Source of the DNA: a virus
Virus record (IMG/VR): IMGVR_UViG_3300030107_002093
Span: 1-64,000 of that record
Strand: one strand, 5' to 3'
Length of the DNA: 64,000 bases
The position numbers were made by a program, and so were the translations under genes. The notes under the pieces are model-generated. The model ran no database searches, was not told the origin of the DNA, and saw nothing but the letters and a program-made list of their open reading frames with translations. Shown one piece after another: positions 1-64,000 of this stretch. Positions within the stretch are counted from its first letter, which is position 1. The number at the start of each line of letters is the position of its first letter.

Positions 1-1
1 T

Positions 2-259
2 GATGCTCAGGATTTGAGAGAGAAGGCCAGATACGGAACTAGTGATGAGATGTTCCAAGAATGGATGGCATCAAATCCAGATTCATTTCCAGATGGTTCC
101 GAGTTAGATGAACACTCTCGCAATGAAATGCAAGCAGGTAGACATGCTATGCTAGAAGGTGCATGGGGTAGACAAGGTGGTTATGCTGGGGTGGATAGAA
201 GACTCGATGAAATGCATCCTGACCCCCAACCACAATGGCAACAAGATTTACAACAGTAG
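2..259 (+). CDS. hypothetical protein, 5'-truncated by window edge
   Basis: Frame is open from position 2 to TAG at 257-259; acidic, Q-rich C-terminus. Confidence 0.6.
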   Translation, partial: DAQDLREKARYGTSDEMFQEWMASNPDSFPDGSELDEHSRNEMQAGRHAMLEGAWGRQGGYAGVDRRLDEMHPDPQPQWQQDLQQ

Positions 260-268
260 GTGGATAAA

Positions 269-1735
269 ATGAGTTGGTTTGACATTCTCAAGGATATGAG
301 GGAAGACCTTGAGCAAGCCACTAGAACAGTAGACACAAGCAACCCCGCCGCAATAAGAGATGAAAGACTAGCAGACGAACAGGCCTATGCTCAAGCCAAC
401 ACACCTCCCCCTGCTATGACTGTTGGTAGTCAAGTGCCGGGAACAATGCGAAGAGCAGGGCAATATATTGCAGACAAGACGGCTCCGCTTAGTGCGAATG
501 TTAGACAGACCTTGCAACAAGGAACAGATGCGGCAGTGCAAACTGGTAGAAACATCATGCATGATGTAGCAACAGGGGCCAGAGGAACGGCAAGTCAAAT
601 TGGCAGAGGTGTTCGGAATATACCACAAAACATCGTGCAAGGTGCTAAGAATATGGCTCCAACCCCTACTAACATTGCGAGTTATCACCAATCCGCATCA
701 CCCGTCAAGAGTAAAAGAGGGGCAACTAGAAACGTTGGTGAGTCAGAGGAACAATTTCAAGAGAGGGTATCACAAATGGAAGGTAGAAATCAACCAATAC
801 TCAACGAAGAAGGGGCCAACTATCAGCAGTGGCTTAGAGAGAAGGGATATGCTGACACTGCTGGGAAGGCAAAGGCAAAGAATATCATAAGGGACTGGAC
901 TGGATTTGGTGGAACTAAGAAACCCACTGAATCACAGAGGAGAGAACATCTAGCGGAATACGAGGCACATATGCAAGAGCAGACTAAAGACCCAAATTGG
1001 CAAATGAGTAGAACACAAGAGGTAACTGACCCTGCTACATTGGAAAGCATTGACAGGCGAATAGGAGAAGTAGAAGATAAGTTTGAGACTCGCCTAAGAG
1101 ATGCTAGTGCTGAGGACAGAGTAGATATCCAACGTGAGAAGAACAACGCATTAGCAGAACTGAATCGCAAGAAGATAACTGGAACCGGGCAATCGACAAG
1201 GGAAGAAGTTGAAGCCGAAAGAGAGAGACTACACCCATACGAGAAAGCACCACCAAAGGAAAAAGATGGGAAAGCACCACCAAAGGAAGAAGAAGGACTA
1301 TCACAGAATGTGAAAGACCAATTGAGCAGTGCCGAGCAATGGGATGCGGGTAATTGGATGGGTGAAGTGAAGGATGACGGACAGACTACTTTTGGTAATA
1401 TAATGTCAGATGGCTCACAGGAATCTGGAGCCGCTAAAGCGGCGAGAGAAGCCAGAGAAAAGAAGGAAGCGGACAACGCGGAGAAAACGAAAGACAATAC
1501 CGTTCAAACTAGACTTGGTAGAGATGCGAAAGGGAGAAGACTGCCGGGATATGGTGGAAAGATACCAAAAGGCAAACTATCGGATTTCAGGTTAGATGAA
1601 GGACAGGGCTATGGTGAATTCAAAGACGGTGGAGAAGGTAATGTTGCTGAACATGAGGAACTAGTAGCAGAGAAAGATAAGGAGAAGAGAGAAGCAATCT
1701 CTGGTAAGCAAACAGGATTAGGTGACTTCTCATGA
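269..1735 (+). CDS. charged, probably disordered head-region protein with N-terminal MSWFDILK tag (putative internal virion protein)
   Basis: ATG at 269 follows AGGTGG SD; begins MSWFDILKD; amphipathic Ala/Gln/Gly-rich segment then E/K-rich region. Confidence 0.75.
   Translation: MSWFDILKDMREDLEQATRTVDTSNPAAIRDERLADEQAYAQANTPPPAMTVGSQVPGTMRRAGQYIADKTAPLSANVRQTLQQGTDAAVQTGRNIMHDVATGARGTASQIGRGVRNIPQNIVQGAKNMAPTPTNIASYHQSASPVKSKRGATRNVGESEEQFQERVSQMEGRNQPILNEEGANYQQWLREKGYADTAGKAKAKNIIRDWTGFGGTKKPTESQRREHLAEYEAHMQEQTKDPNWQMSRTQEVTDPATLESIDRRIGEVEDKFETRLRDASAEDRVDIQREKNNALAELNRKKITGTGQSTREEVEAERERLHPYEKAPPKEKDGKAPPKEEEGLSQNVKDQLSSAEQWDAGNWMGEVKDDGQTTFGNIMSDGSQESGAAKAAREAREKKEADNAEKTKDNTVQTRLGRDAKGRRLPGYGGKIPKGKLSDFRLDEGQGYGEFKDGGEGNVAEHEELVAEKDKEKREAISGKQTGLGDFS
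1243..1288 (+). repeat. 19-bp direct repeat (gaaagcaccaccaaaggaa) encoding KAPPKE twice
   Basis: Copies at 1243-1261 and 1270-1288, 27-nt period. Confidence 0.9.
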
Positions 1736-2388
1736 TTACGAGAAAGAGATGCGCACTTTGCAATCACGAAGACCGTGACCAATTTGAACAGGACTTGGAG
1801 AGCATTGCCATATCTCCCGATGAGTTGGACAATAGGATGAACTGGCCTAGTGGCACATCCTCAAGACATCAGAGGAATCACATGGCTGGCTACACCAATG
1901 CGTCTAACCCACGATGCAAGATTTGCATACACCCAATCAGAAGCGAGATTGAGAAACAAGTTCACGATGGGGCAATGACACCAACGGTTGCGGCTGAGGT
2001 TGTCGGTTGTTCGGAAGACCAGATAATGAGGCACATGAAGCACCACTTGCAACCACTAGTCCAACAGTCAGCCGCTCAACTAATCGCACAGAAGGACGTT
2101 GACGAGATTGGAGTCCTCAGCAATAACATCGGAAGGTTGGAGACAAAGGTGGATGAGTTGTTCGCACAGGATGGTGTAGACCCCAAGTATATTGACTCAC
2201 TAACCAAGTTGGCAAAGGAGATTCGTGAGAGCCTGAAGTATCTAATGGAGTTCAAGGGCAAGTTAGTCCACAAGAGGCAAGACACTATTATCGTTCATCA
2301 GATGCAAGTAATCAAGGAGGTTCTAGCACAGAACCACCCTGAAGTATGGTTAGATGTAAGAAAGCAAATGGAGGAGAAGATGCAATGA
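1732..2388 (+). CDS. tandem CxxCxH Zn-finger/HTH protein with C-terminal coiled coil; candidate terminase small subunit
   Basis: Two repeats (CALCNHEDR...RHQRNH and CKICIHPIR...RHMKHH), helical C-terminus, upstream of TerL; TerS identity is inferred. Confidence 0.45.
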   Translation: MITRKRCALCNHEDRDQFEQDLESIAISPDELDNRMNWPSGTSSRHQRNHMAGYTNASNPRCKICIHPIRSEIEKQVHDGAMTPTVAAEVVGCSEDQIMRHMKHHLQPLVQQSAAQLIAQKDVDEIGVLSNNIGRLETKVDELFAQDGVDPKYIDSLTKLAKEIRESLKYLMEFKGKLVHKRQDTIIVHQMQVIKEVLAQNHPEVWLDVRKQMEEKMQ

Positions 2389-2681
2389 GTTGGAAGGATA
2401 TAGTGAAAGCGAAGAAGGTATATGCCGATAGGAAATACAAGTTGGGATACCTGCTTTGTAGAAATAACTGCATAAGGCCTGTAGAAGAGGGCCAAGAATA
2501 CTGTGCATGGTGTGGTGATAACTTTGATTATCAGGTTCCACCACCAAAGGGATTCAAGTTCGACAAGGAGCCACCGAAGGAACACAAGGAGGCAAAACTC
2601 GGATGGAATCCCCCTTGGGTTCCAAAGAAACTTCATGAGAAAGCCAAGGATGATGCTCACACTCTAATGTATGGAAAGTGA
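2385..2681 (+). CDS. small Cys-rich (Zn-ribbon-like) protein with MSWKDIVK tag
   Basis: ATGA overlap with previous stop; CRNNC...CAWC. Confidence 0.7.
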   Translation: MSWKDIVKAKKVYADRKYKLGYLLCRNNCIRPVEEGQEYCAWCGDNFDYQVPPPKGFKFDKEPPKEHKEAKLGWNPPWVPKKLHEKAKDDAHTLMYGK

Positions 2682-2682
2682 T

Positions 2683-3243
2683 ATGATGAATAGGGAAGAA
2701 ACGCTACATAAGAAAATGAGCAAGGTTGCTCAAGTAGCGCGATTCATCAAGAGGAACTTACCTAAATGGAAAGTAGTTGAAACCATACCAGATAGGGTGC
2801 ATGGAGGCATAGTAAGATATACTGAAGCGAATCCTTCTGAACAACATGACCCTAAAAACGAGCCACATCAGATTAGTCTACCAAGTAGTCCCGCAGTGAA
2901 ATGGAAGGCTTGGTTAAAACAACAACTAGCACCTGCATTGGAAAAGAATGCGGAAGAGATAGGAGTTGACGGACAAATGAGAAGTCGATACAGAAATCAA
3001 GGAGGTTACAAATTGGCAAGTGATAATAAAGAAAGCAAAACATGGTTCAGTGTTCTGAAACTGGAAAAGGAAAATTGGGAAAGTTCTGAGGGTAGTAGAG
3101 GAGAACCTACACAAGACTTCCCTGATGACGATAAGTTCTGGGATTCAGTTGCAGAGACTGACGAAGAAGAAGAAAAAAGAACGAGAGAAGAAGAGTTAGT
3201 GGAAGAAAACAAACGCATTGACCGAGAGAATCGTGGTGAATAA
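2683..3243 (+). CDS. hypothetical protein with internal WFSVLK motif and acidic tail
   Basis: ORF track 2671-3243; ATG 2683 directly after the upstream stop; motif at 3043-3060. Confidence 0.65.
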   Translation: MMNREETLHKKMSKVAQVARFIKRNLPKWKVVETIPDRVHGGIVRYTEANPSEQHDPKNEPHQISLPSSPAVKWKAWLKQQLAPALEKNAEEIGVDGQMRSRYRNQGGYKLASDNKESKTWFSVLKLEKENWESSEGSRGEPTQDFPDDDKFWDSVAETDEEEEKRTREEELVEENKRIDRENRGE

Positions 3244-3244
3244 G

Positions 3245-3763
3245 ATGAGTTGGTTTGACATATTGAAGAGTCCACCGCCATACCCCAAATCTTCGGAGAA
3301 TAAATTGGGATACTACTATGATGAACTAAGACCAGTGACGAAGAAACAAGTGGATGCGCATTGGGAACAGAACGAACTTCCAGAAGAGATGAAGGAACGC
3401 AGGGTATGGGCTACAACTAACAGGCATCAGGTAGGGAAAGGTGGCTATAGAATAGAAGGATATGACCCTAGTAATGCAAAGGACATGGAGACACTGAGAG
3501 GAGTCATGGGTCGTGGTCGTGCATTGGAGAGGGGTAAGGATAAGGACAATGTATACCCTTCTAATAAACTGAGCAAAGACCTGAGACAAATCTTCGATGA
3601 CAAGATGGCACAAGACGAGGATTGGGTTATTCAACAAGTGAGAAACAAGATAAGAGCCTTCGATAACAAGGGCTTCAAGTTTAGCACACAAAACCTAGCC
3701 ATCTTGAGACAGAATAATGCTGAACCAGATGTGATAAGATTTGTTGAGGATAAATTGAGGTGA
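3245..3763 (+). CDS. hypothetical protein with MSWFDILK tag
   Basis: ATG 3245 follows GGTGA SD and the upstream TAA. Confidence 0.75.
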   Translation: MSWFDILKSPPPYPKSSENKLGYYYDELRPVTKKQVDAHWEQNELPEEMKERRVWATTNRHQVGKGGYRIEGYDPSNAKDMETLRGVMGRGRALERGKDKDNVYPSNKLSKDLRQIFDDKMAQDEDWVIQQVRNKIRAFDNKGFKFSTQNLAILRQNNAEPDVIRFVEDKLR

Positions 3764-3767
3764 TACA

Positions 3768-5414
3768 ATGACATGGCATACTGTTCTCAAAGGAAGACCC
3801 TTCTTGACTAAAGACGAGGTTAAATTTGCTGGACAGGCCACAGCCGCTCAAATGGCTTCTATCCCAATGGAGATTGAAGATAGCGTCAAGAGCAAGAAGC
3901 AACTGACTAGGCTAATCAACAAGATACAGAGGTATGAGGGTGAGGAGTTTGAGGAGAAATTCCAACAAGCAGGTTGGGACGCATCAGATAGAGAGGAGAT
4001 TCTAGAGTTGCTCAATAAAACAAGAGAAGAATTAACTCAGCCAACAAAGGACAATCAACCTCACATTGCTGATAAGATTCAAACGTTCTTGGATGGTAAC
4101 CATGATGCTCTATTGGAACTCATAGAAAGGAGCAAGATGAAGGGATTGGCTTCTGCTATTCAACAATGGAACAAGAAAAACGGGGATGAACTACGCGAGT
4201 ATCTGAAGGACAAGCCCGACCTTGCTGAGAAATTCAAGAAGGTCTTCAAGAGATTAGAATCCGTAGAGGAGAGGAAGAAGCAGGTATCACCTGATGCAAT
4301 CGGAGATGACTTGGTATACGACTATGTGAAGATGATAGTAAATGACCTGAAGTTACCAACTAAAGGGGATGAGATTAGACTAGGAAAAATATCCTATTTG
4401 CCTATCACCCACTCACAGGGAAATCTTGCGATAAAGGTCTATGGGTTAGCCCCTAACCAAGGTGGGAATTTACCACCTGCCACTGCATATATTCTGAAGA
4501 ACGAGGATGTAGACCTTGAGCAATTCCTCGCAGTTGCAGATACTAAGACAAGCACGAAGAAAGAAATCATATTGAATCGATTGAGAAGTAGCAAAGTTGG
4601 AGGAGCCATACAGGATGCATGGGACAATAGCGAAACACTTAGTGGATTTGAGAATACAATTGCCGCAGATAGGAATCTCACTAAGGACTTCAAGGAACTA
4701 ATGGAAGCCCTTGGAAGTGAGATGAAAGTAGAGGATATCACTACAGAGGTTAAGTTCTCCATTCCCACACAAGCCTATGAGAAGATGATGGCAGTAGATT
4801 ATGATGACTCATTGAAGGTATACGGCATTAATTCCGAGGATGCTCTTGAGGAGATGATGGATGAGCATGAGGAAGACCTCGCTAGTTTCAAGGAGAAGGT
4901 ATCTGGGTTCTATAGGCCAGTTGATGGAGAAACAAAGAAAAGGCTAGAGAATTCTGAAGTCCTAGAGGATGAAGGAATAGAACTATGGGATTCTGAAGGA
5001 CGCTTGAAGGAATTATCTTCTAGCATGGCAAGCGGTAAGGCATTCCCACAATATCTGCAAACCCTCGCAGAAGCAGAGAGTCCGAACAAGATAATCCTAG
5101 AAGCGGCAGAGGGAAATAAGAACCAAGTGATGATAGGAGATTTCGTCCTATACATGATTAGAATAGAACAAGTGTATGAGGATAGAGACAGTGAGGTAAA
5201 GGAAGCAGTTTACCAATACACAGTAGAGCAAAGTGAAGAGAATAAAGAGAGACTAACCGAAGCATTGTCTTCTACTCAGTATGGTAAAATCAGAACTGCC
5301 TTCCTTGAGGCGATAAAGAAAAAGATGTCAGAGTTGCTAAGTGATTACAACAGTAATTATCTACATGAGAAGAACACGGTAGAGCCGTTGGAGTGGTTGT
5401 GGGAGAGAACATGA
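3768..5414 (+). CDS. acidic helical protein with MTWHTVLK tag
   Basis: 548-aa ORF, GAGGTGA SD. Confidence 0.8.
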   Translation: MTWHTVLKGRPFLTKDEVKFAGQATAAQMASIPMEIEDSVKSKKQLTRLINKIQRYEGEEFEEKFQQAGWDASDREEILELLNKTREELTQPTKDNQPHIADKIQTFLDGNHDALLELIERSKMKGLASAIQQWNKKNGDELREYLKDKPDLAEKFKKVFKRLESVEERKKQVSPDAIGDDLVYDYVKMIVNDLKLPTKGDEIRLGKISYLPITHSQGNLAIKVYGLAPNQGGNLPPATAYILKNEDVDLEQFLAVADTKTSTKKEIILNRLRSSKVGGAIQDAWDNSETLSGFENTIAADRNLTKDFKELMEALGSEMKVEDITTEVKFSIPTQAYEKMMAVDYDDSLKVYGINSEDALEEMMDEHEEDLASFKEKVSGFYRPVDGETKKRLENSEVLEDEGIELWDSEGRLKELSSSMASGKAFPQYLQTLAEAESPNKIILEAAEGNKNQVMIGDFVLYMIRIEQVYEDRDSEVKEAVYQYTVEQSEENKERLTEALSSTQYGKIRTAFLEAIKKKMSELLSDYNSNYLHEKNTVEPLEWLWERT

Positions 5415-8245
5415 CATTAGAACTACTACTCAAGGAGAAGCCCAAATGGGTTAGGAAGTTCCTCTTGGAGGATAAGCCAACCTTCCTGAATAACGTGGTA
5501 GATTACCTCAATCAGGTTGACCCGGAAAAGGAGGCCGAACATACTAGGGAAACCTCTGGTAAAATCGTGAGAGAATTCCGCAAGGAGATTACACCTGAAG
5601 AGTTCTGGGAAGTAGTGGAGGATGACCAAGTAACTAGTGAGGTGTCTACCAATAGGATGTTCCTAATGAGAGAAGGTGACATCACACTACAAGGATGGAT
5701 GTTTGAACTGCTCGCTGATTCCGAGAAGGAGCAAGAGACAGAGGCTCAAGCGGATGTAGTGGCTCAACAACTCAGAGAGAAATACCCATCATTAGGCAGA
5801 CTCAGAAACGAGAACAAATACATCATGTTCGTTCTGTCTAAATTGAAGAGACTTTCAACTAAGGGCAAGGCTAGTGCGGTAGTTACCGAGGCAACCACCA
5901 AGACGGAGAAGGTTCTGAGGAACTTCAAAGCAGAGGGGAAGAGGCTCAATCTTCACATGTTCCTATCTGGTGAAGTCCCATCTCTGAGGAACCTACAGAT
6001 TGTCGGTGATACTAGCCCTAGCAAACTGAAGACATACAAGAGAGTCCTAGAGTCTGAGAAGGACAGTAAGTTGAGGAGTCGTATGGCTCCCTTAGTATCC
6101 TATTTGTCTAATTACATTCAAGGCGACATGCCGTATTACGAGGCTGACAAGTTGGATGCTGACAAGTTAATCGGCAAATTGGACTTGAAGTTCCTATCGC
6201 GTAGAGAGGAGATATACGACTACTGGCAGGGAATCCATGAGCAAGAATTCGCAGACCTGCAAACCGCAGTCAAGGATTTCACTGACGCATTGGAAGGATT
6301 CGATTCTGAGAATGAGAGACTGAATGACCTTATCAAGAAGATACAGGACTATGCAAAGGAATTCGACCAGTTCCCACACAGTATGCAATACACATTCCAG
6401 ATGAAGCCATTCAAGATGCAAGACCATGTGGATAAGAGAGACAAATACACCATACTCTTTGAGCGTTGGATGACCATATCTCAGAACCTCGGAAGTGGTA
6501 GGTATTCACAGAAGAAACTGATAGAGGAATTGAAGGATGAACTAGGGCCACTTGGAATAGGAAGCGCGGCCTTCAGACGAGATGAAGAAGGCAAACCCAT
6601 ACGAGGAGATAATGCTAGTGATGATTTGGGAATGGATGAGGCAGGGTCGCTATCTGGCCCGGAGCAGTTATCACCATTGGAAACTGAGGATATCTTAGAC
6701 GATGAAGCGGCAGTTACAGGAAAGGGAAAGTTCGATACTGAGATTTCCCCACCCACAAGGATTTCTGAGGAAGCAAGAAGCAATATGCAAGAGAGAAGCA
6801 GACTCGGTAGGAAACTCAAGAACCTAATGCAAGATGTCGAAGTAGACCCTCTATTCTACTATGTCTTCGCTCCCCAACAGAACAAGGAGAACAAATACGA
6901 GGCATGGTTGGACACACCTGTTTTCCTGAAGGAAATGAGGAGGCTCACAAGGAATTTCGCAATTGCCGGAGCCAAATATACAGTCGACATAGGTTCCGAG
7001 TTGTCGAACCACATTGATAGGCTAATGCAACAGGCCGCTACTACTAGGAAGGAGTATCATCTTCCTGTCTCAAACAAACTGATTATGATGATTGAGGATA
7101 GAGAGTTGTGGAACGAACTCGATGAGGACTCAAGGAAGATGCTGAAGGACTACAGTAGCAATGTCGAAAACATCACTGATTTCCTAGAGACTGTTGGTAG
7201 GATGATAGACAGTAGTGAGAATGAAATGGAGAGACTATCGAGTCCGGTTAGCACTACTGTGAGCAGTGAGAAGGACAAGGAGGGGAGGACTATTTCCCCA
7301 ACCATGTCAACGACTCATTTCGGCTCATCTAGAACGGAATCATTCGTAGATGAACTCGGCAATCTAAAGGAGGACTTCAATAAGATGCTGGATGCTATCT
7401 TTGAGTATTACGTTAAGCCCGTCAATAGCAGATACAGACCATTCGATGACCCAATCGCCTTCGGTGACAGAGGGGAATTAGGCTCTGCCATTGATTTGTT
7501 CAAGACTCTTGCACAAGACAATCGAAACGCGAATGCCTTCTTCATGCTACTATGGGCTGAGAGCATAGGACAAGGCGGGATAATAGCACCCAAGCAGTTG
7601 AACAGAATGACTGCCGCCTTGAAGGAATTAAGCACACCATCAAAGTTCAAGGATATGGAGCGTTTGAAATCTTCGTTGAGAGGATTAATGAAGGTCACTA
7701 ATCAAATTATGTCAGTTAGTGGGGAATCATTCAATGACGCTTTGGAAATTGAAATAGGGAAGTGGTTCCATGACTTCCTCCAGCGAAACAACAAACCAGA
7801 TGTGCAGTTCCCTAGAGGGACTAGTGTGGCTGAGTTGGCAGGTAGATGGGAGAAGAGCGAGATATACCCAATCGAAGCAGTTCAATTATACTTGGAGAGA
7901 AGCCAATCAGTCTATGATAAGGCTGGTATGAGTGATGAAGTCAATGCATTCAATTCCGCAATAGATGATATGAACATAGTCAAATCGAATGATGTCCCAG
8001 TGATAGAGGTTCATGATACCATTCGTAAGATGATGGGCAAGCCTGTCTATCACAATACTTCAAAACTCGATAACTTCAACCACATGGAATCTGCTATAGA
8101 TATCATGGAGAAGGAATACAACGTTGAAGTTACGGCTAGTGAGATAGAAAACATAGTCAACGATATTGACTCTATGGAAGGTCTAAGCAAGAGACACGGC
8201 ATTCCATCTGAAAGCGTCTATTTCCTAAAGGCGACTTTCAGGTGA
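5411..8245 (+). CDS. large acidic helical protein (MTLELLLK start) with C-terminal HTH-like domain
   Basis: ATGA overlap at 5411; about 944 aa; C-terminal SMEGLSKRHGIPSESVYFLK preceded by NIVK-S. Confidence 0.8.
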   Translation: MTLELLLKEKPKWVRKFLLEDKPTFLNNVVDYLNQVDPEKEAEHTRETSGKIVREFRKEITPEEFWEVVEDDQVTSEVSTNRMFLMREGDITLQGWMFELLADSEKEQETEAQADVVAQQLREKYPSLGRLRNENKYIMFVLSKLKRLSTKGKASAVVTEATTKTEKVLRNFKAEGKRLNLHMFLSGEVPSLRNLQIVGDTSPSKLKTYKRVLESEKDSKLRSRMAPLVSYLSNYIQGDMPYYEADKLDADKLIGKLDLKFLSRREEIYDYWQGIHEQEFADLQTAVKDFTDALEGFDSENERLNDLIKKIQDYAKEFDQFPHSMQYTFQMKPFKMQDHVDKRDKYTILFERWMTISQNLGSGRYSQKKLIEELKDELGPLGIGSAAFRRDEEGKPIRGDNASDDLGMDEAGSLSGPEQLSPLETEDILDDEAAVTGKGKFDTEISPPTRISEEARSNMQERSRLGRKLKNLMQDVEVDPLFYYVFAPQQNKENKYEAWLDTPVFLKEMRRLTRNFAIAGAKYTVDIGSELSNHIDRLMQQAATTRKEYHLPVSNKLIMMIEDRELWNELDEDSRKMLKDYSSNVENITDFLETVGRMIDSSENEMERLSSPVSTTVSSEKDKEGRTISPTMSTTHFGSSRTESFVDELGNLKEDFNKMLDAIFEYYVKPVNSRYRPFDDPIAFGDRGELGSAIDLFKTLAQDNRNANAFFMLLWAESIGQGGIIAPKQLNRMTAALKELSTPSKFKDMERLKSSLRGLMKVTNQIMSVSGESFNDALEIEIGKWFHDFLQRNNKPDVQFPRGTSVAELAGRWEKSEIYPIEAVQLYLERSQSVYDKAGMSDEVNAFNSAIDDMNIVKSNDVPVIEVHDTIRKMMGKPVYHNTSKLDNFNHMESAIDIMEKEYNVEVTASEIENIVNDIDSMEGLSKRHGIPSESVYFLKATFR

Positions 8246-8249
8246 TTAG

Positions 8250-9017
8250 ATGGCAGAATTCCAAATGGCAGGGCCAATATCAGAAGATGAAGTCAAAGCA
8301 CGTTTTGCAGAACATGGCATAGATTACGAAACTAGAGCAGAGAGATACGAGAAACTCAACGGCACTCCCTTTGCTACGATAAACCCGAACTATTGGATAG
8401 CGTATTATCCAACAGTGGAAGAGGGCAAGCCATTGGCTGTTCAAGGCATCGGAGGATACAAGGATATCTATCTTCTAACTGGGTTGGTAAGCCACGCGGC
8501 GGAATCTGGTCTTAGCGAGGAAGAGACAAAAGGTGCTGGTAGTTGGATATCAAACAAAGTGATTGACATGCACAGCAACAAGCCAATCGTAGGAGCGGCA
8601 AAACCAGCCGGAGTTGGTGTGTTTGATAGACAAGGATTCCAGCCGATACAATTCGACTCAAATAACAAAGTCATTAATCAAGATGACATTCCTGATGACA
8701 TAAGGGAGGTCTTCACAATGTTGGAGAACGAAGGAAGTAAGACAACCGCAATCAGGAAACTCTACTACAAGCCTGTTGCCAAGTGGTTCTACAAAATCAA
8801 GAAGTTCGACCCCGCAAGACAGAGGGAACGATTGATGCAAAGGGTGCAAAGTAGTTCACAAAGGGACATCCAACCACAAGAGGAGAAGGAAACCTGTCAG
8901 ATTTGTGGTAGTGATAAGTTCTCATTCAATGGTCAGATGAAACCCATGCAAGACGGTAAGAAAGTCTGCAAGTTATGTGAGAGGAGATTCTATTCAACAC
9001 CGTCAAGTGCGGCATGA
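8250..9017 (+). CDS. GNAT-fold-like acetyltransferase domain plus C-terminal Zn ribbon
   Basis: KGAGSWI (motif A-like), GVGVFDRQGF (motif B-like), CQIC...CKLC; internal WFYKIKK between the domains. Confidence 0.5.
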   Translation: MAEFQMAGPISEDEVKARFAEHGIDYETRAERYEKLNGTPFATINPNYWIAYYPTVEEGKPLAVQGIGGYKDIYLLTGLVSHAAESGLSEEETKGAGSWISNKVIDMHSNKPIVGAAKPAGVGVFDRQGFQPIQFDSNNKVINQDDIPDDIREVFTMLENEGSKTTAIRKLYYKPVAKWFYKIKKFDPARQRERLMQRVQSSSQRDIQPQEEKETCQICGSDKFSFNGQMKPMQDGKKVCKLCERRFYSTPSSAA

Positions 9018-9026
9018 GGTGTTAGT

Positions 9027-9848
9027 ATGAGTTGGTTCGATATTCTAAAAATCAGTGGCAAGGAACTACTCAATGCTGTAGAATTCAGCGATACCCATTT
9101 CAAAGACAACCAGACTCCGAAAAGTGACCACGGCTACAGTGTGAAAAACACCACAATGACTAGACCACATTTTGAGGGAAAGTCACAATCAGTAGGCGCA
9201 CTAGACAAAGATGACCTCCAAGTAGTCAGGAGGCAAATAGGGGCCAAAGGTGAGGAGTGGGATTTGAATTTCTCATTCGCCGCTCCTGATAACGAGGATT
9301 ACATTGTCACATGGAGAAGGGTAAACACAAGAAGTGAATTGCCCGGTAGTGGCCTTTTACAAGCAAAAACAGGAAAAGCCAGACCTAAAGTCAGAGGATT
9401 CGGACATAATGATGCACCCAGAGGGATAGTTGTGTTTGATAGCATATACCCCACAGACGTTAATGCATATGATGACCCAATAGGAAATATAGAAGCAAAG
9501 ATGGCGGCTAATGAGGTCACTGATATTTTCCCTCTTTGGCCGAATGATGCCGAGAGATGGAAGAAAGTCAAGGGACAAGAAGAGGACGAGCCTGAAGTTA
9601 CTTGGACAGAGCGAGATGAGAAAGACTTGGAGTCATATAAAAAGAAACAAAGGAAATACGAAGCGAAAAAACGAGAGTTAGGGAACAAATACAAAGGCGA
9701 TGGTCAGTATGAATTCCGAAAGACTGAGATAGCACGACTAGAACAGAAAAGAACAAAGGCAATGGGTGGGGATAAGAAGCAAATCGATAACAAGAGAAGG
9801 CGAAAAGGAGGAGGAGGGCCACCTAATCCATTCGGGGGTAAGACCTGA
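9027..9848 (+). CDS. hypothetical protein with MSWFDILK tag and basic C-terminus
   Basis: GAGGTG SD; 273-aa ORF. Confidence 0.75.
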   Translation: MSWFDILKISGKELLNAVEFSDTHFKDNQTPKSDHGYSVKNTTMTRPHFEGKSQSVGALDKDDLQVVRRQIGAKGEEWDLNFSFAAPDNEDYIVTWRRVNTRSELPGSGLLQAKTGKARPKVRGFGHNDAPRGIVVFDSIYPTDVNAYDDPIGNIEAKMAANEVTDIFPLWPNDAERWKKVKGQEEDEPEVTWTERDEKDLESYKKKQRKYEAKKRELGNKYKGDGQYEFRKTEIARLEQKRTKAMGGDKKQIDNKRRRKGGGGPPNPFGGKT

Positions 9849-11290
9849 TGGAACTAGATGACATGGACTTCGTTTCTGCAATGGACATGGAGATGTCCAA
9901 GACATCCTTCCCATACTTCTTCCAGAACGTCCTCGGTATGATGTTCCCACCATACATGGAGGAATGGCTTGAGTCGATGCAGACGACTGATAGGACTGTC
10001 ATCATCTGTAGTCGTGACCACGGCAAGTCCGTCTTCATGCATTGTTGGGTTGTATGGAACCTAGTATTCCAAGAGCCACCATATCAGATGCTATACATCT
10101 CATCGAACCAGAAGCAGACTCTTGTTCACATGCGCGAGATTGACAGATACTTCAATCATCCAGCATTGAAGAAGTTCCGCCCCAGTAGGAACTGGGCCAT
10201 TGGTAACATACAACTCACTAATGGCAACGCAATCCTAGAGAGGTCAGTTGGCTCTCAGATTAGAGGACTCCATCCACAGGAGATTATCATTGACGACCCC
10301 TTGAAGGAGTTCAGTCTATCTGCTATCCAAAGAGTGACTGACTGGTTCTTCGGTGACATGATACCCACTCTTCACCACACATCCAACCTGCGAATGATTG
10401 GGACACCATTCACATACACTGACATCTTCGCACAATTGGAAGAGAACCAAGCATACACCGTAACCAAGTATCCCTGTTTCAATGCATTGAACGAACCACT
10501 ATGGCCTGAGAGATGGGATAGTGATGCTCTGTTACAAAGGAAGGCTGAGATTGGTTCCCTCAAGTTTACCCGTGAGTATCTGTGTGTTCCCATATCAACT
10601 GGAACCTCGCTGTTCAATCCAGAATTCATACAGAACTGTAAGAACAAGGAATACGTTCTGAAACTAGGAAATAGGAAGGACAAGGGATACAAGTATTACG
10701 TTGGGGTTGACCCAGCGATATCCACTGATGGTGACTACAATGTGATAACAGTCTTGGAAGTGGATGATGAGGCAAACAAAACCATTGTCCATGTAGACCG
10801 AGCAAAGAACGTTGAGTTCAGGGAAAACATAGAGAAGATTAGACTGATTGGTAAGATATTCCAACCGGAAGTGGTTCTCTATGAAACTAACACTTTCGCC
10901 AAGGCATTTACTCAGGAGTTGAGAAGTATTTCTGACTTGAACATCAAGGACTTTGACACCACTCGTAAGAAGAAGCAAGAGATAATACTCAACCTACAAA
11001 TGAACATAGAGAATGGGAAATTGAATTTCCCCTATGGCGATAATGCCAGCAGAAGGTTGACTAACCTGTTGATTGAGGAACTATCCATGTTCAGCATCAC
11101 GGAGTCTGGTCGCTTTGAGGGAGTAGGCGCACATGACGACTTGGTTATGAGCCTCGCTTTAGCCAATGCCGCGACTCAAGCACCAAGCGAGAACTTTATC
11201 CTCCTAGATGATATGGACTTGTTTGATACGACTCCGGTAAGACCTATGGGCAACGTTATGCCCGGAGGAATAATGGGATTGAATATCTAG
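9848..11290 (+). CDS. terL: terminase large subunit
   Basis: Walker A SRDHGKS, Walker B IIIDD, IGTP coupling motif, nuclease motifs GVDPA and HDDLVMS. Confidence 0.93.
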   Translation: MELDDMDFVSAMDMEMSKTSFPYFFQNVLGMMFPPYMEEWLESMQTTDRTVIICSRDHGKSVFMHCWVVWNLVFQEPPYQMLYISSNQKQTLVHMREIDRYFNHPALKKFRPSRNWAIGNIQLTNGNAILERSVGSQIRGLHPQEIIIDDPLKEFSLSAIQRVTDWFFGDMIPTLHHTSNLRMIGTPFTYTDIFAQLEENQAYTVTKYPCFNALNEPLWPERWDSDALLQRKAEIGSLKFTREYLCVPISTGTSLFNPEFIQNCKNKEYVLKLGNRKDKGYKYYVGVDPAISTDGDYNVITVLEVDDEANKTIVHVDRAKNVEFRENIEKIRLIGKIFQPEVVLYETNTFAKAFTQELRSISDLNIKDFDTTRKKKQEIILNLQMNIENGKLNFPYGDNASRRLTNLLIEELSMFSITESGRFEGVGAHDDLVMSLALANAATQAPSENFILLDDMDLFDTTPVRPMGNVMPGGIMGLNI

Positions 11291-11298
11291 GTGATACT

Positions 11299-12750
11299 AT
11301 GGGTGTGAAAGGAGACAAACTAAGGGAAGTTGCCGCTCTTGCTGACGAAGAGGAGACATTAGTAGAAGAGCAACAGAGACTCACTGAAGAACTAAGGCGT
11401 TCTTGGTTGTCTGACCAACCCGTATCAAACCATTTTGACATTGAGAAGAAATTCGCAGTAGAGAACAAGGTTTCCCTATCCGATGCTAAGAAGCAACTGA
11501 ATGAGGATTTCAAGAAATACGAGGTAGAGGGGAAGGACATTCCATCGTTAATCAAGGAACTCAAGAACTACCGTAGGACTTTGAAAGGCGAGGAGAAAGT
11601 CAAGATTACACAATCCATTGACAATCTCATCAAGGGCTATGCATCCCATTTGGATGAGACAATAGAGAAGATATACTGGCTTGCCAAATACAAGCCTGTG
11701 GTCAAGGAGATGGTTTGTTCCGAGGAGCAACTAATCAAACTCTCATACATCCACGATGAGAACACTCGTAGAGAAGCATTGGACTCCCTCTGCAAGTATT
11801 GGGAAGCGAGGTTGGATAGAGCAGAAAGCCCATACAACTCTAGATACTCCTCGTTGACCAAGGAGATGACCAATAGCAAGAAGGCATTCAAGAAGACAAT
11901 CAAGGAACACATGCCAAGCATTGGGCCGAAGGATATCATCAAGCAAGAGATTCTACATGCAGTATGTGAAGAGCCGGGAATATCTGCTAGGCAGATACAT
12001 GAGAGACTACCTAAGAACCTCTTCAAGAAAACGTCACCTAGTATCATCTCTAAGATGGCTAGGACTCAGAATATCACCACGGTTGATGGTGCGTTCTACA
12101 AGTTCAGTGATGACATCAAGAAGGACATCTATGCATACACTGCCGCTTTCATTGACTCAGATGGATACATTACAATGGACAAAAATTTTAATCCAAGAGT
12201 TGGACTCGTTGCCACTGGCGATAGGGGGAAGGCATTCATGCTAGAGATGCACAAGTCGCTAGGTTGTGGTAGACTGCACTTAGACCAAAAATCCCCACAA
12301 GATACGAAACCCGTTAATAGACTGAATTTTTACTCTGCGGCAGATGTCGGAGAAATACTTACGAAATGTAGGCCTTTCCTGAAGATGAAAGGGACTAATG
12401 CTGACATTCTCCTTGAGTTGCTGAGAATGAAGAAATCCCATAAGAAGGCTGATTGGTATAAGCCCAGAAGGGAAGAACTTTTCCAACTGATGAAGTATGA
12501 GAACCACAAGGATAACACGAATTACGATTTCGCTAAATATGGGATAGACAGAGAAACAGTCTTCAAGTTCCATGATAACTCTAAGATGACAGAGATGGAT
12601 GTAATCGAAGGAGTCATCAAGGGTGCAGATGAGGCCATTGATGATTTAGAGGAGATTGCTGAGGAGCATGACCTATCAGAGGATGAGTGGAGTTCAGTAG
12701 ATGATGCGTCTGACTATCTTTTTGAGCATAAGGTGATGGAGGAAGAGTAG
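11299..12750 (+). CDS. multidomain protein: coiled coil, winged-HTH-like, single LAGLIDADG endonuclease-like domain, acidic tail
   Basis: YAYTAAFIDSDGYI LAGLIDADG helix, ILTKCRPFLKMK; ILHAVCEEPGISARQIHERL HTH-like. Confidence 0.75.
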   Translation: MGVKGDKLREVAALADEEETLVEEQQRLTEELRRSWLSDQPVSNHFDIEKKFAVENKVSLSDAKKQLNEDFKKYEVEGKDIPSLIKELKNYRRTLKGEEKVKITQSIDNLIKGYASHLDETIEKIYWLAKYKPVVKEMVCSEEQLIKLSYIHDENTRREALDSLCKYWEARLDRAESPYNSRYSSLTKEMTNSKKAFKKTIKEHMPSIGPKDIIKQEILHAVCEEPGISARQIHERLPKNLFKKTSPSIISKMARTQNITTVDGAFYKFSDDIKKDIYAYTAAFIDSDGYITMDKNFNPRVGLVATGDRGKAFMLEMHKSLGCGRLHLDQKSPQDTKPVNRLNFYSAADVGEILTKCRPFLKMKGTNADILLELLRMKKSHKKADWYKPRREELFQLMKYENHKDNTNYDFAKYGIDRETVFKFHDNSKMTEMDVIEGVIKGADEAIDDLEEIAEEHDLSEDEWSSVDDASDYLFEHKVMEEE

Positions 12751-12752
12751 GT

Positions 12753-14390
12753 ATGGCAGACGAGAAAAGGAGATTCAGCATTGGAAATTTGTTTAGGAGG
12801 ACTACCCCTAAGCCAGCAGATAGGACGGTATACAATCCGGGGATTCAAGAGAAGGACACATCATACCTATTGACTTCACCTGTTATCTATCACATTGCCC
12901 AACAGTCAGTGATTGTCAGGACATGTGTAACCCAGTTGAAGAATGAGGTATTCAGAAGAGGATATCTCTGGGAAGAGAAGTTCGTCAAGAAGTGCATGGA
13001 TTGCGGTAAGGAACACCAATCACCAGTAGACCAATGTGCAGAGTGTGAATCCCCCAATCTAGAGAAGCCCAACCCTGAGCAGTTGAAGTATGCGCAGAAG
13101 TTCCTAGAGGGCTATGTCAACAAGGCAGAGCAACTGTTCATTGACGTATTGAAGGAATTGGAGGATGACTTGAACATCATGGATGATGCCTATTTGGTTT
13201 TAGTTAAGGAATACTTCATGGATAACAACAACCAGATTCGTATGCATAGAATCAAGGAGGTCTATCGTGGCGACCCTGTGACTATGCACATCTACTCTAA
13301 CGACTTAGGGGAAAGGGGCAAGGGAGGGTATGTCTGTGTAAAACACAGAGATAGAATAGAAACGAGTTCGACTGGACTCTGTGAGGAATGCAACTCAGAA
13401 CTTCATCCAGTTCACTATGTCAATAGAGTGAAGGGAGAGGAGCAATACTTCACGAAGGGAGAGGTGTTGCATTTCAGCAAATACTCTCCCGGTAGGATGT
13501 ATGGGCTATCTCCAATAATCACACTATGGAATCATGTGACTACGCTAATCGCAATGGAGAACTACGTTAACTCATCATACACCAAGGCTAGAATGCCGAA
13601 GGGATTGCTCGCAGTCCAGACTAGGAACATTGACTCCATGAAGTCCTTCTGGCGAAGCGTCAAGGAGAAGATGGAGACTGACCCACACTTCATTCCTGTA
13701 ATGGGAATCGAGGCAGAGAACGGTAAGGGTTCGATTGAGTGGGTGAAGTTCATGGATAGCCTCAAGGAGATGGATTACATCTCTGTCAAGGATGACTTGA
13801 GAGATAGGATATCAGGTTTCTATGGAGTGAGCAAGGTCTTCATGGCAGATAACTCTGCAAGTGGTGGCCTGAACAATGAGGGTATGCAGATTCTAGTTAC
13901 GAACAGAGCGGTTGAGATGGCCCAGACAATCTGGAACAACTACGTCTTCCCATTCGTCACGCAGGAATTCGGAATCTTAGATTGGGAACTGAAACTCCCA
14001 CCTTCCGAGGAAGAGGATGAGATAGCCAAACTCCGTAAGAGGGAGATTGAAGTCAACGTTGCATCCGCTATCAAGAACCTTGGATTTGAGGTCAATATGG
14101 ATGACGAAGGACGTTTCACCTATGTGAAGCCACCACAACCAGAAGACCAACAGGGACAAGACGAAGTAGAACTAGACCCATACGCTGGAACCAATATCGA
14201 TGCTGGTCATTTAGGTCAGATGATGGAAGCGGGTAATAAACCCTCAATGGCAGATGCGGGTAAACCAGCAGAGGTAAAATCTAGGAATAAGCCTAGTATG
14301 AGCGTTGGGCCTGATAAGAGATTCAGTGGATTGCCGAAAGACGCAGGTAATGAAAACGTGGATAAGCGAACAGAGAGGCGAGTCGGTTGA
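12753..14390 (+). CDS. portal protein with Zn-ribbon insertions
   Basis: Position after TerL; EVLHFSKYSPGRMYGLSPI, MPKGLL and ISGFYGVSKVF portal-like segments; CMDC/CAEC and CVKH/CEEC inserts. Confidence 0.88.
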   Translation: MADEKRRFSIGNLFRRTTPKPADRTVYNPGIQEKDTSYLLTSPVIYHIAQQSVIVRTCVTQLKNEVFRRGYLWEEKFVKKCMDCGKEHQSPVDQCAECESPNLEKPNPEQLKYAQKFLEGYVNKAEQLFIDVLKELEDDLNIMDDAYLVLVKEYFMDNNNQIRMHRIKEVYRGDPVTMHIYSNDLGERGKGGYVCVKHRDRIETSSTGLCEECNSELHPVHYVNRVKGEEQYFTKGEVLHFSKYSPGRMYGLSPIITLWNHVTTLIAMENYVNSSYTKARMPKGLLAVQTRNIDSMKSFWRSVKEKMETDPHFIPVMGIEAENGKGSIEWVKFMDSLKEMDYISVKDDLRDRISGFYGVSKVFMADNSASGGLNNEGMQILVTNRAVEMAQTIWNNYVFPFVTQEFGILDWELKLPPSEEEDEIAKLRKREIEVNVASAIKNLGFEVNMDDEGRFTYVKPPQPEDQQGQDEVELDPYAGTNIDAGHLGQMMEAGNKPSMADAGKPAEVKSRNKPSMSVGPDKRFSGLPKDAGNENVDKRTERRVG

Positions 14391-14491
14391 GCGATTTGCT
14401 TGAGATAGCGAAAAGATGGAAAGAAGAAATTGACAAATTGAATGCAGAGACTGATGAAAGATTAAGAAAATATTTGGAGGAAGGAAAATGA
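14387..14491 (+). CDS. 34-aa helical peptide (MSDLLEIAKRWKEEIDKLNAETDERLRKYLEEGK), not in ORF track
   Basis: TTGA overlap with portal stop and ATGA overlap with next gene; fills the gap exactly. Confidence 0.6.
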   Translation: MSDLLEIAKRWKEEIDKLNAETDERLRKYLEEGK

Positions 14492-14712
14492 GTGAAGAAA
14501 AAGGCGTAAGACAATTGGAACGAGAACTGAAAGCCGCAAGGAGCAGACAAAGAGCGGAGCATGAGAATAAGGTCACGAAAACCCGTGACTTCTCTGTGGG
14601 TGGGGTAGACCCTAACACGAAGAAAAAGGATAAGCCTGATTCAGCAGATATTCCAAATGCAATCTTACTACCAAAGAAGAAGAAACCAAGGAAAGAGAAC
14701 ATACCATTCTAA
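14488..14712 (+). CDS. small basic hypothetical protein
   Basis: GGAGG SD; K/R-rich. Confidence 0.7.
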   Translation: MSEEKGVRQLERELKAARSRQRAEHENKVTKTRDFSVGGVDPNTKKKDKPDSADIPNAILLPKKKKPRKENIPF

Positions 14713-14725
14713 GGGGGCTGATTAG

Positions 14726-15904
14726 TTGTCATACATGGATATCCTCAGAAAGCAGGGTGGGGAAGTCCATGATGACATCTATGACATCAAGGGGAATCTC
14801 ACCCCAAAGCAATTGAGGACTGCATCTAGCAAATGGAATGAGGAACAATTTGGCCCTAACCTACTAGCACAACCTGCTCCACTAAAAGACAGAAGGGCGA
14901 GAGCAGATGGAGATTGGAAAACCAATCCCGGCTTCATGGCTAATTCAAGTAAGGTTCTAGATAGAATAGAGGCATTGCCATCCGCTACTACTCCCGAAGA
15001 GATGATGAGTGCAGAATACTCATTGAGAGGCGAGATAGAAGAAATCCTAGAAGGCTTGCAAGAAGGCTATGTAAAGGAGATGGAACGCAGAGGCAAGCAA
15101 AAAGAGCAATTCAAACAACGGGTCTTCGATGTAGACGCAATGGAAGAGATACTCCGGATGACTGCCAAGTTCGATAACCCAGCCATGTTAGAGGAGAAGT
15201 TCCCACAGAAAGAGAAGTTCATCAAGGATTGGGGAACGGATTTCGCTTCCTACAAGGACAAGATAGATGCCTTCCTGTATTACGGTGAGCCAGTAGCAGG
15301 TTCGGTCAGAGAGATGTTCCTTGAATCTCCGAATGCTTCTAGATTCGATAAGGAGTCCTCTGAGTGGATGGAAGGAGAGGAATCAGCATACAAGAAGTAT
15401 AATGGCAAACTCTCCAAAGAGGTATGGGAGGACTTGATGAACTTCTTGGGCTTAGAAATCATGCGTGGTTCTGATAAGGATATTTCTAGAGGAAGATTAG
15501 AACAACACATACAATTCGATGAGAAGAACCTTGACCAGATTTTCCACTTGATACCAGAGGACAATCTACTAGAGAAATTCCCAGTATTGTTTGAAGAGGA
15601 CTCATTCGATGATTTAGAGAGTGCGCTCTACATTCTAATAGAAGATGTCATGGAAATGCATGATGACTATCTGGATGCTGATGAAACCGATGAGAAGACA
15701 GAAGATAACATCGAGAAGTATCTAACAGCAATAGAGTTCCTGATGCATGTCTTTGAGATAACAAAGACGGATGATTACGTTAATGAGAAAGTATTGAAGG
15801 AACTAGAAGAGATAGAGAGTCCAAGGCCATTCCAACCCCATAGAGAATTCAGAAATATAATAGACGCACATGATGTGTGGGATGAAGAGGAGGAGTCTGA
15901 ATGA
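14726..15904 (+). CDS. acidic protein with MSYMDILRK tag variant
   Basis: TTG start, 392 aa. Confidence 0.75.
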   Translation: MSYMDILRKQGGEVHDDIYDIKGNLTPKQLRTASSKWNEEQFGPNLLAQPAPLKDRRARADGDWKTNPGFMANSSKVLDRIEALPSATTPEEMMSAEYSLRGEIEEILEGLQEGYVKEMERRGKQKEQFKQRVFDVDAMEEILRMTAKFDNPAMLEEKFPQKEKFIKDWGTDFASYKDKIDAFLYYGEPVAGSVREMFLESPNASRFDKESSEWMEGEESAYKKYNGKLSKEVWEDLMNFLGLEIMRGSDKDISRGRLEQHIQFDEKNLDQIFHLIPEDNLLEKFPVLFEEDSFDDLESALYILIEDVMEMHDDYLDADETDEKTEDNIEKYLTAIEFLMHVFEITKTDDYVNEKVLKELEEIESPRPFQPHREFRNIIDAHDVWDEEEESE

Positions 15905-16224
15905 GTTGGCAATCTATCCTAAAAACCAATGGTCTAGTAGAGAAACTAGAGCCTAAACAGAAGAAGAGAATAAAGAAACTCCTACAGGCGGCTCAACCAA
16001 CAGAGTTCATGGGTCAGGAGATAGCGCAATTGTCTGATTTGTTGGAAGAGATGAAGGGTCTTGACTTAGTGAAGAACGATAAGAACATGCAGAAGAAGTT
16101 TGAGAAGTTCGATGAAAACAACTTAGACCTAGTTGCTACAGCCTCCGAACTACGGAAGGATTACGAGACACTATACAATCAGTTGAGAAAAGAGATTTAC
16201 CCAAAGAAGGAGAGGAAGAAATGA
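15901..16224 (+). CDS. coiled-coil protein with MSWQSILK tag
   Basis: GGAGG SD, 107 aa; start overlaps the upstream stop. Confidence 0.75.
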   Translation: MSWQSILKTNGLVEKLEPKQKKRIKKLLQAAQPTEFMGQEIAQLSDLLEEMKGLDLVKNDKNMQKKFEKFDENNLDLVATASELRKDYETLYNQLRKEIYPKKERKK

Positions 16225-16406
16225 GTTGGCAAGATATATTGAAGAAGATTCCCATCCCTAAAGAAACCGAAGGTAACTTTAGAGGAAAAGAACCTGCTAC
16301 TGCTGAAGGCAGATACGGCACTAAAGTCACACCCGAAGACATAGAAAGGGAAATGGAAGAAAGAAGAAAGGAAGATGAGGAACAAGGGATTCCTCCGATG
16401 GATTGA
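16221..16406 (+). CDS. small protein with MSWQDILK tag
   Basis: ATGA overlap; 61 aa. Confidence 0.7.
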   Translation: MSWQDILKKIPIPKETEGNFRGKEPATAEGRYGTKVTPEDIEREMEERRKEDEEQGIPPMD

Positions 16407-16816
16407 TTGAAATGAACATGAGAGGAATACTACAGGACAACCTTCGCAAGCAGAAGTGGTTCAGCATCATTAAGCAAGATATTGGTGACCTCGCTGGTGA
16501 GATTGCTGACATGCTGGACAACAACGAGGCCATTATGGGTGTGACTCCCGATGGTGACTACGATGACATGCTGGATGGATACAGGGACAGTGGTGAAACA
16601 CATGTTACAGACTACATCTCATTAGAGCCAACATACCAACACGAAGAGGATGAGGAAGTGACAATAGAATTCGATTTGAACTTCTGGGACTACAAAAATC
16701 ACCTTAGACTAGGTTCATATACAGGTGATAGTGGCTACTACATAGCGATGGAAGATTGGGGCGAGGAAGATAGAGAAGCACTACTGGCCCTGAAGGAACA
16801 TTTGGAGGAGATATAA
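16403..16816 (+). CDS. highly acidic protein with near-N-terminal WFSIIK motif
   Basis: Start uncertain (16403, 16412 or 16418); motif at 16457-16474. Confidence 0.7.
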   Translation: MIEMNMRGILQDNLRKQKWFSIIKQDIGDLAGEIADMLDNNEAIMGVTPDGDYDDMLDGYRDSGETHVTDYISLEPTYQHEEDEEVTIEFDLNFWDYKNHLRLGSYTGDSGYYIAMEDWGEEDREALLALKEHLEEI

Positions 16817-17052
16817 TGACAAGCGAAGAAAACAATGAGATGATACTACTACTGAAGGAACTAGTCAATAAAGTCAAGTCACTTGAGGAGGTCGTCTATC
16901 AGAAAGATAATCTACTTATGAAAAGTGGACTCGTAGTAGTTGATAGCCCAACGCCATCACTAGGCAATGAAACAACCGCATTCTCAGGAGATACAGTAGC
17001 AAAGATGGATTGGTCACAGATTAGCGATATCATAGAGACAATAGAGGGATAG
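16816..17052 (+). CDS. small coiled-coil protein resembling a miniature scaffold
   Basis: Heptad N-half, NLLMK-S, C-terminal MDWSQISDIIE similar to scaffold ISWSDIHSIVE. Confidence 0.65.
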   Translation: MTSEENNEMILLLKELVNKVKSLEEVVYQKDNLLMKSGLVVVDSPTPSLGNETTAFSGDTVAKMDWSQISDIIETIEG

Positions 17053-17053
17053 T

Positions 17054-17245
17054 ATGGCATGGAGAGAACTTCTGAAGAAAAACCTCGATGAAGAAGAGGA
17101 AGAACTTGAGAAGATACTACCCGCAGTGGCGGCAGGGGCAAGAGCCGCCGCCTCTTCACCTACAGGAAAGAAAGTAATAGCACAAGGCGCACAGATGGGT
17201 GCTAATTATGCAATGGACAAATATCAACAAAACAAAAAGCAGTGA
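17054..17245 (+). CDS. 63-aa protein: MAWRELLK tag, acidic spacer, amphipathic Ala/Gly-rich peptide
   Basis: Translated sequence; GAGG SD. Confidence 0.7.
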   Translation: MAWRELLKKNLDEEEEELEKILPAVAAGARAAASSPTGKKVIAQGAQMGANYAMDKYQQNKKQ

Positions 17246-17251
17246 TGAAAA

Positions 17252-17494
17252 ATGGCAACGAATCTACAGAATGTAAACAAGGCTATAGCAAAGGCCAAGG
17301 CAATTCTACAAGAAGCCGAACATCTAGGCATTATTGAGAACAAGGATGACTTGAAGGGTGAGGAAGTGAAGGTCAAGAAGCCCAAGAAAAATCCAGCAGA
17401 GGAGAAGATAAAGAATCCTACTGCCAAGGATGATACGTCATCTGGCTATGGTCACGTTGGTGACAAGCACTACATTGGTAAGACGGATAATTAG
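17252..17494 (+). CDS. small Lys-rich hypothetical protein
   Basis: 80-aa ORF within the operon. Confidence 0.65.
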   Translation: MATNLQNVNKAIAKAKAILQEAEHLGIIENKDDLKGEEVKVKKPKKNPAEEKIKNPTAKDDTSSGYGHVGDKHYIGKTDN

Positions 17495-17506
17495 GTGTGG
17501 GGATGA

Positions 17507-20149
17507 ATGCCTCACTCTGGTCTAGCGTTTGAGAAGGAAGAAGACGGACTCACGAAAAGAGTTCTAGATTTCTTTGAGCGAACCAGATTCGCCTATCTTT
17601 CTGCTAGGGAAGACCCATCTGAGTATGGCCCTAAGTGGAAGAAGATTGTCAAGAAACTCAGAGAGGACTTCGACCAGATAAGCAACTTCGCTAGGGAGTT
17701 GAAGAAATACGTCCAAGAGAAGGAACTCTTCGATGATGATGTATATGACCCAAAGTCCAGAACTGCTGAGACACTGTTCTCACAAGTGAAGGAGATGCGA
17801 TTCAAGTCAGAGAAGATAAGCGACCCATTCTCAAAACTACTAGGGGATGATGTGATTGATACCTTCATGCAAAAACCAGACGTATTCATATCATTCATTC
17901 ACTATGCGATGCGTTCACATCCCAATACCCTACCTGACAAGATTTGGGAGAAGCACGACTTGAAGCCTGATGAGATTACACAGGGAACAATGGGATTGGA
18001 TTTGAAGGTAGAGGATATCCCATTATACATCATAGAGCATTATGGGGCTGAGGGTAAAGATACTCGTAGGGTGAAATCGAAGTTCAAGGGAGCGTTTGCG
18101 AGATTGAAGGAGATGTATAATGATACATATCCTGAAGACAAGTGGGACTCATTGGTGGATTTGGATGTCGTCAAGGCAGAGAAGAGTGAAGAGGAGAAGC
18201 AAGAGGTAGATTTTCTGGTTCCTAACAAGCCCATGTATCGCATATTTGAAACAGATGATTTGAAGCAACTCAAGGGATTTAGTGGTGATTGGCTAGTTCA
18301 AGAGAAGTATGATGGAATGAGAATACAGATACACAAGGAAAAGGAAGACATCAAAATCTACTCCTATAACAAGAAGGACATAACCGAGAAATGTAAACTG
18401 CAAGTGAAGGAGATGCAGAAGAAGAACTTCGGGGATTGCATACTAGACGCTGAGTTAACATTGTTCCTTGATGATGAGCCACTACATAGAGCAGACACCG
18501 TATCCCATGTATTCAAGAAAGAAACCAAGGGTAGGTTATCTGCTCACGTTTTTGACATCATGAAGCATGAGGGCAAGATGATTGCAGATGAGCCATTGAG
18601 GGAGAGAATCAACATACTCTTCTACCAATACAGTTCCCACTCCACTGAGAACCTAGCCTTCCCATCGAAGAAGGACACTAGGATTGCTGATTCAATCAAG
18701 GAGGTCGAGGACTATTCAAAGGAGATAATGTCCCTACCTGCTTCTGAAGGAGTCGTCATCAAGGACATTGAATCGACATACATACTAGGAAAACAGAAGA
18801 ACCCCAAGTGGATTAAGTGGAAGAAGTTCGTTGACTTGGATGTAGTTGTATTGGATGACAAGAAAACGAAGAAGGGACTACATTCCTATAGCATGGGAAT
18901 AGGGCCAGTCAATGCTGAAACCGCAAGAAACTACAAGACTGTTGAGATGGGAGATAAGGCATACCTTCCTGTGGGGAAGGCTCTGAATACCAAGGAGAAG
19001 GTTAGTGTTGGTGATATCGTCAGAGTCAAGGTCGATGAGGTTAAGAAGACAAAGAATGGTTTCAGCCTGTATTCTGCCAAGGTCATTGAGATACCAGAAG
19101 TGACAGAATCCGATAAGGTGGATACTCTAGAACAACTCTCTACTAAGACGAAGAAGTCTCTTGAGTCTGCAATAGAGTATGTTGCTGGTAAGGCAATGGG
19201 TGATAGGTTCAAGGTTATGAGCGGGGTTCAAACTGCGGCCAAAGTAAAGACTGCTGGTGATATAGCCAGAAATAAAAAGAAGAAGAAGGTGAAGAAGGGC
19301 ATCTACATCACTGATGGTATACACGGAACTGCTGAGATTATCCTGAAGAGTGACTTGGATGGGTTTACCATTTACGGTTTTGAGGGAGATGAGTTGATGC
19401 AGAAGAACGCCCTCTACAACATAGATGAGTGGAAGGAAGAACTCAGCAAGATACTGAAGACCAAGAGGTCTGAACTCAGAATGGGAATCAGGAATGACAT
19501 TATCGAATACGGAGACAAGCCAAAGCCCTTCGACAAGATAGTTGATTTCGTAGCGAGGCATTACAAGGAAGTCTTTGAAGAACTGTTTGAGAGTAACCCA
19601 GAGAGGCTAATGTCATGGATGAAGAAGCAGGGAGATATCCAATATGTTCATCCGAACAAGTTCCAAGCAATGGATGATGTTCTAGAGAAGGACATAGAAG
19701 AAGTGAAAAAAAAAGACTCTCCTAAAAAAGGCGAATTTCAACTCTATCAACGAGAAGACGGAAACATAGACTTCGTTATTTCTGCTGGCGAAGAGAAGAT
19801 GGTTTGGACTATAGACATAGAAGATACGGAAGACGTATTCAATCTATTTGGGAAGTCAGGTAAATTCCCCGCTATAGTTGCTGATACCGTTAATGAGAAC
19901 AAACTATTGGATGCTGGTGAATTAGAACTAGGAGTTCAGAAGGATGGCTATCATGAATATCGTTTGGATGGTGACAAATTCCAGACTAGAATGCATCTTC
20001 GCGTAGTGCCATTGGATGAGCAGAAGGCATGGTTGGCTTGGACAGGAAAGAAGCAAGAGATGCTAGACAAGAAAGAGGATAAGGGAGTATGGAAAATTAC
20101 AGAAGATAAATGGGCTAATTTGCCATTTCCCAAGGAAAAGAGCGAGTAG
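17507..20149 (+). CDS. ATP-dependent DNA ligase (adenylation + OB domains) with large N- and C-terminal extensions
   Basis: Motif I QEKYDGMR, ILDAEL, HVFDIM, SEGVVIK, WIKWKK, then OB-fold segment; about 220-aa N-terminal and about 270-aa C-terminal extra domains. Confidence 0.88.
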   Translation: MPHSGLAFEKEEDGLTKRVLDFFERTRFAYLSAREDPSEYGPKWKKIVKKLREDFDQISNFARELKKYVQEKELFDDDVYDPKSRTAETLFSQVKEMRFKSEKISDPFSKLLGDDVIDTFMQKPDVFISFIHYAMRSHPNTLPDKIWEKHDLKPDEITQGTMGLDLKVEDIPLYIIEHYGAEGKDTRRVKSKFKGAFARLKEMYNDTYPEDKWDSLVDLDVVKAEKSEEEKQEVDFLVPNKPMYRIFETDDLKQLKGFSGDWLVQEKYDGMRIQIHKEKEDIKIYSYNKKDITEKCKLQVKEMQKKNFGDCILDAELTLFLDDEPLHRADTVSHVFKKETKGRLSAHVFDIMKHEGKMIADEPLRERINILFYQYSSHSTENLAFPSKKDTRIADSIKEVEDYSKEIMSLPASEGVVIKDIESTYILGKQKNPKWIKWKKFVDLDVVVLDDKKTKKGLHSYSMGIGPVNAETARNYKTVEMGDKAYLPVGKALNTKEKVSVGDIVRVKVDEVKKTKNGFSLYSAKVIEIPEVTESDKVDTLEQLSTKTKKSLESAIEYVAGKAMGDRFKVMSGVQTAAKVKTAGDIARNKKKKKVKKGIYITDGIHGTAEIILKSDLDGFTIYGFEGDELMQKNALYNIDEWKEELSKILKTKRSELRMGIRNDIIEYGDKPKPFDKIVDFVARHYKEVFEELFESNPERLMSWMKKQGDIQYVHPNKFQAMDDVLEKDIEEVKKKDSPKKGEFQLYQREDGNIDFVISAGEEKMVWTIDIEDTEDVFNLFGKSGKFPAIVADTVNENKLLDAGELELGVQKDGYHEYRLDGDKFQTRMHLRVVPLDEQKAWLAWTGKKQEMLDKKEDKGVWKITEDKWANLPFPKEKSE

Positions 20150-20150
20150 A

Positions 20151-20158
20151 TTAAATAG
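20151..20158 (+). promoter_or_regulatory. candidate archaeal TATA box (TTAAATAG) upstream of the protease-capsid genes
   Basis: AT-rich box in the only spacer between ligase and protease; position only. Confidence 0.3.
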
Positions 20159-20170
20159 TAAGAAAAAAAG

Positions 20171-21385
20171 GTGATTGGAGTGTTAGCAACAACAGGAGTA
20201 TTATTGAAAGCAGAAAACAATGCTGAGTTTAGCATTCTGAAATCAGATAATCTAGTAATTGGAGGGTATGCATCTATAGAAATTGTAGACAAGCAAAACG
20301 ACTTAATTACACTAGAAGCATTGGAAGAAGCAGTCAAGAAATACATGACGAAAGAAAAATACAGAAATGTAATGTCAAATCATTCAAATGTTCAAGTCGG
20401 GGAGGTCATAGAAAAATACCGAGATTCCAACGGTGTCCTACACAAAACTGCTGTAGACGATGTTGGGTTCTATGTAGTAATCAAGATGCGCGATGACATC
20501 GAGAAGGCTAAGGAAATCTCAAGAGGTATTAGGAAAGGAACATTACGGTCTTTCAGCATAGGTGGACAGGCGATATCAAAGAAACAGAGAAAATCTGAGG
20601 AGTTTGGGGAATACAACGAGATAGAAAAACTTGAGTTGCATGAAGTTACTGTCTGTGAAAAAGGAATAAACCCGGAAGCAAAATTCGACATTTTGAAAAT
20701 GGAGGAAAAGAAAATGAGTGGAAAACTGGAAAAAGCCCTTGAGGAGTTGAATAGCCTGATGAAGCAGGTCAATTCGCTCCAAAAGGAAGAAGAAAGCGAA
20801 GAAATAATGGAGAAAGGTGACGAGTATATGGACACTGAACCCGAAGAGGACATGGGAGAAATGGGCGGCGAAGACGACCTAGAACTTTCAGACGACAGCG
20901 AGGAGAAGGCTCTTGATGAGGACTCAACAAGAGACTACGAGGCTGGCGAGGAAGTTGTTAGCGGCGGAAACCCGACTGCAACCCCAGCACCTCTGAAGGT
21001 TTCTAAGGGATTGGAGAATGGCGATTTCTCTACTCTTGACCTAAGTGTGGAGAATGTCGAGAAGGCATATGAAGCATTCAAGGCCGAGAAGTTAGAGGCA
21101 ATGGCATATGATTCCCTTAACAAGGAGTTCAGTGAGCGTCTAACCGCAGAACTGTCTGTAAAGAAGTCGGCGGCTGAGAGAGCAGAGTATGATGCTCGCA
21201 CAGACGTAGCGGCTCTTAAGGAAGAGTTCGCGGAACTACGCAAGTCCCTTTCGGCAGAAAGCGATGAGATAAAGAAGGCAAGAGAGGTTGCTTTTGAGAT
21301 TCCTGAAGGAATCCCAACCAATACTCTTCAGGCTTCTGAGATTTCATGGAGTGATATTCACAGTATTGTGGAGAGGTATCAGTGA
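20171..21385 (+). CDS. HK97-type prohead protease fused to acidic/coiled-coil scaffold
   Basis: IGGYAS..VDKQNDLI, SNH (His), RSFSIGG (Ser), LHEVTVCEKGINPEA; true start may be GTG 20180 after AGGTGA. Confidence 0.9.
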   Translation: MIGVLATTGVLLKAENNAEFSILKSDNLVIGGYASIEIVDKQNDLITLEALEEAVKKYMTKEKYRNVMSNHSNVQVGEVIEKYRDSNGVLHKTAVDDVGFYVVIKMRDDIEKAKEISRGIRKGTLRSFSIGGQAISKKQRKSEEFGEYNEIEKLELHEVTVCEKGINPEAKFDILKMEEKKMSGKLEKALEELNSLMKQVNSLQKEEESEEIMEKGDEYMDTEPEEDMGEMGGEDDLELSDDSEEKALDEDSTRDYEAGEEVVSGGNPTATPAPLKVSKGLENGDFSTLDLSVENVEKAYEAFKAEKLEAMAYDSLNKEFSERLTAELSVKKSAAERAEYDARTDVAALKEEFAELRKSLSAESDEIKKAREVAFEIPEGIPTNTLQASEISWSDIHSIVERYQ

Positions 21386-21396
21386 GGTGATTAAGT

Positions 21397-22767
21397 ATGA
21401 CAACAGGACATATTAGAACAATGGCAGACCTAGAAGCCGCAACCTACGGCATGGTCGGAGGAACAGGGAACGCCCTGCTAAAGAGCAGTGGAGTAGTTGG
21501 AGGACTCGGAACGCCACACGATGCGTCATCGAATGCCTTCAGTGCGGCAAGTGGTCTAGGTGACCTTTACAACTTGCTATACGGACAGAAAGTCTGGTCG
21601 ATGCTAAATCAGGAAGTCAATGCACTGTCAATGATTTCCAAGAGGCCATACACTTCCAGTGGTTGGAGAGTTCTAAAGAGCCGACCTGCTGGTGGTAGTG
21701 GCTCTGCATTCGGTATTGGAACAACTGACCCCGGTGCAAACACGGCTGACCTATCTGGAATAGCCGCCGACATGATTGGTGGTGTTGCAGAGAACGCTGA
21801 ACTTGGTGGAGATGCTTCTTTCAGAGCATTGTCGCCAGAATACACCAAACTATACGTCAGTCCAAAGACTGTTGCACATCTGTTTGAGTTCTCAGAACTT
21901 GGAATGGAGATGGCCGCAATTGACGATGGAGTAGGAGACATCCGCTCAATCGTTAGAGAGGACATGGGCAAGCACCACGCTGAAGTTCAGAACAAGATGC
22001 TACTAATGCCACTTGAGCATTACGACCACGCATCTTATGCTGACATCGAGAACAACTATACGTCACTATACAAGATTGTGTCGTCTGCTGGTGAACTAGC
22101 CGCAATGGGTGACGCAGACATGACTGCAAACAGCACTACCCCCGCAGACCTACCAACACAACTGGTTAGGATTTTCGGAGATGACAGGACTGTAACCAGA
22201 AGCGGTGGAGACTACACCGGAACGGATAACTTCCTTTCGGCTGAGGTTGACTTCGGTTCAGGATACGCCGCAGGTGACGCAAGAGTTCTAACACTGACTC
22301 TTCTAAACGACATGATTAGGAGAATCAGGCAGAACGGTGGAAACCCCAAGGTTATGCTAACTGGATACGATACTATCCAGCACATCTCAGACCTGCTACA
22401 GAGCCAAGAGAGGTTCATGGACAGGAAGGAGATTGTTCCAACGCACAACGGTGTAAGAGGAGTGAAGGGTGCAGAGGTTGGCTTTAGGGTCGCCACTTAC
22501 TACGACATCCCAATTATCCCAGCAAAGGACATGGCACAGACTGGTAACGCAACGGCTAACAAGTTGAGTGACATCATGCTACTAGACACAGACCATCTGT
22601 GGCTATCGGTCATGAAGCCTACTCAATACTTTGAGAACGGTATTACCAATGGTGACCCATTCGGCGTTGGTTCTCTAGGGAATCAGGGAATGTATCGCAC
22701 AATGGGCGAGACTGGTTGCTCCTTCTTCAAGGGCCAAGGAAAGATTACGAACATAACGAGTGCATAG
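21397..22767 (+). CDS. major capsid protein (HK97 fold)
   Basis: Follows protease, strong GAGGTGA SD, 456 aa, C-terminal FKGQGKITNI; candidate maturation site ALLK-S. Confidence 0.88.
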   Translation: MTTGHIRTMADLEAATYGMVGGTGNALLKSSGVVGGLGTPHDASSNAFSAASGLGDLYNLLYGQKVWSMLNQEVNALSMISKRPYTSSGWRVLKSRPAGGSGSAFGIGTTDPGANTADLSGIAADMIGGVAENAELGGDASFRALSPEYTKLYVSPKTVAHLFEFSELGMEMAAIDDGVGDIRSIVREDMGKHHAEVQNKMLLMPLEHYDHASYADIENNYTSLYKIVSSAGELAAMGDADMTANSTTPADLPTQLVRIFGDDRTVTRSGGDYTGTDNFLSAEVDFGSGYAAGDARVLTLTLLNDMIRRIRQNGGNPKVMLTGYDTIQHISDLLQSQERFMDRKEIVPTHNGVRGVKGAEVGFRVATYYDIPIIPAKDMAQTGNATANKLSDIMLLDTDHLWLSVMKPTQYFENGITNGDPFGVGSLGNQGMYRTMGETGCSFFKGQGKITNITSA

Positions 22768-22781
22768 GTGGGTGATTTCGT

Positions 22782-23144
22782 ATGACTGAAGAAGTTTTTA
22801 CGGTTACCATCCTACCTGACCACAAAGGACACACTGCTCCCCATGTTCACGGTGATGAGTATTTCGTGGATGCAGTAGTGGATGTTTCAACATATGACGC
22901 ATCTGGTGTAGTGTTTAGTGCAAGTGACTTCGGACTATCGAGAGTCAATGCAGTTACACTGACCGGAACCGCGAATGTGTTGTTCTACCCAACCTTCGTA
23001 GTCTCAGAAGCAGGTGCATACACATCTAACAACTCGTTTACCATGTTGTTAGTGCAAGCACTACAGGCTACACCAGCAGAAGTTGCTGACGGTGGAACCC
23101 ACAGTGGCATGCAATTCAGGCTTAGAGTCTACGGACTCGTTTGA
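22782..23144 (+). CDS. putative capsid decoration/minor capsid protein
   Basis: Beta-rich 120 aa directly after MCP, GGGTGA SD, followed by a strong hairpin. Confidence 0.5.
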   Translation: MTEEVFTVTILPDHKGHTAPHVHGDEYFVDAVVDVSTYDASGVVFSASDFGLSRVNAVTLTGTANVLFYPTFVVSEAGAYTSNNSFTMLLVQALQATPAEVADGGTHSGMQFRLRVYGLV

Positions 23145-23156
23145 GTAAAACATAAA

Positions 23157-23198
23157 GTAGTAGCCTCTGTCCTAGAACATCAGGACAGGGGTTACTAC
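23157..23198 (+). terminator. 17-bp RNA stem-loop (terminator or mRNA stabiliser)
   Basis: gtagtagcctctgtcct / agaacatc / aggacaggggttactac; both mismatches are G-U on the + transcript; no U-tract. Confidence 0.7.
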
Positions 23199-23219
23199 CC
23201 CAATATAATTGGTGAAATT

Positions 23220-23693
23220 ATGGCAGTAGTTAGAAGCAAGATTGGCAAGATGACTTGGAAGAACTATAGGTTTGACAGGAACGGAACCAGAGTTTCAACT
23301 AGTGATGCAATCATTCTATACGGCGATAGAAACGTCAAGGTAGAGTTCACTGCTGATGATAAAGCAACCATACAAAGACTAATGGAAACCTCACCTAAGA
23401 AGGTGAAGCACCTAGCCAAGTATCTCAACTTGCGTGGGCCTGATGCAAAGGAAGTTATGGATTCTCTATATCCTCGTTCTAGAAAAGAGAAGATAATCGG
23501 TAGAGCCAAGGTTCCAGAAGTCAAAGAAGAAGTAAAAGAAGAACCAAAGAAAGAAGAGAAAGAGGGAACTCCTCTTCCTCCTGACCTAAACAAACTCACT
23601 GTTAAGGTCTTGAAGGAACATCTAGAAGAGAGGAAACTTTCAACAGAAGGTAAAAAAGCAGACCTCATCAAGAGACTATCAGAGGATGGTTAG
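23220..23693 (+). CDS. protein with C-terminal SAP (HeH) domain
   Basis: DLNKLTVKVLKEHLEERKLSTEGKKADLIKRL matches the SAP consensus. Confidence 0.8.
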   Translation: MAVVRSKIGKMTWKNYRFDRNGTRVSTSDAIILYGDRNVKVEFTADDKATIQRLMETSPKKVKHLAKYLNLRGPDAKEVMDSLYPRSRKEKIIGRAKVPEVKEEVKEEPKKEEKEGTPLPPDLNKLTVKVLKEHLEERKLSTEGKKADLIKRLSEDG

Positions 23694-24002
23694 ATGAGTA
23701 GCGGAACATGCTTCAGTAGTGGTGTCAGAACTGCTGACGCAATTATTACCAAGAGTAGGTGTAAACTAATCTCAATTAGAGCATCTACAGTTACAGATGG
23801 AACATTCACCGTAAAGGTTTACGATAGTGCTGACAACGACCCAAGTGCGGCAGGTGAAGTAGAAGTAGCACGAATGCAAATACACTCCACTGGTGCAACC
23901 AGAGGGAATTCAATGGAATACGACATGCATGGGGTAGTATGCCAAAATGGTATCTTTGTTGATATCACTGGAACAGGTGCTTACTCAATAGAATATGCGT
24001 GA
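23694..24002 (+). CDS. small beta-rich protein, probably virion structural
   Basis: 102 aa; composition and position only. Confidence 0.55.
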   Translation: MSSGTCFSSGVRTADAIITKSRCKLISIRASTVTDGTFTVKVYDSADNDPSAAGEVEVARMQIHSTGATRGNSMEYDMHGVVCQNGIFVDITGTGAYSIEYA

Positions 24003-24007
24003 TTAAT

Positions 24008-24439
24008 ATGCCAAGTATAGATACAGACACAAGACTAGTGATGACAATACTGTTCGTAGGAGCAGTCAGTGGAATAAATATCTACTTTTATTCCCAATAT
24101 GGAATAACGTTCCCTTACGGTGCGGTTGAGCATTCATTGCTCTTCGGGATTAGCACCATTGGTGGGATAATGATAATGAAGGCATTGTTCGATATGGTCG
24201 TTAATGACTGGATTGAGGAATACCTACTACAAAGGAGAATAGACGCTTATTGGGCTAGGAAGGCTAGGGAAGAGGAGAACCGCAAGAGAGTCCGAGAGTC
24301 CTTCAGGCAGTTCCAGCAGAATTGGAATACCACAGTCGCTTCTCCCTCAAACATATACGGGGATAGCAACCTACCTAGTCTGAATCCAACCAAGGGAGGA
24401 GTAAACCCATCTTTCCTAACATTGGAGACTGAGCAGTAG
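24008..24439 (+). CDS. membrane protein, two TM helices plus cytoplasmic coiled coil
   Basis: LVMTILFVGAVSGINIYFY and LLFGISTIGGIMIMKALF hydrophobic stretches. Confidence 0.75.
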   Translation: MPSIDTDTRLVMTILFVGAVSGINIYFYSQYGITFPYGAVEHSLLFGISTIGGIMIMKALFDMVVNDWIEEYLLQRRIDAYWARKAREEENRKRVRESFRQFQQNWNTTVASPSNIYGDSNLPSLNPTKGGVNPSFLTLETEQ

Positions 24440-24451
24440 TGAGGCATATGA

Positions 24452-24676
24452 ATGGTCAGCGAAATCCTATTTGGAATGGATGAATCCACTCTCGCATATG
24501 ACCTTCAACGAGCGCATTCTGCTGACATCTGGTTTCTCAGGGCTAGGTTCTGGTTTTGGGGAATAGTTGGTGGGTTATCCAGTTTCGTATTAGGACAGGC
24601 TATGGCTATCCTCGGCATTAATACTCTCTCCATAGCATGGAATGGTCTAGTGGATTTCTGGAATCATCTGTGGTGA
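24452..24676 (+). CDS. small membrane protein
   Basis: FWFWGIVGGLSSFVLGQAMAILGI; Trp-rich C-terminal helix. Confidence 0.75.
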   Translation: MVSEILFGMDESTLAYDLQRAHSADIWFLRARFWFWGIVGGLSSFVLGQAMAILGINTLSIAWNGLVDFWNHLW

Positions 24677-24680
24677 TTGA

Positions 24681-25352
24681 ATGTCAGTAATGGCGGGTTT
24701 CGCCATACTTATTGTCGAAGGACTAAACAAGATATACCAAAGAGTCCATGCGATTAACTTCGGCATCTATGGTGCTAGTAGAGCAGGGAAGACGACATTG
24801 AATCATCAACTCAGGACAAGAGGGGAGGTTCCTGATATACGACATAGAACCGAGGGGATACAACGTGCCACTAGGAAATACGTCAAACTAGATGGTGACG
24901 CTCATACTGTCAAGACTGCTGATTTGGGAGGACAGACTGTCTATTGGCATGAATGGATAGAGGACATGCGCAATAGAAGACCGAAATACATCATCTTCAT
25001 GATAGATGATAGGCATATGAATAAGCACTATGACATAGAGCAACAACTGTGTTGGACATTCTTGGTGGATACTATCTGTGAACCATACTGGCATAACAGG
25101 AAGAGAAAGAAGAAAAAGAGAGAGATAGACTACCCTATTGCAGTTTCCATTTGGGCCAACAAATACGACTTATGGAAAGACAGGTATGACTATGATGGGC
25201 CAATAGAGAATCACCCCATCTTTGAGGCATTCAGAGCAGGTATGCAGAAGTTGAATGACAAGGGAATACCATGTCACAAATACATAGTCAGTGCTAAATC
25301 TGACTCGGAGATGGTATACAGGGGAGTCCTAACAATGATAAAGGACTACTAG
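24681..25352 (+). CDS. Ras-superfamily (Arf/Sar/Roc-like) small GTPase
   Basis: G1 GASRAGKT, G2 RTEG, G3 DLGGQ, G4 NKYD, G5 SAK; hydrophobic/amphipathic N-terminal helix. Confidence 0.88.
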   Translation: MSVMAGFAILIVEGLNKIYQRVHAINFGIYGASRAGKTTLNHQLRTRGEVPDIRHRTEGIQRATRKYVKLDGDAHTVKTADLGGQTVYWHEWIEDMRNRRPKYIIFMIDDRHMNKHYDIEQQLCWTFLVDTICEPYWHNRKRKKKKREIDYPIAVSIWANKYDLWKDRYDYDGPIENHPIFEAFRAGMQKLNDKGIPCHKYIVSAKSDSEMVYRGVLTMIKDY

Positions 25353-25364
25353 AGGTGAAGACCC

Positions 25365-26039
25365 ATGAGTATGCAGTTTCAGCCACCTAGCCTCATCGGT
25401 GCTAATTCTACAAACGTAACTAATAATGCGTTTATGGATAGACAGTCTGCGGCGAGAGCGGCAGGTGCAGTAACACAATATGAGTATAAGAACACGAAGC
25501 CAAAGAAACAACTTAAGGAAATAATCAAAATCCTAAAACCAGAATCTAAGAGATTCCTAAAGATTCCATACAAGTTCAAGTATAATATCAAGGATAGATG
25601 TGTGGTTTGTGGAACTCACAAGGTTTGGGATGCCAGTGATAACCTAAGACCGCCATTACCTCTACACAAGGTTCGCAAGGGATATCCAATGAGAGGAACA
25701 TACTGTGAGAAACATGCTGGCATTCATAGGCAGTATGAAATGCTAGAGCAACAGATTCTAGCAGATGAACACGGACTATCCTTTAGCGCATATATTCCAA
25801 AGGCTCCTACAATGCAATCCTTGAACCCTCTAGCCTCTGGGCCTCTAACGAGTTTGAAAGCAACAGATATTGCTTCGTTGGGGTCATTGGGATGGACAAT
25901 CAAACCACCTGTCTCTGAAACAGAGAGTAGGGAAGAAGAATTATTCAGACTTGTCATAGAATCCAGCACAATCAACGAAAGGGTGAAAACATTATTGACT
26001 GAGGGGGCTAAGGTAGCACCAGTGGAGGGTGAGCAGTAA
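25365..26039 (+). CDS. Zn-finger protein
   Basis: CVVC...CEKH; GAGGTGA SD. Confidence 0.7.
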   Translation: MSMQFQPPSLIGANSTNVTNNAFMDRQSAARAAGAVTQYEYKNTKPKKQLKEIIKILKPESKRFLKIPYKFKYNIKDRCVVCGTHKVWDASDNLRPPLPLHKVRKGYPMRGTYCEKHAGIHRQYEMLEQQILADEHGLSFSAYIPKAPTMQSLNPLASGPLTSLKATDIASLGSLGWTIKPPVSETESREEELFRLVIESSTINERVKTLLTEGAKVAPVEGEQ

Positions 26040-26749
26040 TGGGACTATTTGGAACAAGTAATTCAAATTTGATGAATACAATGCAAACTAATCAACAAGC
26101 ACAGTTCAAAACTATGAACAATTTGTTGACGCTTCAAGAGAACCACGTTGAGGATTTCTTCCAATATCACGGTGAGGCATTCCTAGCGGCATTGGCTCAA
26201 TTGATTGAGGATACCGTGGAGAAGGTTCTTGGGCAAATGCTACCACAATTGAAATTCCAAACAGACAGTTCTGGTGTCCTTAACATGCATTCTGATTCTA
26301 CAACTGCCTTTGGAAACATCACTGAGGCTAACATCAACTTAGACCTCCAAGCACTCCTTGCCTCGGCAATAAACTCAGAGGTAATAATGCAAAGGAGAAT
26401 GGCAAAGGCACAGTATCTAGAATCACAGGGATTCGCTATGCCAGCAGGGGAACAAATGCCAGCAAACAACATGGGAGGAATGGGACAGATGAATCCGGGT
26501 GGGATTGACCCATCACAGATACAAGGTGGCAACGCTTCTGTCCAAATGAACAATACCATGATGCAACAACAGATGGCGTTCAACAACCAATCTGGATATC
26601 CAGTCCCACCTGCTGGCTATGACAATATGAATAACCCATACTGGATTGACCCTAATACAGGGCAGATGTCCTATACACCACCTGCAAGTGGTCTTGGTCT
26701 TGCTAATGCCGTAAGTAAGGGCATTGCTTGGGCTAAGTGGCTTGCATAG
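26039..26749 (+). CDS. Q/N/M/G-rich low-complexity protein with C-terminal amphipathic helix
   Basis: MGGMGQMNPGG...MMQQQM, YPVPPAGY, ends GLGLANAVSKGIAWAKWLA. Confidence 0.75.
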   Translation: MGLFGTSNSNLMNTMQTNQQAQFKTMNNLLTLQENHVEDFFQYHGEAFLAALAQLIEDTVEKVLGQMLPQLKFQTDSSGVLNMHSDSTTAFGNITEANINLDLQALLASAINSEVIMQRRMAKAQYLESQGFAMPAGEQMPANNMGGMGQMNPGGIDPSQIQGGNASVQMNNTMMQQQMAFNNQSGYPVPPAGYDNMNNPYWIDPNTGQMSYTPPASGLGLANAVSKGIAWAKWLA

Positions 26750-26758
26750 GTGAAGTGA

Positions 26759-28708
26759 ATGGCGATATTTCTACCTAGAGAATACTCAGTCGATGATTAC
26801 GACTTTTCCTTAGAGGGAGATAGAAACGCCAATTTCCAAGAACTGATGGAGAACAAACTCTTTCGATGGATGTTAGCATATCCCTTCTCTTGGGTAGAAA
26901 GGACACATAAGGCGAAGGCAAGACACGCCTTGGAACTAATACAAGGTAGACTAGGAGACTTGTTGGATTTGACCCAACAGGAGTTCAATGAGGAATATGC
27001 AGAAACGGAGTATGAATTCGATGAAGCGGAGTTCAGAGAATACAAGAGAGCATTCTTTCAGACCATTGGTTCTACTACGATACCACAAGTAGTAGCGGCA
27101 TTGGAACAAGAGGACTTACTGTCTGCACAGGTGATTCCTAGAAACATCCTATCCAAGATGAAAGAGATGGACTTCACTATGAATGACTTGTTGGATACCA
27201 ACAAAACACAGAGAATGTTCGATGCTAAGACCACAGAACGGGGCTTCAAACCCGGTCTTCCTCATGGGGCTAGAGGAGAAGGAAGAAAGGAACCCTATGG
27301 CCCATTAACAGAAGGCGTAGACCCAGAGAAATCTGCTGGATTAATGGGAGCATTCCTAGAATCAAGACCAATACTATACGAGGAGATAAGAAGACATATC
27401 AAAGTCAAGGGACATCAAATTGATTTTGATACAGAGAAATACCTCTCTGAAATCTCTGAAGCAGAGGGCTTTGGCAAGTTGGATGATTCAGAGTTAGTGG
27501 TGGCTAGTCCGAGGAAATCCAGTGAGATAGAGAAGACCGTAGAGATATTCAGCATTAGCAATACAAATGATGGTAGATATCGCATTGAGGGATTCGACAA
27601 GACTAGAACGGTTGATGACATTGAGGAAGCATGGGACGTATATCGAAACGCAACTGACCTTGAGAAACTGGAAAAGCACATAGAGGATACCATTCTATCA
27701 CAGAAGAAATCCCCATTGTCAGATATCCTATATTCAGTCGTAGAACCGGAAGACAGAATGTTGGATGTTGGTAAGTTGGTAATACACGTTGACCAACTAT
27801 CACAGGGTGACAAGGGTAAGGCTGGCTTTGGTAAGACGGAACCAATTGGCAAGAAGAGTTGGATTAATTGGGTTAGAGCATTAGAGGGGAAGACTTCTGA
27901 AACGAATCCAAATGTAACGAAGATAGAGAACCTACTAATGCAAGCCTTCAATCTATTTGCAAGAGATGAACCATTCAGCAAACTTGACGGTTCTAAGCAA
28001 ATGCAAAAAGTTCAAGCAATGAAAGATGGGGTTCTTGATGATTTAACATCAGAAGACCTGTATGATATCTGGGAAGATAATGGTAAACCAACAGGTAATG
28101 ACCTAGACAAGGTTGATGATTTGGCTAATGCCATTTGGAGACATGCATTGGGTAAAGACATGGCTAGAGGGTTTGAAGGTGAAATGGGATATCATCGTGA
28201 GGGTCAATTTGCCTCTGGTGTCGAGAATGCCCTAGAAGCAATAAACGCAGACATAAAGAGGCGCAGAGCAAAACAAGACATCCAAGGAACCCCTACAGAC
28301 AAACCAAGAGCAGAGAAGCATAGAAAATTTACAGAAAGCGGTGAACCAGCAGTTACCGACAAACGAAGTAAGACAAAGACATCTGATAAGACAATTGACT
28401 CAGTAGGAGGTGGAGATACATTCCCCGTATTGGATGCTGGTAAAAAGAAGAAAGGCATGATTCGACTACGAGTGTCATTCACCCCAACCAAACTAGTCAG
28501 TGCTAGGAAATACGAGATATTCACCCCAAGCCAAGACTACGAAGGCAAGACAATAACAGGAAAGGACAAGCGTGGGCCTCTTGGTGGAAAGGGGCCAACA
28601 ACTGCTAGAGCCGTAGGTGGAGATGTTGCATCAGATAAGGAGAAGGATTTCAAAACCCTAATGGAGTTGAAGTTGGGATACAATAGATTGAAGGGGCTGG
28701 TGAACTAA
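26759..28708 (+). CDS. hypothetical 649-aa protein
   Basis: AGGTGA SD; no recognised motif. Confidence 0.75.
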   Translation: MAIFLPREYSVDDYDFSLEGDRNANFQELMENKLFRWMLAYPFSWVERTHKAKARHALELIQGRLGDLLDLTQQEFNEEYAETEYEFDEAEFREYKRAFFQTIGSTTIPQVVAALEQEDLLSAQVIPRNILSKMKEMDFTMNDLLDTNKTQRMFDAKTTERGFKPGLPHGARGEGRKEPYGPLTEGVDPEKSAGLMGAFLESRPILYEEIRRHIKVKGHQIDFDTEKYLSEISEAEGFGKLDDSELVVASPRKSSEIEKTVEIFSISNTNDGRYRIEGFDKTRTVDDIEEAWDVYRNATDLEKLEKHIEDTILSQKKSPLSDILYSVVEPEDRMLDVGKLVIHVDQLSQGDKGKAGFGKTEPIGKKSWINWVRALEGKTSETNPNVTKIENLLMQAFNLFARDEPFSKLDGSKQMQKVQAMKDGVLDDLTSEDLYDIWEDNGKPTGNDLDKVDDLANAIWRHALGKDMARGFEGEMGYHREGQFASGVENALEAINADIKRRRAKQDIQGTPTDKPRAEKHRKFTESGEPAVTDKRSKTKTSDKTIDSVGGGDTFPVLDAGKKKKGMIRLRVSFTPTKLVSARKYEIFTPSQDYEGKTITGKDKRGPLGGKGPTTARAVGGDVASDKEKDFKTLMELKLGYNRLKGLVN

Positions 28709-29805
28709 TGGGCAAGGTATCCTCACCTAGTGATTTCACAGCAATCAATCCTAACTACACTAATGGGACTGGGTATTACACCACGCATACTGATGTCTCC
28801 AATCTCCTTCAAATCAATTCGTTTACCAATTCGACTACTCCCACTATTGCAGAGGTAGGGAAGATAATCAAGAGAGTCGAGGAGAAGATAGATGACAAGA
28901 CGAAGACCTCTTATCGACCAACTATCTACAAAGACGAGTTCCATTCGTTTGAGGGCTTTCAACAAGGACAATACCCATTACGAACATACAAGGATTATGT
29001 AGGATTCGTTCAACTATCGTATCCTAAAGTGCAGAAAATAGTTAGGTTAGAGGTATGGCAAGGAATTGAATGGGTAGACTTGGCTTCTGCTACTGCTACT
29101 CTGAAGGTTCCGTCTACTGCAACTACAAACGACTGGACTATAGCCCTCACCGTTGGTTCTCCTACGACATACACGTTCAATATCAGGAACTTGGCTAACA
29201 ATTCTGTCAGGGATTTCTATGACAACTTCGGTGCTAAGACGACTGCTAGTCAGATTGTCGATGCAATCAACGAGGTATACCCAATGAAGACGGCTAAATT
29301 CACTGGTGAGACTGCCGCTAAATCGCTTCAGGATACTGGAAACTCAGTCAACATATCTGATTTCTTCTATGCCACCACTAACAGTGAGGATAGCACCACA
29401 GTTGTCATCTCATCCTTGCTAATGGGAGAGGATGGAACTAATTGCACAATCTCCTCGACATATGGGTCAGTCACTAACTTCACTGACAATCAAGACCAGC
29501 GTAGGATGGGTGACTATTGGACTATAGGAGATGAGGGTAAGATATTCTTCCATCAGAATTATCCATACTTGGAGAGACACTCAGTCAGAGTCACATATGT
29601 CGCAGGTGAAGGCAGGGTTCCCGCTACCATTCATGATGCCGCTACGAAACTAGTTGCCGCCGAAGTCATACGACATGATGACAACTCAATCCTAATCGCA
29701 GAAACGCAATCTAATATTGACTTGAAGACGAAGCACGATATCCTAGTGGAAGAGGCTAATGAGACTTTGAAGGGCAAGGCAAATATGGTTTACTTCATTT
29801 CGTGA
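28708..29805 (+). CDS. head-tail adaptor (SPP1 gp15/HK97 gp6-like) with inserted domain
   Basis: YTTHTDV N-terminal motif; VRVTYVAG...VPATIHDAATKLVA C-terminal motif. Confidence 0.75.
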   Translation: MGKVSSPSDFTAINPNYTNGTGYYTTHTDVSNLLQINSFTNSTTPTIAEVGKIIKRVEEKIDDKTKTSYRPTIYKDEFHSFEGFQQGQYPLRTYKDYVGFVQLSYPKVQKIVRLEVWQGIEWVDLASATATLKVPSTATTNDWTIALTVGSPTTYTFNIRNLANNSVRDFYDNFGAKTTASQIVDAINEVYPMKTAKFTGETAAKSLQDTGNSVNISDFFYATTNSEDSTTVVISSLLMGEDGTNCTISSTYGSVTNFTDNQDQRRMGDYWTIGDEGKIFFHQNYPYLERHSVRVTYVAGEGRVPATIHDAATKLVAAEVIRHDDNSILIAETQSNIDLKTKHDILVEEANETLKGKANMVYFIS

Positions 29806-29809
29806 TAAT

Positions 29810-30010
29810 ATGGAAAACATAAATGCAACTAAAATTCTTGAAGAGATATTAGAACGGGAGAAAGAAAGGAACGCGCTTCTCAAGGATAGTGCTTATGCAG
29901 AGTTCGCATTGTCTGATGAGAGTGTTGTAGAAGAGGCACAGAAGGCATACCACGCAAGAATGATGGATGAAATAAAGAAGGCTACTAAGGAAGTGTTGAA
30001 AGGTGGATGA
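29810..30010 (+). CDS. small helical neck-region protein
   Basis: 66-aa ORF between adaptor and tail-completion gene. Confidence 0.55.
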   Translation: MENINATKILEEILEREKERNALLKDSAYAEFALSDESVVEEAQKAYHARMMDEIKKATKEVLKGG

Positions 30011-30530
30011 GGTAACTTTCCTAATTAGACTCCTAAGTGATAATTGGGCATCAGCCGCTTCTGCTTTGGTTAGTAGCGGTGATATAACATCCAACCACAA
30101 TGAGACTCCTAATTTCATAGATGTCCGTTCAATTGCTCCTAATGAGGGGAGAAGAGTCGATATGGATTCAAAGTCAGTAGTTATCGTCTATGAGGACAGT
30201 GGCTCTACTGAGTATCCAACAATCGATTATGCAGTAAGAAACGAGACATTCGGTTTCACTGTTCACATTAGAACTATGCATAGGAGGGATTTCTCCGAAC
30301 TTACGTTCTCTAGGGATAGGCTTCAATCACTCTATAGGATAGCGAGATATATCCTTGAGAATAATAGTCTACAACCAAAGGTATATGTTGGCGGTAATAG
30401 TAGCAATAACGTAGAGGACAGTGCGCAACTAATCAAACTACAGAGTAGGAGTGAAGCCAACGATAGGAACAAAAGGTTATTGGGCTACAAGTTAACGGTT
30501 GAGATGAAGAGGATGGCTATCAGCGTCTAG
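30003..30530 (+). CDS. putative tail terminator/completion protein
   Basis: Size, alpha/beta pattern, directly upstream of tail tube. Confidence 0.55.
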   Translation: MDEVTFLIRLLSDNWASAASALVSSGDITSNHNETPNFIDVRSIAPNEGRRVDMDSKSVVIVYEDSGSTEYPTIDYAVRNETFGFTVHIRTMHRRDFSELTFSRDRLQSLYRIARYILENNSLQPKVYVGGNSSNNVEDSAQLIKLQSRSEANDRNKRLLGYKLTVEMKRMAISV

Positions 30531-30543
30531 GTGTGAGAAAAAA

Positions 30544-32238
30544 ATGGCAAATAGCAATTCACTAAATCAGCAGGTTTGGGTTGGTGCAGGGGCATCGGCT
30601 ACTATGATACCAGAGATGAATATTTACCTTGATGCATGTGACGGAGATGGTGCTAACCCCACAGGAGTGACTGTAGAAAATCTAGGCTCAGGAGCAAATG
30701 CTTTCCTATTAGTTCCTGACCTATATGTTGGATGTATGGCTAGGATAAGAAATAACGATGATACTTCTTTCAGTGGAATAGCAATGATTACCGCTAACAC
30801 TACTAACGCCATTACCTTTGATAGAACCATAGGTAGTAGTGCAGACAACAACGATATTGATGTTACCATACTTGCTTTTGGCGCACCGTCACCTGCTCCG
30901 GCTATCACAAAGAACAGTGCGGCTCGCCCTTCATTACTGGCAGACAATTGGTTAGGTCTTGTGAATACTGTTTCACCCCCATCCGTAGATGTAGAACTAG
31001 GGCAGATATCACTAGCACTTTCCGGTAGAGATTTTGGCTACCAATTCAAGAAAAATGAGACAATAAGTGGTGGTTCAATTGATATGTCCCTGAACAATGG
31101 TTCTTGGTTATACTATGCATTAGGGAAAATTGCTACAGTAACTCATACAAGCACATCTCAAGTTCTACAAGCATCTAGTGATGTGATGACTGGCCTCCAT
31201 GCTAATTCCAAGACTAAATTTATCAGAGCATTTAGTGGAATGACGTTTCCTCCATCAGAGGCAAGCACATTTCATATTGCAAACGGTAATGCAGGTGCAG
31301 ATGGCGCATTATCCGGAACTACGGAATTATATGAAGTAGGGGCAGGTGTCATAACATACGGATTCGGGACTTCAGATGGTGATGCTCTCCCATCATTTGC
31401 TCTAGAAATAACGATGGAAAAAGACGGGTTAACATCCGATGAGTATTATGTTGGTTCTGAAGGAAGTAGTGCTGAGGCATCTTCTGCTTATTCATCCAAT
31501 AGACCATTCAAGGATGTTTATTCAAGAATATTTACAGGATGTCAAGTAAATACTCTTACTCTTAATTTTGAAGAAGGACAAGAAGTGAAGACAAATCTAG
31601 AATTAGTAAGTAGAAGAGCATTTGACTCTCCACAAAACTACGTTCCAAAGAACGGAGTAACGACTCATACATCACTTTTCAATTACAACACTACTCAAAA
31701 CGATGATGCTGACCATAGAACTTCTAGAGATTCAGAACCATTCTTGTTCTCAGAAGGAGTGATTGAGGTATTCGGTCAAACTGTTGCTAGAGTTAAAAGT
31801 GGAAGTCTAACCATTAACAATAACATCACTCCTCAGAGATTCATCGGCACATATGACAGAGGGATAACCACTGCACATATCCCCGGTCAAAGAAACTATG
31901 AGGTTTCATTGACTCTATTAGTTACTGATACTGATATTTGGGATAATCTAAGAAGACAAGGAGAACATGACAGTTTGACTACTACTGACCCACATACTGG
32001 TAGTGCATCTACTGATGAAACTCTTACTCTTAAATTCCAGAAAAATGCAAATGACATTATTCAAATTCAGTTGGACAATTACATCATACAATCTATGGAT
32101 GTTCCCTTCCCTGAAGACAAGGGGCCAATAGAAATGGCAGTGACACTTTCTGCTAGAACTTTAGTTGAAGGAAACAGTGCTACTCCTACGGGAACATATT
32201 ACAAAGGTAAGTGGGTTATCCAAAATATAGATACTTAG
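30544..32238 (+). CDS. major tail tube protein with insertion domains
   Basis: LPSFALE, RIFTGCQVNTLTLN, SGSLTINNN, GQRNYEVSLT tube-like segments; upstream of chaperone and TMP. Confidence 0.8.
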   Translation: MANSNSLNQQVWVGAGASATMIPEMNIYLDACDGDGANPTGVTVENLGSGANAFLLVPDLYVGCMARIRNNDDTSFSGIAMITANTTNAITFDRTIGSSADNNDIDVTILAFGAPSPAPAITKNSAARPSLLADNWLGLVNTVSPPSVDVELGQISLALSGRDFGYQFKKNETISGGSIDMSLNNGSWLYYALGKIATVTHTSTSQVLQASSDVMTGLHANSKTKFIRAFSGMTFPPSEASTFHIANGNAGADGALSGTTELYEVGAGVITYGFGTSDGDALPSFALEITMEKDGLTSDEYYVGSEGSSAEASSAYSSNRPFKDVYSRIFTGCQVNTLTLNFEEGQEVKTNLELVSRRAFDSPQNYVPKNGVTTHTSLFNYNTTQNDDADHRTSRDSEPFLFSEGVIEVFGQTVARVKSGSLTINNNITPQRFIGTYDRGITTAHIPGQRNYEVSLTLLVTDTDIWDNLRRQGEHDSLTTTDPHTGSASTDETLTLKFQKNANDIIQIQLDNYIIQSMDVPFPEDKGPIEMAVTLSARTLVEGNSATPTGTYYKGKWVIQNIDT

Positions 32239-32267
32239 GAGGGATATCAAGAGTAACGATATCTCTC
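32239..32267 (+). terminator. 10-bp stem-loop directly after tail tube stop
   Basis: gagggatatc / aagagtaac / gatatctctc with one G-U pair. Confidence 0.55.
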
Positions 32268-32324
32268 AAAAACATTCCACCAACACTGTTTGTTTGTTGG
32301 TTAGAAAAAAAGGTGGAATAAGAA

Positions 32325-32684
32325 ATGACAAATGTAGTAAATGATAAGAGTATGCTGTTCGCAAGGACAGAAACAGAATGCCATGAGTTGAAGGTAAGTC
32401 CTGACTCAGATGAAATAATGAAAGTGTGGGTAAAGGAACCCACATGGTTGCAAGTGGAAAAGGCGACCTCACAGTTAATGGATATTAATGCTAGAACACA
32501 AGAAATGGAAATAAACATGAATAAACTATACAAATACCTAGTGACAGAATTCATTGAGAAGACAGAACCCCCATTAGAGCCATTAGATATCCTACGGTTG
32601 AGTCCATATATTGGTGCGCAATTAAAGGAAGTCCTACCAAACCCCTTCATGGAGATAGGGGATGATACGGGAAAAGCCGATTAA
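32325..32684 (+). CDS. tail assembly chaperone (lambda gpG-like)
   Basis: Between tube and TMP; ends at a slippery site. Confidence 0.75.
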   Translation: MTNVVNDKSMLFARTETECHELKVSPDSDEIMKVWVKEPTWLQVEKATSQLMDINARTQEMEINMNKLYKYLVTEFIEKTEPPLEPLDILRLSPYIGAQLKEVLPNPFMEIGDDTGKAD

Positions 32685-32884
32685 TTAGAAAAGCAATAAG
32701 TGGAGGAGAGGTAGAGCCGGAAATAGCATACAAGATATTGCTATATTCCTATTGTAAAGTTTTCAGCATAAATCCAATGGAGGCCAAACACACAACGATT
32801 TCGACAATGGTAGAAATGTTACTTATTCATGGGGAAGTAGAGAAATACAAATCAGAAGAAATACAGAAGCAGATAAAGAAGTGA
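32669..32884 (+). CDS. -1 frameshift extension of chaperone (gpGT-like)
   Basis: G GGA AAA heptamer at 32669-32675 in X XXY YYZ phase; -1 frame open to TGA 32882-32884 (GKSRLIRKA...FSINPMEA...QIKK). Confidence 0.8.
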   Translation, partial: GKSRLIRKAISGGEVEPEIAYKILLYSYCKVFSINPMEAKHTTISTMVEMLLIHGEVEKYKSEEIQKQIKK

Positions 32885-32888
32885 GTGA

Positions 32889-34145
32889 ATGGCAGATGAA
32901 ATTTATTCCATAGCCGCCGCTAACAAAGAACTCTCTGAAAGTTTCAGCCAACTTGGAGGAGGAATGGCGGAAGCCGCCAGTAAATCCAAGGCGTGGAACG
33001 TAGTTAGCAGAATGACTTCTGGTAGTGGGTTCTGGAAGGTGCAGAATAAATTTCGTGCAGTTGCCGATGCCGTTTCAGCATACAACGAGAACGTGAAGGA
33101 GTCCATAAAAGCCCAGAGTGAGATGGCTGACACTATGGCTAAACTGAAGAAAGCAAGAGACAACATGCCAGCCCCGATAGCAGACGCATATGGCGGTGTT
33201 GACTTCGATAAATCTGAGGTTATGCAGACGAAGGAGTATCAAGATGCCGAAGCAACATACAAGAAGGCGTTTGGTGAGGATGATTACCAAGATATACTTC
33301 TAGCAGACATCAAGGAACAACTATCAATAAACAATGAATTGGTTACGGAGTTAGAAAACAAAGCCATAGATGATTTGCGATATTCAAAACTAGGATGGAG
33401 ATTAGACAAGAAGGCATATTTCAAAGCGCAGAAGATGTGGAAGTTCACTAAGAACCTCTTCAAGATGGCAACTAGGTTCTTAGTTGGAGCCATGTTTGGA
33501 ATGTTACTCCTAATCCTGTTCTTGCCTCTAGCGATTAAATTCTTCAAGAACTTCAAGGGTATATTATCCGACATGGGTATGAGTCTAGGAATGGATGACA
33601 TAAAGAAAGCACTCACTTTTGTAAAGGACATACTAACTGCGGTATTTGATATATTCAAAGCGATATTCAAGGGAAACGTAGTTGAGGCGTTGAAGATATA
33701 CGTTGAACGGATTCTTATCCCAATAGGCAAGGTTATTTGGGGCGCGGCAAAGAAACTGCCTTATTTGATATTTGCAATTCTGAAAGCATTAGTGAAAACA
33801 ATTATTGACACCGTTAAGGGCATTATCGATTTCATTCAAGGCGGTGGGATAAAGAAGGCTGGTGGATGGCTAAAGAAGAAAATCACTGGAAGGGCAACGG
33901 GTGGAATAGTAAATGAGGATATAACCCTAGTTGGAGAAAACGGCCCAGAACTAGTCTCACTACCTAATGGGGCAAGGGTGCATACGAATAGTCAATCAAG
34001 GCGAATGGCTGGGAACACAATACACGTTCATGTTAATGGCAGGGTTGGTGCATCTGATGCTGAGATAAGGGACATTGCCCAGAAGGTCGCTAGGGAGATT
34101 GGATTGCAGATGAATAGAACGACAAGTGCGAGGTCTGGTTTCTAA
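32889..34145 (+). CDS. tape measure protein (short, 418 aa)
   Basis: Follows chaperone; TM segment, amphipathic repeats, C-terminal RATGGIV...LVGENGPELV motif. Confidence 0.8.
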   Translation: MADEIYSIAAANKELSESFSQLGGGMAEAASKSKAWNVVSRMTSGSGFWKVQNKFRAVADAVSAYNENVKESIKAQSEMADTMAKLKKARDNMPAPIADAYGGVDFDKSEVMQTKEYQDAEATYKKAFGEDDYQDILLADIKEQLSINNELVTELENKAIDDLRYSKLGWRLDKKAYFKAQKMWKFTKNLFKMATRFLVGAMFGMLLLILFLPLAIKFFKNFKGILSDMGMSLGMDDIKKALTFVKDILTAVFDIFKAIFKGNVVEALKIYVERILIPIGKVIWGAAKKLPYLIFAILKALVKTIIDTVKGIIDFIQGGGIKKAGGWLKKKITGRATGGIVNEDITLVGENGPELVSLPNGARVHTNSQSRRMAGNTIHVHVNGRVGASDAEIRDIAQKVAREIGLQMNRTTSARSGF

Positions 34146-34840
34146 TGGCTGGTGAGAACTTTGCAAATTTCAAGGTCTTCCTAGAACTACAAAGGAGGAA
34201 CGACTATGGTGGAGGAACCACAAATCGTATTCCCCTCTTTGCTGATAGCGTGACCATTAACACTTCCAAGACAGTAATGAACATGGGTGTGCCATTTTCA
34301 GGAGCAATCCAAGGGGAGTCACTTAGCCTAGCCTTCGATGTGGGCATGGCACAGAAGACTGTCAATATCAGTGGACAGTTGCTTGGTCAGAAAATAAAGA
34401 AACAGAGAGATGGTGAAGCCGCCAAGGAAGTCAACCTAACTTCATTTGAGATGGCTCAACTAATACACTCGTATGTGGATGCATCTACTTTTCAAGATGA
34501 CCAGAATTTCAACAAACTGATAGTGCTGGGGCCAAGTAGGGTTGACCACACTTTTGCCTATCATGGAGGAGACAACGCACTTGCCACAAAGGACGTATCA
34601 GAACTACAGACTATACCCTTCTCATGGAAGAACAGGGGATATGACAATCTGTTTGCAAGTGCTGGGTCTAACTCAGAGTATTTCACCCCATATACAGGAG
34701 CAGAAGACGTTACTGTGGGAATGACTGGGTTCATCCGCTCTTTCAACACTACGATAACTGGAGCAGAGTTTCCAGCAATAGGTTTCACATTGGACTTTGA
34801 AGAGGCATATGTCCTTGCGGAGAATTTCTTGGATGGGTGA
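34145..34840 (+). CDS. putative distal tail (Dit-like) protein
   Basis: Directly after TMP; C-terminal MTGFIRSFNTT...FTLDFEEA. Confidence 0.55.
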   Translation: MAGENFANFKVFLELQRRNDYGGGTTNRIPLFADSVTINTSKTVMNMGVPFSGAIQGESLSLAFDVGMAQKTVNISGQLLGQKIKKQRDGEAAKEVNLTSFEMAQLIHSYVDASTFQDDQNFNKLIVLGPSRVDHTFAYHGGDNALATKDVSELQTIPFSWKNRGYDNLFASAGSNSEYFTPYTGAEDVTVGMTGFIRSFNTTITGAEFPAIGFTLDFEEAYVLAENFLDG

Positions 34841-34842
34841 AT

Positions 34843-37812
34843 ATGGTCAATGCTTACATCGAGAACTCCTACAAACTGGTTTTCCCCCTGTTCTGCGAAG
34901 GTTATCTGAATCTGGATTATGACCCAGCAGTAGTCACACTAGAAGCCGATGCATTAGCGGCTTCTGGGGAAATACAACACCCTGTTACCGTAGAGTCTAC
35001 TGGTGTTCTAGTTAACGGGGCTATCAATGACAACTCAACCACGAACATAGCAGTAGATACCGTAGATGCCACTACTAAGTTTGAGGTTGGAGACAATGTG
35101 TATGATGCAGACAATGCTCTGGTTGGTGTTGTTAGTGCCGTCACTGCTACACAGATAACACTGGCCGCTAACAACGATGAGGCATTAGCCAACAATGAGA
35201 ACCTAAAGAAGAATATAACCACTACAACCGAACTTAGGGAAAGGGGAATATGGGCGCATGATAGCAACTTCGTAATAGAGGCCATAATTACCCCATATGA
35301 CGTAAATGGAGCGGGTTCTAGGGCTTCTGGTAAGCATGGGGTGCTTGACTCACAAAAGACCCCTCCATACCCTACAGATGACTTGGGTAGTCGGACTTCA
35401 TATGAGAGCGTAGATTACCTCGGAACTTCTGCTTATCTCACGCAGAAGATGATGTTATTCCACAATACGAACCTGAAACTATACTTGAAGAACACCACAT
35501 CAAGTTCATACAACCAACCAGCAGAATACAAGGTCGTTGCTGAACTGACCAAGGGTGGAACCACTAAGACCATACAAAGCGATACGGTAATCAAGGCAGT
35601 AGATTCTCTACAAGGATACTATGATGCTACTGGCTACTACGATGATATGACAACAGGCTATCAATTAGTATCCGCTAGTGCCACTGGTAGCAATCCACAG
35701 GGAACCATAACCGTATCAGACTACGATGACTTGGAAGTGAACGCGAAGGCTACTGGTCAAGTTGCTATAAACGCAAATGACATAGCGAACTATGTCTCAC
35801 CCGTAGCCGCTACTGGTTCATACACCATTGCCAATGCGAATAGCATACCTTGTAACACTCCTCCTGTATATGCCACGGCTAAAATCAAAGTGATGTATGT
35901 TCAACAAGCCAGCACGAATCCGGGTGCGGATGATTGGATAGGGGTCATTAACTCAAGTGGCACAACATACAAATTCTTCCAGTTCAATTCCGGTGGGCAA
36001 GTGAGCAATGGCTCTGCATTAGACAATGGGACTTACGGCCCATTAGCATTCGGCTTCGTAGATGGTGGAGGGCTTGGAATGCCAACCACCACTGATGTCG
36101 CGGTAAATCTAGCCGCCGCGATTAATGCAGTGGCAGGTAACGGTGAGTATTCCTTGGATTGCTCTGCGACTAGTTCTGGTTCGGCAGTCAGTCTGACTTC
36201 AACTGCTTCTACACCAGTCAACCATAACAATGACACAAACACTAGAGGAAGTAATATGACTAACTCACATTACATTCCCTATGGTTGGGCTACTAACAAC
36301 AACGGAGATGGGGATTTAGTCACTGGTGTCAATGAAGTGGAGGACATTGAGTTCATCACGATAACATCCACAGATGACACAATCAAGAAATACAAGGCAT
36401 CTACGGATTCCGCAGTCACAACTGGACAACTCATCACTGACTCTGCAAGTAATCAATGCGTCATGTATAAGATAGGTGCTAATGCTACTCAAACTGCCAC
36501 TTCTTTTAGGAATGCAATATTACACGCTAATGGTCATAATGGTAAGATAACAGTATCTACTAGCGGGGCTACACGGACATTGACACAAGCAACTGTTGGT
36601 GCTGGTGGGAACAATACGATAACTAGGACGACAGGCATAACGAATACACATGTCACTATCGCTGGATTCACTGGTGGTGTAACTGAGGCTAATGCCACAG
36701 ACACACCATACATACAGATTATCGATAGTGCTGGAACACCCGTGACGAAGAAGTATGTTCCAGTAGCGGTGGGAGATGCTCTTGCGACAGGTGCTACTCA
36801 GACCATAGGGGATGTGTCAGGAGCAGTGGCCTTCCGAGAAGGAGCCAATGCCAATGCCACTGGTGCTAATTTGGCAACCGCGATAAATCACTCCAATGGT
36901 CACAATGGTAGCATAGTCGCTAGTAACTCATCAGGAACAGTCTCCTTGACACAGGGAACCGTAGGAACTGGTGGTAACACCGATATCACACTGAGTGATA
37001 CAACCAATGTGACCAAATCAGATTTTACGGGTGGAGCAACGCCTGACAATTTCATAAGCCTCACAGACGCGGCTGGGACTCTAAAGAAATACAAGGCTTC
37101 TACAATAGAAGTTACTGGAACAACTGATGGGACATACACCTTCTTCAGAGCAGAGACTAACAATGACACCACTGCCACTAATCTAGAGACTGCCATCGAT
37201 GGGGCTAATGGACACAATGGAACAATCATCACAACTAGAGCGAGTAACGTAGTGACTGCCAAGTTGAATCAAGCGGCAATGGGAAGTGCCGCCATGTCAG
37301 ATAACATCACCGACTTGACTGCAACAAATTTCTCTGCTGGCACTAGCAATGAAATAGCCGTAGGCTCAGGAGAGGCAGAAGAATTAGGAGCAGGTAGCAA
37401 GATATACGACTCTTCGGCTAACCTACTAGGAACAGTATCAAGCGTAGCAGGTGATACCATTACTCTAGCAACTGCACCTAGTAGCACTGTAGGGTCAACG
37501 ATATACACCAATCAACTGAGAGAGGCATTGTATCTAGAGCAGGTATACAAAGTGTCCTTGGTATACAACAATAACACCCTTGAATTGTATCTCAATGATG
37601 AGTTAATCAAGAAAGACAGTCACACTATCACATCATTCAAACTTGACCCTAGCGATTGTAAGATAGGCAGAGGAGCGAATAACGCAGAGCAGTTCTTCGG
37701 TGAACTATATGAGATTGCGATGCATAAGGGAAAAAGGCCAAGTGCCACACAAAAGACTCTAACTCCGGGTTATTCGGATATCATGTTTTACTACACTTTT
37801 GGGGATACTTGA
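34843..37812 (+). CDS. tail/baseplate protein: LamG-like domain interrupted by repeated modules
   Basis: FVIEAIITP near N-terminus; VSLVYNNNTLELYLND...FFGELYEIAMH at C-terminus; 3-4 KKY...NGHNG repeats. Confidence 0.65.
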   Translation: MVNAYIENSYKLVFPLFCEGYLNLDYDPAVVTLEADALAASGEIQHPVTVESTGVLVNGAINDNSTTNIAVDTVDATTKFEVGDNVYDADNALVGVVSAVTATQITLAANNDEALANNENLKKNITTTTELRERGIWAHDSNFVIEAIITPYDVNGAGSRASGKHGVLDSQKTPPYPTDDLGSRTSYESVDYLGTSAYLTQKMMLFHNTNLKLYLKNTTSSSYNQPAEYKVVAELTKGGTTKTIQSDTVIKAVDSLQGYYDATGYYDDMTTGYQLVSASATGSNPQGTITVSDYDDLEVNAKATGQVAINANDIANYVSPVAATGSYTIANANSIPCNTPPVYATAKIKVMYVQQASTNPGADDWIGVINSSGTTYKFFQFNSGGQVSNGSALDNGTYGPLAFGFVDGGGLGMPTTTDVAVNLAAAINAVAGNGEYSLDCSATSSGSAVSLTSTASTPVNHNNDTNTRGSNMTNSHYIPYGWATNNNGDGDLVTGVNEVEDIEFITITSTDDTIKKYKASTDSAVTTGQLITDSASNQCVMYKIGANATQTATSFRNAILHANGHNGKITVSTSGATRTLTQATVGAGGNNTITRTTGITNTHVTIAGFTGGVTEANATDTPYIQIIDSAGTPVTKKYVPVAVGDALATGATQTIGDVSGAVAFREGANANATGANLATAINHSNGHNGSIVASNSSGTVSLTQGTVGTGGNTDITLSDTTNVTKSDFTGGATPDNFISLTDAAGTLKKYKASTIEVTGTTDGTYTFFRAETNNDTTATNLETAIDGANGHNGTIITTRASNVVTAKLNQAAMGSAAMSDNITDLTATNFSAGTSNEIAVGSGEAEELGAGSKIYDSSANLLGTVSSVAGDTITLATAPSSTVGSTIYTNQLREALYLEQVYKVSLVYNNNTLELYLNDELIKKDSHTITSFKLDPSDCKIGRGANNAEQFFGELYEIAMHKGKRPSATQKTLTPGYSDIMFYYTFGDT

Positions 37813-40800
37813 ATGGGAACGAGTGCATACGGTAAGGCAGTGTTCCCGTTGAATGCGGGAAAGAGGGATACGCATATTCTAGAAGCAACGGCTCAAAACC
37901 AAGCAGACTATGACTATGGTAGTCACTTTGCTAGAACCACCGAAGCATATCTGTCTGTCTCTGTCAATCCTACCATTGTCCAGAACAACCTACAATACGA
38001 AAACTCAGTCAGTGGAAGTTCTCTAGTTAATTCCGCTAACTTCATGGAGATAAGGAAAAACCCACATGGTGGTTCAATAAGCAATGATTATGCTGATAAG
38101 ATTGGGAATAGGGTATATCCCGGCAATAACACCCTGACTTCATATGCAACCAACCGAGATGAGACACATTCATTCAAGGTCAAGGTATATGATTCTCAAG
38201 TTGCTAATTCAGAGACAAACAGGAAGTTCGTTTACTCTACCTCTGATTACCCAGCCACAGAGGAAGTAGGCTTGGATATAGAGAACTATGACTATTTCAT
38301 TCTCTTGAATCCCGACACATATCAGATGGGAACTGATACACTGCGACCACATTTCGCCAAAGTAACTAGGATAATATCATTCGATGAGATGGGGGATGGC
38401 CTTGAGTTCTCCCCAGCATATCCGACAGAGGTGTCCATAAACACGAAGTTTGAGATTTACAAGGGGCCAGCCAAGACTACTACGGATATAGTCGCAGTCA
38501 GTTATGGGTTGAGAGGAGATACGTCAACCTCCACATCAAAGCATGATAGGGTAGCACATTGCAGTCGCCCTACTTGGTATTTCTACAACGATAGGTTGGA
38601 TGAGAAAGACCAATTGGATTACATGACCAAATACAATCTCACTCATCTAAGGTGGTGGAACTATCCTACTACCCTTGAAGTGACAGCAGTAGATACCCAT
38701 GCCCAATATGAAGCGGGTAGTGGTTCTAAGGAATTCACTCTACACGATGCCGATGATGACTTGAAACTCTCTCTAGGTATGTCTGTGTTTAATGCTAGTA
38801 ATGTGTTGTTAGGCAACATCACCGTTGTCACACCTTTGACAAACAAGTTCAGACTAGACTATGCCAGAATAGCAATAACTGGCACTTCTACCAATTTTGA
38901 CATCAAAATAGGGAAGACCGCTCACAATGTGGCATTCCGAACTGAAGGCAAATTCGGCAATACGATACATAGTCTAGGCAAGGAGAGAATGAATGCTACT
39001 CTCGTAGATGCTAACAGAACCTCTGATGATAGCAATTCCAGCAACTTCCACAAATGGGAGAATGCCTTCCCCAAGATGCATAGGCACACAGCCAACTCTG
39101 ACTCGGTAACAGCAACTACCCTTGATGGGAACATGACTGGGCCGGGGAAATACATTACATTTGAAAAAGCGAATTTCAAAAATAACAAAATTCCTCTCAT
39201 AACTGACGCAATACTAAACCAACCGAGAAATAAGATGAGCCAATTAGCCCAATTCAACATATTGGATAATAGCGGTATACAACATTTGAGAATCAAAGAA
39301 GAAGACACCTTGATTCTTGAAAGAAACATTCACAACGATGGTTTGAATCTGATTGCATTTGAAGGAAAAGCGGCTAGAGATTCCTCTAATACATCTATAA
39401 TAGTAATGAGTGACATTAGAAAACAAACGGATTTAAGGAATATACTAGGCAATAATGACATTATAGAGATTGATGGATATCATTATGCAGTTGCCTCTGT
39501 AGCGGCTCAATCAAGCGGAACGCAGAACATTACGATAAAGAACAAGAAACTCAAGACTGCTAATACTTGGAGTGGTAGTGCAGTAGCAGAGAACTTCTCT
39601 GGTAAGACATTGTTCCTACCTCCCTACACTGGCGTGATTAACACATCATTGGAACCAGACACGGAGTATAATTATGCAACTGGCAAACTTAGCATGTCAG
39701 AGGTCACTGTAGACAAGGAGAACACCAAACTGTATAATGCCAGATTAGTGAGTGGTGTTTACAATGGACATGATAACAAGATTGACTATGGTGATAAGGA
39801 TAACAAGTTCCTGAAGATTCAAGACTCTGATAGAGTGTTCTACCAAAGAAGCAATGAGAATGCCAGTAGGTTCTACTACTATCGCGGTGGATATGCCATA
39901 AGTGACTCAGCATTCAACGGGATTGTCGAGGATGTCTCTAGCAAGTCCGAACACGGATTGACCACTTACAGTGTAGTTGGCAGAGATGAAACCTCCAAAT
40001 TGCTTTCCCAGACAGTCAGTAAGAACACTACCTTCATGGAGGATATAATACACACTTCAATCCCTCCTATTCTGAACCCTACGGCAATAACTGATTCTGA
40101 GGGAAACAATGTAAGCAATCTCAGCATATCTGGAACTACTATTACATGGAATGATACTACCAACCTAAGCCCCACAAGATATGGTTTGGTTATGAACCAA
40201 GCCGGAGAGTTGATTGGGGAAGTCAAGCAATATGAGGAGAATTACAGTGGTGGCAATGATAGGATAACTCTCTATGATGCGGCCTATTCTACTCCTACCA
40301 CAACTACATCGTTGTTGTATTATCATCCATATACGTCTTCATGGGTCAATTATATCACAGGAACGAAAGCACTAGCAAGTAATGAGTTACACAATACTGG
40401 TATCAATGGGTTTACATCCATTAGCGAGAAGGGAATGGGATTCAATAGTGGTTTATCATTAGGAGGAACATTTGGCTCCAATTCTGCTACATTCACATAT
40501 GAGGAGATGAAAGCCACTTCAAACACTGGTAACTACAAGGAAGATAGAACATTGGGATATGACATTTCAAGTCCTAAATCTGTGTCTGTGAATGATTCCA
40601 TATTTGCGTTTACTGCTGGTAATGAGAACGGTGTTACTGTAGATAAGATAGACATTGCGACTATCAATAAAGAGTCATTGGATATCGTGAGTATCAACGA
40701 GAAGGATGAAGGAGCAACAACGTTATCCGTGTCTCCGATTTTCCCTGTAGTTCTAGGGAGACTAGATAGCAACAGTTCTGATAATAGAGGAAACTGCAAT

Positions 40801-43800
40801 ATCTATCTAGTAAACAATAACATAGACACTGGTGGATTTATCCATAGACTACAAAACACCTTTGGGTCTGGTTATTTCGGGCCTAAAGAAAGCATACGGT
40901 ATTGGGATTTGCAGAAGTTCGATGGTGGAACCATAACGAAGACACACGACAGTATCTACAGTAATGGGGTGAAACCCCAGAAGATACAAGGATATGGAGT
41001 AGGTTATGGTGTGCGCCCCAATGGGACTATATTCACACCAACTGCAACGAATGACAACAAGCCTCTGGCTGGAAGCAATACAGTAAATGGATGGACATAC
41101 GTTGCTAACTTCCTCGGAAATCAGACTGATTCGCCTTTGATTCAATCATATCCAACAATTCGTGACCAAGGAACTTATGATGGAATCAATAGCGGCTATG
41201 CTCCCAATGGATACGAGGAAGACATACAATACTCACAGTTTGAGCATATAGACCCACGGTCAGAGACATATGAATTGTTAGCCGTGGGAGACACATTTCC
41301 AGCATCCAAACTGCGACATAACAATCTAGGCTATCATACCAAGAACTATGATGACTTTTCAATAGTCCTTGAATCCGAATCCTCTGTTATTGGAAACACC
41401 TCTCATCAAAAATACACTGGGCAAACCAAACAGACTCTTCAATCCAGTAACATGTTTGAGGAATCTTCTATCTCTAGTGCCACCCAAACCACGAATCAAG
41501 CGAGAAGGTTCGGTGTGATGAGACTAGTGGAAGCAACATTCGATTGGCATTTCAATCCAGTGGATTACGAATCGCTACCAAAGGCAGAGGACATCCCTAC
41601 AGTCAGGGCTTTTGACTATGTTCAGGCAGACATGCCCCCTACTGTCGAGACTTCCACAAATGAAATAGTGATTGATAGCGAAGGAGTTCATACTAGCAAC
41701 ACTGTAGCAGAAACCACAGGGGATGTGTTCTACAAGAAAGCCAACATAGGACAATACCCCGCCAGTGCGGTTACTAATTTTGGGCTTGCTAGTGGGATAA
41801 ACGGCTTTGTGATGTCTTACCGTCCTAGTGGGTTTGGAACGAGATATGCCCCAAATCTAATCTTCGACTCAACGGGACATGGCACTCTAACAGGACTATT
41901 GCGACATGAAGGAGGAAATCACTACTATGGAGTTCAACCATTCAGAGTGTTTTCCACTACTGACTTCAACATTGACAACTTATCTGCAAGCGAGGGTAGT
42001 ATTGATTTGAAAGCAGATAGGGCAAATGGTAGAAACAACGTTAGATTCAGCCATGTGTGGATTTGCTCTCCAACCGTAGTAAGCACCAATTTCAAGTGGA
42101 CTAAACAATTGGCTGACTCTAGTAATGTAAACCACACATTCCAAGGCCATGATATTATTCTACCGTTAATATCAGAGGAATACAGGGGAACGTGGGCAGG
42201 TGGAGGTAGTAGTAACTTCACTAGAGAACCTGATAGAAAGGACAGGAATGTATCTGCTCACCATTATTTCGCATCATCACACAGGCATATTTCTAGAGTG
42301 ATGGCGGGGTTGTATCATAGAGAACTGAGCAATACTTCCTCAACTAAGACCTTCAGATACAGTGTTGGTCAAACTGCTGATAATAGCGCATCATTAGCGC
42401 ACATATACGATGGGTGCATTGGGCTATTCAGAGGATTCAAACAAGGCGCAGACGTTCATGCTGATGGTTTTGGTGCTGATATAATAGGGAACGATGACAT
42501 CGTTCTTAGTTCACGACTAGCCCTATCCAATGATGCCTCATATTCAGACTTCGTTACTAGTAATACTAATGATTTTGAGCAGGTTTCTAGAAACTTGATG
42601 GTTCAGGAATATGAAGATGTCAACTCCACAGTAGCCACTGCCTACTCTGATGGGGATACTAGTCTAGTTCTTGATGACGCTAGTGGTTTTGCTAGTGCTG
42701 GTAGTGGATTCATCAACGGTGTGGCGTTCACTTGGACAAATAAATCAAGTAACACTCTGACTGTCCCTGACCTGAATGATGATTACGCCGTGGGAGTTCT
42801 AGTAGAAGCAACCCAGATTAGCCTCGCTATGGTAGGAACCAAAGCAACTGATGGCATATTAGCAAACAACCCTTCTCTCCGCACAAGTGACCGAACACGC
42901 GCCGCAAGAAGATACGCATCCTCAAGCACGTTTAATTCTACAACCATAAGAGATACGGGCTTAATAGGTGACCGAACTAAAGGCGGGGTCTTCTCTGCAC
43001 AAATGCTAGTAAAACCAACATTCAACATCACACATGGGAGCAATGGAGTTGATGTATCATCAACTACTATGGAATTCACTCTTAATTCAGACACCGAACA
43101 CGCATGGCTTAGTTACATGCCTGATTTGACAGGATATTACCTAGTCACGGAAGCGGCTAACTACAACTTATCCACTGGTTCTGGAACTGCAACTGCCACT
43201 CTGAGAAACACTACTGCTGATATTATACCTGCCACGATTGCGAAGATAACGAGTCATACCATAACCACCCCTCCTACAACTAGCAATACAGAAGCACATA
43301 CAATAGTAGTCGATACGGCTATATCTGGGAGATGTAGGCTTATGCGGCCCTCAGAGGTAGCCTTCGATAATGTAGAGGGAGAAATCAAACTCAACACTCT
43401 CCTAACTGACGGCAAGGGAAGAGATTGGAGAACCGGAGGTGCAAGGAGTTCTGTTGACGCAACATACTCAGAAAGCGCGTATCACATGTATCTGCTCTTA
43501 GACATTGATAACATCCACACCACGATAGAAAGAAGAACCCCAGCAAACGCATTATCACTCTTTACTGATTTGTCTGATGGGGATGTTCTTGACATGAACG
43601 TATCAGACGGACAAAACAGACAACGTAGAAAAATAGTCTTCAAGAAAACAATAGACGTTGCTGATGGTAATAGTCAATCCGGGTTGACCCTAAAGGTTGA
43701 TGGTGCGTTAAACGCTAATGGTGTTGCATCCTTTGGGGAAGTATTTGATATCACACTAGGAAGGAAGCCTAAGTTGAAGGAAATCAGGAAATGTCACATA

Positions 43801-44952
43801 GGAACCACATACTCCATTGGTTCTCAATTGGAAAAGGAAGTGGAGAATATAGTGAAACTCGCTGGTCTTGAATACAATGCGGCAAGGAGTTTCTCCAAAC
43901 CAACTGGTAATATCATTAGCAGTGGAACCACTTCTGCTACTACAATAACTTGCACTGAGAACGTCACAGGCATTAGTAATGGTGATGTCATATATTCTTA
44001 TGATGGACATTTAATTGGGGAGGTAAGCAACGTGACAAACGCTGTGATAACACTAACGAAAAAATACTATGCTCCGGCGCAGAATGATGAAATAGTGACG
44101 ATAAACAATAAGACGTTTGTTACTAATTTGAAGTTCGATAATAGCAACATGTATAATGCACTCAATTCATTAATCGTAAAGCGTGGATTAGATTACCGAA
44201 TAAAGAACGGGGAATTCATAACAAGGAACATAGAAGATACTGATAGTCTGCGTAGTTATGCTTTGTCTTACAAGGAGTCTGGTCGTCTAATCAAAGTAGG
44301 GTCAAATAAATCCATGTTCGACAAGGCTAACAAGATAATCGTTATCGGAGATAAAGTCCAATATGAATTAGAAGAGCCTACTAAGAAGCAAGTAAGAGCA
44401 GTGAAGGTAGTTGACCCCACGATAAAGACTAGGACAGATGCAGAAACAAAGGCCGTAGAGTTAATGGAAATCTATAATGAAGGAACAAGAAAAATAGATA
44501 TCGAATTACAGAAACAAGGACTAGAGTTACTTGAAGCCGGAGATATTCTTCGATTGAACTTCCCTAACCATAACATTCCAATAGATGACTATATCGTCTT
44601 TGAAATAGAAAACGTTCTTGCTGGAACCCTCAAATTGAAAGTAGGGACATTTGACAAGACAATCGCTGAGAGGCTTAGTGAATTATCCAGTAGACAATCA
44701 GATGATAGCACTGTGCTATTGGGTAGAGATGCGGTAGTGCTTTCTGCTGGAAAATTCCTGTTCGATGCAATTAAACTAAAGAACATCAGTTTCTCCTATA
44801 CAATAACGGGGTCATCCAATGCTCTATCATATAACTCAAACATGGGCTTCGATGACTTAGTTGGGTTCACGGAGGAAGTAGGATTTGAGCATAGCACAGT
44901 TACCAAGAAGAGTTTCCAAGATAAGTTCTATGAACAGGAGGAGTATTCATGA
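37813..44952 (+). CDS. giant tail tip/central fibre (baseplate hub-like) protein, 2379 aa
   Basis: YSVVGRD hub-like motif; C-terminal DPTIKTRTDAETKA...LLEAGDILRL typical of tail-tip proteins. Confidence 0.65.
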   Translation: MGTSAYGKAVFPLNAGKRDTHILEATAQNQADYDYGSHFARTTEAYLSVSVNPTIVQNNLQYENSVSGSSLVNSANFMEIRKNPHGGSISNDYADKIGNRVYPGNNTLTSYATNRDETHSFKVKVYDSQVANSETNRKFVYSTSDYPATEEVGLDIENYDYFILLNPDTYQMGTDTLRPHFAKVTRIISFDEMGDGLEFSPAYPTEVSINTKFEIYKGPAKTTTDIVAVSYGLRGDTSTSTSKHDRVAHCSRPTWYFYNDRLDEKDQLDYMTKYNLTHLRWWNYPTTLEVTAVDTHAQYEAGSGSKEFTLHDADDDLKLSLGMSVFNASNVLLGNITVVTPLTNKFRLDYARIAITGTSTNFDIKIGKTAHNVAFRTEGKFGNTIHSLGKERMNATLVDANRTSDDSNSSNFHKWENAFPKMHRHTANSDSVTATTLDGNMTGPGKYITFEKANFKNNKIPLITDAILNQPRNKMSQLAQFNILDNSGIQHLRIKEEDTLILERNIHNDGLNLIAFEGKAARDSSNTSIIVMSDIRKQTDLRNILGNNDIIEIDGYHYAVASVAAQSSGTQNITIKNKKLKTANTWSGSAVAENFSGKTLFLPPYTGVINTSLEPDTEYNYATGKLSMSEVTVDKENTKLYNARLVSGVYNGHDNKIDYGDKDNKFLKIQDSDRVFYQRSNENASRFYYYRGGYAISDSAFNGIVEDVSSKSEHGLTTYSVVGRDETSKLLSQTVSKNTTFMEDIIHTSIPPILNPTAITDSEGNNVSNLSISGTTITWNDTTNLSPTRYGLVMNQAGELIGEVKQYEENYSGGNDRITLYDAAYSTPTTTTSLLYYHPYTSSWVNYITGTKALASNELHNTGINGFTSISEKGMGFNSGLSLGGTFGSNSATFTYEEMKATSNTGNYKEDRTLGYDISSPKSVSVNDSIFAFTAGNENGVTVDKIDIATINKESLDIVSINEKDEGATTLSVSPIFPVVLGRLDSNSSDNRGNCNIYLVNNNIDTGGFIHRLQNTFGSGYFGPKESIRYWDLQKFDGGTITKTHDSIYSNGVKPQKIQGYGVGYGVRPNGTIFTPTATNDNKPLAGSNTVNGWTYVANFLGNQTDSPLIQSYPTIRDQGTYDGINSGYAPNGYEEDIQYSQFEHIDPRSETYELLAVGDTFPASKLRHNNLGYHTKNYDDFSIVLESESSVIGNTSHQKYTGQTKQTLQSSNMFEESSISSATQTTNQARRFGVMRLVEATFDWHFNPVDYESLPKAEDIPTVRAFDYVQADMPPTVETSTNEIVIDSEGVHTSNTVAETTGDVFYKKANIGQYPASAVTNFGLASGINGFVMSYRPSGFGTRYAPNLIFDSTGHGTLTGLLRHEGGNHYYGVQPFRVFSTTDFNIDNLSASEGSIDLKADRANGRNNVRFSHVWICSPTVVSTNFKWTKQLADSSNVNHTFQGHDIILPLISEEYRGTWAGGGSSNFTREPDRKDRNVSAHHYFASSHRHISRVMAGLYHRELSNTSSTKTFRYSVGQTADNSASLAHIYDGCIGLFRGFKQGADVHADGFGADIIGNDDIVLSSRLALSNDASYSDFVTSNTNDFEQVSRNLMVQEYEDVNSTVATAYSDGDTSLVLDDASGFASAGSGFINGVAFTWTNKSSNTLTVPDLNDDYAVGVLVEATQISLAMVGTKATDGILANNPSLRTSDRTRAARRYASSSTFNSTTIRDTGLIGDRTKGGVFSAQMLVKPTFNITHGSNGVDVSSTTMEFTLNSDTEHAWLSYMPDLTGYYLVTEAANYNLSTGSGTATATLRNTTADIIPATIAKITSHTITTPPTTSNTEAHTIVVDTAISGRCRLMRPSEVAFDNVEGEIKLNTLLTDGKGRDWRTGGARSSVDATYSESAYHMYLLLDIDNIHTTIERRTPANALSLFTDLSDGDVLDMNVSDGQNRQRRKIVFKKTIDVADGNSQSGLTLKVDGALNANGVASFGEVFDITLGRKPKLKEIRKCHIGTTYSIGSQLEKEVENIVKLAGLEYNAARSFSKPTGNIISSGTTSATTITCTENVTGISNGDVIYSYDGHLIGEVSNVTNAVITLTKKYYAPAQNDEIVTINNKTFVTNLKFDNSNMYNALNSLIVKRGLDYRIKNGEFITRNIEDTDSLRSYALSYKESGRLIKVGSNKSMFDKANKIIVIGDKVQYELEEPTKKQVRAVKVVDPTIKTRTDAETKAVELMEIYNEGTRKIDIELQKQGLELLEAGDILRLNFPNHNIPIDDYIVFEIENVLAGTLKLKVGTFDKTIAERLSELSSRQSDDSTVLLGRDAVVLSAGKFLFDAIKLKNISFSYTITGSSNALSYNSNMGFDDLVGFTEEVGFEHSTVTKKSFQDKFYEQEEYS

Positions 44953-45281
44953 TAGTAGATAGTGGAAAGGAAGCATTAGCATCAACAATGGCAAGCACGT
45001 TTACAAAGGTAAGAATAGGCAATGGCGGCGATGACACGGCATCTTCGCAGACTGCTTTGGATGCCTTCGTAGCAGAGAAGACAGTAACCCCTTCTAGAAT
45101 AGGGTCACAGTTGGTTTGGACTGCTTCTTTCACTGGTGCAGAGATTGGAACACAAGGAGTGTCAGAAATCGGAATATTCAATACCGCCGATACCCTATTG
45201 AGCCGAGTTACCTTCACGAATACTGGAGTAGTGCCATCGGCAGATACAGTGACATTCACAATTAGATTGGAGGTAGATTAA
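44949..45281 (+). CDS. small baseplate/fibre-attachment protein
   Basis: IVDSGK...IGNG...EIGIFN...LLSRVTF pattern seen in tail-fibre/collar N-terminal domains. Confidence 0.6.
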   Translation: MIVDSGKEALASTMASTFTKVRIGNGGDDTASSQTALDAFVAEKTVTPSRIGSQLVWTASFTGAEIGTQGVSEIGIFNTADTLLSRVTFTNTGVVPSADTVTFTIRLEVD

Positions 45282-48200
45282 TGGTTAACAGTAATCCGGG
45301 CTTCTTGTCGACTCTATCTGCTAGTCCCAGCACTAGAATTGTAGATGGGACAGACAATATACACAGTGGTATAATCAACGCTCTGAACGTTGCCACTGGT
45401 GGTAATAGCGTTCTCAGTGGATTTAACATCACACAAGAAGATGGTGGTGCATACACGAAGTATGACGTTGCATCTGGTAAGATAATGAGAAACGGTCTTC
45501 TAGTGTCTATCTCCGCTAGGAATGACATAGAACCCGGTGTAGGAGAAAGAGCAGGTAATGATTGGTATGCCACTGTTGTAGTTGACGCATCGAATGTCAT
45601 ACAGATTAGGACTGGTGCTAATTCGTTAAGCACTGCCTCTGTATCCTCATTGACTGCTGGTGATATCCCTGTTGCTATAATCAAGTATCCAGCAGGTTCA
45701 GACCACGATGCTATAGACAGACTAGTTCAGTTCTTAGGTTATGACCAAACGACTAAGGGATTCAGTGCGATAAACAGTGGGTCAGAGACATTGAGGATAA
45801 ATGCCAATGGAACTCTAACCAAGGGTTCCGCGACACTTACACTCCCCTCATCCACAGGAACTGTTGCTCTCACTTCTGACATAACTTACACATCTGCCAT
45901 TTCAGAAGGGAACTCTGGACTGATTCCTAGTGGTGGTGTAGCAACTGCAAACATAGCCGATGATGCGGTAACATACGCGAAGATGCAGAATGTTTCTGCC
46001 ACTAATAGAATTCTAGGTAGAGATAGTTCTGGGGCAGGTGTTGTAGAGGAAATAACCCCAGCAAACTTAGTTTCAATGCTTGGTATAGAAGCAAGTGCTA
46101 CTGCTGACCAAACGGATGCTGAGATTGAGACTGCTTACAATACCAGAGTCAGCCAAGTATCCTCAGCAGAAAGGACTGCTGGTAGTTCTACTGATATCAA
46201 GAGATATGCACCTGCTGATATCAAGAGCATGATTGACACTCATCAGACTGATACCAATACAGATGTGACCACCGCCAATCTAAAGACCAAACTAAATTCT
46301 GACTTTGGTAGCGATTTCACTATAGGTTCACAGACCAATGACACGGCTATCTTTACTGGTCATCTAACAGTAGGCGGAAACCTAACCGTCAATGGTGCTA
46401 CACAGACTATCAACTCAACCGTTGTCACAGTTGATGACCCTGTATTCACATTGGGTGGGGATGGCACAGGAGCCAATGACAACAAGGATAGGGGAATAGA
46501 ATTCAAGTGGCATAATGGTTCCTCTGGAAAGATAGGCTTCTTCGGGTTCGATGATAACACAGGGAAATTCACCTTCATCCCTGATGCTACCAATAACAGT
46601 GAAGTGTTCTCTGGAACTGCTGGAACAATAGTAGCAGATTTGGAGGGTGGTGTTACAGGTAATGCCTCTACTGCGACTGCTCTAGCGACTTCTAGAAATT
46701 TCAGTATCACTGGTGATGTCACTGCAAGTGCCGTTGGGTTCACGGGTGCGGCAAATGTAGCCTTGTCAACCACTCTAGCGGATGATGCGGTTGCCACTGC
46801 CAAGATAGCAGATGACGCAGTGACTAGTGCTAAGATAGCAGATGGAACGATAGTCGCTGGTAACGTTGCAGATGATGCAATCACCTATGCCAAGATGCAA
46901 GACACCTCCACTAACAACAGGGTGCTAGGTGCTACTACTGCTGGCACGATTGGAGAGGTTCAAGTCGCTACGGCAATGATAGCAGACGATGCCATAACAT
47001 CAGCGAAGATAGCAGACGATGCAGTCGGTGCTGACCAATTGGGGTCTAATGCAGTAGTAAACGCAAGTGTTGCCAGTGATGCGGCAATAGCGCAGAGCAA
47101 GATAGACGGATTAGTATCCGCTCTAAGTGGTAAGGAACCAAGCCTCACCATAAGTGATGGGCTGGATAGAAGCAGTGCTACATTGAAGGTTGACATTGAT
47201 GGTCTTACTATCGAGAATGGTATTGACAGAACGGCTGATTATCTGATGTATGACGATGCAACCAATGGGTTGAGGAGAATCAATCCAGCGAACTTGTTCG
47301 CGCTTCTCATTGCCTCGGACATACCAGACATATCTGCAAACTATCGGGCTACTGGAACGGCTATTGTCAATGCTGACATATCGAACAGTGCGGCAATTAG
47401 TGCAGATAAGATTGCTGATGGAACAACTAACAAACTATTTACGGCTACACTGAAAACCAAACTTGATGGAATTGCCGCTAGTGCTACTGCTGGTGCTGAC
47501 TGGAGTAGCAATGTTTCTAATATTTCTGTGACTAACGCACAACTTGCTGGAAGCATTGCAAACTCCAAACTAGCAAACTCAGGAGTTACTATCAATAGTA
47601 ACTCAGTCAATCTTGGTGGGACTCTCACATTAGACACAGACGATTTCGCAGAAGGTAGCAACAAGTTCTACACTGATGAGAGAGTCGATGATAGAGTCAA
47701 TGCTCTGATAACCGATGGAGAGGGAATCACCACCACATACGATGATAGCGCAGGGACATTAACTGTAGCCGCAGAAAATGCTACTACTTCCAATAAGGGA
47801 GTAGCATCCTTCACTTCTGATATGTTTGATGTCTCTTCCGGTGTAGTTTCATTGAAGAACGGTGCAATACAAAATGCTCAGATAGCAAGCAATGCTAGTA
47901 TTGCTCAAAGCAAGATAGCAAACTTAGTCTCCAATCTTTCTGATAAGGTTGAGACTCTAAGCGATTTAAACATCACTGCGTCTGCGGCAGAGATAAACAT
48001 CCTAGATGGTGTCACAGGTGTTAGTGCCACAGAGATTGGCTATCTTGATGGAGTCACATCGGCAATACAAACCCAGTTAAACACAAAACTCTCCACTGTT
48101 GCAGTAGCGGATTTATCTGACATAAGCGCATTAGTGACTGCAATTAATAGTAATTCTACTGATGCTCAACTTCCAACTGCGAAGGCAGTTAAGGAGTATA

Positions 48201-51200
48201 TCACACAACAAGAAGTAGAAGACCACACATACACGATTGGTGTAGAACTCTCAGGTAGCATTCCCCTGATTAAAATATCAGACCAGTTTGGAGGTTCATC
48301 CACCCTTCAGGTAACTGGTGGGGATAGAATAACAACGGGTGTAAATTCTGGGAGACTGACTATTTCAGATTCAGGAAAGGGTGCAGTAGCCAGCGCGTCT
48401 TTCAATCAAGGTCTACTAACTCTAACTCACGATGATGGGACTACATCTACAGCGACTCTACCTGATGCCACAACAGATGCTCACGGTCTAATGACTGATG
48501 ACCAATTTGATAAACTGGCTGGTATCGAGGCATTAGCAGATGTTACCGATAAGGCAAATGTGGTGGCTTCTCTTGGACTTCTTAATGAGAGTGACACTCT
48601 TTACCTTGGTGATGCTGGCAATGATACTACTGTTAGGGTCAGGGGCAATTTCTTTGTTGATGGAACAACTACAACAATAAATCAGACTGAGATTAACGTT
48701 CAAGATGCAATTAAGTTTGAAGGGCAGACTGCTGATGACTACGAAACCATTCTTCGTATCATAGACCCAACTGCTGATAGAGTAATATCTCTCCCAGACA
48801 TAACGGGAACTGTAGTCACAACAGGAGATTCACAGACTGTTGCTACAGGTATGATTGCAAACCTTGGAGTAACTACAGGTAAGATAAACAGTAATGCAGT
48901 CACTTCTGGAAAACTAGGAACAGGTGCGGTAATAACTGCAAAACTTGCTGATGATGCAGTCACCACAATTAAGATTACAGATGCGAATGTGACTACGGCT
49001 AAGATTGCTGATGATGCAGTTACAATGGCTAAGATTGATGGGATTACAGATGCTGGTAGTGGTTCGGTAATCACCTCTGCTGAGAGAACCAAACTAAGTG
49101 GCATTGCAACAGGTGCAGAAGTGAATGTCCAATCTGATTGGAATGCCTCTAGTGGGGATGCCAAGATTCTCAATAAGCCAAATGTTGCATACACATCTGC
49201 AATACCAAATGCTACTGCTTCACAGACTGGCCTAGCGACTTCAACTCAGATTACCAAATTGGATGCAATTGACGCAAGTGCAGACGTTACTGATGCAACG
49301 ACTGTGAATGCCGCAGGTGCGGTAATGCACACAGATATACCAGATAGCGATACTGGTTTCATTAAGAGGACTGGTTCTGAGACATATGACATTGATACTA
49401 ACACATATCTGACATCTCTAGCCACCACCGGGTTAACTGATATTGCCCAATTAGAAACCAACTTGGCAAGTATCACAGATGACCATGCTGGACTAGCAAC
49501 TGCAAAGGCAGTCAAAGCGTATGTGGATAGCATTCCCGGTGGAGTTGGAGGAATGTCATTCGTCTTAGAAGACGGAGATGGAACAGAAATTACAATTGCT
49601 GACTCCAAAGAAATCAAATTTGTTGAGGGTGGTTTAATTGATATTAATTGGACTGATACAGATAATGGAACGGATGCTGACCCATATGACCTGACATTCA
49701 CAGTAGATAATGACCTAGCAAACTACAGTAATACGAATAGTGGTTTCTCTACTACAAGCGCATTAACATCTGCAACTGCGGCTACTGCGATAACTGGTAA
49801 GGTATTGACGAACCTCTCTACAGGTAGTGGTGGAACAGTTGCGGCTACAGACACAATCCTAGCCGCATTCGGTAAACTAGAGAATAGAGTTGCACTCAAT
49901 GATGCTAAGGTGACAAACACAGATGTTAGTGTAACAGAACCTAACCTCCGCACTACATTAACTGCTATTACTGAAAATGTGACAATCGGTGATGGAACAG
50001 ATGTAACTGTGACTACTTCTGGAGCATTGGTAGTTACAGGCAATCTAACAGTAAATGGAACAACTACGACTCTTGATACAACTAACTTGGCTATTGAAGA
50101 TAAAAACATAGTCTTAGGAACTGGTAATGATACTGGTGAGATTCTAGATGCAACAGGCCTTACTCTAGAAGGAGGCAGTGGAGATGATATGACTCTACAG
50201 TATCTTGCTTCTGCTAATAGAATGGAATTGAAACTAGGGTCTAGTTATGGGGATTTGAAGGCTGGAACTGTAACGGGAACATTCGTAGGCGACTTAACGG
50301 GTGATGTGACAGGCAATGCCGATACTGCAACCACTCTGGCTACGGCTAGAACTATTGCTGGGAAGTCTTTCAATGGTTCTGCCAATATCACGATAGCGAC
50401 AACTGACCTATCTGATATCACGGCATTGGATACAGACTTGTCATCTGTCAGTGCAAGTGATGATACTCTTGCTACGGCTAAGGCAATCAAGACATATGTA
50501 GATGCTCAAGTGGATACTGAGGACACACTTGCTGAATTGGATGATACCAATATCGGTTCACTCTCGGCTGGGCATCTTCTCATTTATGATTCAACTGCTG
50601 GTGTTTGGGACAATGCAATCCCAACAGGAACAGATACTACTACAGTAGACATGACGATTACTGGGGGAGATGGAACATTAGCAATCTCTGCTGACTTAAA
50701 GAATCCTGATGGTCTTACTGTCATCACGGATGATGGTGCTGGCTCTACTCTAACTGCTACTGGAACAGACGAGATGATGGTATGGGATGTTGGTTCAAGT
50801 GCTTGGAGAGTAATGACTCTAGCAAACCTATCTGACTTCGCAGTATCAAATGGTGCAGGTGGCATTAGTGCATACAAAACAATCTCCGTTCCAGACGATG
50901 GGAACTCAGGGCCAGACTCTCAGGCAAACGTAGTTGCTAGTGATACTGCTGATACCCTAGTTCTCAAGGGAGACTCAATTGCAATCACAACCGGAACTGA
51001 CTTGATTAATTTCAATGTGAACATAGACGGTCTTACTGCTCTTGGTGGAACTGGGCTTCATCAGACGCAAGACCACTTCATGTTCTCAGACAATGGGACT
51101 GAGAAGAAGATTACATTCTCTAATCTTGAAGATGCCATCTTCGCCAATGTAAGTGGTGACGCTACAATAGCCGCAGGTGGGGCGTTGACCATTGGTAGTG

Positions 51201-54200
51201 GTGCAGTTGAGAATGGAATGTTAGCAACTGGAATTGACATGGACAAGTTGGATGGTGATTCCCTCGCAACTGCTATCACAGACTTCGCTCAAGATGACTT
51301 GGTAATTCTATCTGATACATCAGATTCAGGTAATCTTGTGAAGATGACTACCTCTAACTTTGAGGATGCCATCTTCGGAAACGTTAGTGGAGATATCGCA
51401 ATAGCGGCTGGTGGTGCGGCAACAATACAAGCCAATAGCGTAGCACTAGGAACAGACACAACTGGAAACTACATGACGGATGTTTCTGCTGGAACAGGAA
51501 TAGATGTCACTCATACTGCGGCAGAAGGCTCAACTGCTACTATTGCAGTAGACGTATCTGACTTCATGTCAAATGGTGCGAACAATAGGATTCTAACTGC
51601 AACTGGCACAGATGCCATGAATGCGGAGGCGAATCTAACCTTCGATGGAAGCACACTTGCAATTGCCGCAACTGGTGCGACAGGTGGTATTGGAGTATCA
51701 ATGCAGAACAACGAGGGTAAGTTCCTCGCATATACTGATGGTGGAAACTTCGTAGTCAAGGATTACCAAATTGATACAGGGGGTTCTACAGACGGAACAG
51801 ACCTATATCCATTCAAGATAATGGGAGGTTCTGCCAATAGTTCTCTCGTAGTTTCAAATGGGTTAGTTACTGTTGCAGGGGATTTGAAGGTAGGTGGAAA
51901 TGACATCAAGGCATCTGATGGAACTACTGCAATAACTCTATCCGGGGCTGATGCAACTACTGCTGGCATCATTTCAGGTCTTGATGGAAAATTAAAACTT
52001 GGCTCTTCTGGACAATTGGATATTGACTTCGATGGCTCGCATTCACGCATAACCCATGATGCGGCAACAGACTCTTGGATGATATTCAAGAACGAAGATG
52101 GTGCAGGTTTCCAATTCAACATCGGTAGTGACAAGGGAATTGAGATAAACAAAGATGGTAATGTTGAGTTATATTATGATAACACTAAGACACTTGAAAC
52201 TACTTCAACAGGTGTAACAGTAACAGGCGATTTGACAGTCACAGGTAATGATATCAAAGCATCTGATGGAACTACTGCTCTCAGTCTATCCGGTGCAGAT
52301 GTAACTGTTGCAGGTGATTTGACTGTATCTGGAACTACTACGACTGTCAATTCAAACACCGTAAACATAGGAGATAGCATAATCACGCTAAACTCAGATG
52401 AGACAGGAACTCCTTCACAAGACGGTGGTATAGAGATTGAGAGAGGAACTTCAACTAACAAGTCATTCTATTGGGATGAGAGCGAAGATAAGTGGTCTGT
52501 CGGTTCTGAGACAATGGTAGCGGGAACCTTTGAAGGAAATCTAACTGGAAATGTAACTGGAAATGCTAGTGGAACTGCGGCTACTGTCACAGGTGCGGCG
52601 CAGACAAACATTACCTCTCTTGGAACTCTAACTGCTCTACAGGTAGACAATCTCAACGTTAACGGTAATACCATATCTAGCACAGACACAAATGGAGATA
52701 TTACAGTCACACCTAACGGAACAGGAGATATTGTTCTTGATAGCCAAAAGTGGCCTCAAGCAGATGGAAGCGCAAATCAAATTCTTTCTACTAATGGAAG
52801 CGGTCAACTATCTTGGATTGATGCTACTTCTGCGGCTGGTGGTGGAGATGGACTTACTCTAGCAAATGGTGCAGATAACAGAATAGTTACTGCTACTGGT
52901 TCTACAGGATTGAATGGTGAATCTACTCTTACTTGGAATGGTAGTAAATTACACGTTGATAGAGGAACCGTTGTAGCGGCTTCGTTAACTTTTGATGCTG
53001 ATGCGGCGGCAGTTATCTCATCTGAAAACTCACAGTTGGCATTTGGTTTGCACAACGCAAGTCCGTGGTGCTATTGGATGCAAGCAAGAACACATACAGA
53101 TGGTGCTAGGCAGTTGATGATTAACCCACTAGGAGGAAATGTGGGCATAGGTGCTTTGGATGCTGATGATTACAAATTGCACGTTAAAGGTGATTTCCAA
53201 GCACAAGGCGACCACACCGGAAACGTAGTCATTGACAACACAGGGACAGGTCAAACTATTCTCGCAAGTCACACAGGTTCGGGAAGTCCTGTGCCTTGGG
53301 ATATTCGTGAGGCATCATCAACCAATAGCGACTCAGCAAATTATGGGCCACTACATATCACAAGAATGAACATGGCCGCAGACGGCGCAGGTTCTAACAT
53401 CCATTTTAGGACTAAGAAATACGATAGTAACACTCCACAGGAAGTCGGTGGTATTGGTGCTACGATTGACGCAGGGCTTACTGCGGATACTACAATCACA
53501 GGTAGTCTTCACTTCTATACGACTGATGCAGGTTCAACTCGTCAAGAGAAGATGACAATCAAATCCGATGGTAAAGTCGGAATAGGCATTACGAGTCCCG
53601 ATGATATTCTCCATGTAAAGGGAACCGATGCGGCAATTCTTGTCGAAGACGCAGGTTCAAACAGCAACCCTGCGGTTGAGATAAAGAACGATGCGGCTCA
53701 TTGGAAATTACAGGCAAGGGGTGGAGATAGTGATAAATTCCGCATTGTCGAAGGTAGCAACACCCATGTCACAATTGATACATCCGGTAATGCCACAATA
53801 GCAGGTGCATTAACAGGAACTGGTTCTCTTACAATGAACTATGCAGGTTCAGATGGGTATGCTGATATTATCGGCCCGCTAAATAGGGATTTGAGATTCG
53901 TTCTCCGAGATAATGGTGATGGAGATAGTTTCCTCTTTAGGAATGCGGCTGGAACAGACTTACTTGACCTCAGTAGAACAGGAAGTATGACCTTAAATGG
54001 CGCATTTTCAGCCACTACGAAGTCTTTCGATATAGAACACCCAACAGAAGAAGGGAAGAGATTGCATCACGGTTCTCTTGAAGGGCCGGAACACGGTGTT
54101 TACATTAGAGGCAGATTAGAAGGAGATACGATTGAACTCCCTGACTACTGGCTAGGTCTAGTTGATGAGGATACAATCACAGTTCAACTAACTCCCAACA

Positions 54201-54340
54201 AGGGATTCCAGCAGATATACGTTGACCACATAGAGGACAACAAGGTGTATGTGGGAACGCAAACTGATACACCAATTGACTGCTTCTACTTCATACAGGC
54301 TGAGAGAAAGGACGTTGAGAAAATGGTGGTGGAATACTAA
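45281..54340 (+). CDS. giant modular tail fibre, 3019 aa
   Basis: IADDAVTxAK repeats, GxLTVxGTTTT modules, GNVGIG segments, C-terminal KSFDIEHP...LHHGSLEGPE domain. Confidence 0.85.
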   Translation: MVNSNPGFLSTLSASPSTRIVDGTDNIHSGIINALNVATGGNSVLSGFNITQEDGGAYTKYDVASGKIMRNGLLVSISARNDIEPGVGERAGNDWYATVVVDASNVIQIRTGANSLSTASVSSLTAGDIPVAIIKYPAGSDHDAIDRLVQFLGYDQTTKGFSAINSGSETLRINANGTLTKGSATLTLPSSTGTVALTSDITYTSAISEGNSGLIPSGGVATANIADDAVTYAKMQNVSATNRILGRDSSGAGVVEEITPANLVSMLGIEASATADQTDAEIETAYNTRVSQVSSAERTAGSSTDIKRYAPADIKSMIDTHQTDTNTDVTTANLKTKLNSDFGSDFTIGSQTNDTAIFTGHLTVGGNLTVNGATQTINSTVVTVDDPVFTLGGDGTGANDNKDRGIEFKWHNGSSGKIGFFGFDDNTGKFTFIPDATNNSEVFSGTAGTIVADLEGGVTGNASTATALATSRNFSITGDVTASAVGFTGAANVALSTTLADDAVATAKIADDAVTSAKIADGTIVAGNVADDAITYAKMQDTSTNNRVLGATTAGTIGEVQVATAMIADDAITSAKIADDAVGADQLGSNAVVNASVASDAAIAQSKIDGLVSALSGKEPSLTISDGLDRSSATLKVDIDGLTIENGIDRTADYLMYDDATNGLRRINPANLFALLIASDIPDISANYRATGTAIVNADISNSAAISADKIADGTTNKLFTATLKTKLDGIAASATAGADWSSNVSNISVTNAQLAGSIANSKLANSGVTINSNSVNLGGTLTLDTDDFAEGSNKFYTDERVDDRVNALITDGEGITTTYDDSAGTLTVAAENATTSNKGVASFTSDMFDVSSGVVSLKNGAIQNAQIASNASIAQSKIANLVSNLSDKVETLSDLNITASAAEINILDGVTGVSATEIGYLDGVTSAIQTQLNTKLSTVAVADLSDISALVTAINSNSTDAQLPTAKAVKEYITQQEVEDHTYTIGVELSGSIPLIKISDQFGGSSTLQVTGGDRITTGVNSGRLTISDSGKGAVASASFNQGLLTLTHDDGTTSTATLPDATTDAHGLMTDDQFDKLAGIEALADVTDKANVVASLGLLNESDTLYLGDAGNDTTVRVRGNFFVDGTTTTINQTEINVQDAIKFEGQTADDYETILRIIDPTADRVISLPDITGTVVTTGDSQTVATGMIANLGVTTGKINSNAVTSGKLGTGAVITAKLADDAVTTIKITDANVTTAKIADDAVTMAKIDGITDAGSGSVITSAERTKLSGIATGAEVNVQSDWNASSGDAKILNKPNVAYTSAIPNATASQTGLATSTQITKLDAIDASADVTDATTVNAAGAVMHTDIPDSDTGFIKRTGSETYDIDTNTYLTSLATTGLTDIAQLETNLASITDDHAGLATAKAVKAYVDSIPGGVGGMSFVLEDGDGTEITIADSKEIKFVEGGLIDINWTDTDNGTDADPYDLTFTVDNDLANYSNTNSGFSTTSALTSATAATAITGKVLTNLSTGSGGTVAATDTILAAFGKLENRVALNDAKVTNTDVSVTEPNLRTTLTAITENVTIGDGTDVTVTTSGALVVTGNLTVNGTTTTLDTTNLAIEDKNIVLGTGNDTGEILDATGLTLEGGSGDDMTLQYLASANRMELKLGSSYGDLKAGTVTGTFVGDLTGDVTGNADTATTLATARTIAGKSFNGSANITIATTDLSDITALDTDLSSVSASDDTLATAKAIKTYVDAQVDTEDTLAELDDTNIGSLSAGHLLIYDSTAGVWDNAIPTGTDTTTVDMTITGGDGTLAISADLKNPDGLTVITDDGAGSTLTATGTDEMMVWDVGSSAWRVMTLANLSDFAVSNGAGGISAYKTISVPDDGNSGPDSQANVVASDTADTLVLKGDSIAITTGTDLINFNVNIDGLTALGGTGLHQTQDHFMFSDNGTEKKITFSNLEDAIFANVSGDATIAAGGALTIGSGAVENGMLATGIDMDKLDGDSLATAITDFAQDDLVILSDTSDSGNLVKMTTSNFEDAIFGNVSGDIAIAAGGAATIQANSVALGTDTTGNYMTDVSAGTGIDVTHTAAEGSTATIAVDVSDFMSNGANNRILTATGTDAMNAEANLTFDGSTLAIAATGATGGIGVSMQNNEGKFLAYTDGGNFVVKDYQIDTGGSTDGTDLYPFKIMGGSANSSLVVSNGLVTVAGDLKVGGNDIKASDGTTAITLSGADATTAGIISGLDGKLKLGSSGQLDIDFDGSHSRITHDAATDSWMIFKNEDGAGFQFNIGSDKGIEINKDGNVELYYDNTKTLETTSTGVTVTGDLTVTGNDIKASDGTTALSLSGADVTVAGDLTVSGTTTTVNSNTVNIGDSIITLNSDETGTPSQDGGIEIERGTSTNKSFYWDESEDKWSVGSETMVAGTFEGNLTGNVTGNASGTAATVTGAAQTNITSLGTLTALQVDNLNVNGNTISSTDTNGDITVTPNGTGDIVLDSQKWPQADGSANQILSTNGSGQLSWIDATSAAGGGDGLTLANGADNRIVTATGSTGLNGESTLTWNGSKLHVDRGTVVAASLTFDADAAAVISSENSQLAFGLHNASPWCYWMQARTHTDGARQLMINPLGGNVGIGALDADDYKLHVKGDFQAQGDHTGNVVIDNTGTGQTILASHTGSGSPVPWDIREASSTNSDSANYGPLHITRMNMAADGAGSNIHFRTKKYDSNTPQEVGGIGATIDAGLTADTTITGSLHFYTTDAGSTRQEKMTIKSDGKVGIGITSPDDILHVKGTDAAILVEDAGSNSNPAVEIKNDAAHWKLQARGGDSDKFRIVEGSNTHVTIDTSGNATIAGALTGTGSLTMNYAGSDGYADIIGPLNRDLRFVLRDNGDGDSFLFRNAAGTDLLDLSRTGSMTLNGAFSATTKSFDIEHPTEEGKRLHHGSLEGPEHGVYIRGRLEGDTIELPDYWLGLVDEDTITVQLTPNKGFQQIYVDHIEDNKVYVGTQTDTPIDCFYFIQAERKDVEKMVVEY

Positions 54341-55110
54341 TGGGATTCTATAGCGGCCCAACAGTAGTGAATGATTCGCTTGTATTCTGCTTCGATGCAG
54401 GTAGCGATAAATGCACAGATGCAGATGATGCATTAGCAAGCATGAGAGACATTGGGCCAGTCGCACATTCTTCTAGAACAGATAGGAGTATGAGTGGTGA
54501 AGGCATAGTTGCGAATATCTCATTCCCAACTGATACAGGTGCGGCTAAGGCAATCAACACAGGTGTCACATATCGAAGAAGTGATGGTGATTCTGCTGAC
54601 CCTTCTAACTTTGAGAATAGAATAGCAATGGCTGATAATCTTGTCTTTGCAGACCAAGCCGCATGGAGTATGGAATTTTGGGCAAAACCCGATTCCGATT
54701 CAGAACATACGTTTCTGAGTCTAGCAGGTAAGGGTGGAACAAATAATTGGATGATTTGGCAACAAGGAAGTAGCACATGGTATCCTCGTTATCGAGATAA
54801 CAATTCCAATTATTACAGGGATAGTGCTGACACCAATGTTTCAGGGCCGGATGACTGGCATCAAGTTGTGTTTACTGCTGATACAAGTAGAAACATTGGG
54901 TTCTATGTGGATGGTGCTTTGCTTGGTGGCACAACTCAAGCCGCAGATACCGCCGCGACAGTTAATAGGTTAATGGCAGGTTATTCATCTGGGACTTCTA
55001 GATATGGTTTTCAAGGTAGTATGCTTTGTGCTAGAATCTATGCTAAGACATTATCAGCCGCAGAAGTTCTACAAAACTTCAACGCAACAAGAGGGAGAGT
55101 GGGAATATGA
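54340..55110 (+). CDS. LamG/concanavalin-A-like lectin domain protein
   Basis: LVFCFDAG, WSMEFW, WHQVVFT, FYVDG, RIYAKTLSAAEVLQNF. Confidence 0.8.
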   Translation: MGFYSGPTVVNDSLVFCFDAGSDKCTDADDALASMRDIGPVAHSSRTDRSMSGEGIVANISFPTDTGAAKAINTGVTYRRSDGDSADPSNFENRIAMADNLVFADQAAWSMEFWAKPDSDSEHTFLSLAGKGGTNNWMIWQQGSSTWYPRYRDNNSNYYRDSADTNVSGPDDWHQVVFTADTSRNIGFYVDGALLGGTTQAADTAATVNRLMAGYSSGTSRYGFQGSMLCARIYAKTLSAAEVLQNFNATRGRVGI

Positions 55111-55322
55111 AATACAAGATAAATGGAGTAGAGTATTCACAGAAACAATTAGAGAATATATTATCAGGTCTTACTGCTAAGTATTGTGATAGTGAAGGTA
55201 ATCCTATTGTAGAATTACAAGATGCCGCATTACTAGCATTAGAGCAAGGTAGTAGTTTTGTTCCTCTTACATTTGACGAGGCGATGATTCGGTCTAGGTT
55301 ATTACACACGGAGGAAGAATAA
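55107..55322 (+). CDS. small hypothetical protein
   Basis: ATGA-coupled ORF between the two LamG genes. Confidence 0.6.
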   Translation: MKYKINGVEYSQKQLENILSGLTAKYCDSEGNPIVELQDAALLALEQGSSFVPLTFDEAMIRSRLLHTEEE

Positions 55323-56054
55323 ATGGGAGTTTCGGGTGGCCCTTCTATACCACAAAGCGGTATGCAATTGAATCTAGATGCTTCCAATAGCAAGAGTTCT
55401 CCCGGTAGTGGAACAACTTGGACTGATGTTAGCGGAAATGGTAGAGACTTCACTTGGTCATCTGCACCCACATACAATACAAGACCTGTTGTTGGTGGAT
55501 ATCAACAACCAGATTCAATTGACTCTGCTATGTGTAGTGGCCCTGCTTCTGATTCATTCGGGATAACATCTTCGACAGGTGCTTCATTTGTCTTCTATTG
55601 CACCAATGATGCATTAACTGCTAAATCTGCTTTCAAGTGGTATATGTATGATGGGACAGGAAGCGATGCAAGGGGATATTTTGCACATATTCCGTGGAAT
55701 AATTCAAAAATCTACTTTGACACGAATGGTTCTACATCTACTCAAAGTGGTGGAGGTAGATTGAATACAGATACATTAACCAATATTGTGAATTACTTTT
55801 GGGTTCATGTATTTACCAAATCAGCAGACGGGGCTACGATGAAGATATACAGAGATGGCGAGGAAGTAGCATCTAGAACTAATGCAGGGGCTTGTCCAAC
55901 ATTGAGTGATGATGCGGCCACGATTGGTGGAGATGATGTGTATGCCTCCGGTTGGGATGCCAAGATGGGCTATTTCCTATGCTACAACAGGGAACTAAGT
56001 GCTGATGAGGCAAAGCAAATAACTGCCGCATTGCGTGGAAGGGATGGTGCTTAG
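55323..56054 (+). CDS. LamG/concanavalin-A-like lectin domain protein
   Basis: LNLDASNSKSSPGSGTTWTDVSGNG, IYRDG, YNRELSADE. Confidence 0.8.
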   Translation: MGVSGGPSIPQSGMQLNLDASNSKSSPGSGTTWTDVSGNGRDFTWSSAPTYNTRPVVGGYQQPDSIDSAMCSGPASDSFGITSSTGASFVFYCTNDALTAKSAFKWYMYDGTGSDARGYFAHIPWNNSKIYFDTNGSTSTQSGGGRLNTDTLTNIVNYFWVHVFTKSADGATMKIYRDGEEVASRTNAGACPTLSDDAATIGGDDVYASGWDAKMGYFLCYNRELSADEAKQITAALRGRDGA

Positions 56055-58028
56055 ATGGCGGATAGCGATAAGATAATCACAGTCACTCCTAATACGAGTG
56101 TAGCAACAACTCACCCTGAGATTAAATTCGTAGGTAAGGATAACTCACCGATGTATCTCAAGGTGCTTGATGACAACACGCTTTCCTTTGAGGGAACAGA
56201 AGGACAGGTTTTCGCAATCAGTCCTACAATGTCAAGTGGGGATATCTTCAGCGTCAATGATATTTCAGGAGTTCAAAGCATTTCGGTGAATGCTGATGGG
56301 ACAATAACAATGGATGCACAGACTAAATCGACCACGATAAAGAACAACGCATCAGACACTTCTACTCTCATCCTAGAGAATACAAATGCTGATGAGGTTG
56401 ATGGGCCTATATTGGAGTTCTATCGCAATACTCCATCCCCTGCGGATAATGGAGATGCTGGTGCTATTCAATGGACTATGACGAATGATAATGGCGACAA
56501 GCATGAGTATGGTAGATTATTCATGGAATACAATGATGCCTCAGATGGTGACGAAAGGGGCGAGATGATTTTCCAATTGACAGAAGATGGTGCAGTAGGA
56601 CAAGAATACATGAGACTTCGTGGTGGTGTGAGACAGATTGAATTGAATACAAATGAAGATGACATAGACCTCGTTTACAATTCTGATGCGACTGCTAATT
56701 TTTTCTTCATTAATGCTAACACACAACGAATAGGAATAGGAGATGCTGGTTCTGCTCCAAGTTACTTACTGCACCTAGAAGGAGTGGGTGGGGGTAATGG
56801 AGAGTTATTCGTTGAAAGGACTAGTGGCGCAGGTATTCACTTACAAGCACAAGCAAGTTATGGAATAATAGGGACGACAACCAATCATTCTCTTGGATTA
56901 AAGAGCAATGGTTCTGTTAGGTTGTATGTTGAAGCAAGTGGCTCAGTTAGAATCATGCCGGAAGATGCTTCATCGGGAACCTTGAAACTATCTGGTGCGG
57001 CTACTGGTAGTGATGAAGGCGGTGAAATACAAATTGAAACTGCGGCTGACCATGATGGCACATACAACTTCTATCGTATAGATGCGTATCAAGATGATTT
57101 GAGAATTGGTCGTGCAGGTCAAACTGATTTCACACTTGACTCAAGCGGCAATATTACTATTGGCGGAGTAGTAGATGTTGGTAATCTAAAGATAGGTGGG
57201 GCGCAAGGAAGCGATGGTCAAGTCCTCACTTCAACAGGAAGCGGTGTTGCATGGGAAGCCGCAGGTGGAGGTTCTTCATTCTCTGTGAGTGATATTACAG
57301 GCGCAACTGCCTTAACAAGTGGTTTAGCATCAACTGATGAATTAGTTCTAAGTGATGGTGGAACACTCAAGAGAATGGATGTTTCTGTTCTTCAAACATA
57401 TATGCAAGGTAATCTAACATTCACTACAAATACAAATACTATGGGTAGTGGTTTTGTAATAGAAGACGGTGATTCAACAGAAGTTACCATTACAGAAAAT
57501 AAAGAAGTTAAATTCAAAGAAGGAACAGGCATTGAGATTAATTGGACTGATACAAGTCATGGTTCAGATGGTGACCCATATGACCTACAATTTACAGTAG
57601 ATGTTTCTGACTTCATGAGCAACGGTTCTAACAATAGAGTCGTGACTGCTACAGGGACAGATGCGATGAACGCTGAAGGAAATTTAACCTTTGATGGTAG
57701 CACTCTAACTGTTACAGGAGATGTTGTAGCCACAGGAACAATGCAGGGCTATAAGACAGAAATTAAAGCAGTTAGTAGTAACACCACTTTAGCAGATGCG
57801 GATTCAGGAAAGACAGTCTATTGGACAGGTGGAACACTAACACTACCTGCAACCGCACAAGCAGGGCAACAATATGTTGTCATCAATAATACAGGTGGTT
57901 CTGCTACACCCGCATTAGGAACATCAAACGCAATTGTTTCTGGTTGGACTGCTCATGCGGCTATGGATGATGAAACCGCTAGAACGTATATTTCCCCTGC
58001 GGCAAACAAGTGGTTGTATATCGGGTGA
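56055..58028 (+). CDS. second tail fibre-like protein sharing modules with the 3019-aa fibre
   Basis: EDGDSTEVTI...DPYDL and VSDFMSNG...LTFDGSTL are shared with 45281-54340. Confidence 0.75.
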   Translation: MADSDKIITVTPNTSVATTHPEIKFVGKDNSPMYLKVLDDNTLSFEGTEGQVFAISPTMSSGDIFSVNDISGVQSISVNADGTITMDAQTKSTTIKNNASDTSTLILENTNADEVDGPILEFYRNTPSPADNGDAGAIQWTMTNDNGDKHEYGRLFMEYNDASDGDERGEMIFQLTEDGAVGQEYMRLRGGVRQIELNTNEDDIDLVYNSDATANFFFINANTQRIGIGDAGSAPSYLLHLEGVGGGNGELFVERTSGAGIHLQAQASYGIIGTTTNHSLGLKSNGSVRLYVEASGSVRIMPEDASSGTLKLSGAATGSDEGGEIQIETAADHDGTYNFYRIDAYQDDLRIGRAGQTDFTLDSSGNITIGGVVDVGNLKIGGAQGSDGQVLTSTGSGVAWEAAGGGSSFSVSDITGATALTSGLASTDELVLSDGGTLKRMDVSVLQTYMQGNLTFTTNTNTMGSGFVIEDGDSTEVTITENKEVKFKEGTGIEINWTDTSHGSDGDPYDLQFTVDVSDFMSNGSNNRVVTATGTDAMNAEGNLTFDGSTLTVTGDVVATGTMQGYKTEIKAVSSNTTLADADSGKTVYWTGGTLTLPATAQAGQQYVVINNTGGSATPALGTSNAIVSGWTAHAAMDDETARTYISPAANKWLYIG

Positions 58029-58032
58029 TTGA

Positions 58033-58608
58033 ATGTCATACATGACAGGCTTGATTGGAACGTGTCAGCAATTGGAAGATGCGTCAGCAACTCCGGGGCC
58101 AACAGGAGTTTCCATTGCTACGAGTTCAAGTGGAAACTACAACAACTCGTTTAGTGTAGGAACTGGTGGGGGAAACCCCGGTTCTTCCCTTGATTTCAAC
58201 GGTTCTTCTCTTGATGTTACTACAATAGTATTGATGGAAGAAGGTAATGATGGCCCATATAAACAGGATTGGGGTAATGCCCCAACCGCCGTAGGTGATG
58301 TTTTCGCTTATCTCAGGGCTACAGGTGCGGCATCATATGAGATGCAGGGTTCTATTGCTTCATCTAGTCTTAGTAATGGTTGTTCTGCTTCATGGTCTGG
58401 TAGTGCTTTTACTTCACAAGATGGAACGGGTTCTGGTGGTATTGGTAATTTCAGCATTAGTCACGGTGGTGGAAGGGGAGGATACTTCCTTCCCGCAGAT
58501 GGAGATTGGGTGAGAGTAACGGTTGAAGGAACTGCAACGACAAGTGGTGGTGGAACAACAGATGCTAGTGATGTTACTATGAAAATTAACTTCTCAGGTG
58601 GATTGTGA
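58033..58608 (+). CDS. Gly/Ser-rich beta protein (fibre-tip or adhesin-associated)
   Basis: GGGTGA SD; composition and position. Confidence 0.55.
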   Translation: MSYMTGLIGTCQQLEDASATPGPTGVSIATSSSGNYNNSFSVGTGGGNPGSSLDFNGSSLDVTTIVLMEEGNDGPYKQDWGNAPTAVGDVFAYLRATGAASYEMQGSIASSSLSNGCSASWSGSAFTSQDGTGSGGIGNFSISHGGGRGGYFLPADGDWVRVTVEGTATTSGGGTTDASDVTMKINFSGGL

Positions 58609-58609
58609 A

Positions 58610-59155
58610 ATGACTAGAATAGAAGTAGACATACCTGAAGGAATCTCAGGGCAACATCAAATTGCTCACTATAACAAAGAAACAACAGATTATGATTGGC
58701 AGGGATATAGAGCAATGAAAAATTGTGCTTATGATACTCACACAGTATTAATCAAGGATACTTGTTCTATGCCTATAATGCAAAACTCAGAAGCAGAATA
58801 CAATGAGCATCAATGGTTATGGGATAATGCGACAGGTGATGTATTGGTTGGGGGTCTTGGTATAGGTATGATTCATCAGAAACTAATTGATAACCCCGAT
58901 GTTACCTCAGTTACCATTATTGAAATTTCTCAAGATGTAATTGATTTGGTTTGGGAGCATTGTGCTAAAGATGATACATTCACTTTAATTCTAAATGACT
59001 TTGAAACGTGGGTTCCACCCGAAGGAACGACCTTCGATACTATTTGGGCAGACAGTTGGATATTCGATAATGGTATATCCTATCCAGCATACCAAGAAAA
59101 TATTCAGAACCACTATTCAGACTACTGTGATAACTTCGGATTTTGGGGAACTTAG
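58610..59155 (+). CDS. class I SAM-dependent methyltransferase / spermidine-synthase-like protein
   Basis: DVLVGGLGIG, VTIIEISQDVI, FDTIWAD. Confidence 0.8.
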   Translation: MTRIEVDIPEGISGQHQIAHYNKETTDYDWQGYRAMKNCAYDTHTVLIKDTCSMPIMQNSEAEYNEHQWLWDNATGDVLVGGLGIGMIHQKLIDNPDVTSVTIIEISQDVIDLVWEHCAKDDTFTLILNDFETWVPPEGTTFDTIWADSWIFDNGISYPAYQENIQNHYSDYCDNFGFWGT

Positions 59156-59266
59156 ATTAATTCACAGTCCCACCAACGGAACTTAGTCAATTTCACCTTC
59201 TTCAGTGGTAGATTCAAATCTGCAACCCCATTTCAAATATGCAACGCAGTTAAGCGTTTTACCCCC

Positions 59267-59482
59267 CTATTGTGAGACTACAATTTCAATATCCGAGTCA
59301 TAGTCATCTGAGTCATCATCCCACTGGCTCAACCATGCCCATTCTCGCATCATCATACCAAAGGCAAACAATCCAAGTCCAAGGGCGAACCCAATAATGA
59401 TTAGAATCGGTAGGGCATCATCCCAGCCGACCAAATCACCAGATGATACTTCGTTTACTATTGTATTATCAAATAAAAACAA
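59267..59482 (-). CDS. small single-TM membrane protein with acidic tail
   Basis: LPILIIIGFALGLGLFAFGMMM. Confidence 0.55.
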   Translation of the reverse strand: MFLFDNTIVNEVSSGDLVGWDDALPILIIIGFALGLGLFAFGMMMREWAWLSQWDDDSDDYDSDIEIVVSQ

Positions 59483-59486
59483 TTTA

Positions 59487-59747
59487 TCACGCTCCTAATT
59501 TATTGTTTCTCACAATCTGACAACAGAAGCGAATCTTCTGTGTCGAATGTAAATTCCAAAAGTGGTTTTCCTCCACCTTGAATTGCTTCTCAATGTATTC
59601 ACAAAGTTCCTTTCTGGACATAGCCTCAAAATCTTCATCGATTTCCAGTCCTAGCACCGGGCCAGTTTCATGAATGAGTTTTTTGTCTAACCAAACATAG
59701 GTGTTTCCCATTAGTGAAAGCAACTTACGAATGACCCACTGCTTCAT
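59487..59747 (-). CDS. hypothetical protein
   Basis: ATG 59747 (MKQWVIRK) overlaps the upstream stop as ATGA. Confidence 0.6.
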   Translation of the reverse strand: MKQWVIRKLLSLMGNTYVWLDKKLIHETGPVLGLEIDEDFEAMSRKELCEYIEKQFKVEENHFWNLHSTQKIRFCCQIVRNNKLGA

Positions 59748-59872
59748 GCTTGACACACCCAATAATCCCAATCCCAATCCGGATGTTTAGCCATGAGTTC
59801 CTTCAATCTACGATTATCCCTATCTTTCTCATTAGCCATTCTGTGAGCCTTCCTACTTCCACAACGCTCCAC
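59744..59872 (-). CDS. small hypothetical peptide (..MANEKDRDNRRLKELMAKHPDWDWDYWVCQA)
   Basis: Open frame; start GTG 59872 or ATG 59839; stop coupled to the next start. Confidence 0.45.
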   Translation of the reverse strand: MERCGSRKAHRMANEKDRDNRRLKELMAKHPDWDWDYWVCQA

Positions 59873-60113
59873 ACCAAAACAACCAATTACTTCTATTTTT
59901 CTATCTAGTGTTTATTTCTCACTTTCAGGAATAACATATTTTTCCAATAGAGCAACCACACACAGGAAAAAAATCGGCGGTTTTCCGAGGTTTAAATATG
60001 AATGGCAAGCCGTTTCCCTACAAAAAAATGTTTATTTCTAATTAAAAACGATATAATTCCTTTAGTTTTAATGTGAAACGATTAAACGAGGAAAAAGAGA
60101 AAATAAACCGCAA

Positions 60114-60173
60114 TTTTTGCGCAAAAAAAAGGCGGGGGGCAATGGCCGGAACTAATTTTCCGACCAAAGCCCT
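60114..60173 (-). terminator. hairpin plus U8 tract ending the leftward replication operon
   Basis: Minus strand GGGC-UU-UGGUCGGAA/AAUUAG/UUCCGGCCA-UU-GCCC then CCCGCC-U8; adjacent palindrome TTTTTGCGCAAAAA at 60114-60127. Confidence 0.55.
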
Positions 60174-60292
60174 TTACATTCACGGCACTGCCAAATTTTC
60201 ATTTTAGTAGCAGAGCCAACAACTCTTGCGTTAAGACGTATTGGAATATTGGTAACGCTACAGAACCTACAAGTTTCCTTGAGTCCCACCAC
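60152..60292 (-). CDS. 46-aa Zn-ribbon protein, not in ORF track
   Basis: GTG start after GAGGAG; CRFC...WQCREC. Confidence 0.65.
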   Translation of the reverse strand: MVGLKETCRFCSVTNIPIRLNARVVGSATKMKIWQCRECKGLWSEN

Positions 60293-60437
60293 GTTCCATC
60301 TCCTCTGCAATTAACTTGTCCATATACTCGTCAATGCTTCTCTCATCATACTTCGACCCACCAAAGGCGGCGAAGAAAAGCAGACTAATCACTACCACAA
60401 ATATTGTCCATGCCATCCATTCTAATGCCGTTGCCAT
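60267..60437 (-). CDS. 56-aa single-TM membrane protein, not in ORF track
   Basis: MATALEWMAWTIFVVVISLLFFAAFGG...; start coupled to the upstream stop. Confidence 0.6.
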   Translation of the reverse strand: MATALEWMAWTIFVVVISLLFFAAFGGSKYDERSIDEYMDKLIAEEMERGGTQGNL

Positions 60438-61030
60438 TACCAATCAACTCCTAAATCGAGGACTTCCTCTTGTTCTATGGAGAAGCCCTTCACTACTTTA
60501 TTGTTCTGGCCGTGTTTCCATAGGTCAAATACGAGTTGACAGTCCTTTAGACAGTAATCTGCGACCTCAGAATAACCACCAGCCTTCCATACTTCAGGAG
60601 CCATCGCACTCTCCATTATCTTATCAGAGCCAAGGGTGTGTTGAACAAGGTTAGACAGAGAATACCTCTCACCAAACTCCTTGTTCAGTATCCTACTAGT
60701 GTCGATGTATGCTCGCTTATCCAAGTATTTCTTGATGCAGAAGATGTCCATAGCGTTCTTCAAAACGGGAAGGTCGAACCCGACTATGTTGTGTCCCAAG
60801 AGGACACCACCCTTCTCAAGGTGGTCATCCAAGTCAAACTTCAGTTGCGACAGGGGTTTGATTTCCACGTTGCTTTTCTTCAGGTCATCCACTGCCTTGT
60901 CGATGTAGATATTGCCCACATCACCGTCCCATGTGCATACTGTGCTAACTTGAAACATGTGGGTGTTACCCCAACCGCCTATGTCATGAGACATATTCTT
61001 AGTTTCCAAGTCTATTGCCAATACATTCAT
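60437..61030 (-). CDS. DEDD/RNase H-fold 3'-5' exonuclease
   Basis: IDLET, GHNIVGFD, YCLKD. Confidence 0.85.
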   Translation of the reverse strand: MNVLAIDLETKNMSHDIGGWGNTHMFQVSTVCTWDGDVGNIYIDKAVDDLKKSNVEIKPLSQLKFDLDDHLEKGGVLLGHNIVGFDLPVLKNAMDIFCIKKYLDKRAYIDTSRILNKEFGERYSLSNLVQHTLGSDKIMESAMAPEVWKAGGYSEVADYCLKDCQLVFDLWKHGQNNKVVKGFSIEQEEVLDLGVDW

Positions 61031-61287
61031 TGTTTCTTACCACCAGTGTCTTCTTCTGTTCCTGACCAAAGTTCAGCAATCTTATTTTGCTTCGTTTTCG
61101 TTGGGTCTGGTGCTTCTATAGCCGCTCCCTTGACTATCCATGCAACAATATACTCGCCATTGTTGATGGTTATCATGGTGGACAAAGCCCATCCCTCAGC
61201 CCCGTAGGTGTTCAACGATTCGTTGATTACCTTTGGGCCGTCATTCACATTAAACACTAGATATTGGTGTTCGTATATGTCACTCAT
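61027..61287 (-). CDS. small protein, DUF4177-like
   Basis: YEHQYL...LNTYGAEGWAL pattern. Confidence 0.55.
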   Translation of the reverse strand: MSDIYEHQYLVFNVNDGPKVINESLNTYGAEGWALSTMITINNGEYIVAWIVKGAAIEAPDPTKTKQNKIAELWSGTEEDTGGKKQ

Positions 61288-62764
61288 TGTTTTTCGCCTC
61301 CACTAATCTCACATAAGCCCTTCTGCCTATCATCTTTGTCTCAAATTTATCTCCCAAGTCATTGAACCAACGGTATACAGTGGCTTGACCCTTACTGGTA
61401 GTCTTTCTAACTTGCTCTAACATAGCCGTTTTATTCACCCATTCGTCATCTCCCTTCTTTTTCATGGACATGTATATTTTCCTGAATACTCCATAGTTTG
61501 CCTTGTCCTGTAATCCAGTTGCTTGCACCTTTAGTGCCGTATCTAACCATGATACCAATGATTGATAACACTGTCGAACCAAGAAGGAAGCCTGTCTGAC
61601 GTTCTTCTCAGTCACAATATACCTCTTGGACTTATCAGTGATACTAGGTGCTTCCGCAATAGCAGAGAGAACTGCCATTCTAACTAGCGTCCCATTCAAC
61701 CTCGTAATGAAGTTACTAGCAATACTGAATACTTCTGGTCTAGCAGATGCCACATAATTCCTCATCTTCCATGATTCGTTCTTCAAGGAATCCTTGACTC
61801 CCTCACCGAACTTCACCGTAGTCAACGGGTCTTGACCGTTCTCATCGTAGTGGTTCTTCAAGACATCGTATATCTTCACGAAGTTATTTGCGAATTTGGT
61901 GATTGGTAAATCTCTGTTGGATATCGTTCCTACCTCATCTAGAATAGCATCCCTCAATTCGTCTTGAATTGTCTGAGGAACTTCCCTGATGTAAATCAGG
62001 CATCGCTGAATGACACCCTTCTCTGCTATCACACCAGTCAGTGTCTTTGGTATGTATGTGGTAGCGAAGAGTGACCTACGACATCTACACTCAATGGTAT
62101 CTCCATCCTTGAGTTTCTTCGTGATAACCCAGTTCTCACCGTGTAGAGAATTCATGAATGTATTGAGATACATTACCACGTTCTCTTTGTGTTGAGACTG
62201 TTTGAACACACCAGAATACTCAAACTCATCATAGGCGGCTAATCCATTGCCTTCCAACGCTCCATCGATTTGAACGGCAACCTGTCTTCTGACCATATTA
62301 CCGTTCTCATCTTCCTCTTCTTCAAACTCAGTTCCCATAGAACCAACCAATGCCGCATCAGTAGTGTCTTTCACTGAGAATATATCAAAGTCTGTGTTAT
62401 ATTTGTCATTAATCAAATCGAAAGTCAATCTAGATACAGGCCCAAAGAAATCATAGAGAGTAGACTTACCAGTTCCCGATGTCTGCATCCAAAGGAATTG
62501 AACTCTGGTATCATCAATCCTCCTCCCATGTGGGATTGATACCATGTCTTTGCATAACTGTCCTAATAGGGCATAGAAGGATACTGCTGAAGGCACGGGG
62601 TTGTATAGCGACACCTGCTCTGCGCTTCTCATGTATGCCTCTACCACCTTTGGTAGGACAGACTCTTTCGCTCGTCTTTGTATCTGTGCTAGAGAAGCCG
62701 TGTTCTCCTGTTGCTCAAAATACAGTCTATCTTCTTCTTCATTATCATATATTTCCATTTTCAT
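61280..62764 (-). CDS. AAA+ ATPase, MCM-like putative replicative helicase
   Basis: Walker A TSGTGKS, TDAALVG, Walker B AAYDEF, C-terminal HTH-like region. Confidence 0.7.
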   Translation of the reverse strand: MKMEIYDNEEEDRLYFEQQENTASLAQIQRRAKESVLPKVVEAYMRSAEQVSLYNPVPSAVSFYALLGQLCKDMVSIPHGRRIDDTRVQFLWMQTSGTGKSTLYDFFGPVSRLTFDLINDKYNTDFDIFSVKDTTDAALVGSMGTEFEEEEDENGNMVRRQVAVQIDGALEGNGLAAYDEFEYSGVFKQSQHKENVVMYLNTFMNSLHGENWVITKKLKDGDTIECRCRRSLFATTYIPKTLTGVIAEKGVIQRCLIYIREVPQTIQDELRDAILDEVGTISNRDLPITKFANNFVKIYDVLKNHYDENGQDPLTTVKFGEGVKDSLKNESWKMRNYVASARPEVFSIASNFITRLNGTLVRMAVLSAIAEAPSITDKSKRYIVTEKNVRQASFLVRQCYQSLVSWLDTALKVQATGLQDKANYGVFRKIYMSMKKKGDDEWVNKTAMLEQVRKTTSKGQATVYRWFNDLGDKFETKMIGRRAYVRLVEAKNNE

Positions 62765-63447
62765 ATCACCTGCTTATCCTCCGAATTCATTAATCCGTGG
62801 ACTCTTTCAGCCAACACTTTACCGAACCCATCTAGCATGGCTATCTCTGATGGTGGTGTTTCCCCTATCTCCATTAAGGAGCCAAATTCGTCTATCAACG
62901 TCTTGGCCTTCTTCTCACTAATTCCGGGGATAGTAGTGAGAACGTCTAATCTCAAATCAGTAGTGCTTATTCTCCGTTGTTTAATCAAACGTGGATTGTA
63001 TACATCTCTGTCAATGGGTTGCATCTTACAGACTACGCATATCATATGAGCCGCAGTCTTAGCATCTTTCACCCATAGGACACTTGCATCCATGTCTAGC
63101 ATTATCTTACCAAACGCTCCATGAAACTTATTCGATATCGAATTGAAGTGTCCCTTGCCATATTGCCTATAGGCCTTGTATGCAGTATTGAAATCTCCAT
63201 ACACGATTACTATGTTATTGTCGAAAGCCCTATCCATATTGTCTAATTGATTCCATAGTCTCTTGTTCAATATGGACTGTAGGAAATCGAATGCTGACTT
63301 AGCCTCAAAGCATACATCATTGAATACATAGTCTCCTATCTCTAACCATTCCTTTTCAAATGGTATATTCATGGTAGATGCCTTATCGATTACAAAGGCA
63401 CTCAATTCTGAATCCTCTCTGCTATCAATCACCAACTTACTCATCAT
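62761..63447 (-). CDS. ERCC4 (XPF/Hef-like) nuclease with HhH motifs
   Basis: IDSRE, IGDY, EAKSAFD, IPGISEKKA, LDGFGKVLA. Confidence 0.88.
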   Translation of the reverse strand: MMSKLVIDSREDSELSAFVIDKASTMNIPFEKEWLEIGDYVFNDVCFEAKSAFDFLQSILNKRLWNQLDNMDRAFDNNIVIVYGDFNTAYKAYRQYGKGHFNSISNKFHGAFGKIMLDMDASVLWVKDAKTAAHMICVVCKMQPIDRDVYNPRLIKQRRISTTDLRLDVLTTIPGISEKKAKTLIDEFGSLMEIGETPPSEIAMLDGFGKVLAERVHGLMNSEDKQVI

Positions 63448-64000
63448 GATACCTCCAACACTTACCTACACAATAGCCCTGTGGTATCAGAACTCCCTTA
63501 CAACTAGGAGCATGATAGCCACGATTGACTATGAAATCAACATGGCTCTTGGTCTTCCTCTCATCCCAATCCAACCATATGTCATCCTTAGAGGCAATCG
63601 TCTTCAACTCCTCCATGATAGTATCAGTGATTTGCTTCTTGGCATCTTCATTGACCTCTCTCACACCAAGGCTCAATAAGTCACGGAACCACTGAACAAG
63701 ATACACCCTAGCATAGTGGCTAGGATTCTCCACAGTGATTGAACTATGCAAGCATGGTAGTATGGGCAGACGACCCAATGGCTTAGGGACTTCTACCTCC
63801 TCTTCCGATACTGCGACTGGCTTTACCTTCGGCCATTGTATTAGTTTGTCTCCCCACAATGTCTTGGCTTTTGCATTCCCTACTGAGAACGTTCTTTCTG
63901 GTATGTTTTTCTCAAACGTTCTAGGATTGATAAAATAACAATAGTATCCATCAGTGCTTAGGTTCATCGTATTAGGAACCCTACGAAGTCTATTGGTCTG
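63437..64000 (-). CDS. archaeo-eukaryotic primase with C-terminal PriL-like Fe-S domain, 5'-truncated
   Basis: Frame open to window edge: QTNRLRRVPNTMN (AEP motif), then LPCL, HYARVYL, APSC, YCVGKC. Confidence 0.75.
   Translation of the reverse strand, partial: QTNRLRRVPNTMNLSTDGYYCYFINPRTFEKNIPERTFSVGNAKAKTLWGDKLIQWPKVKPVAVSEEEVEVPKPLGRLPILPCLHSSITVENPSHYARVYLVQWFRDLLSLGVREVNEDAKKQITDTIMEELKTIASKDDIWLDWDERKTKSHVDFIVNRGYHAPSCKGVLIPQGYCVGKCWRYHDE

Follow-up and report, generated by a model that had tools for sequence, protein, structure and literature searches.

In tailed viruses, the scaffold is anchored by its C-terminal helix to the inner side of the capsid shell during assembly. Short terminal helices dock the scaffold or the protease to the inner capsid surface in P22 (gp8), 80α (gp46) and HK97 (the C-terminal tail of the protease), and the HK97 protease tail can bring foreign proteins into proheads. 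In SaPI1, a look-alike helix on CpmB binds the same site as 80α gp46. Encapsulins take up diverse cargo through a short terminal peptide, of the G-S-L type in its consensus, that binds the interior of the HK97-fold shell. In the L27/Prp type of motif, the capsid and scaffold proteins of 80α share a short N-terminus that imitates a ribosomal protein of the host and that a protease of the host removes. In phage T4, the internal proteins IPI-III carry a capsid-targeting sequence (CTS), a ~10-residue N-terminal peptide that is the sole conserved part of a diverse and fast-evolving set. The CTS brings these proteins into the prohead core and is then cut off by the prohead protease, and the cargo leaves the particle together with the DNA (PMC3012670, PMC9024508). 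In phage P1, a 10-30-residue N-terminal signal sends the anti-defence cargo DarB into the capsid, some Dar proteins are processed by the prohead protease, and incorporation is hierarchical via DarA/Hdf (PMC9024508, PMC12810830).

Here, we analysed a window of 64,000 nucleotides, positions 1 to 64,000 of the IMG/VR record IMGVR_UViG_3300030107_002093, from a viral genome of 102.7 kb. Compared with the published magroviruses (PMC5434244), the virus has a ~100-kb terminally redundant genome, a halovirus-like major capsid protein (MCP), portal and protease, and, as in the group A/B type (Magrovirales), a second ATP-dependent ligase and a nuclease within the structural module. A series of its proteins starts with one octapeptide, M-[S/N/T]-W-x-[D/S/E/N]-[I/V]-[L/I/V]-K, and conservation ends after Lys8 (Table 1). 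This shared start is real and far above chance. The DNA pattern ATGNNNTGGNNNNNNVTNNTNAAR, which encodes M-x-W-x-x-[ILV]-[ILV]-K, matches the window eight times, each time at a start codon of the + strand, against 0.11 expected and a maximum of one in 100 dinucleotide shuffles of the window. In the whole genome, 11 tag copies lie on the forward strand and none on the reverse strand, and a reversed-pattern control gave no match. The picture is the same in 80 related loci (1.4 Mb), with 299 tagged starts on the portal strand, two on the opposite strand, and the carriers on the head-module side. Five other complete genomes contain 35 further matches, which with few exceptions share the strand of the portal and lie within about -12 to +5 kb of it. 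We found no published description of this tag in the literature.

Table 1. Tagged genes, neighbouring core genes and motif copies in the window.
Feature	Position	Strand	Remarks
C-terminal part of tagged gene, Pro-rich, M-G-W-E-D-V-L-K	2..259	+	starts at genome 102259, crosses the terminal repeat
Tagged ORFan, 488 aa, M-S-W-F-D-I-L-K	269..1735	+	tag at 269-292
Tagged ORFan, 98 aa, M-S-W-K-D-I-V-K	2385..2681	+	ATGA overlap with stop of upstream HTH gene
N-terminally untagged ORF	2671..3243	+	internal W-F-S-V-L-K at 3043-3060 (PSSM 14.3, best internal site in the genome)
Tagged ORFan, 172 aa, M-S-W-F-D-I-L-K	3245..3763	+	Pro-rich linker after the tag
Tagged ORFan, 548 aa, M-T-W-H-T-V-L-K	3768..5414	+	strict tag in 14/20 family members
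GNAT acetyltransferase family member	8250..9017	+	W-F-Y-K-I-K at 8784-8801, then extra Zn-ribbon module
Tagged ORFan, 273 aa, M-S-W-F-D-I-L-K	9027..9848	+	directly 5' of TerL; in only 7 loci, thus not a core packaging gene
Large terminase, untagged	9848..11290	+	Terminase_6N/6C, near cutoff
Portal protein, untagged	12753..14390	+	Phage_portal
392-aa protein just 3' of portal, TTG start	14726..15904	+	conserved M-[S/T]-[F/Y]-M-D-[I/V]-L-[K/R]
Tagged protein, 107 aa, M-S-W-Q-S-I-L-K	15901..16224	+	sole widely conserved tagged family, 90 members
Tagged ORF, 61 aa, M-S-W-Q-D-I-L-K	16221..16406	+	
ORF, 137 aa	16403..16816	+	W-F-S-I-I-K at residues 19-24 (16457-16474)
Mini-scaffold, 78 aa	16816..17052	+	coiled coil; N-L-L-M-K-S-G-x-V-V (Lys 16921-16923); C-terminal K-M-D-W-S-Q-I (17005-17028)
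Tagged ORF, 63 aa, M-A-W-R-E-L-L-K	17054..17245	+	
S78 prohead protease fused to coiled-coil scaffold domain	20171..21385	+	F-S-I-L-K 20228-20242; F-D-I-L-K 20684-20698; C-terminal I-S-W-S-D-I-H helix (predicted) about 21341-21361
Major capsid protein	21397..22767	+	conserved N-A-L-L-K-S-S-G-V-V (invariant or >90%) at residues 25-34, Lys 29 at 21481-21483

Every N-terminus that the first-pass annotation had listed is present where it was placed. M-T-L-E-L-L-L-K at 5411, however, is not kept in 57 orthologues and most likely arose by chance, whereas M-S-Y-M-D-I-L-R-K at 14726 is a genuine F/Y variant, conserved within its family. W-F-Y-K-I-K at 8784, given as an internal copy, sits at the conserved C-terminal tag position of the GNAT family but is a weak copy here. 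Nor does the tagged block begin at 269 as proposed; across the terminal repeat it continues back to about 97.2 kb of the genome and takes in five to six further tagged genes. A W-K-K-I-V-K at 17636 in the ligase was considered as a further copy and rejected, as it is not conserved.

The carriers have little in common besides the tag. Tagged ORFs number 267 of 1665 (~16%) and fall into 109 BLAST-unrelated families, as counted after removing the first 10 residues of each ORF; at least 104 of these have a tagged member outside this genome. Only seven of 104 family representatives match Pfam, and the domains seen, where any, are GNAT, PAP2, DUF6321 and Zn ribbons. TM-like segments occur in none of the 109 tagged families, compared with eight of 132 untagged ones. 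The tag marks 40% of accessory ORFs versus 6% of ORFs in the largest families (at least 40 members), and nearly all of the latter come from one conserved tagged family. The core genes for terminase, portal, ligase, protease and MCP lack it. Tagged genes are confined to the stretch from the start of the late operon to the protease/MCP genes, where they form tight arrays in a gene-turnover hotspot; between portal and ligase, 53 of the 94 families are tagged. The first-pass term head-region proteins is an assumption; the carriers are ORFans that lie within the head module and upstream of it. In addition, 25 copies of the motif stand at extreme C-termini, where 1.2 would be expected; they belong to four families, among them the GNAT acetyltransferases, whose members end in [S/N]-W-[F/W]-x-x-[M/I/L/V]-[K/R].

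Two scaffold proteins of the virus itself end in a similar motif. The mini-scaffold, which is present in 62 of 81 sequences searched (80 loci and this genome), and the protease-scaffold fusion carry [M/I]-[S/D]-W-x-[D/E]-I-H at their C-termini, and the scaffold C-termini of relatives read M-[S/D]-W-[D/E]-D-I-H-K. When the 32,424 internal positions of this genome are ranked by a 6-mer PSSM built from the N-terminal tags, the mini-scaffold C-terminus comes 3rd and the protease-scaffold C-terminus 9th; across their families, both lie within the top 0.014-0.036% of all internal positions. The likeness spans six positions and comes from a directed comparison. With the full 8-mer PSSM, the scaffold tails of this genome do not stand out, since His/Ser takes the place of the Leu-Lys of the tags. 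Judged by sequence, the tag matches the scaffold C-terminal S-W-x-D-I-H helix better than it matches F-x-I-L-K. An outgroup without tags retains W-x-x-V-H at the end of its scaffold, which makes the scaffold motif the older one. AF2 predicts a long coiled-coil helix (residues 293-374) in the protease-scaffold and places the tail motif in a short terminal helix (393-403), at a pLDDT of only 57-86 in this region and within models that are poor overall (47 for the protease-scaffold, 35 for the MCP); the mini-scaffold appears alike in layout by sequence. The first-pass idea of a portable tag on variable, unrelated proteins, restricted to the head-module side, thus gains from this likeness to scaffold and protease C-termini and from selection at the peptide level (see below).

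Given its likeness to the scaffold tails of the same virus, the tag most probably serves as a docking label for capsid loading. We give about even weight to the specific proposal that it forms a docking helix at the protein terminus, imitates the scaffold and thereby brings cargo into proheads. The octapeptide would form a short amphipathic helix, N-capped by Ser/Asn/Thr at position 2, with Trp3, Ile6 and Leu7 on one face, and would thereby copy, as a portable terminal docking peptide, the helix that ends the protease-scaffold fusion and the 78-aa mini-scaffold. If so, its carriers, which bear it at the N-terminus in most cases and at the C-terminus in a few, would be co-assembled into the prohead. 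They may then end inside the virion as cargo that changes fast and is probably delivered together with the DNA. The S78 protease probably cuts the MCP and the scaffolds after [L/M]-K and might, as an optional step, also clip the tag after Lys8. Some observations count against cargo docking. Each genome has about 15-18 carriers, some of 500 aa, which is more cargo than in most phages of comparable size. In addition, a few tag matches in relatives fall beyond the head side, and many tagged genes lie upstream of the terminase, at the start of the rightward operon, where they could be expressed early or in the middle phase, before proheads exist.

This upstream position, typical of early or accessory genes, would also suit a tag that docks its carriers to another hub without encapsidation. 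The hub could be viral (the portal, the terminase, the conserved 74/80-aa proteins or the 944-aa protein) or a host machine, and the tag would bring accessory proteins to where assembly or replication takes place, or to a target in the host. The terminal position, the amphipathic N-capped helix and the unrelated carriers fit a short linear binding motif of this kind equally well. However, the sole other conserved copies of the motif are on two scaffold-like proteins, which are known to work inside the prohead, and the tagged genes are interleaved with the portal, mini-scaffold and protease genes. A scan of 596 Gb of prokaryotic genomes with the AGT/GAY codon version of the tag returned 36 single, taxonomically scattered matches against ~26 expected by chance (our own estimate), and none in Poseidoniales. 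Cellular genomes therefore carry this version at chance level only, with no sign that it mimics a host protein terminus. We regard docking to such a hub as unlikely.

Less probable still is that the motif is mainly a recognition and cut site of the protease, [I/L/V]-[L/M]-K, which marks module boundaries in polyprotein-like head products and leaves targeting to other means. The HK97 S78 protease cuts after Lys, and the magrovirus enzyme matches PF04586 (Peptidase_S78; E = 5e-10, 40.2 bits, cutoff 21), S78_2 and the PHROG head maturation protease, with invariant His and Ser columns in the alignment; by sequence, it has no match in PDB. Conserved [L/M]-K-[S/A] sites are found in the MCP, the mini-scaffold and the protease. 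A-L-L-K-S near the MCP N-terminus, pointed out in the first-pass annotation, is confirmed, with A-L-L-K invariant or >90% conserved in 35 relatives, and corresponds to V-M-K-A in the outgroup and L-M-K-S in HVTV-1. N-L-L-M-K-S-G occurs in the mini-scaffold. The copies said to bracket the protease domain (F-x-I-L-K-S-D and F-D-I-L-K) are both present, with residues invariant in the 35 relatives; one of them still falls within the Pfam S78 model, at its end, and may be just a structural strand, a point against cleavage as the main role. W-F-T-V-L-R-S-S-G-A-V within a 334-aa protein at genome 100020 also fits, although the pattern that includes it was defined after the sites had been seen, which makes its statistic circular. 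In some genomes, the GNAT-family motif sits at the junction with an added module. At extreme C-termini, however, cleavage would release nothing, which argues against it as the main function, and removing an N-terminal 8-mer or zero to four C-terminal residues would serve no purpose if the peptide did not act beforehand. Trp3 and the N-cap, the most conserved positions, lie far from the scissile bond, and position 9 of the tag has no Ser/Ala preference, unlike the residue after the conserved [L/M]-K of the MCP, mini-scaffold and protease.

It is very improbable that the stretch acts chiefly at the DNA level, as a cassette junction (ATGAGTTGG...) for translational coupling and recombinational shuffling with the peptide as a by-product. 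Ser2 is encoded by AGT 137 times and by TCN about five times, while AGT makes up only 24% of Ser codons. Starts that overlap the upstream stop as ATGA are found in 48% of tagged versus 13% of untagged genes, and the tight arrays in the turnover hotspot would suit shuffling. The AGT bias is nevertheless explained by the A needed for the ATGA overlap together with the gap between AGY and TCN, which single substitutions do not bridge. At positions 4-8, synonymous codons vary freely while the amino-acid classes are kept, with conservative I/V/L swaps and all six Leu codons in use at Leu7, so it is the peptide that is selected; copies at C-termini and in the scaffold tails, moreover, lie away from any start codon. 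That the carriers are fast-diverging paralogues of one ancestral gene, with the N-terminus as its last conserved remnant, is similarly improbable, because the uniform AGT codon and local paralogue arrays (e.g. four genes at genome 97.4-100.0 kb) are outweighed by lengths from 49 to over 850 aa, at least 104 families without a BLAST link, differing domains, families with both tagged and untagged members and a motif at either end, and even then eight residues conserved alone would imply the same function.

Magroviruses are among the most abundant archaeal viruses of the surface ocean. If the tag is an encapsidation signal, sequence alone would identify the proteins that an uncultivated, globally abundant archaeal virus carries into its host, and roughly one in two accessory genes next to the head module could be relabelled from hypothetical to candidate injected effector. 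It would be the first capsid-targeting system described for an archaeal virus, with an unusually clear cargo signal derived from a scaffold docking helix. A broader proposal, which we put forward only tentatively, is that magroviruses load into their capsids and inject with the DNA a hypervariable arsenal (>100 families and 10-20 members per genome, including enzymes such as a GNAT acetyltransferase) by means of a tag copied from the scaffold helix, the tag DNA serving as a junction for cargo swaps. In practice, the tag offers a testable eight-residue handle for putting foreign proteins into HK97-fold shells, and M-S-W-x-D-I-L-K starts in arrays are a simple metagenome marker for magrovirus contigs and fast-evolving cargo regions.

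Among the known systems, encapsulins work without portal, protease, scaffold or genome, and the consensus of their cargo peptide differs from the magrovirus tag. Unlike the L27/Prp-type N-terminus, the tag is at chance level in cellular genomes (AGT/GAY version, 596 Gb). The P1 signal has no consensus shared across many proteins, as the tag has. Like the T4 CTS, the magrovirus tag is a short N-terminal peptide common to otherwise unrelated proteins, here as read from sequence. The CTS, however, ends in Glu, whereas the tag ends in Lys and is unrelated in sequence, and the magrovirus protease is of the HK97 type (Peptidase_S78/S78_2 in Pfam) rather than the gp21 type of T4. The magrovirus host is archaeal, and the tag is on about 15-18 carriers per genome and in over 100 families, compared with a handful of carriers per T-even phage. 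In addition, the magrovirus motif, unlike the CTS, also occurs at C-termini and resembles a scaffold tail. Like the docking helices of known scaffolds, the tail of the magrovirus protease-scaffold is modelled as a short terminal helix after a coiled coil. In contrast to mimicry of the CpmB type, the magrovirus look-alike helix is mostly N-terminal and is spread over more than 100 unrelated accessory families.

The + strand of the window has 12 copies of the strict peptide motif W-x-x-[ILV]-[ILV]-K and the - strand has one; eight of the 12 open a gene, in the form M-[S/T/A]-W-x-x-[ILV]-[ILV]-K. At the DNA level the pattern is observed 8 times, where dinucleotide shuffles predict 0.11; genome-wide it is found 11 times forward, never in reverse, and never with a reversed-pattern control. 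The proposal of the first-pass annotation that unrelated proteins share one tag is borne out by this excess and by the 109 BLAST-unrelated tagged families (55 of them singletons) that remain when the first ten residues are removed. It had also been claimed that tail and replication genes lack the tag, and both the tail region (22-59 kb) and the replication genes of the minus strand (59-92 kb) are free of copies. Three further pattern matches and two looser copies lie at 97.2-102.3 kb of the genome, a region contiguous with the window start because of the terminal repeat. MTLELLLK at 5411, once counted as a tag, is not conserved among 57 orthologues and drops out. For the 392-aa protein encoded just after the portal (14726), an F/Y variant of the tag is found family-wide and its inclusion stands.

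Coordinates of the features discussed
Feature	Position	Strand	Remarks
Start-codon tags	269, 2385, 3245, 3768, 9027, 15901, 16221, 17054	+	strict peptide pattern
218-aa protein	1732-2388		Cys pairs; HTH_20 match just under cutoff
Predicted GNAT acetyltransferase	8250-9017		
Large terminase	9848-11290	+	untagged
HNH-like protein, 483 aa	11299-12750	+	weak HNH-endonuclease PHROG match, E = 7e-5, residues 278-408; untagged
Portal	12753-14390	+	untagged
Mini-scaffold, 78 aa	16816-17052		
ATP-dependent DNA ligase-domain protein, 880 aa	17507-20149	+	PF01068, E = 6e-26, residues 254-439; untagged
S78 prohead protease with coiled-coil, scaffold-like C-terminal half	20171-21385	+	untagged
MCP	21397-22767	+	untagged
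H-L-W-L-S-V-M-K in MCP, residues about 400-408	22594-22620		invariant; fits loose tag pattern
Protein with C-terminal SAP domain	23220-23693		E = 1.5e-10; just downstream of MCP
Small-GTPase-like protein	24681-25352		weak Roc/Arf/SRPRB matches, E about 4e-3; just downstream of MCP

The ends of the 102,725-bp record, of which the window is the first 64 kb, repeat each other. By eye, window 1-60 and genome 102666-102725 have a 21-mer in common, so the assembly is circular or terminally redundant, and a tagged gene runs across the junction (genome 102259 to window 259). Four tandem tagged paralogues are located at genome 97392-99992 (5392-7992 in locus L248); in these the tag leads into another conserved stretch, P-L-I-S-I-P-K ... 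I-K-K-P-K-K, beyond which they diverge.

The MCP shares ~25% identity with its counterparts in HVTV-1 and HCTV-1, tailed viruses of haloarchaea. The HNH-like protein between terminase and portal is kept in 79 relatives, and a nuclease inserted in the structural module has been described for magroviruses (PMC5434244). The 880-aa protein, located between the mini-scaffold and the protease and conserved in 77 relatives, corresponds to the 'structural-module ligase' published for magrovirus groups A/B; no match was found for its N-terminal ~250 aa or C-terminal ~440 aa. The features seen here, a ligase and a nuclease in the structural module, a ~100-kb genome and halovirus-like head genes, agree with what is published as the signature of these groups (PMC5434244). 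The 944-aa protein is a further untagged core gene. No relative of the protease was found in a PDB sequence search. The internal H-L-W-L-S-V-M-K of the MCP makes up half of all 'internal' matches; it probably serves a structural purpose in the capsid fold and has no relation to the tag.

We retrieved 80 related loci (1.4 Mb) via the portal protein at 71-97% identity. Of the tagged starts that open an ORF of 40 codons or more, 299 are on the same strand as the portal and 2 on the opposite one, and the tag is present on 267 of 1665 called ORFs. In five other complete genomes the tags cluster from ~12 kb upstream to 5 kb downstream of the portal with three outliers. The outlier tag-pattern starts are at 60157 in genome G001 and at 44470 and 68657 in G003 (the records behind loci L042 and L009); one lies directly after the MCP and two are far off, one of these on the opposite strand. 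Among the IMG/VR matches listed for one codon version of the tag, most stretches can be recognised as magrovirus by their genes (43-95% identity to TerL, portal, ligase, protease or MCP, or else the HTH and 387-aa genes), the remaining ones have further tagged ORFs alone, and the densest has up to 17 tags per 14 kb. No tags were found in HVTV-1, whose 'head assembly' protein shows no relation to the one encoded at 14726, or in a closer outgroup with a 43% identical MCP. In bacterial and archaeal genomes (596 Gb) the AGT/GAY codon version of the DNA pattern occurs 36 times, singly and in scattered taxa, none of them Poseidoniales; this is about level with the roughly 26 that we estimate from the information content of the pattern. 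The matches listed from a search of 5.8 billion proteins all had at least 69% identity; a representative protein search recovered divergent MCPs, and a second query for divergent relatives returned nothing. The tag is a property of the whole virus clade.

Pfam matched 7 of 104 tagged family representatives, weakly or in isolation. The tagged proteins of the window had no Pfam or PHROGs match (genes from 269 to 26.7 kb searched), Pfam gave DUF1540 alone for genome 92-102 kb, and ESM Atlas gave no usable match for two large carriers. TM-like segments were found in 0 of the 109 tagged families against 8 of 132 untagged ones. The strict tag marks 40% of accessory + strand ORFs versus 6% of ORFs in the largest families, the latter almost all from one conserved tagged family (15901), and tagged-family members failing the strict pattern mostly have degenerate versions. 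The portal-ligase interval of 2.4-5.7 kb holds 94 families over 76 loci, 53 of them tagged, which sit among four conserved small genes. The 9027 protein was rejected as small terminase, its family being found in 7 loci only. The 218-aa protein, which many relatives keep among their tagged ORFans, may have a regulatory role or be a candidate small terminase.

Among 228 distinct N-termini, position 1 of the tag is M (100%), position 2 is S, N, T, D or G (60, 11, 11, 5 and 3%), position 3 is W (100%, by construction), and position 8 is K (95%) or R (5%). Between them, position 4 is F/E/Q/K, position 5 D/S/E/N, position 6 I/V and position 7 L/I/V. Conservation ends abruptly beyond position 8, where the residues are hydrophilic and somewhat Pro-rich. 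The residues at position 2 are the classic helix N-cap set, and in a two-turn helix Trp3, Ile6 and Leu7 share one face.

Sequences like the tag are found at the ends of the scaffold proteins. The C-terminus of the protease-scaffold is [L/M/I]-[S/T]-W-x-[D/E]-[I/V/L]-H. The mini-scaffold, present in 62 of 81 sequences (the 80 loci and this genome) and BLAST-linked to the protease-scaffold C-terminal region, is a coiled coil ending K-M-[D/S/E]-W-x-[D/E]-I-[H/N/S]-K-[I/L]-V; its tail is M-S-W-D-D-I-H-K, one residue off the tag, in many relatives. When the 32,424 internal positions of this genome are scored with a matrix of the first six tag positions that had N-terminal tags as its only input, the tail of the mini-scaffold comes 3rd and that of the protease 9th. 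Family-wide, the scaffold tails score within the top 0.014-0.036% of some 440,000 internal positions, whether six or eight tag positions are used. The full 8-mer PSSM did not recover them in this genome because of His/Ser in place of Leu-Lys. According to a poor AF2 model (35-sequence alignment, pLDDT 47), the protease-scaffold tail forms a short terminal helix after an 80-residue helix; the MCP model was also poor (35-sequence alignment, pLDDT 35). The untagged outgroup retains W-x-x-V-H at the scaffold end, so that of the two the scaffold motif is older and the tag is the copy. About half of our confidence goes to the tag being a scaffold-mimicking capsid-docking signal.

The core motif also occurs at extreme C-termini (25 versus 1.2 expected, in four families). 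From profile and Pfam searches, we identify the family conserved upstream of the terminase as a predicted GNAT acetyltransferase (best Acetyltransf_1 E = 1.4e-9; Acetyltransf_10 in 12 of 27 members); a small terminase was rejected on the same searches. Most members end [S/N]-W-[F/W]-x-x-[M/I/L/V]-[K/R]. Here and in a few further genomes an extra module follows the motif: a C-x-x-C Zn-ribbon in this genome, and in others a basic module otherwise encoded by a tagged gene of its own. A signal that can sit at either end of a protein is easier to explain as a docking helix than as a cleavage site. Such a helix might serve a docking role other than scaffold mimicry, which, set against the likeness to the scaffold tails, we consider unlikely.

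That the tag is mainly a cleavage mark is still less probable. MCP residues 25-34 are N-A-L-L-K-S-S-G-V-V, invariant or >90% conserved, so the A-L-L-K-S noted earlier near the MCP N-terminus is real; the outgroup MCPs have V-M-K-A and I-M-K-A and HVTV-1 has L-M-K-S at the same place, and the mini-scaffold has N-L-L-M-K-S-G-x-V-V. These conserved [L/M]-K-[S/A] sites are compatible with an HK97-like protease cutting after Lys. The bracketing of the protease domain by F-x-I-L-K is borne out: F-x-I-L-K-S-D just before the domain and A-K-F-D-I-L-K at its end are both invariant in 35/35 sequences. The second falls within the end of the Pfam S78 model and may be one of the strands of that fold. A 334-aa protein (genome 100020) has W-F-T-V-L-R-S-S-G-A-V, the tag core with MCP-like downstream residues, a pattern defined post hoc. 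No Ser/Ala preference was seen at tag position 9 among the 228 N-termini. Tag removal is possible though less likely than not, and the model does not require it.

DNA-level or paralogue-remnant explanations take what probability remains. Tag codons 4-8 vary synonymously, with all six Leu codons at Leu7, which argues for selection on the peptide, and an mRNA-only element was rejected on this ground. Ser2 is encoded by AGT 137 times versus about 5 for TCN. An ATGA overlap with the upstream stop, present in 48% of tagged genes versus 13% of others, accounts for the A at +4, and no single substitution converts an AGY serine codon into a TCN one or the reverse. The AGT bias therefore fits common descent with translational coupling and does not indicate an RNA element. 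A secretion or lipid signal was also rejected, as hydrophobic core and Cys are both missing, and so was a PIP box, for want of an aromatic pair. The tag is a real, clade-wide, peptide-level terminal signature on a large, fast-turnover set of soluble ORFans beside the head genes.

We found no description of the tag; in the two magrovirus papers searched, 'N-terminal' is absent and 'motif' is used of an HTH alone. The likeness to scaffold tails recalls the HK97 protease tail and the pair 80alpha gp46/SaPI1 CpmB. In function, the T4 capsid targeting sequence (CTS) comes nearest to the tag. The T-even internal proteins are a highly diverse set in which the CTS alone is conserved (PMC3012670, review), and in P1 the N-terminal signal of DarB spans 10-30 residues (PMC9024508). 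The tag lies outside the T4 system, however, since motif and protease family both differ. If the tag does mimic the scaffold tail, it would be a variant of capsid targeting sequences.

Follow-up and report, generated by a model that had tools for sequence, protein, structure and literature searches.

A conserved five-gene magrovirus cassette built around a divergent Arf-like small GTPase, a candidate membrane-associated switch

Small GTPases of the Arf family carry an amphipathic helix in front of the G domain, and in the signal recognition particle receptor subunit SR-β an Arf-like GTPase is tethered to the membrane through a hydrophobic segment at its N-terminus. The holin-based lysis cassettes of tailed phages encode small membrane proteins that are expressed late and bear a charged tail on the cytoplasmic side. 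In Euryarchaeota, ArvA and its partners drive membrane vesiculation (PMC10927574). This ArvABC system (OapABC), present in Haloferax volcanii and other Euryarchaeota, includes a small GTPase of the Arf/Sar type, whose N-terminal helix seeks the membrane, and the Zn-ribbon protein ArvC, the gene for which lies downstream of that of the GTPase (PMC10927574). A recent review calls the way in which tailed archaeal viruses leave their hosts completely uncharacterised; it also covers PVAP, the protein of the virus-associated pyramids of Sulfolobus viruses, a viral membrane protein opening an S-layer-type envelope for egress (PMC10791045). PVAP comes from crenarchaeal viruses that lack tails, is one small protein with no GTPase involved, and has neither sequence nor architectural similarity to the locus reported here.

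This locus belongs to a tailed magrovirus with a complete genome of 102.7 kb, whose hosts are Marine Group II archaea. The window, i.e. the whole stretch of 64,000 nucleotides that was analysed, represents the late operon of the virus and contains five consecutive genes, termed g1 to g5, which are compared below with the systems outlined above.

Layout, inheritance and distribution of the cassette

The five open reading frames occupy positions 24008–26749, as given in the preliminary description, all on the + strand, and the tight linkage claimed there corresponds to a spacing of −1 to 12 nt:

g1, 24008–24439, + strand: predicted membrane protein of 143 residues (146 residues from an alternative GTG start at 23999)
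g2, 24452–24676, + strand: small protein of 74 residues with one predicted transmembrane (TM) segment
g3, 24681–25352, + strand: Arf-like small GTPase of 223 residues
g4, 25365–26039, + strand: Cys/His protein of 224 residues
g5, 26039–26749, + strand: Q/N/M-rich protein of 236 residues

An NCBIfam scan of g1–g5 matched nothing but the generic small_GTP domain, which scored under the cut-off. The assignment of the block to the late operon holds. It is flanked by the capsid gene on one side and the neck/tail-tube genes on the other, within the virion genes. This placement in the window clade would suit an assembly role too.

All 69 close loci that extend across the whole block contain the five genes in an identical order, and the architecture recurs in three deeper clades, making four in total, with GTPases that are 27–30% identical. 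The five-part order is present in 80 of 80 clade-2 loci and is also found in clades 3 and 4. Since the loci were retrieved via g3, the presence of g3 is guaranteed and its apparent conservation inflated. Profile–profile alignments (hhalign) indicate homology of g3, g4 and g5 between the clades. In the spanning loci, the regions directly adjoining the cassette vary much more than the cassette itself. In clade 2, the cassette precedes the packaging genes and lies far from the head genes. In one genome of a deeper clade (G002), it is located at the start of the late operon, behind an ORF of 3038 residues and directly in front of an HTH gene, itself followed by the terminase gene, at a distance of 21 kb from the capsid gene, which indicates that the cassette moves as a unit. 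The five genes are thus inherited and relocated as one unit inside the late (virion-gene) transcription block. Co-conservation and relocation thereby bear out the previous view of a single conserved unit around a real GTPase, accompanied by two predicted membrane proteins. The dN/dS values of the cassette genes range from 0.06 to 0.09 (g1, 0.08; g2, 0.09; g5, 0.09) compared to 0.13 for the capsid gene.

The position of the window-clade cassette between the capsid and neck/tail-tube genes, its late-block location in all clades and a conservation equal to that of core virion genes would also be consistent with a morphogenesis factor, namely a platform anchored in the membrane, or else a GTP-dependent chaperone, that helps to assemble head, neck or tail or to position packaging and has no action on the membrane as such. 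However, the neighbours of the cassette differ between clades at a constant order of the virion genes, and the cassette is lacking from tailed viruses of haloarchaea and methanogens whose capsid genes are related; moreover, we know of no tailed-virus assembly pathway in which small GTPases or integral membrane proteins are required. Such a role therefore appears quite unlikely. An assignment as head–tail connector genes was rejected, because the gene order in the cassette is fixed but its neighbourhood shifts between clades, whereas the virion genes remain collinear.

A g3 profile search gave 85 matches, none of them named, among 1.84 billion (1.84e9) representatives; a named ArvA could not be recognised in this set. 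Among 185,579 species genomes a relative was encountered on one contig, which is mis-binned, and no relative was found among the INPHARED phages. As judged from these sequence searches, the GTPase family is virus-only.

The Arf-like GTPase g3

The small GTPase had been described as complete, which is confirmed by motifs G1–G5, invariant in 23 sequences, and by the small-GTPase fold of the structural model. The signature in the alignment of these 23 sequences consists of GxxxxGKTT, the switch-I residue Thr57, DxGG, NKxD and SAK, and the core motif residues are retained in the clades at 27–30% identity. The following elements were located:

24681–24746, + strand: hydrophobic/amphipathic N-terminal helix, residues 1–22, ahead of the G domain
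24771–24797, + strand: G1/P-loop, G31-A-S-R-A-G36-K37-T38-T39, invariant and kept in distant clades
24921–24935, + strand: G3/switch II, D81-L-G83-G84-Q85
25098–25121, + strand: polybasic insert between G3 and G4, R140–R147 (RKRKKKKR)
25158–25169, + strand: G4, N160-K161-Y-D163, invariant
25290–25298, + strand: G5, S204-A205-K206, invariant within the clade

The AF2 model of g3 (pTM 0.70) was related with a probability of 1.0 to Ras-superfamily chains by Foldseek, and AF2, Foldseek and VIA agree on the six-stranded α/β fold of a G domain. The closest G-domain folds are those of the Arf family, comprising Arl6, Arl3, Arl2, Arf1, Arf6, Arl8, Sar1 and Asgard ArfR, e.g. GerdArfR1 (PDB 8OUM/8OUN), with VIA Z-scores of 12.4–14.5. 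The top rows are occupied by Arl6, Arl3, Arl2 and Arf1 (Z 13.4–14.5, rmsd 2.7–3.1 over ca. 157 residues), where rows less than 1 Z unit apart count as tied. The best 50 rows mostly contain Arf, Arl and ArfR proteins and include Rag/Gtr, Gα and Sar1; Ras, Rab and Rho are absent from them. On the sequence level, the best match in the PDB is likewise an Asgard Arf-like protein (8oun, E 0.006). The Pfam family Arf (PF00025) is matched by most members of the g3 family, namely 10 of 17 at E ≤ 0.05 with a best value of 4.2e-9, and g3 itself scores 16.8 bits, below the gathering cut-off of 22.3. The SRPRB family (PF09439) is matched weakly by 4 of the 17 members and by g3 with 17.0 bits (E 0.004) at a cut-off of 25. 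In contrast to SR-β, the cassette contains no SR-α-like partner and has no link to translocation. A search for longer, fused forms of the GTPase found none, a result of little weight.

Arf-like features of g3 are the P-loop xAGKTT, the TxG of switch I, the DxGGQ motif followed by two Trp residues and the hydrophobic helix preceding the G domain. Switch II reads DLGGQtvyWheW and thus provides the aromatic residues after DxGGQ that characterize the Arf family. The N-terminal segment is modelled as a single helix (residues 2–22, AF2) with a hydrophobic moment μH of 0.42 and a mean hydrophobicity <H> of 0.32, about 1.5 sd over the mean of the protein; the GTPases of every clade possess a helix of the same character and different sequence. 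According to the model, g3 thus shares with the Arf family an amphipathic helix before the G domain. In contrast to Arf proteins, to which it is only 13–20% identical, g3 has a Ras-like G5 motif (SAK), lacks Gly2 and carries a polybasic insert before G4, whose basic stretch is kept in all clades. It also differs in being encoded by the virus of a non-Asgard archaeon and in having no known counterparts of the Arf GEFs, GAPs or coat partners. Sequence and model together identify g3 as a real but very divergent small GTPase of the Arf type, complete and strongly constrained.

The catalytic Gln position following DxGG is occupied by Gln or Glu within the window clade and by His or Ala in the other clades, so that hydrolysis by g3 may be slow, GAP-dependent or dispensable. 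This variability could be taken to mean that the protein is a nucleotide-binding scaffold with no switching cycle and that the activity of the cassette is independent of GTP hydrolysis. Against this view, G1, the G2 Thr, the DxGG of G3, G4 and G5 are invariant in the clade, with core residues kept across clades; moreover, Sar1 has a His and Rap a Thr at the equivalent position and both still cycle. We consider a mere scaffold very unlikely.

Membrane proteins, lysis functions and soluble partners

Hydropathy analysis, extended like that of conservation over 58 orthologues, agrees with the earlier description of g1 as a protein with two TM segments, which were located at residues 9–29 and 43–65 and are followed by a strongly charged, basic C-terminal tail. 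Its description of g2 as a small TM protein is likewise upheld by one hydrophobic segment, which succeeds a soluble, highly conserved N-terminus of about 35 residues and precedes a Trp-rich C-terminal tail. Among the + strand ORFs of the late operon, TM segments were otherwise only found in the tape-measure-like protein. In clades 2–4, g1 has equivalents in architecture and position (the counterpart being termed h1), and a small ORF of the g2 type is present, including loci missed by the HMM; hhalign detected no significant sequence similarity between the clades for either g1/h1 or g2/h2. Both g1 and g2 are predicted to be small integral membrane proteins.

Two TM segments with a basic tail in g1 and one TM segment in g2 correspond to a holin-type architecture, a likeness that concerns architecture only. 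In clade 2, the cassette occupies a position in front of the packaging genes where the lysis genes of some phages are located. In contrast to holin cassettes, the viral cassette has no adjacent wall-degrading enzyme and no match to a holin family: Pfam gave none for the five proteins, and the best PHROG hit was phrog_9987 for g2 with an E-value of 0.28. To our knowledge, no described lysis cassette contains a counterpart of the GTPase and the two soluble orphan proteins. The Pfam and PHROG scans agree with the original remark that holin and endolysin genes are lacking in the window. A separate recognisable lysis cassette, which might otherwise account for egress, was not found in the 102.7-kb genome either (window plus ORFs of at least 90 residues elsewhere), and peptidase, glycosidase and amidase families are absent from the cassette, the window and the other genome ORFs of at least 90 residues. 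Other small ORFs with TM segments exist in the early region, and g1 and g2 are consequently not the sole possible holin-like genes.

The location within the virion gene block, together with the occurrence of TM-bearing ejection proteins among the structural genes of some phages, also raises the alternative that g1, g2 and others are packaged into the virion and form a channel for DNA delivery during entry, like phage ejection proteins. This appears highly improbable, because motifs for capsid targeting or protease sites were not seen by eye in the five proteins, the clade-2 cassette is far from the head genes and a packaged small GTPase is, as far as we know, unprecedented.

The conserved core of g4 (approximately residues 45–135) is composed of a basic helix, a small β knuckle domain and a long helix, predicted by AF2 with pLDDT values of 71–91. 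It contains a putative metal site:

25599–25715, + strand: g4 residues C79, C82, C114 and H117

The preliminary designation of g4 as a Zn-finger protein is adequate for the window clade, where the pattern C79-x2-C82 … C114-x2-H117 is present. It does not describe a constant of the family, since C82 is replaced by Asp in most clade-2 and clade-3 proteins and clade 4 no longer has the second knuckle. In alignment A5, C79 and C114 are invariant and H117 is conserved to at least 90%. Clade-1 and clade-2 proteins are matched by hhalign with 96.6% probability (E 6e-10), and the 1145 relatives in metagenomes are all devoid of annotation. No PDB fold match was obtained, the best Foldseek E-value against the PDB being 2 and the VIA-wide comparison reaching Z ≤ 4.2 with every row a tied helical hairpin. 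Among these tied rows are the Rab-binding helical hairpins of Rabenosyn-5, LidA and rabphilin, which are mentioned as a lead only. For the predicted complex between g3 and the g4 core the median score was 0.28, with the mark at 0.32, a value that argues in neither direction on binding.

In g5, a conserved N-terminal domain (approximately residues 36–128) is followed by a low-complexity middle part rich in Gln, Asn, Met and Gly and by a conserved C-terminus of small residues, GLGLANAVSKGIAWAKWLA. The Q/N/M-rich character noted before is evident; the C-terminus, which had been called amphipathic, is only moderately so (μH 0.38). The hhalign probability between clades 1 and 2 is 94% (E 1.5e-7). 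An ESM Atlas search yielded nothing informative for g4 or g5. From the sequence comparisons, g4 and g5 are orphan soluble proteins that are homologous across the clades.

Proposed function and implications

A known system close to the cassette is ArvABC, whose GTPase resembles g3 as far as can be judged from its description (PMC10927574). The ArvABC GTPase gene lies just upstream of those of small partners, one of them Cys-rich and metal-binding, as the Cys/His protein g4 follows g3. ArvABC acts on the archaeal cytoplasmic membrane, and by analogy the site of the viral proteins may be similar. The partners themselves are different: TM partners, of which the viral cassette has two, are absent from ArvABC; OapB/ArvB (DUF2073, PF09846) is not matched by g4 or g5 at E ≤ 1 nor found in six frames of the whole genome, for which the Haloferax volcanii control was positive; and OapC/ArvC (DUF2072 Zn ribbon, PF09845) is found neither in g4 nor in the genome. 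Thus, g4 is a different Cys/His protein from ArvC in the same relative position.

These relations suggest a further alternative, namely that the cassette takes over host membranes for purposes other than egress, the viral Arf-like switch replacing or subverting an ArvA-like vesiculation or trafficking GTPase. Possible purposes would be a replication or assembly compartment, the shedding of vesicles or decoys, or a block of superinfection. The euryarchaeal vesiculation by ArvA with its downstream Zn-ribbon protein, on the one hand, and the Arf-like fold of g3, its N-terminal helix and the succeeding Cys/His protein, on the other, are in line with such a takeover. However, genes for this purpose and for exclusion are usually early, whereas the cassette resides in the late block, and the genome lacks a match to the ArvB and ArvC families. 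We regard the takeover as unlikely.

The best reading of the architecture, the late-operon position and the analogy to ArvABC and Arf/Sar1 is that the cassette probably acts on membranes as a GTP switch. That it serves egress specifically is possible, if somewhat on the unlikely side. Taken as one, the explanation that the five genes are specific to magroviruses and specify a GTP switch at the membrane, whose most likely purpose would be virion release, is put forward tentatively, as its chances appear slightly less than even. In this scenario, g3 in its GTP state would place the N-terminal helix into the host cytoplasmic membrane beside g1 and g2 and would recruit g4 and g5 to it. For the low-complexity and small-residue segments of g4 and g5, self-association or membrane insertion is conceivable. 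The resulting assembly would deform or breach the membrane late in infection, with the nucleotide state serving as a timer or licence, and its most likely purpose would be the release of virions from a host whose envelope consists of no more than a membrane and a surface layer of protein. A bolder version, in which the cassette constitutes the missing egress machine of the tailed viruses of S-layer-type archaea, helix-anchored g3 nucleating an assembly of g1, g2, g4 and g5 for a nucleotide-timed opening of the membrane, has to be considered fairly unlikely.

The cassette is not mentioned in the searchable papers on magroviruses. In the surface oceans, few pairs of cell and virus are as abundant as Marine Group II archaea and their magroviruses. 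As a deeply conserved, virus-only combination of an Arf-like switch with its own membrane proteins, the cassette offers five concrete candidate genes for archaeal-virus egress. In the case of an assembly role, g3 would be the first small GTPase required for building a tailed virion. If the cassette acts on membranes, it would represent a minimal, self-contained biochemical system, and prokaryotic viruses would join the users of membrane remodelling by GTPases, a typically eukaryotic process that has lately been discovered in Euryarchaeota as well (ArvA). If its purpose is indeed egress, the cassette would be a prokaryotic-virus counterpart of this eukaryote-style process.

The late half of the genome

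The virus record is 102,725 bases long and rated complete; the window covers its bases 1-64000. This stretch represents the late half, encoded on the + strand, of a magrovirus-type tailed virus of archaea. Its genes outside the five-gene cassette include the following:

Genes of the window surrounding the cassette
9848-11290, +, T4-type large terminase
11299-12750, +, gene between terminase and portal
12753-14390, +, portal
17507-20149, +, ATP-dependent DNA ligase, within the structural block
20171-21385, +, S78 prohead protease
21397-22767, +, HK97-type capsid protein
23220-23693, +, protein of 157 aa carrying a SAP DNA-binding motif at its C-terminus (PF02037, E 1.5e-10), between capsid gene and cassette
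30544-32238, +, tail tube protein
37813-44952 and 45281-54340, +, giant ORFs of 2379 and 3019 aa
54340-55110 and 55323-56054, +, two ConA-like lectin (Laminin_G_3) proteins (E 5e-18 and 1e-12), following the giant ORFs

The capsid protein shares 23-25% identity with its counterparts in Haloarcula tailed viruses, and a ligase in the structural module is a described magrovirus trait (PMC5434244). In G002, a complete 118-kb virus genome with a cassette of a deeper clade (clade 2), this ligase is part of one ORF of ca. 2395 aa (30522-37709, region L169), compared to 880 aa in the window. The gene between terminase and portal, for which a Pfam scan at E ≤ 0.01 indicated no family, has an orthologue of 28% identity at the same position in G002. 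The SAP protein is weakly conserved, with a mean identity of 52% among relatives and no counterpart in many loci. The giant ORFs, which match no Pfam family, and the Laminin_G_3 proteins are probably tail components involved in host recognition. The rest of the genome (64001-102725, regions L174 and L175) encodes a split PolB, a second ligase, an RFC-like AAA protein and a PD-(D/E)XK nuclease; one further ORF matches the ThiF (E1-like adenylyltransferase) family (E 2e-15).

Conservation and relocation of the cassette

The five-gene block described in preliminary form at 24008-26749 was recovered there as five tightly packed + strand ORFs, which fill this stretch with intergenic gaps of -1 to 12 nt:

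Genes of the cassette, in order
g1, +, 143 aa, two hydrophobic segments and a basic tail
g2, +, 74 aa, very conserved 35-residue N-terminus, one hydrophobic segment, Trp-rich end
g3, +, 223 aa, small GTPase with GxxxxGKTT, Thr57, DLGGQ, NKYD and SAK, a hydrophobic N-terminal helix and a polybasic insert
g4, +, 224 aa, C79-x2-C82 and C114-x2-H117
g5, +, 236 aa, conserved N-terminal domain, Q/N/M/G-rich middle, conserved small-residue C-terminus

Pfam, PHROGs and NCBIfam provided no family for g1, g2, g4 or g5. In the confidently modelled g4 core (pLDDT 71-91), a small knuckle domain lies between a first helix and a second, long one; the core has no convincing neighbour among PDB structures, and none of the 1145 clusters of the g4 family is annotated. 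Pairwise dN/dS, with dS near saturation, lies at 0.06-0.09 in every cassette gene versus 0.13 in the capsid gene.

Co-conservation of the five genes, on which the preliminary description had made its reading depend, was found in four clades. Among 80 IMG/VR loci carrying g3 at 75-99% identity (clade 1, the window's own), 69 span the block, and all 69 have the five genes in the same order. Mean identities are 81.5% for g3, a value inflated by the selection of loci through g3 itself, 74.6% for the capsid protein, 74.5% for g4, 73.9% for g2, 71.1% for g5 and 66.0% for g1, whereas the immediate flanks of the cassette are far more variable (p102, 45%; p649, mostly undetectable). The same five-part order recurs in all 80 loci of clade 2, whose GTPase is 28% identical, a g2-like ORF missed by the HMM having been found by eye in 11 of them. 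Profile comparison between clades 1 and 2 relates the GTPases (E 2e-39), the g4-like proteins (E 6e-10; 96.6%) and the g5-like proteins (E 1.5e-7; 94%); the g1 and g2 counterparts lack significant similarity, yet are collinear and alike in build. The pattern is repeated in clades 3 and 4. In clade 4, an additional acidic protein of 256-260 aa with a long poly-Asp/Glu tail separates the g2-like gene from the GTPase (L181:7229-7999, L190:7217-7999), and the g4-like protein is without the second Cys/His knuckle. Several more small TM proteins are found downstream of the clade-4 cassette.

The virion genes of G002 (terminase, endonuclease-like gene, portal, ligase, protease, capsid, neck and tube) are collinear with those of the window, in which the cassette is located between the capsid and neck genes. 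In G002 it lies at 14975-18158, with the capsid gene 21 kb further downstream. A 3038-aa ORF directly precedes it there, and it is directly followed by the orthologue of the HTH gene at 1732-2388 of the window, a gene located ahead of the terminase. The cassette thus moves as a unit. An internal order that is kept while the neighbours change is good evidence that the five genes form a functional unit, and speaks against reading g1-g5 as ordinary head-tail connector genes.

The GTPase g3

Across 23 aligned relatives (60-92% identity) the g3 motifs do not vary, except for residue 85 (24933-24935, +), which follows DxGG; it alternates between Gln and Glu among close relatives and is His or Ala in deeper clades. 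In Arf and Ras this position is occupied by the catalytic Gln. As a single sequence, g3 matched Roc, SRPRB, MMR_HSR1 and Arf below the Pfam cut-off (E ~0.004), and the best PDB sequences found by its profile were an Asgard Arf-like protein (E 0.006) and KRas (E 0.02). The AlphaFold model (pLDDT 66, pTM 0.70) matched Ras-superfamily structures with a Foldseek probability of 1.0. Structural re-alignment placed Arl6, Arl3, Arl2, Arf1, Arf6, Arl1, Arl8 and Asgard ArfR, and also Rag/Gtr, G-alpha and Sar1, in the top rows (Z 12.4-14.5, rmsd ~3 over ~157 residues), among which Ras, Rab and Rho do not occur. Across 17 diverse family members Arf was the most frequent Pfam family (10/17, best E 4e-9), and a hydrophobic moment of 0.42 was calculated for the N-terminal helix. 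Because of its structural neighbours, the Arf matches across the family and this helix, we classify g3 as an Arf-like small GTPase outside the curated Arf family.

The g3 profile gave 85 matches at E ≤ 0.001 among 1.84 billion representative proteins, mostly fragments of its own family, with a few full-length relatives (27-30% identity); the close family comprises 351 clusters in marine metagenomes. Only one contig among 185,579 species genomes matched (NZMJ01000101.1, 28.9 kb, 69% identity). This contig, binned in the bacterial "MAG: Maricaulis sp.", most likely consists of viral DNA placed there in error, apparently a magrovirus fragment.

Membrane context and possible role

Within the + strand late block, hydrophobic segments are confined to g1, g2 and a tape-measure-like protein. 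Family scans of the 64-kb window detected neither holin families nor families of peptidases, glycosidases or amidases; Pfam and PHROG thereby agree with the earlier statement that a recognisable holin or endolysin is absent from it. The 43 ORFs of at least 90 aa in the rest of the genome belong, as far as families were found, to replication-type families only. A few small TM ORFs occur in the early region. Two of these contain two hydrophobic segments each and are further holin-like candidates, to be weighed in the egress reading:

92210-92470 of the whole genome (L175:8210-8470), -, 86-aa ORF
96967-97167 of the whole genome (L175:12967-13167), -, 66-aa ORF

A review describes the egress machinery of archaeal tailed viruses as uncharacterised and states that no holin has been identified in this group (PMC10791045).

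The closest working analogy to the viral cassette, g3 being set beside ArvA by description, is the archaeal vesiculating GTPase operon ArvABC (OapABC). In Haloferax, its Arf/Sar-like GTPase drives vesicle formation with downstream SepF-like and Zn-ribbon proteins (PMC10927574). The viral cassette, too, has a Cys/His protein behind its GTPase, but matches to the ArvB and ArvC families are absent from it and from the whole genome. In the papers searched, a viral small GTPase was never linked with magroviruses or archaeal Caudoviricetes. The membrane and GTPase egress module originally proposed is thus partly supported: it exists as a unit, with a genuine GTPase and a predicted link to the membrane, while its role in egress or membrane remodelling is one that we infer. 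The cassette is an undescribed variant of the GTPase-plus-membrane-partner systems, encoded by a prokaryotic virus.

Follow-up and report, generated by a model that had tools for sequence, protein, structure and literature searches.

GTPases in which an N-terminal membrane helix is coupled to GTP are regarded as a hallmark of eukaryotic trafficking, and this type of switch has recently been traced to Asgard archaea. Sar1 and SR-beta are N-terminally membrane-anchored GTPases of the same group that carry no lipid modification, and Sar1 features a His at the catalytic position. Outside of the Asgard archaea, ArfR proteins have been found in Korarchaeia only (10.1101/2024.02.28.582541). ArvA (OapA, HVO_3014) is an Arf-like GTPase from Haloferax with an N-terminal amphipathic helix that drives vesicle formation, and the product of arvC is a Zn-ribbon protein that has been proposed as its GAP (PMC10927574). 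Arf GTPases have also been located on a mobile-element-like region of an Asgard (Atabeyarchaeia) genome (PMC11529989). The Atabeyarchaeia Arf and the Rab GTPase of mimivirus (PDB 5XC5) are precedents for GTPases on mobile elements and viruses, however, both are close copies of host-type proteins, one from an integrated Asgard region and the other from a giant eukaryotic virus. The family described here is instead deeply divergent and virus-wide, and it belongs to tailed viruses of non-Asgard archaea, where it has partners of its own.

In the surface ocean, magroviruses rank among the most abundant viruses. They have not been cultured despite their great abundance, and the majority of their genes lack an assigned function (PMC5434244); the magrovirus papers examined make no mention of the GTPase gene. 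How tailed archaeal viruses exit their cells has not been established, and holins have yet to be identified in them; holins are small proteins that span the membrane once or twice, end in a charged C-terminal tail, are expressed late and are encoded near the structural genes (PMC10791045).

The window analyzed here is a stretch of 64,000 nucleotides (positions 1 to 64,000 of IMG/VR record IMGVR_UViG_3300030107_002093) from a complete 102.7-kb magrovirus-like genome. The open reading frame at 24681..25352 on the + strand, which is the central finding, very probably encodes an Arf-like small GTPase of 223 amino acids that begins MSVMAGFAILIVEGLNKIY. Motifs were checked on alignments of 20, 91 and 39 sequences. 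All five GTPase motifs (G1-G5), as claimed by the original prediction, are present and conserved in the 91-sequence alignment, and G1, NKxD and SAK are each kept in 98-100% of the sequences counted. The G1/P-loop, GASRAGKT (residues 31-38, 24771..24794, +), fits GxxxxGK[ST]; G31, G36 and K37 are invariant in the 91-sequence alignment, and GKTT occurs in 174 of the 176 unique sequences of lineage 1. The G2 candidate is Thr57 (24849..24851, +), located in the R-T-x-G sequence of switch I. This residue is invariant in the 91- and 39-sequence alignments, and its alignment to the PT.G of Arf suggests that it is the Mg-binding Thr. G3/switch II is DLGGQ (residues 81-85), which is followed by W89 and W92 (24921..24956, +). 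The combination of DLGGQ and Trp, which had been read as an Arf-type signature, holds in part. DxGG is kept, with D81 and G84 invariant in the 91-sequence alignment and in a later set, and W92, located 7 residues past Q85 as in Arf, is kept in at least 90% of the sequences. However, Q85 is not conserved: residue 85 is Glu in 100 and Gln in 76 of the 176 unique lineage 1 sequences, and it is Q, E, D or H in the other lineages. The guanine-specificity motif G4, NKYD (residues 160-163, 25158..25169, +), conforms to NKxD in every unique sequence of lineage 1 (176/176) and lineage 2 (70/70). G5 is S204-A-K206 (25290..25298, +); SAK is found in 173 of 176 lineage 1 sequences and lineage 2 features AT[KR] at this site. 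The interswitch region is ~5 residues longer than in Arf. This set of motifs suggests that the protein functions as a guanine-nucleotide-binding switch.

Single-sequence comparisons with known families gave low scores throughout. The window GTPase falls under the gathering score of every Pfam GTPase family; its score for Arf (PF00025) is 16.8 bits, under the cut-off of 22.3 bits, and Roc (18.1 bits vs a 27-bit cut-off), SRPRB (17 bits vs a 25-bit cut-off) and MMR_HSR1 are as weak as Arf. NCBIfam gave only the generic small_GTP domain, below cut-off, the single sequence had no match in PHROGs and reached only an E of about 0.8 in the PDB, and tblastn against 50,697 phage records gave no match. 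Representatives of lineages 2 and 4 had no Pfam match at E ≤ 0.001, and MMR_HSR1 weakly matches 16 of 28 family members. Seven distant non-magrovirus relatives exceed the Pfam Arf cut-off at 25.5-39.5 bits with Arf as their top family, and PT.G is present in distant relatives where switch I of the window GTPase reads RT.G. The Pfam Arf model has matches in 13 of 14 control genomes, so genome-wide scans with that model are uninformative.

Profile comparisons gave Asgard archaeal ArfR1 (GerdArfR1, 8OUN/8OUM; HodArfR1, 8OUK) and eukaryotic Arf/Arl proteins (Arf6, Arf1, Arl1, Arl3 and Arl8) as the best matches. A profile that includes bridging sequences, compared with PDB sequences, matched GerdArfR1 with an E of 1.4e-13, followed by Arl3, Arf1, Arl1 and Arl8. 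Sar1 was weaker than Arf/Arl in this comparison (E 2.9e-8), and Der and EngA were also among the matches. With the virus-only profile, GerdArfR1 was the top genuine match (E 5e-7) and Arl8A was second (9e-5), ahead of Rab33B (3e-4) and KRas (3e-3), which corresponds to a lead of Arf over Rab/Ras of ~10 bits.

The AlphaFold2 model made from the 91-sequence alignment (pLDDT 89.3, pTM 0.85) features a small G-domain fold with a six-stranded sheet and five helices and resembles the GTP forms of the Arf family, and it may lean on Arf structures in its training. An earlier model from 20 close sequences was dropped; it had a pLDDT of 68 and a Foldseek list that was mostly G-alpha with an rmsd of ~8 Å. 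On re-alignment, each of the best 1000 Foldseek chains reached a Z of at least 8, and small GTPases reached 17-18.8. A second look at the structures showed that the first 28 entries are all GTP-bound Arf or Arl, among which Arf6 superposes on the model with a Z of 18.8 at 2.3 Å over 161 of 163 residues, and Arl1 and Arf1 also lead. The structures after the top 28 include a Lokiarchaeal Rag-like GTPase, SR-beta, Arl2, Arl8b, GerdArfR1, G-alpha-i and Sar1, and an all-PDB search without Foldseek gave the same leaders. ArfR1, Arf and Arl are the best structural matches (Z 17-18.8, 2.3-2.6 Å), and Sar1 and SR-beta reach a Z of 17.1-17.6 (17.6 for SR-beta); small GTPases as a whole differ by about 2-4 units of Z. 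The Roc-like identity that had also been entertained was dropped, based on the stand-alone length of 223 residues, the lack of a COR domain and a Roc score below the cut-off, and LRRK1 and LRRK2 align to the model only at Z 13.7-13.9.

In light of these comparisons, it is highly likely that the open reading frame encodes a real small GTPase of the Arf-like group, which comprises Arf, Arl, Sar1, SR-beta and G-alpha. The prediction of a virus-encoded GTPase near Arf is borne out by the profile matches, the Pfam Arf scores of the distant relatives and the structural ranking, which support Arf-type proteins as the nearest known relatives. The viral family is best explained as a very divergent, virus-specific branch of this group. 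Its placement in the Arf subfamily is suggestive rather than proven because the margin over Rab/Ras is ~10 bits and the spread of Z values is narrow.

The viral GTPase and ArfR1, Arf and Arl have in common a helix before strand 1, which is predicted in the viral protein, DxGG(Q), a Trp 7 residues on, the T.G of switch I, and NKxD. Like ArfR1 and Arl8, the viral protein has no myristoylation signal. It differs from Arf and Arl in that residue 85 is often Glu, G2 is RT.G and not PT.G, and G5 is SAK and not CAT. A K/R-rich hairpin is further inserted ahead of strand 5, an invariant HPIF motif lies in an additional segment after G4, and the protein is encoded by a tailed virus within its own five-gene block. 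Sar1 resembles lineage 3 of the viral family, where switch II reads DIGGH, however, Sar1 and SR-beta have lower profile scores than Arf/Arl and the viral locus has no SR-alpha or Sec23/24 context. The likeness to ArvA, judged from the description of ArvA, consists of a small Arf-like GTPase from non-Asgard archaea with an adjoining gene for a zinc-binding or, in the virus, putative zinc-binding protein, and ArvA acts at the cell membrane. The ArvA neighbors arvB (DUF2073) and arvC (DUF2072) are unmatched by the viral neighbors in Pfam, and the Cys/His protein encoded directly downstream is an analogy only. The viral block also encodes two membrane proteins and a Q/N-rich protein that the ArvA locus lacks.

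The GTPase has 351 homologous protein clusters. Its loci are distributed over four virus lineages that are ~30% identical to each other, with 570 + 127 + 4 loci in IMG/VR, of which the 570 belong to the lineage of the window, plus 11 metagenome loci. Among 185,579 species genomes, close relatives were found on two contigs only; these belong to a single alphaproteobacterial MAG, bear virus head genes and are misbinned virus contigs. The open reading frame is a real gene and is neither a chance reading frame nor a recent host acquisition, based on its occurrence in >350 clusters and ~700 loci, a dN/dS of ~0.06 that indicates strong purifying selection, and its near-absence from species genomes. 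The outcome that would have spoken against the original prediction, a recently acquired host gene confined to this genome, is contradicted by the presence of the gene in at least four virus lineages. The family is viral and ancient, and the GTPase is best explained as a core gene of magrovirus-like tailed archaeal viruses.

The family profile matched 84 proteins at E ≤ 1e-3 among 1.84 billion representatives, with no large archaeal cellular family among them. Bridging sequences used in two further protein searches retrieved 6 and 10 proteins, with no named outgroup among them. Relatives of the P0187, P0130 and P0155 types were not found in IMG/VR, and no confirmed hit came from scanning metagenomes for the 'Euryarchaeota archaeon' type. 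The closest non-viral look-alike clusters are mostly bacterial. This result, together with the occurrence of ArvA in Euryarchaeota (PMC10927574), is at odds with the assumption that such GTPases are restricted to eukaryotes and Asgard archaea.

Two regions of the GTPase may contact the membrane, and both had been singled out before this analysis. A hydrophobic, weakly amphipathic helix is predicted at residues 3-22 (24687..24746, +) and is conserved; it is modeled with low confidence (pLDDT ~60). The best 18-residue window of this helix has a mean hydrophobicity of 0.61 and a hydrophobic moment of 0.42; over its first 12 residues, the helix is distinctly hydrophobic, more so than amphipathic. 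The segment is hydrophobic yet too short for a full transmembrane helix. The profile comparison aligned this segment with the region of the N-terminal helix in GerdArfR1 (8oun). The second region is the K/R-rich insert NRKRKKKKRE (residues 139-148, 25095..25124, +), which is part of the loop that joins helix 3 to strand 5 and includes the polybasic stretch RKRKKKKR (residues 140-147). The insert is modeled as a small hairpin with strands at residues 136-138 and 143-145. It is K/R-rich across the family, with a median of 6-8 K/R per 20 residues, and this richness is conserved in lineages 1 and 2. The modeled helix and hairpin suggest that the GTPase may bind membranes.

The GTPase gene is the third in a block of five genes whose order, membrane protein, small membrane protein, GTPase, Cys/His protein and Q/N-rich protein, is common to the four lineages; the genes are 4-12 nt apart or overlap. 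Gene 1 (23999..24439, +) encodes a 146-residue membrane protein with two transmembrane helices predicted by hydropathy at residues ~13-31 and 46-64, after which the C-terminal half is charged and helical. A protein of similar topology is found at this position in lineages 2-4; hhalign comparison of these proteins between lineages fell short of significance (E 0.035). Gene 2 (24452..24676, +) encodes a small membrane protein of 74 residues with one predicted transmembrane helix at ~38-56; its stop codon is 4 nt ahead of the GTPase start, and a reading frame of 70-81 residues occupies this position in lineages 2-4. Gene 4 (25365..26039, +) encodes a 224-residue Cys/His protein that features CxxC and TYCxxH motifs and, judging from these, probably binds zinc. 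C79, G83, W88, T112, Y113, C114 and H117 are invariant across two lineages, and homology between lineages 1 and 2 is detected by hhalign (probability 94.6%, E 7e-8). The protein had no match in Pfam, the PDB, PHROGs or Atlas and could be assigned to no known family. Gene 5 (26039..26749, +), whose start overlaps the gene 4 stop, encodes a 236-residue protein that is 21% Q+N with a conserved N-terminus, MG[LVI]FG[TN]SN. This protein, too, is homologous between lineages 1 and 2 by hhalign (probability 77%, E 2e-5), and a Q/N-rich protein is located at the same position in lineages 2-4. None of the neighbors of the GTPase in the block matched Pfam, PHROGs or the PDB, and none matched a known GAP, GEF, holin, ArvB or ArvC. 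PADLOC assigned no defense family to the GTPase, its neighbors or its relatives.

The previously noted location in the structural operon of a tailed virus is confirmed by the surrounding genes. TerL, portal, prohead protease and major capsid protein genes are upstream of the block and a tail tube protein gene is downstream, all on the + strand. The capsid genes span 21397-24002 and the tail tube gene is at 30544, and the region is tightly packed. In lineage 2 the block follows a gene for a 2,310-residue protein ~8 kb upstream of TerL, and some lineage 2 contigs have a capsid-sized reading frame of ~464 residues ahead of the block. In lineage 3 the block adjoins a thermosome gene. The block is therefore not bound to a given structural neighbor, and the best explanation is that the five genes move as one unit with the GTPase at the center.

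The explanation preferred here, with a probability of roughly 0.45, is a late membrane module, perhaps for egress, in which the GTPase acts as a membrane switch under GTP control. When bound to GTP, the protein would be anchored through its N-terminal hydrophobic helix and the K/R-rich hairpin close by to the inner face of the host cytoplasmic membrane, where it would sit beside the two viral membrane proteins and recruit or gate partners. GTP hydrolysis or exchange, possibly aided by the zinc protein, would set the timing, and the block would be transcribed together with the late structural genes. The end point judged most likely for such a switch would be that the host membrane is remodeled or ruptured at a late stage to release the virus. 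The predicted transmembrane helices of genes 1 and 2, the hydrophobic helix and the conserved basic insert were counted for the link to the membrane; the replacement of the catalytic Gln by Glu in over half of the close relatives, unlike in Arf or Sar1, was counted against the explanation as a whole. Joint action of the GTPase and its neighbors at the membrane is rather probable. Egress or lysis as the end point is a tentative proposal that is on the doubtful side, and the partnership with the neighboring proteins and the role in egress are both putative. The block may be an undescribed membrane-acting, perhaps cell-exit, machine. Its most specific form, a magrovirus Arf-like machine in which two membrane proteins, the GTPase, a regulating zinc protein and a Q/N-rich effector open or reshape the host membrane for release, is speculative and fairly unlikely. 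Compared to phage holin cassettes, the viral block has no endolysin and no holin sequence match, and the likeness is one of topology and position only. To our knowledge, no lysis cassette includes a GTPase, and we are aware of no precedent for a GTPase in a lysis system.

An Arf-like family in tailed viruses of marine Euryarchaeota broadens the known range of Arf-type switches and offers bridging sequences for GTPase phylogeny. The conserved block, which combines membrane proteins with a switch, is a concrete candidate for the exit of tailed archaeal viruses. Should the most specific form of the preferred explanation hold, it would give tailed archaeal viruses their first identified egress system, and a membrane switch of the Arf type would be seen for the first time at work in a virus that infects prokaryotes, beyond Asgard archaea and eukaryotes.

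A different outcome at the membrane is a take-over of the host membrane in the manner of ArvA or Arf/Sar1, where the GTPase would bend the membrane and recruit partners to produce vesicles or a membrane-bound compartment. Possible purposes include receptor shedding, superinfection exclusion, or organizing replication or assembly at the membrane. The N-terminal hydrophobic helix and the putative zinc-binding protein next door are ArvA-like, the low-complexity Q/N-rich partner and the putatively membrane-facing basic insert would suit such a role, and viral exploitation of ArvA has already been speculated on in a review (PMC10791045). However, the neighbors have no detectable homology to DUF2073 or DUF2072, and the viral GTPase is no close copy of ArvA, since no large archaeal cellular family emerged from the 1.84 billion representatives searched. 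Tailed viruses also lack an envelope, so that it is hard to see what they would gain from vesicles, and the block is co-oriented with late structural genes. This outcome is considered unlikely.

The position of the gene between the capsid genes and the tail tube gene, on the same strand and tightly packed, invites a reading without any membrane role, in which the GTPase serves as an assembly chaperone or as a checkpoint when heads are completed, heads and tails are joined or tails are assembled, and the neighboring small proteins are minor structural or assembly proteins. The capsid-sized reading frame ahead of the block in some lineage 2 contigs fits with a morphogenesis factor, however, the block is placed elsewhere in lineages 2 and 3, two of the five genes encode predicted membrane proteins and no PHROG structural family was matched. 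We know of no tailed-virus assembly pathway that uses a Ras-like GTPase, and a virion morphogenesis factor of this kind is quite improbable. Least probable of all is a degenerate, non-switching P-loop protein, either a pseudo-GTPase scaffold or a generic TRAFAC protein of the Era/Der (MMR_HSR1) type with a superficial likeness to Arf, which would account for the similar MMR_HSR1 and Arf scores of the single sequence, the weak MMR_HSR1 matches in the family, the presence of Der and EngA among the profile matches and the variable catalytic residue, but under which the retention of G1, NKxD and SAK under strong purifying selection would be unexpected for a dead nucleotide site, and against which DxGG with Trp at +7, the size and the structural ranking favor an Arf-like over an Era-like protein, while Q, E, D and H are all polar and could position a water.

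Lineage 4 has an extra gene ahead of the GTPase gene that encodes a 256-residue acidic protein with a poly-Asp tail. This protein was considered as a GTPase paralogue and rejected (hhalign probability 0.1%). A few members of the GTPase family carry the automatic JGI label 'GTPase SAR1 family protein'.

The open reading frame at 24681-25352 (+) is intact and encodes a protein of 223 amino acids with the sequence that had been predicted. The gene starts 4 nt past the stop of a 74-aa ORF, the next gene follows 12 nt on, and a Shine-Dalgarno-like word, GGTGA, lies immediately upstream. The GTPase is matched by 351 protein clusters (E ≤ 0.01), and the best 120 of the 351, which come from Tara, JGI, ENA, and NCBI data, are 60–92% identical and lie on contigs of up to 104 kb. 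The median dN/dS over 23 gap-free pairings that each include the window gene is 0.063, a rough estimate because synonymous positions are almost saturated. In an alignment of 91 sequences reaching down to ~20% identity, the invariant residues are G31, G36, and K37 in the P-loop, T57, D81 and G84 of the DxxG motif, D109, and N160 and K161 of the NKxD motif; W89, W92, and D163 are nearly invariant. The G-motifs named in the original prediction are borne out in the 176 unique sequences of lineage 1, the window's own group, where GKTT is found in 174, NKxD in all 176, and SAK in 173. The predicted DLGGQ sequence followed by Trp stands in part: DxGG and W89/W92 are kept, but the Gln at residue 85 (codon 24933-24935) is variable. 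Of the 176 unique lineage-1 sequences, 100 have Glu and 76 have Gln here, and the corresponding residue in lineage 2 is Q in 45, E in 14, D in 6, and H in 1. Lineage 3 features a His (DIGGH) at the position of the Arf "catalytic Gln", a position that is also occupied by His in Sar1. The free switching at residue 85 suggests that a partner may be needed for hydrolysis, or that a polar side chain of any kind may be enough.

Scanned alone, the window GTPase falls below every Pfam cut-off, with Roc, SRPRB, MMR_HSR1, and Arf tied at E ~4e-3. The family is isolated: among 1.84 billion representative proteins, just 84 matched its profile at E ≤ 1e-3, and these include full-length relatives of 17–31% identity. 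Seven of the 10 distant relatives scanned (P0155, P0178, P0187, P0190, P0193, P0194, and P0203) score above the Pfam gathering threshold for Arf, which is the top family in each, and several distant relatives have the Arf-type PT.G in switch I. When a profile that included bridging sequences, i.e., distant relatives from outside the magroviruses, was compared with all PDB sequences, the top match was GerdArfR1 (8OUN, E 1.4e-13), an Arf-related GTPase of Asgard archaea whose structure was determined by Vargova et al. (bioRxiv 10.1101/2024.02.28.582541). It was followed by Arl3, Arf1, Arl1, GerdArfR1-GTP, Arl8, and Arf6, with Sar1 and G-alpha near 1e-8. Because the Arf signal could stem from the bridging sequences, the search was rerun with a virus-only profile of 39 sequences from the four virus lineages that carry the GTPase. 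GerdArfR1 was again the best genuine PDB match (E 5e-7, 32.6 bits), followed by Arl8A and Arl8B (~1e-4), Rab33B (3e-4), and KRas (3e-3). One further match to this profile, a tandem-repeat RecA construct, was rejected, as the P-loop alone was aligned. The order with Arf first is consistent between the two profiles, by a modest margin.

An AlphaFold2 model built from 20 close sequences was poor (pLDDT 68); the 91-sequence alignment gave a model with a pLDDT of 89.3 and a pTM of 0.85. Foldseek searches with the model found Rab, Ras, Arl, and Arf at like E-values of ~1e-9, and the top TM-scores were those of Arf6 (0.82) and Arl1 (0.78). The alignment against all representatives was led by Arf6 (Z 18.3 and 18.2, 2.4 Å over 160 residues, 21% identity), followed by SR-beta (17.6), a Lokiarchaeal Rag-like GTPase (17.6), a mimivirus Rab (17.1), Sar1 (17.1), and G-alpha (16.7). 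When the top 1000 Foldseek chains were re-aligned, the first 28 were all GTP-bound Arf6, Arl1, Arf3, Arl3, Arf1, or Arl6 (Z 18.8–17.7), and after these came the Rag-like protein, SR-beta, Arl2, Arl8b, GerdArfR1-GTP (17.4), G-alpha-i, Sar1, and HodArfR1-GTP (17.0), with a single Rab in the top 50. This ranking agrees with the sequence evidence, even though the gaps in Z are small and the model is not independent of AlphaFold2 training. The Arf-like character originally proposed is thus supported by the profiles, the Pfam scores of distant relatives, and the structural ranking, all of which group the viral GTPase with Arf, Sar, SR-beta, and G-alpha. Membership of this group is put at a probability of about 0.85–0.9, and the placement nearest to Arf, Arl, and ArfR within it is suggestive. 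The viral protein differs from Arf in having a longer interswitch (24 vs. 19 residues from the G2 Thr to the G3 Asp), RT.G in place of PT.G in switch I, either Q or E at residue 85, an inserted K/R-rich hairpin ahead of strand 5, and an extra segment after G4 with an invariant His (HPIF).

The model features a helix at residues 3–22, with a pLDDT of ~60. Along the first dozen residues, MSVMAGFAILIV, the sequence is just hydrophobic, and further on the helix is amphipathic; the top 18-residue window has a mean hydrophobicity of 0.61 and a moment of 0.42 (family medians 0.63 and 0.38). A hydropathy scan predicted no full transmembrane segment in the GTPase. The profile alignment places this region over the N-terminal helix of GerdArfR1. 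A Sar1/Arf-type helix is retained as a prediction, although its first dozen residues are plainly hydrophobic and not amphipathic. The polybasic insert is conserved in composition and not in sequence, with medians of 6 (lineage 1) and 8 (lineage 2) K/R per 20 residues. Membrane binding by the viral GTPase is at most a reasonable inference from these features.

The record containing the window is 102,725 bp long and is rated complete in IMG/VR; the window is its first 64 kb. The genes around the GTPase are all on the plus strand. They include the large terminase (9848-11290), the portal (12753-14390), the prohead protease (20171-21385), and the HK97-type major capsid protein (21397-22767). An ATP-dependent DNA ligase domain occurs in a protein of 880 aa (17507-20149) encoded after the portal region and before the protease. 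Compared with deposited phage records, the capsid protein is best matched by HVTV-1 and HCTV-1, two tailed viruses of haloarchaea. A basic protein of 157 aa whose C-terminal part is a SAP DNA-binding domain (E 1.5e-10) is encoded at 23220-23693, after the capsid genes and before the GTPase module, and the tail tube protein (30544-32238) is encoded downstream of the GTPase. Just past the end of the window, two ORFs of 557 and 296 aa (65350-67361 (-) of the whole record) together make up a split family-B DNA polymerase. Philosof et al. 2017 (PMC5434244) reported a ligase in the structural module of magroviruses of groups A and B, and a split family-B polymerase in group B1; the present virus was treated as magrovirus-like because it has both. 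From this likeness, the host would be a marine group II archaeon.

Lineage 1 comprises 570 IMG/VR loci and lineage 2 (P0133 type, ~31% identical) 127 IMG/VR contigs of up to 118 kb. Lineage 3 (P0131 type) is found on four IMG/VR contigs, one of them 110 kb long with the gene beside a thermosome gene, and lineage 4 (P0130 type) on 11 contigs from marine metagenomes, up to 81 kb long. When 185,579 prokaryotic species, each represented by one genome, were scanned with a sequence pattern, just two relatives turned up, both in the MAG of Maricaulis sp. isolate IN14. The two contigs, L082 (NZMJ01000101.1) and L083 (NZMJ01000024.1), encode GTPases 69% and 60% identical to that of the window, respectively. 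Since both carry the full lineage-1 module and head genes, they look like two different magrovirus contigs put into an alphaproteobacterial bin by mistake. A recent host-derived gene confined to this genome, the case that would have counted against the original prediction, does not fit four virus lineages and just two species-genome matches on virus contigs; in these viruses the gene has a long history and a wide distribution. Outside viruses, the closest look-alikes in the ESM Atlas are for the most part G-domain clusters of bacteria, some of which bear an Arf label, plus a single cluster from Asgard archaea, and one bridging sequence is from a "Euryarchaeota archaeon" MAG. These count only as leads.

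The neighbours of the GTPase and their order are shared by all four lineages. The block consists of a membrane protein of 135–270 aa that combines one to three hydrophobic stretches with a charged, helical tail, a 70–81-aa ORF with a transmembrane helix predicted in the window copy and some others, the GTPase, a 220–350-aa protein with an invariant Cys...G...W...G.TYC..H pattern, and a Q/N-rich protein of 190–270 aa (26039-26749 in the window). Profile-profile comparison of lineages 1 and 2 gave probabilities of 99.9% for the GTPase (E 3.5e-35), 94.6% for the Cys/His protein (E 7e-8), and 77% for the Q/N-rich protein (E 2e-5), and no significant similarity for the first membrane protein. The block follows the capsid genes in lineage 1 and a 2,310-aa protein ~8 kb upstream of the terminase in lineage 2; on the 110-kb lineage-3 contig (L167), a thermosome-type chaperonin gene (4820-6481) lies ~350 nt upstream with one small ORF between. 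This constant order amid changing surroundings is good evidence for joint action of the five genes; the comparison across lineages supports the existence of the unit and not a given function. In lineage 4, a further gene, encoding 250–260 aa, is inserted between the small membrane ORF and the GTPase (L168:7229-7996, and at the same place in contigs L170, L173, and L177). Its product is acidic, with ~25 consecutive Asp at its end and a P-loop-like SETKPGKS close to the N-terminus; kinship with the GTPase was ruled out (hhalign probability 0.1%). The Q/N-rich protein has a conserved N-terminus, MG[LVI]FG[TN]SN, in the window and in L082, L083, L115, and L167, which would fit MGxxxS/T, the N-myristoylation signal of eukaryotes. 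Long Q/M runs follow this motif in some lineages.

The magrovirus studies consulted mention no GTPase. A few members are labelled "GTPase SAR1 family protein" by the JGI pipeline, so the G domain had already been seen by automatic annotation. The tailed-virus structural operon around the GTPase, as originally noted, is confirmed by the head and tail genes. Small GTPases have precedents on a mobile element of an Asgard genome (PMC11529989) and in giant viruses (PDB 5XC5). What appears to be new is a divergent Arf-like family as a core gene of abundant non-Asgard tailed archaeal viruses, and the conserved five-gene membrane module around it.

The function was argued by analogy because the four partners of the GTPase match no family in Pfam, PHROG, PADLOC, or PDB. 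How tailed archaeal viruses lyse their hosts is not known, and none of them has an identified holin (PMC10791045). The block is proposed to act on the host membrane with timing by GTP, a reading favoured by the holin-like small membrane proteins, the Arf-like switch, and the Cys/His protein, a probable zinc binder, all co-oriented with late genes. Virus release would be the likeliest purpose of such action, and this is put forward tentatively. The main rival, vesiculation or another take-over of the membrane, is a less probable reading of the same genes. Its parallel is ArvA of Haloferax volcanii, an Arf-like GTPase with an N-terminal amphipathic helix that the cells need to form extracellular vesicles; a Zn-ribbon protein encoded alongside it is its proposed GAP (PMC10927574). 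A role in virion assembly is unlikely and weaker still, as the changing surroundings tie the block to no particular structural step.

Further along the window, two giant ORFs of 2,379 and 3,019 aa are followed by two adjoining concanavalin-A-like lectin (Laminin_G_3) proteins (54340-55110 and 55323-56054), which are likely parts of a tail fibre or adhesin. An ERCC4 (XPF-type) nuclease with HhH motifs is encoded on the opposite strand at 62761-63447 (-), at the start of the replication-gene block.
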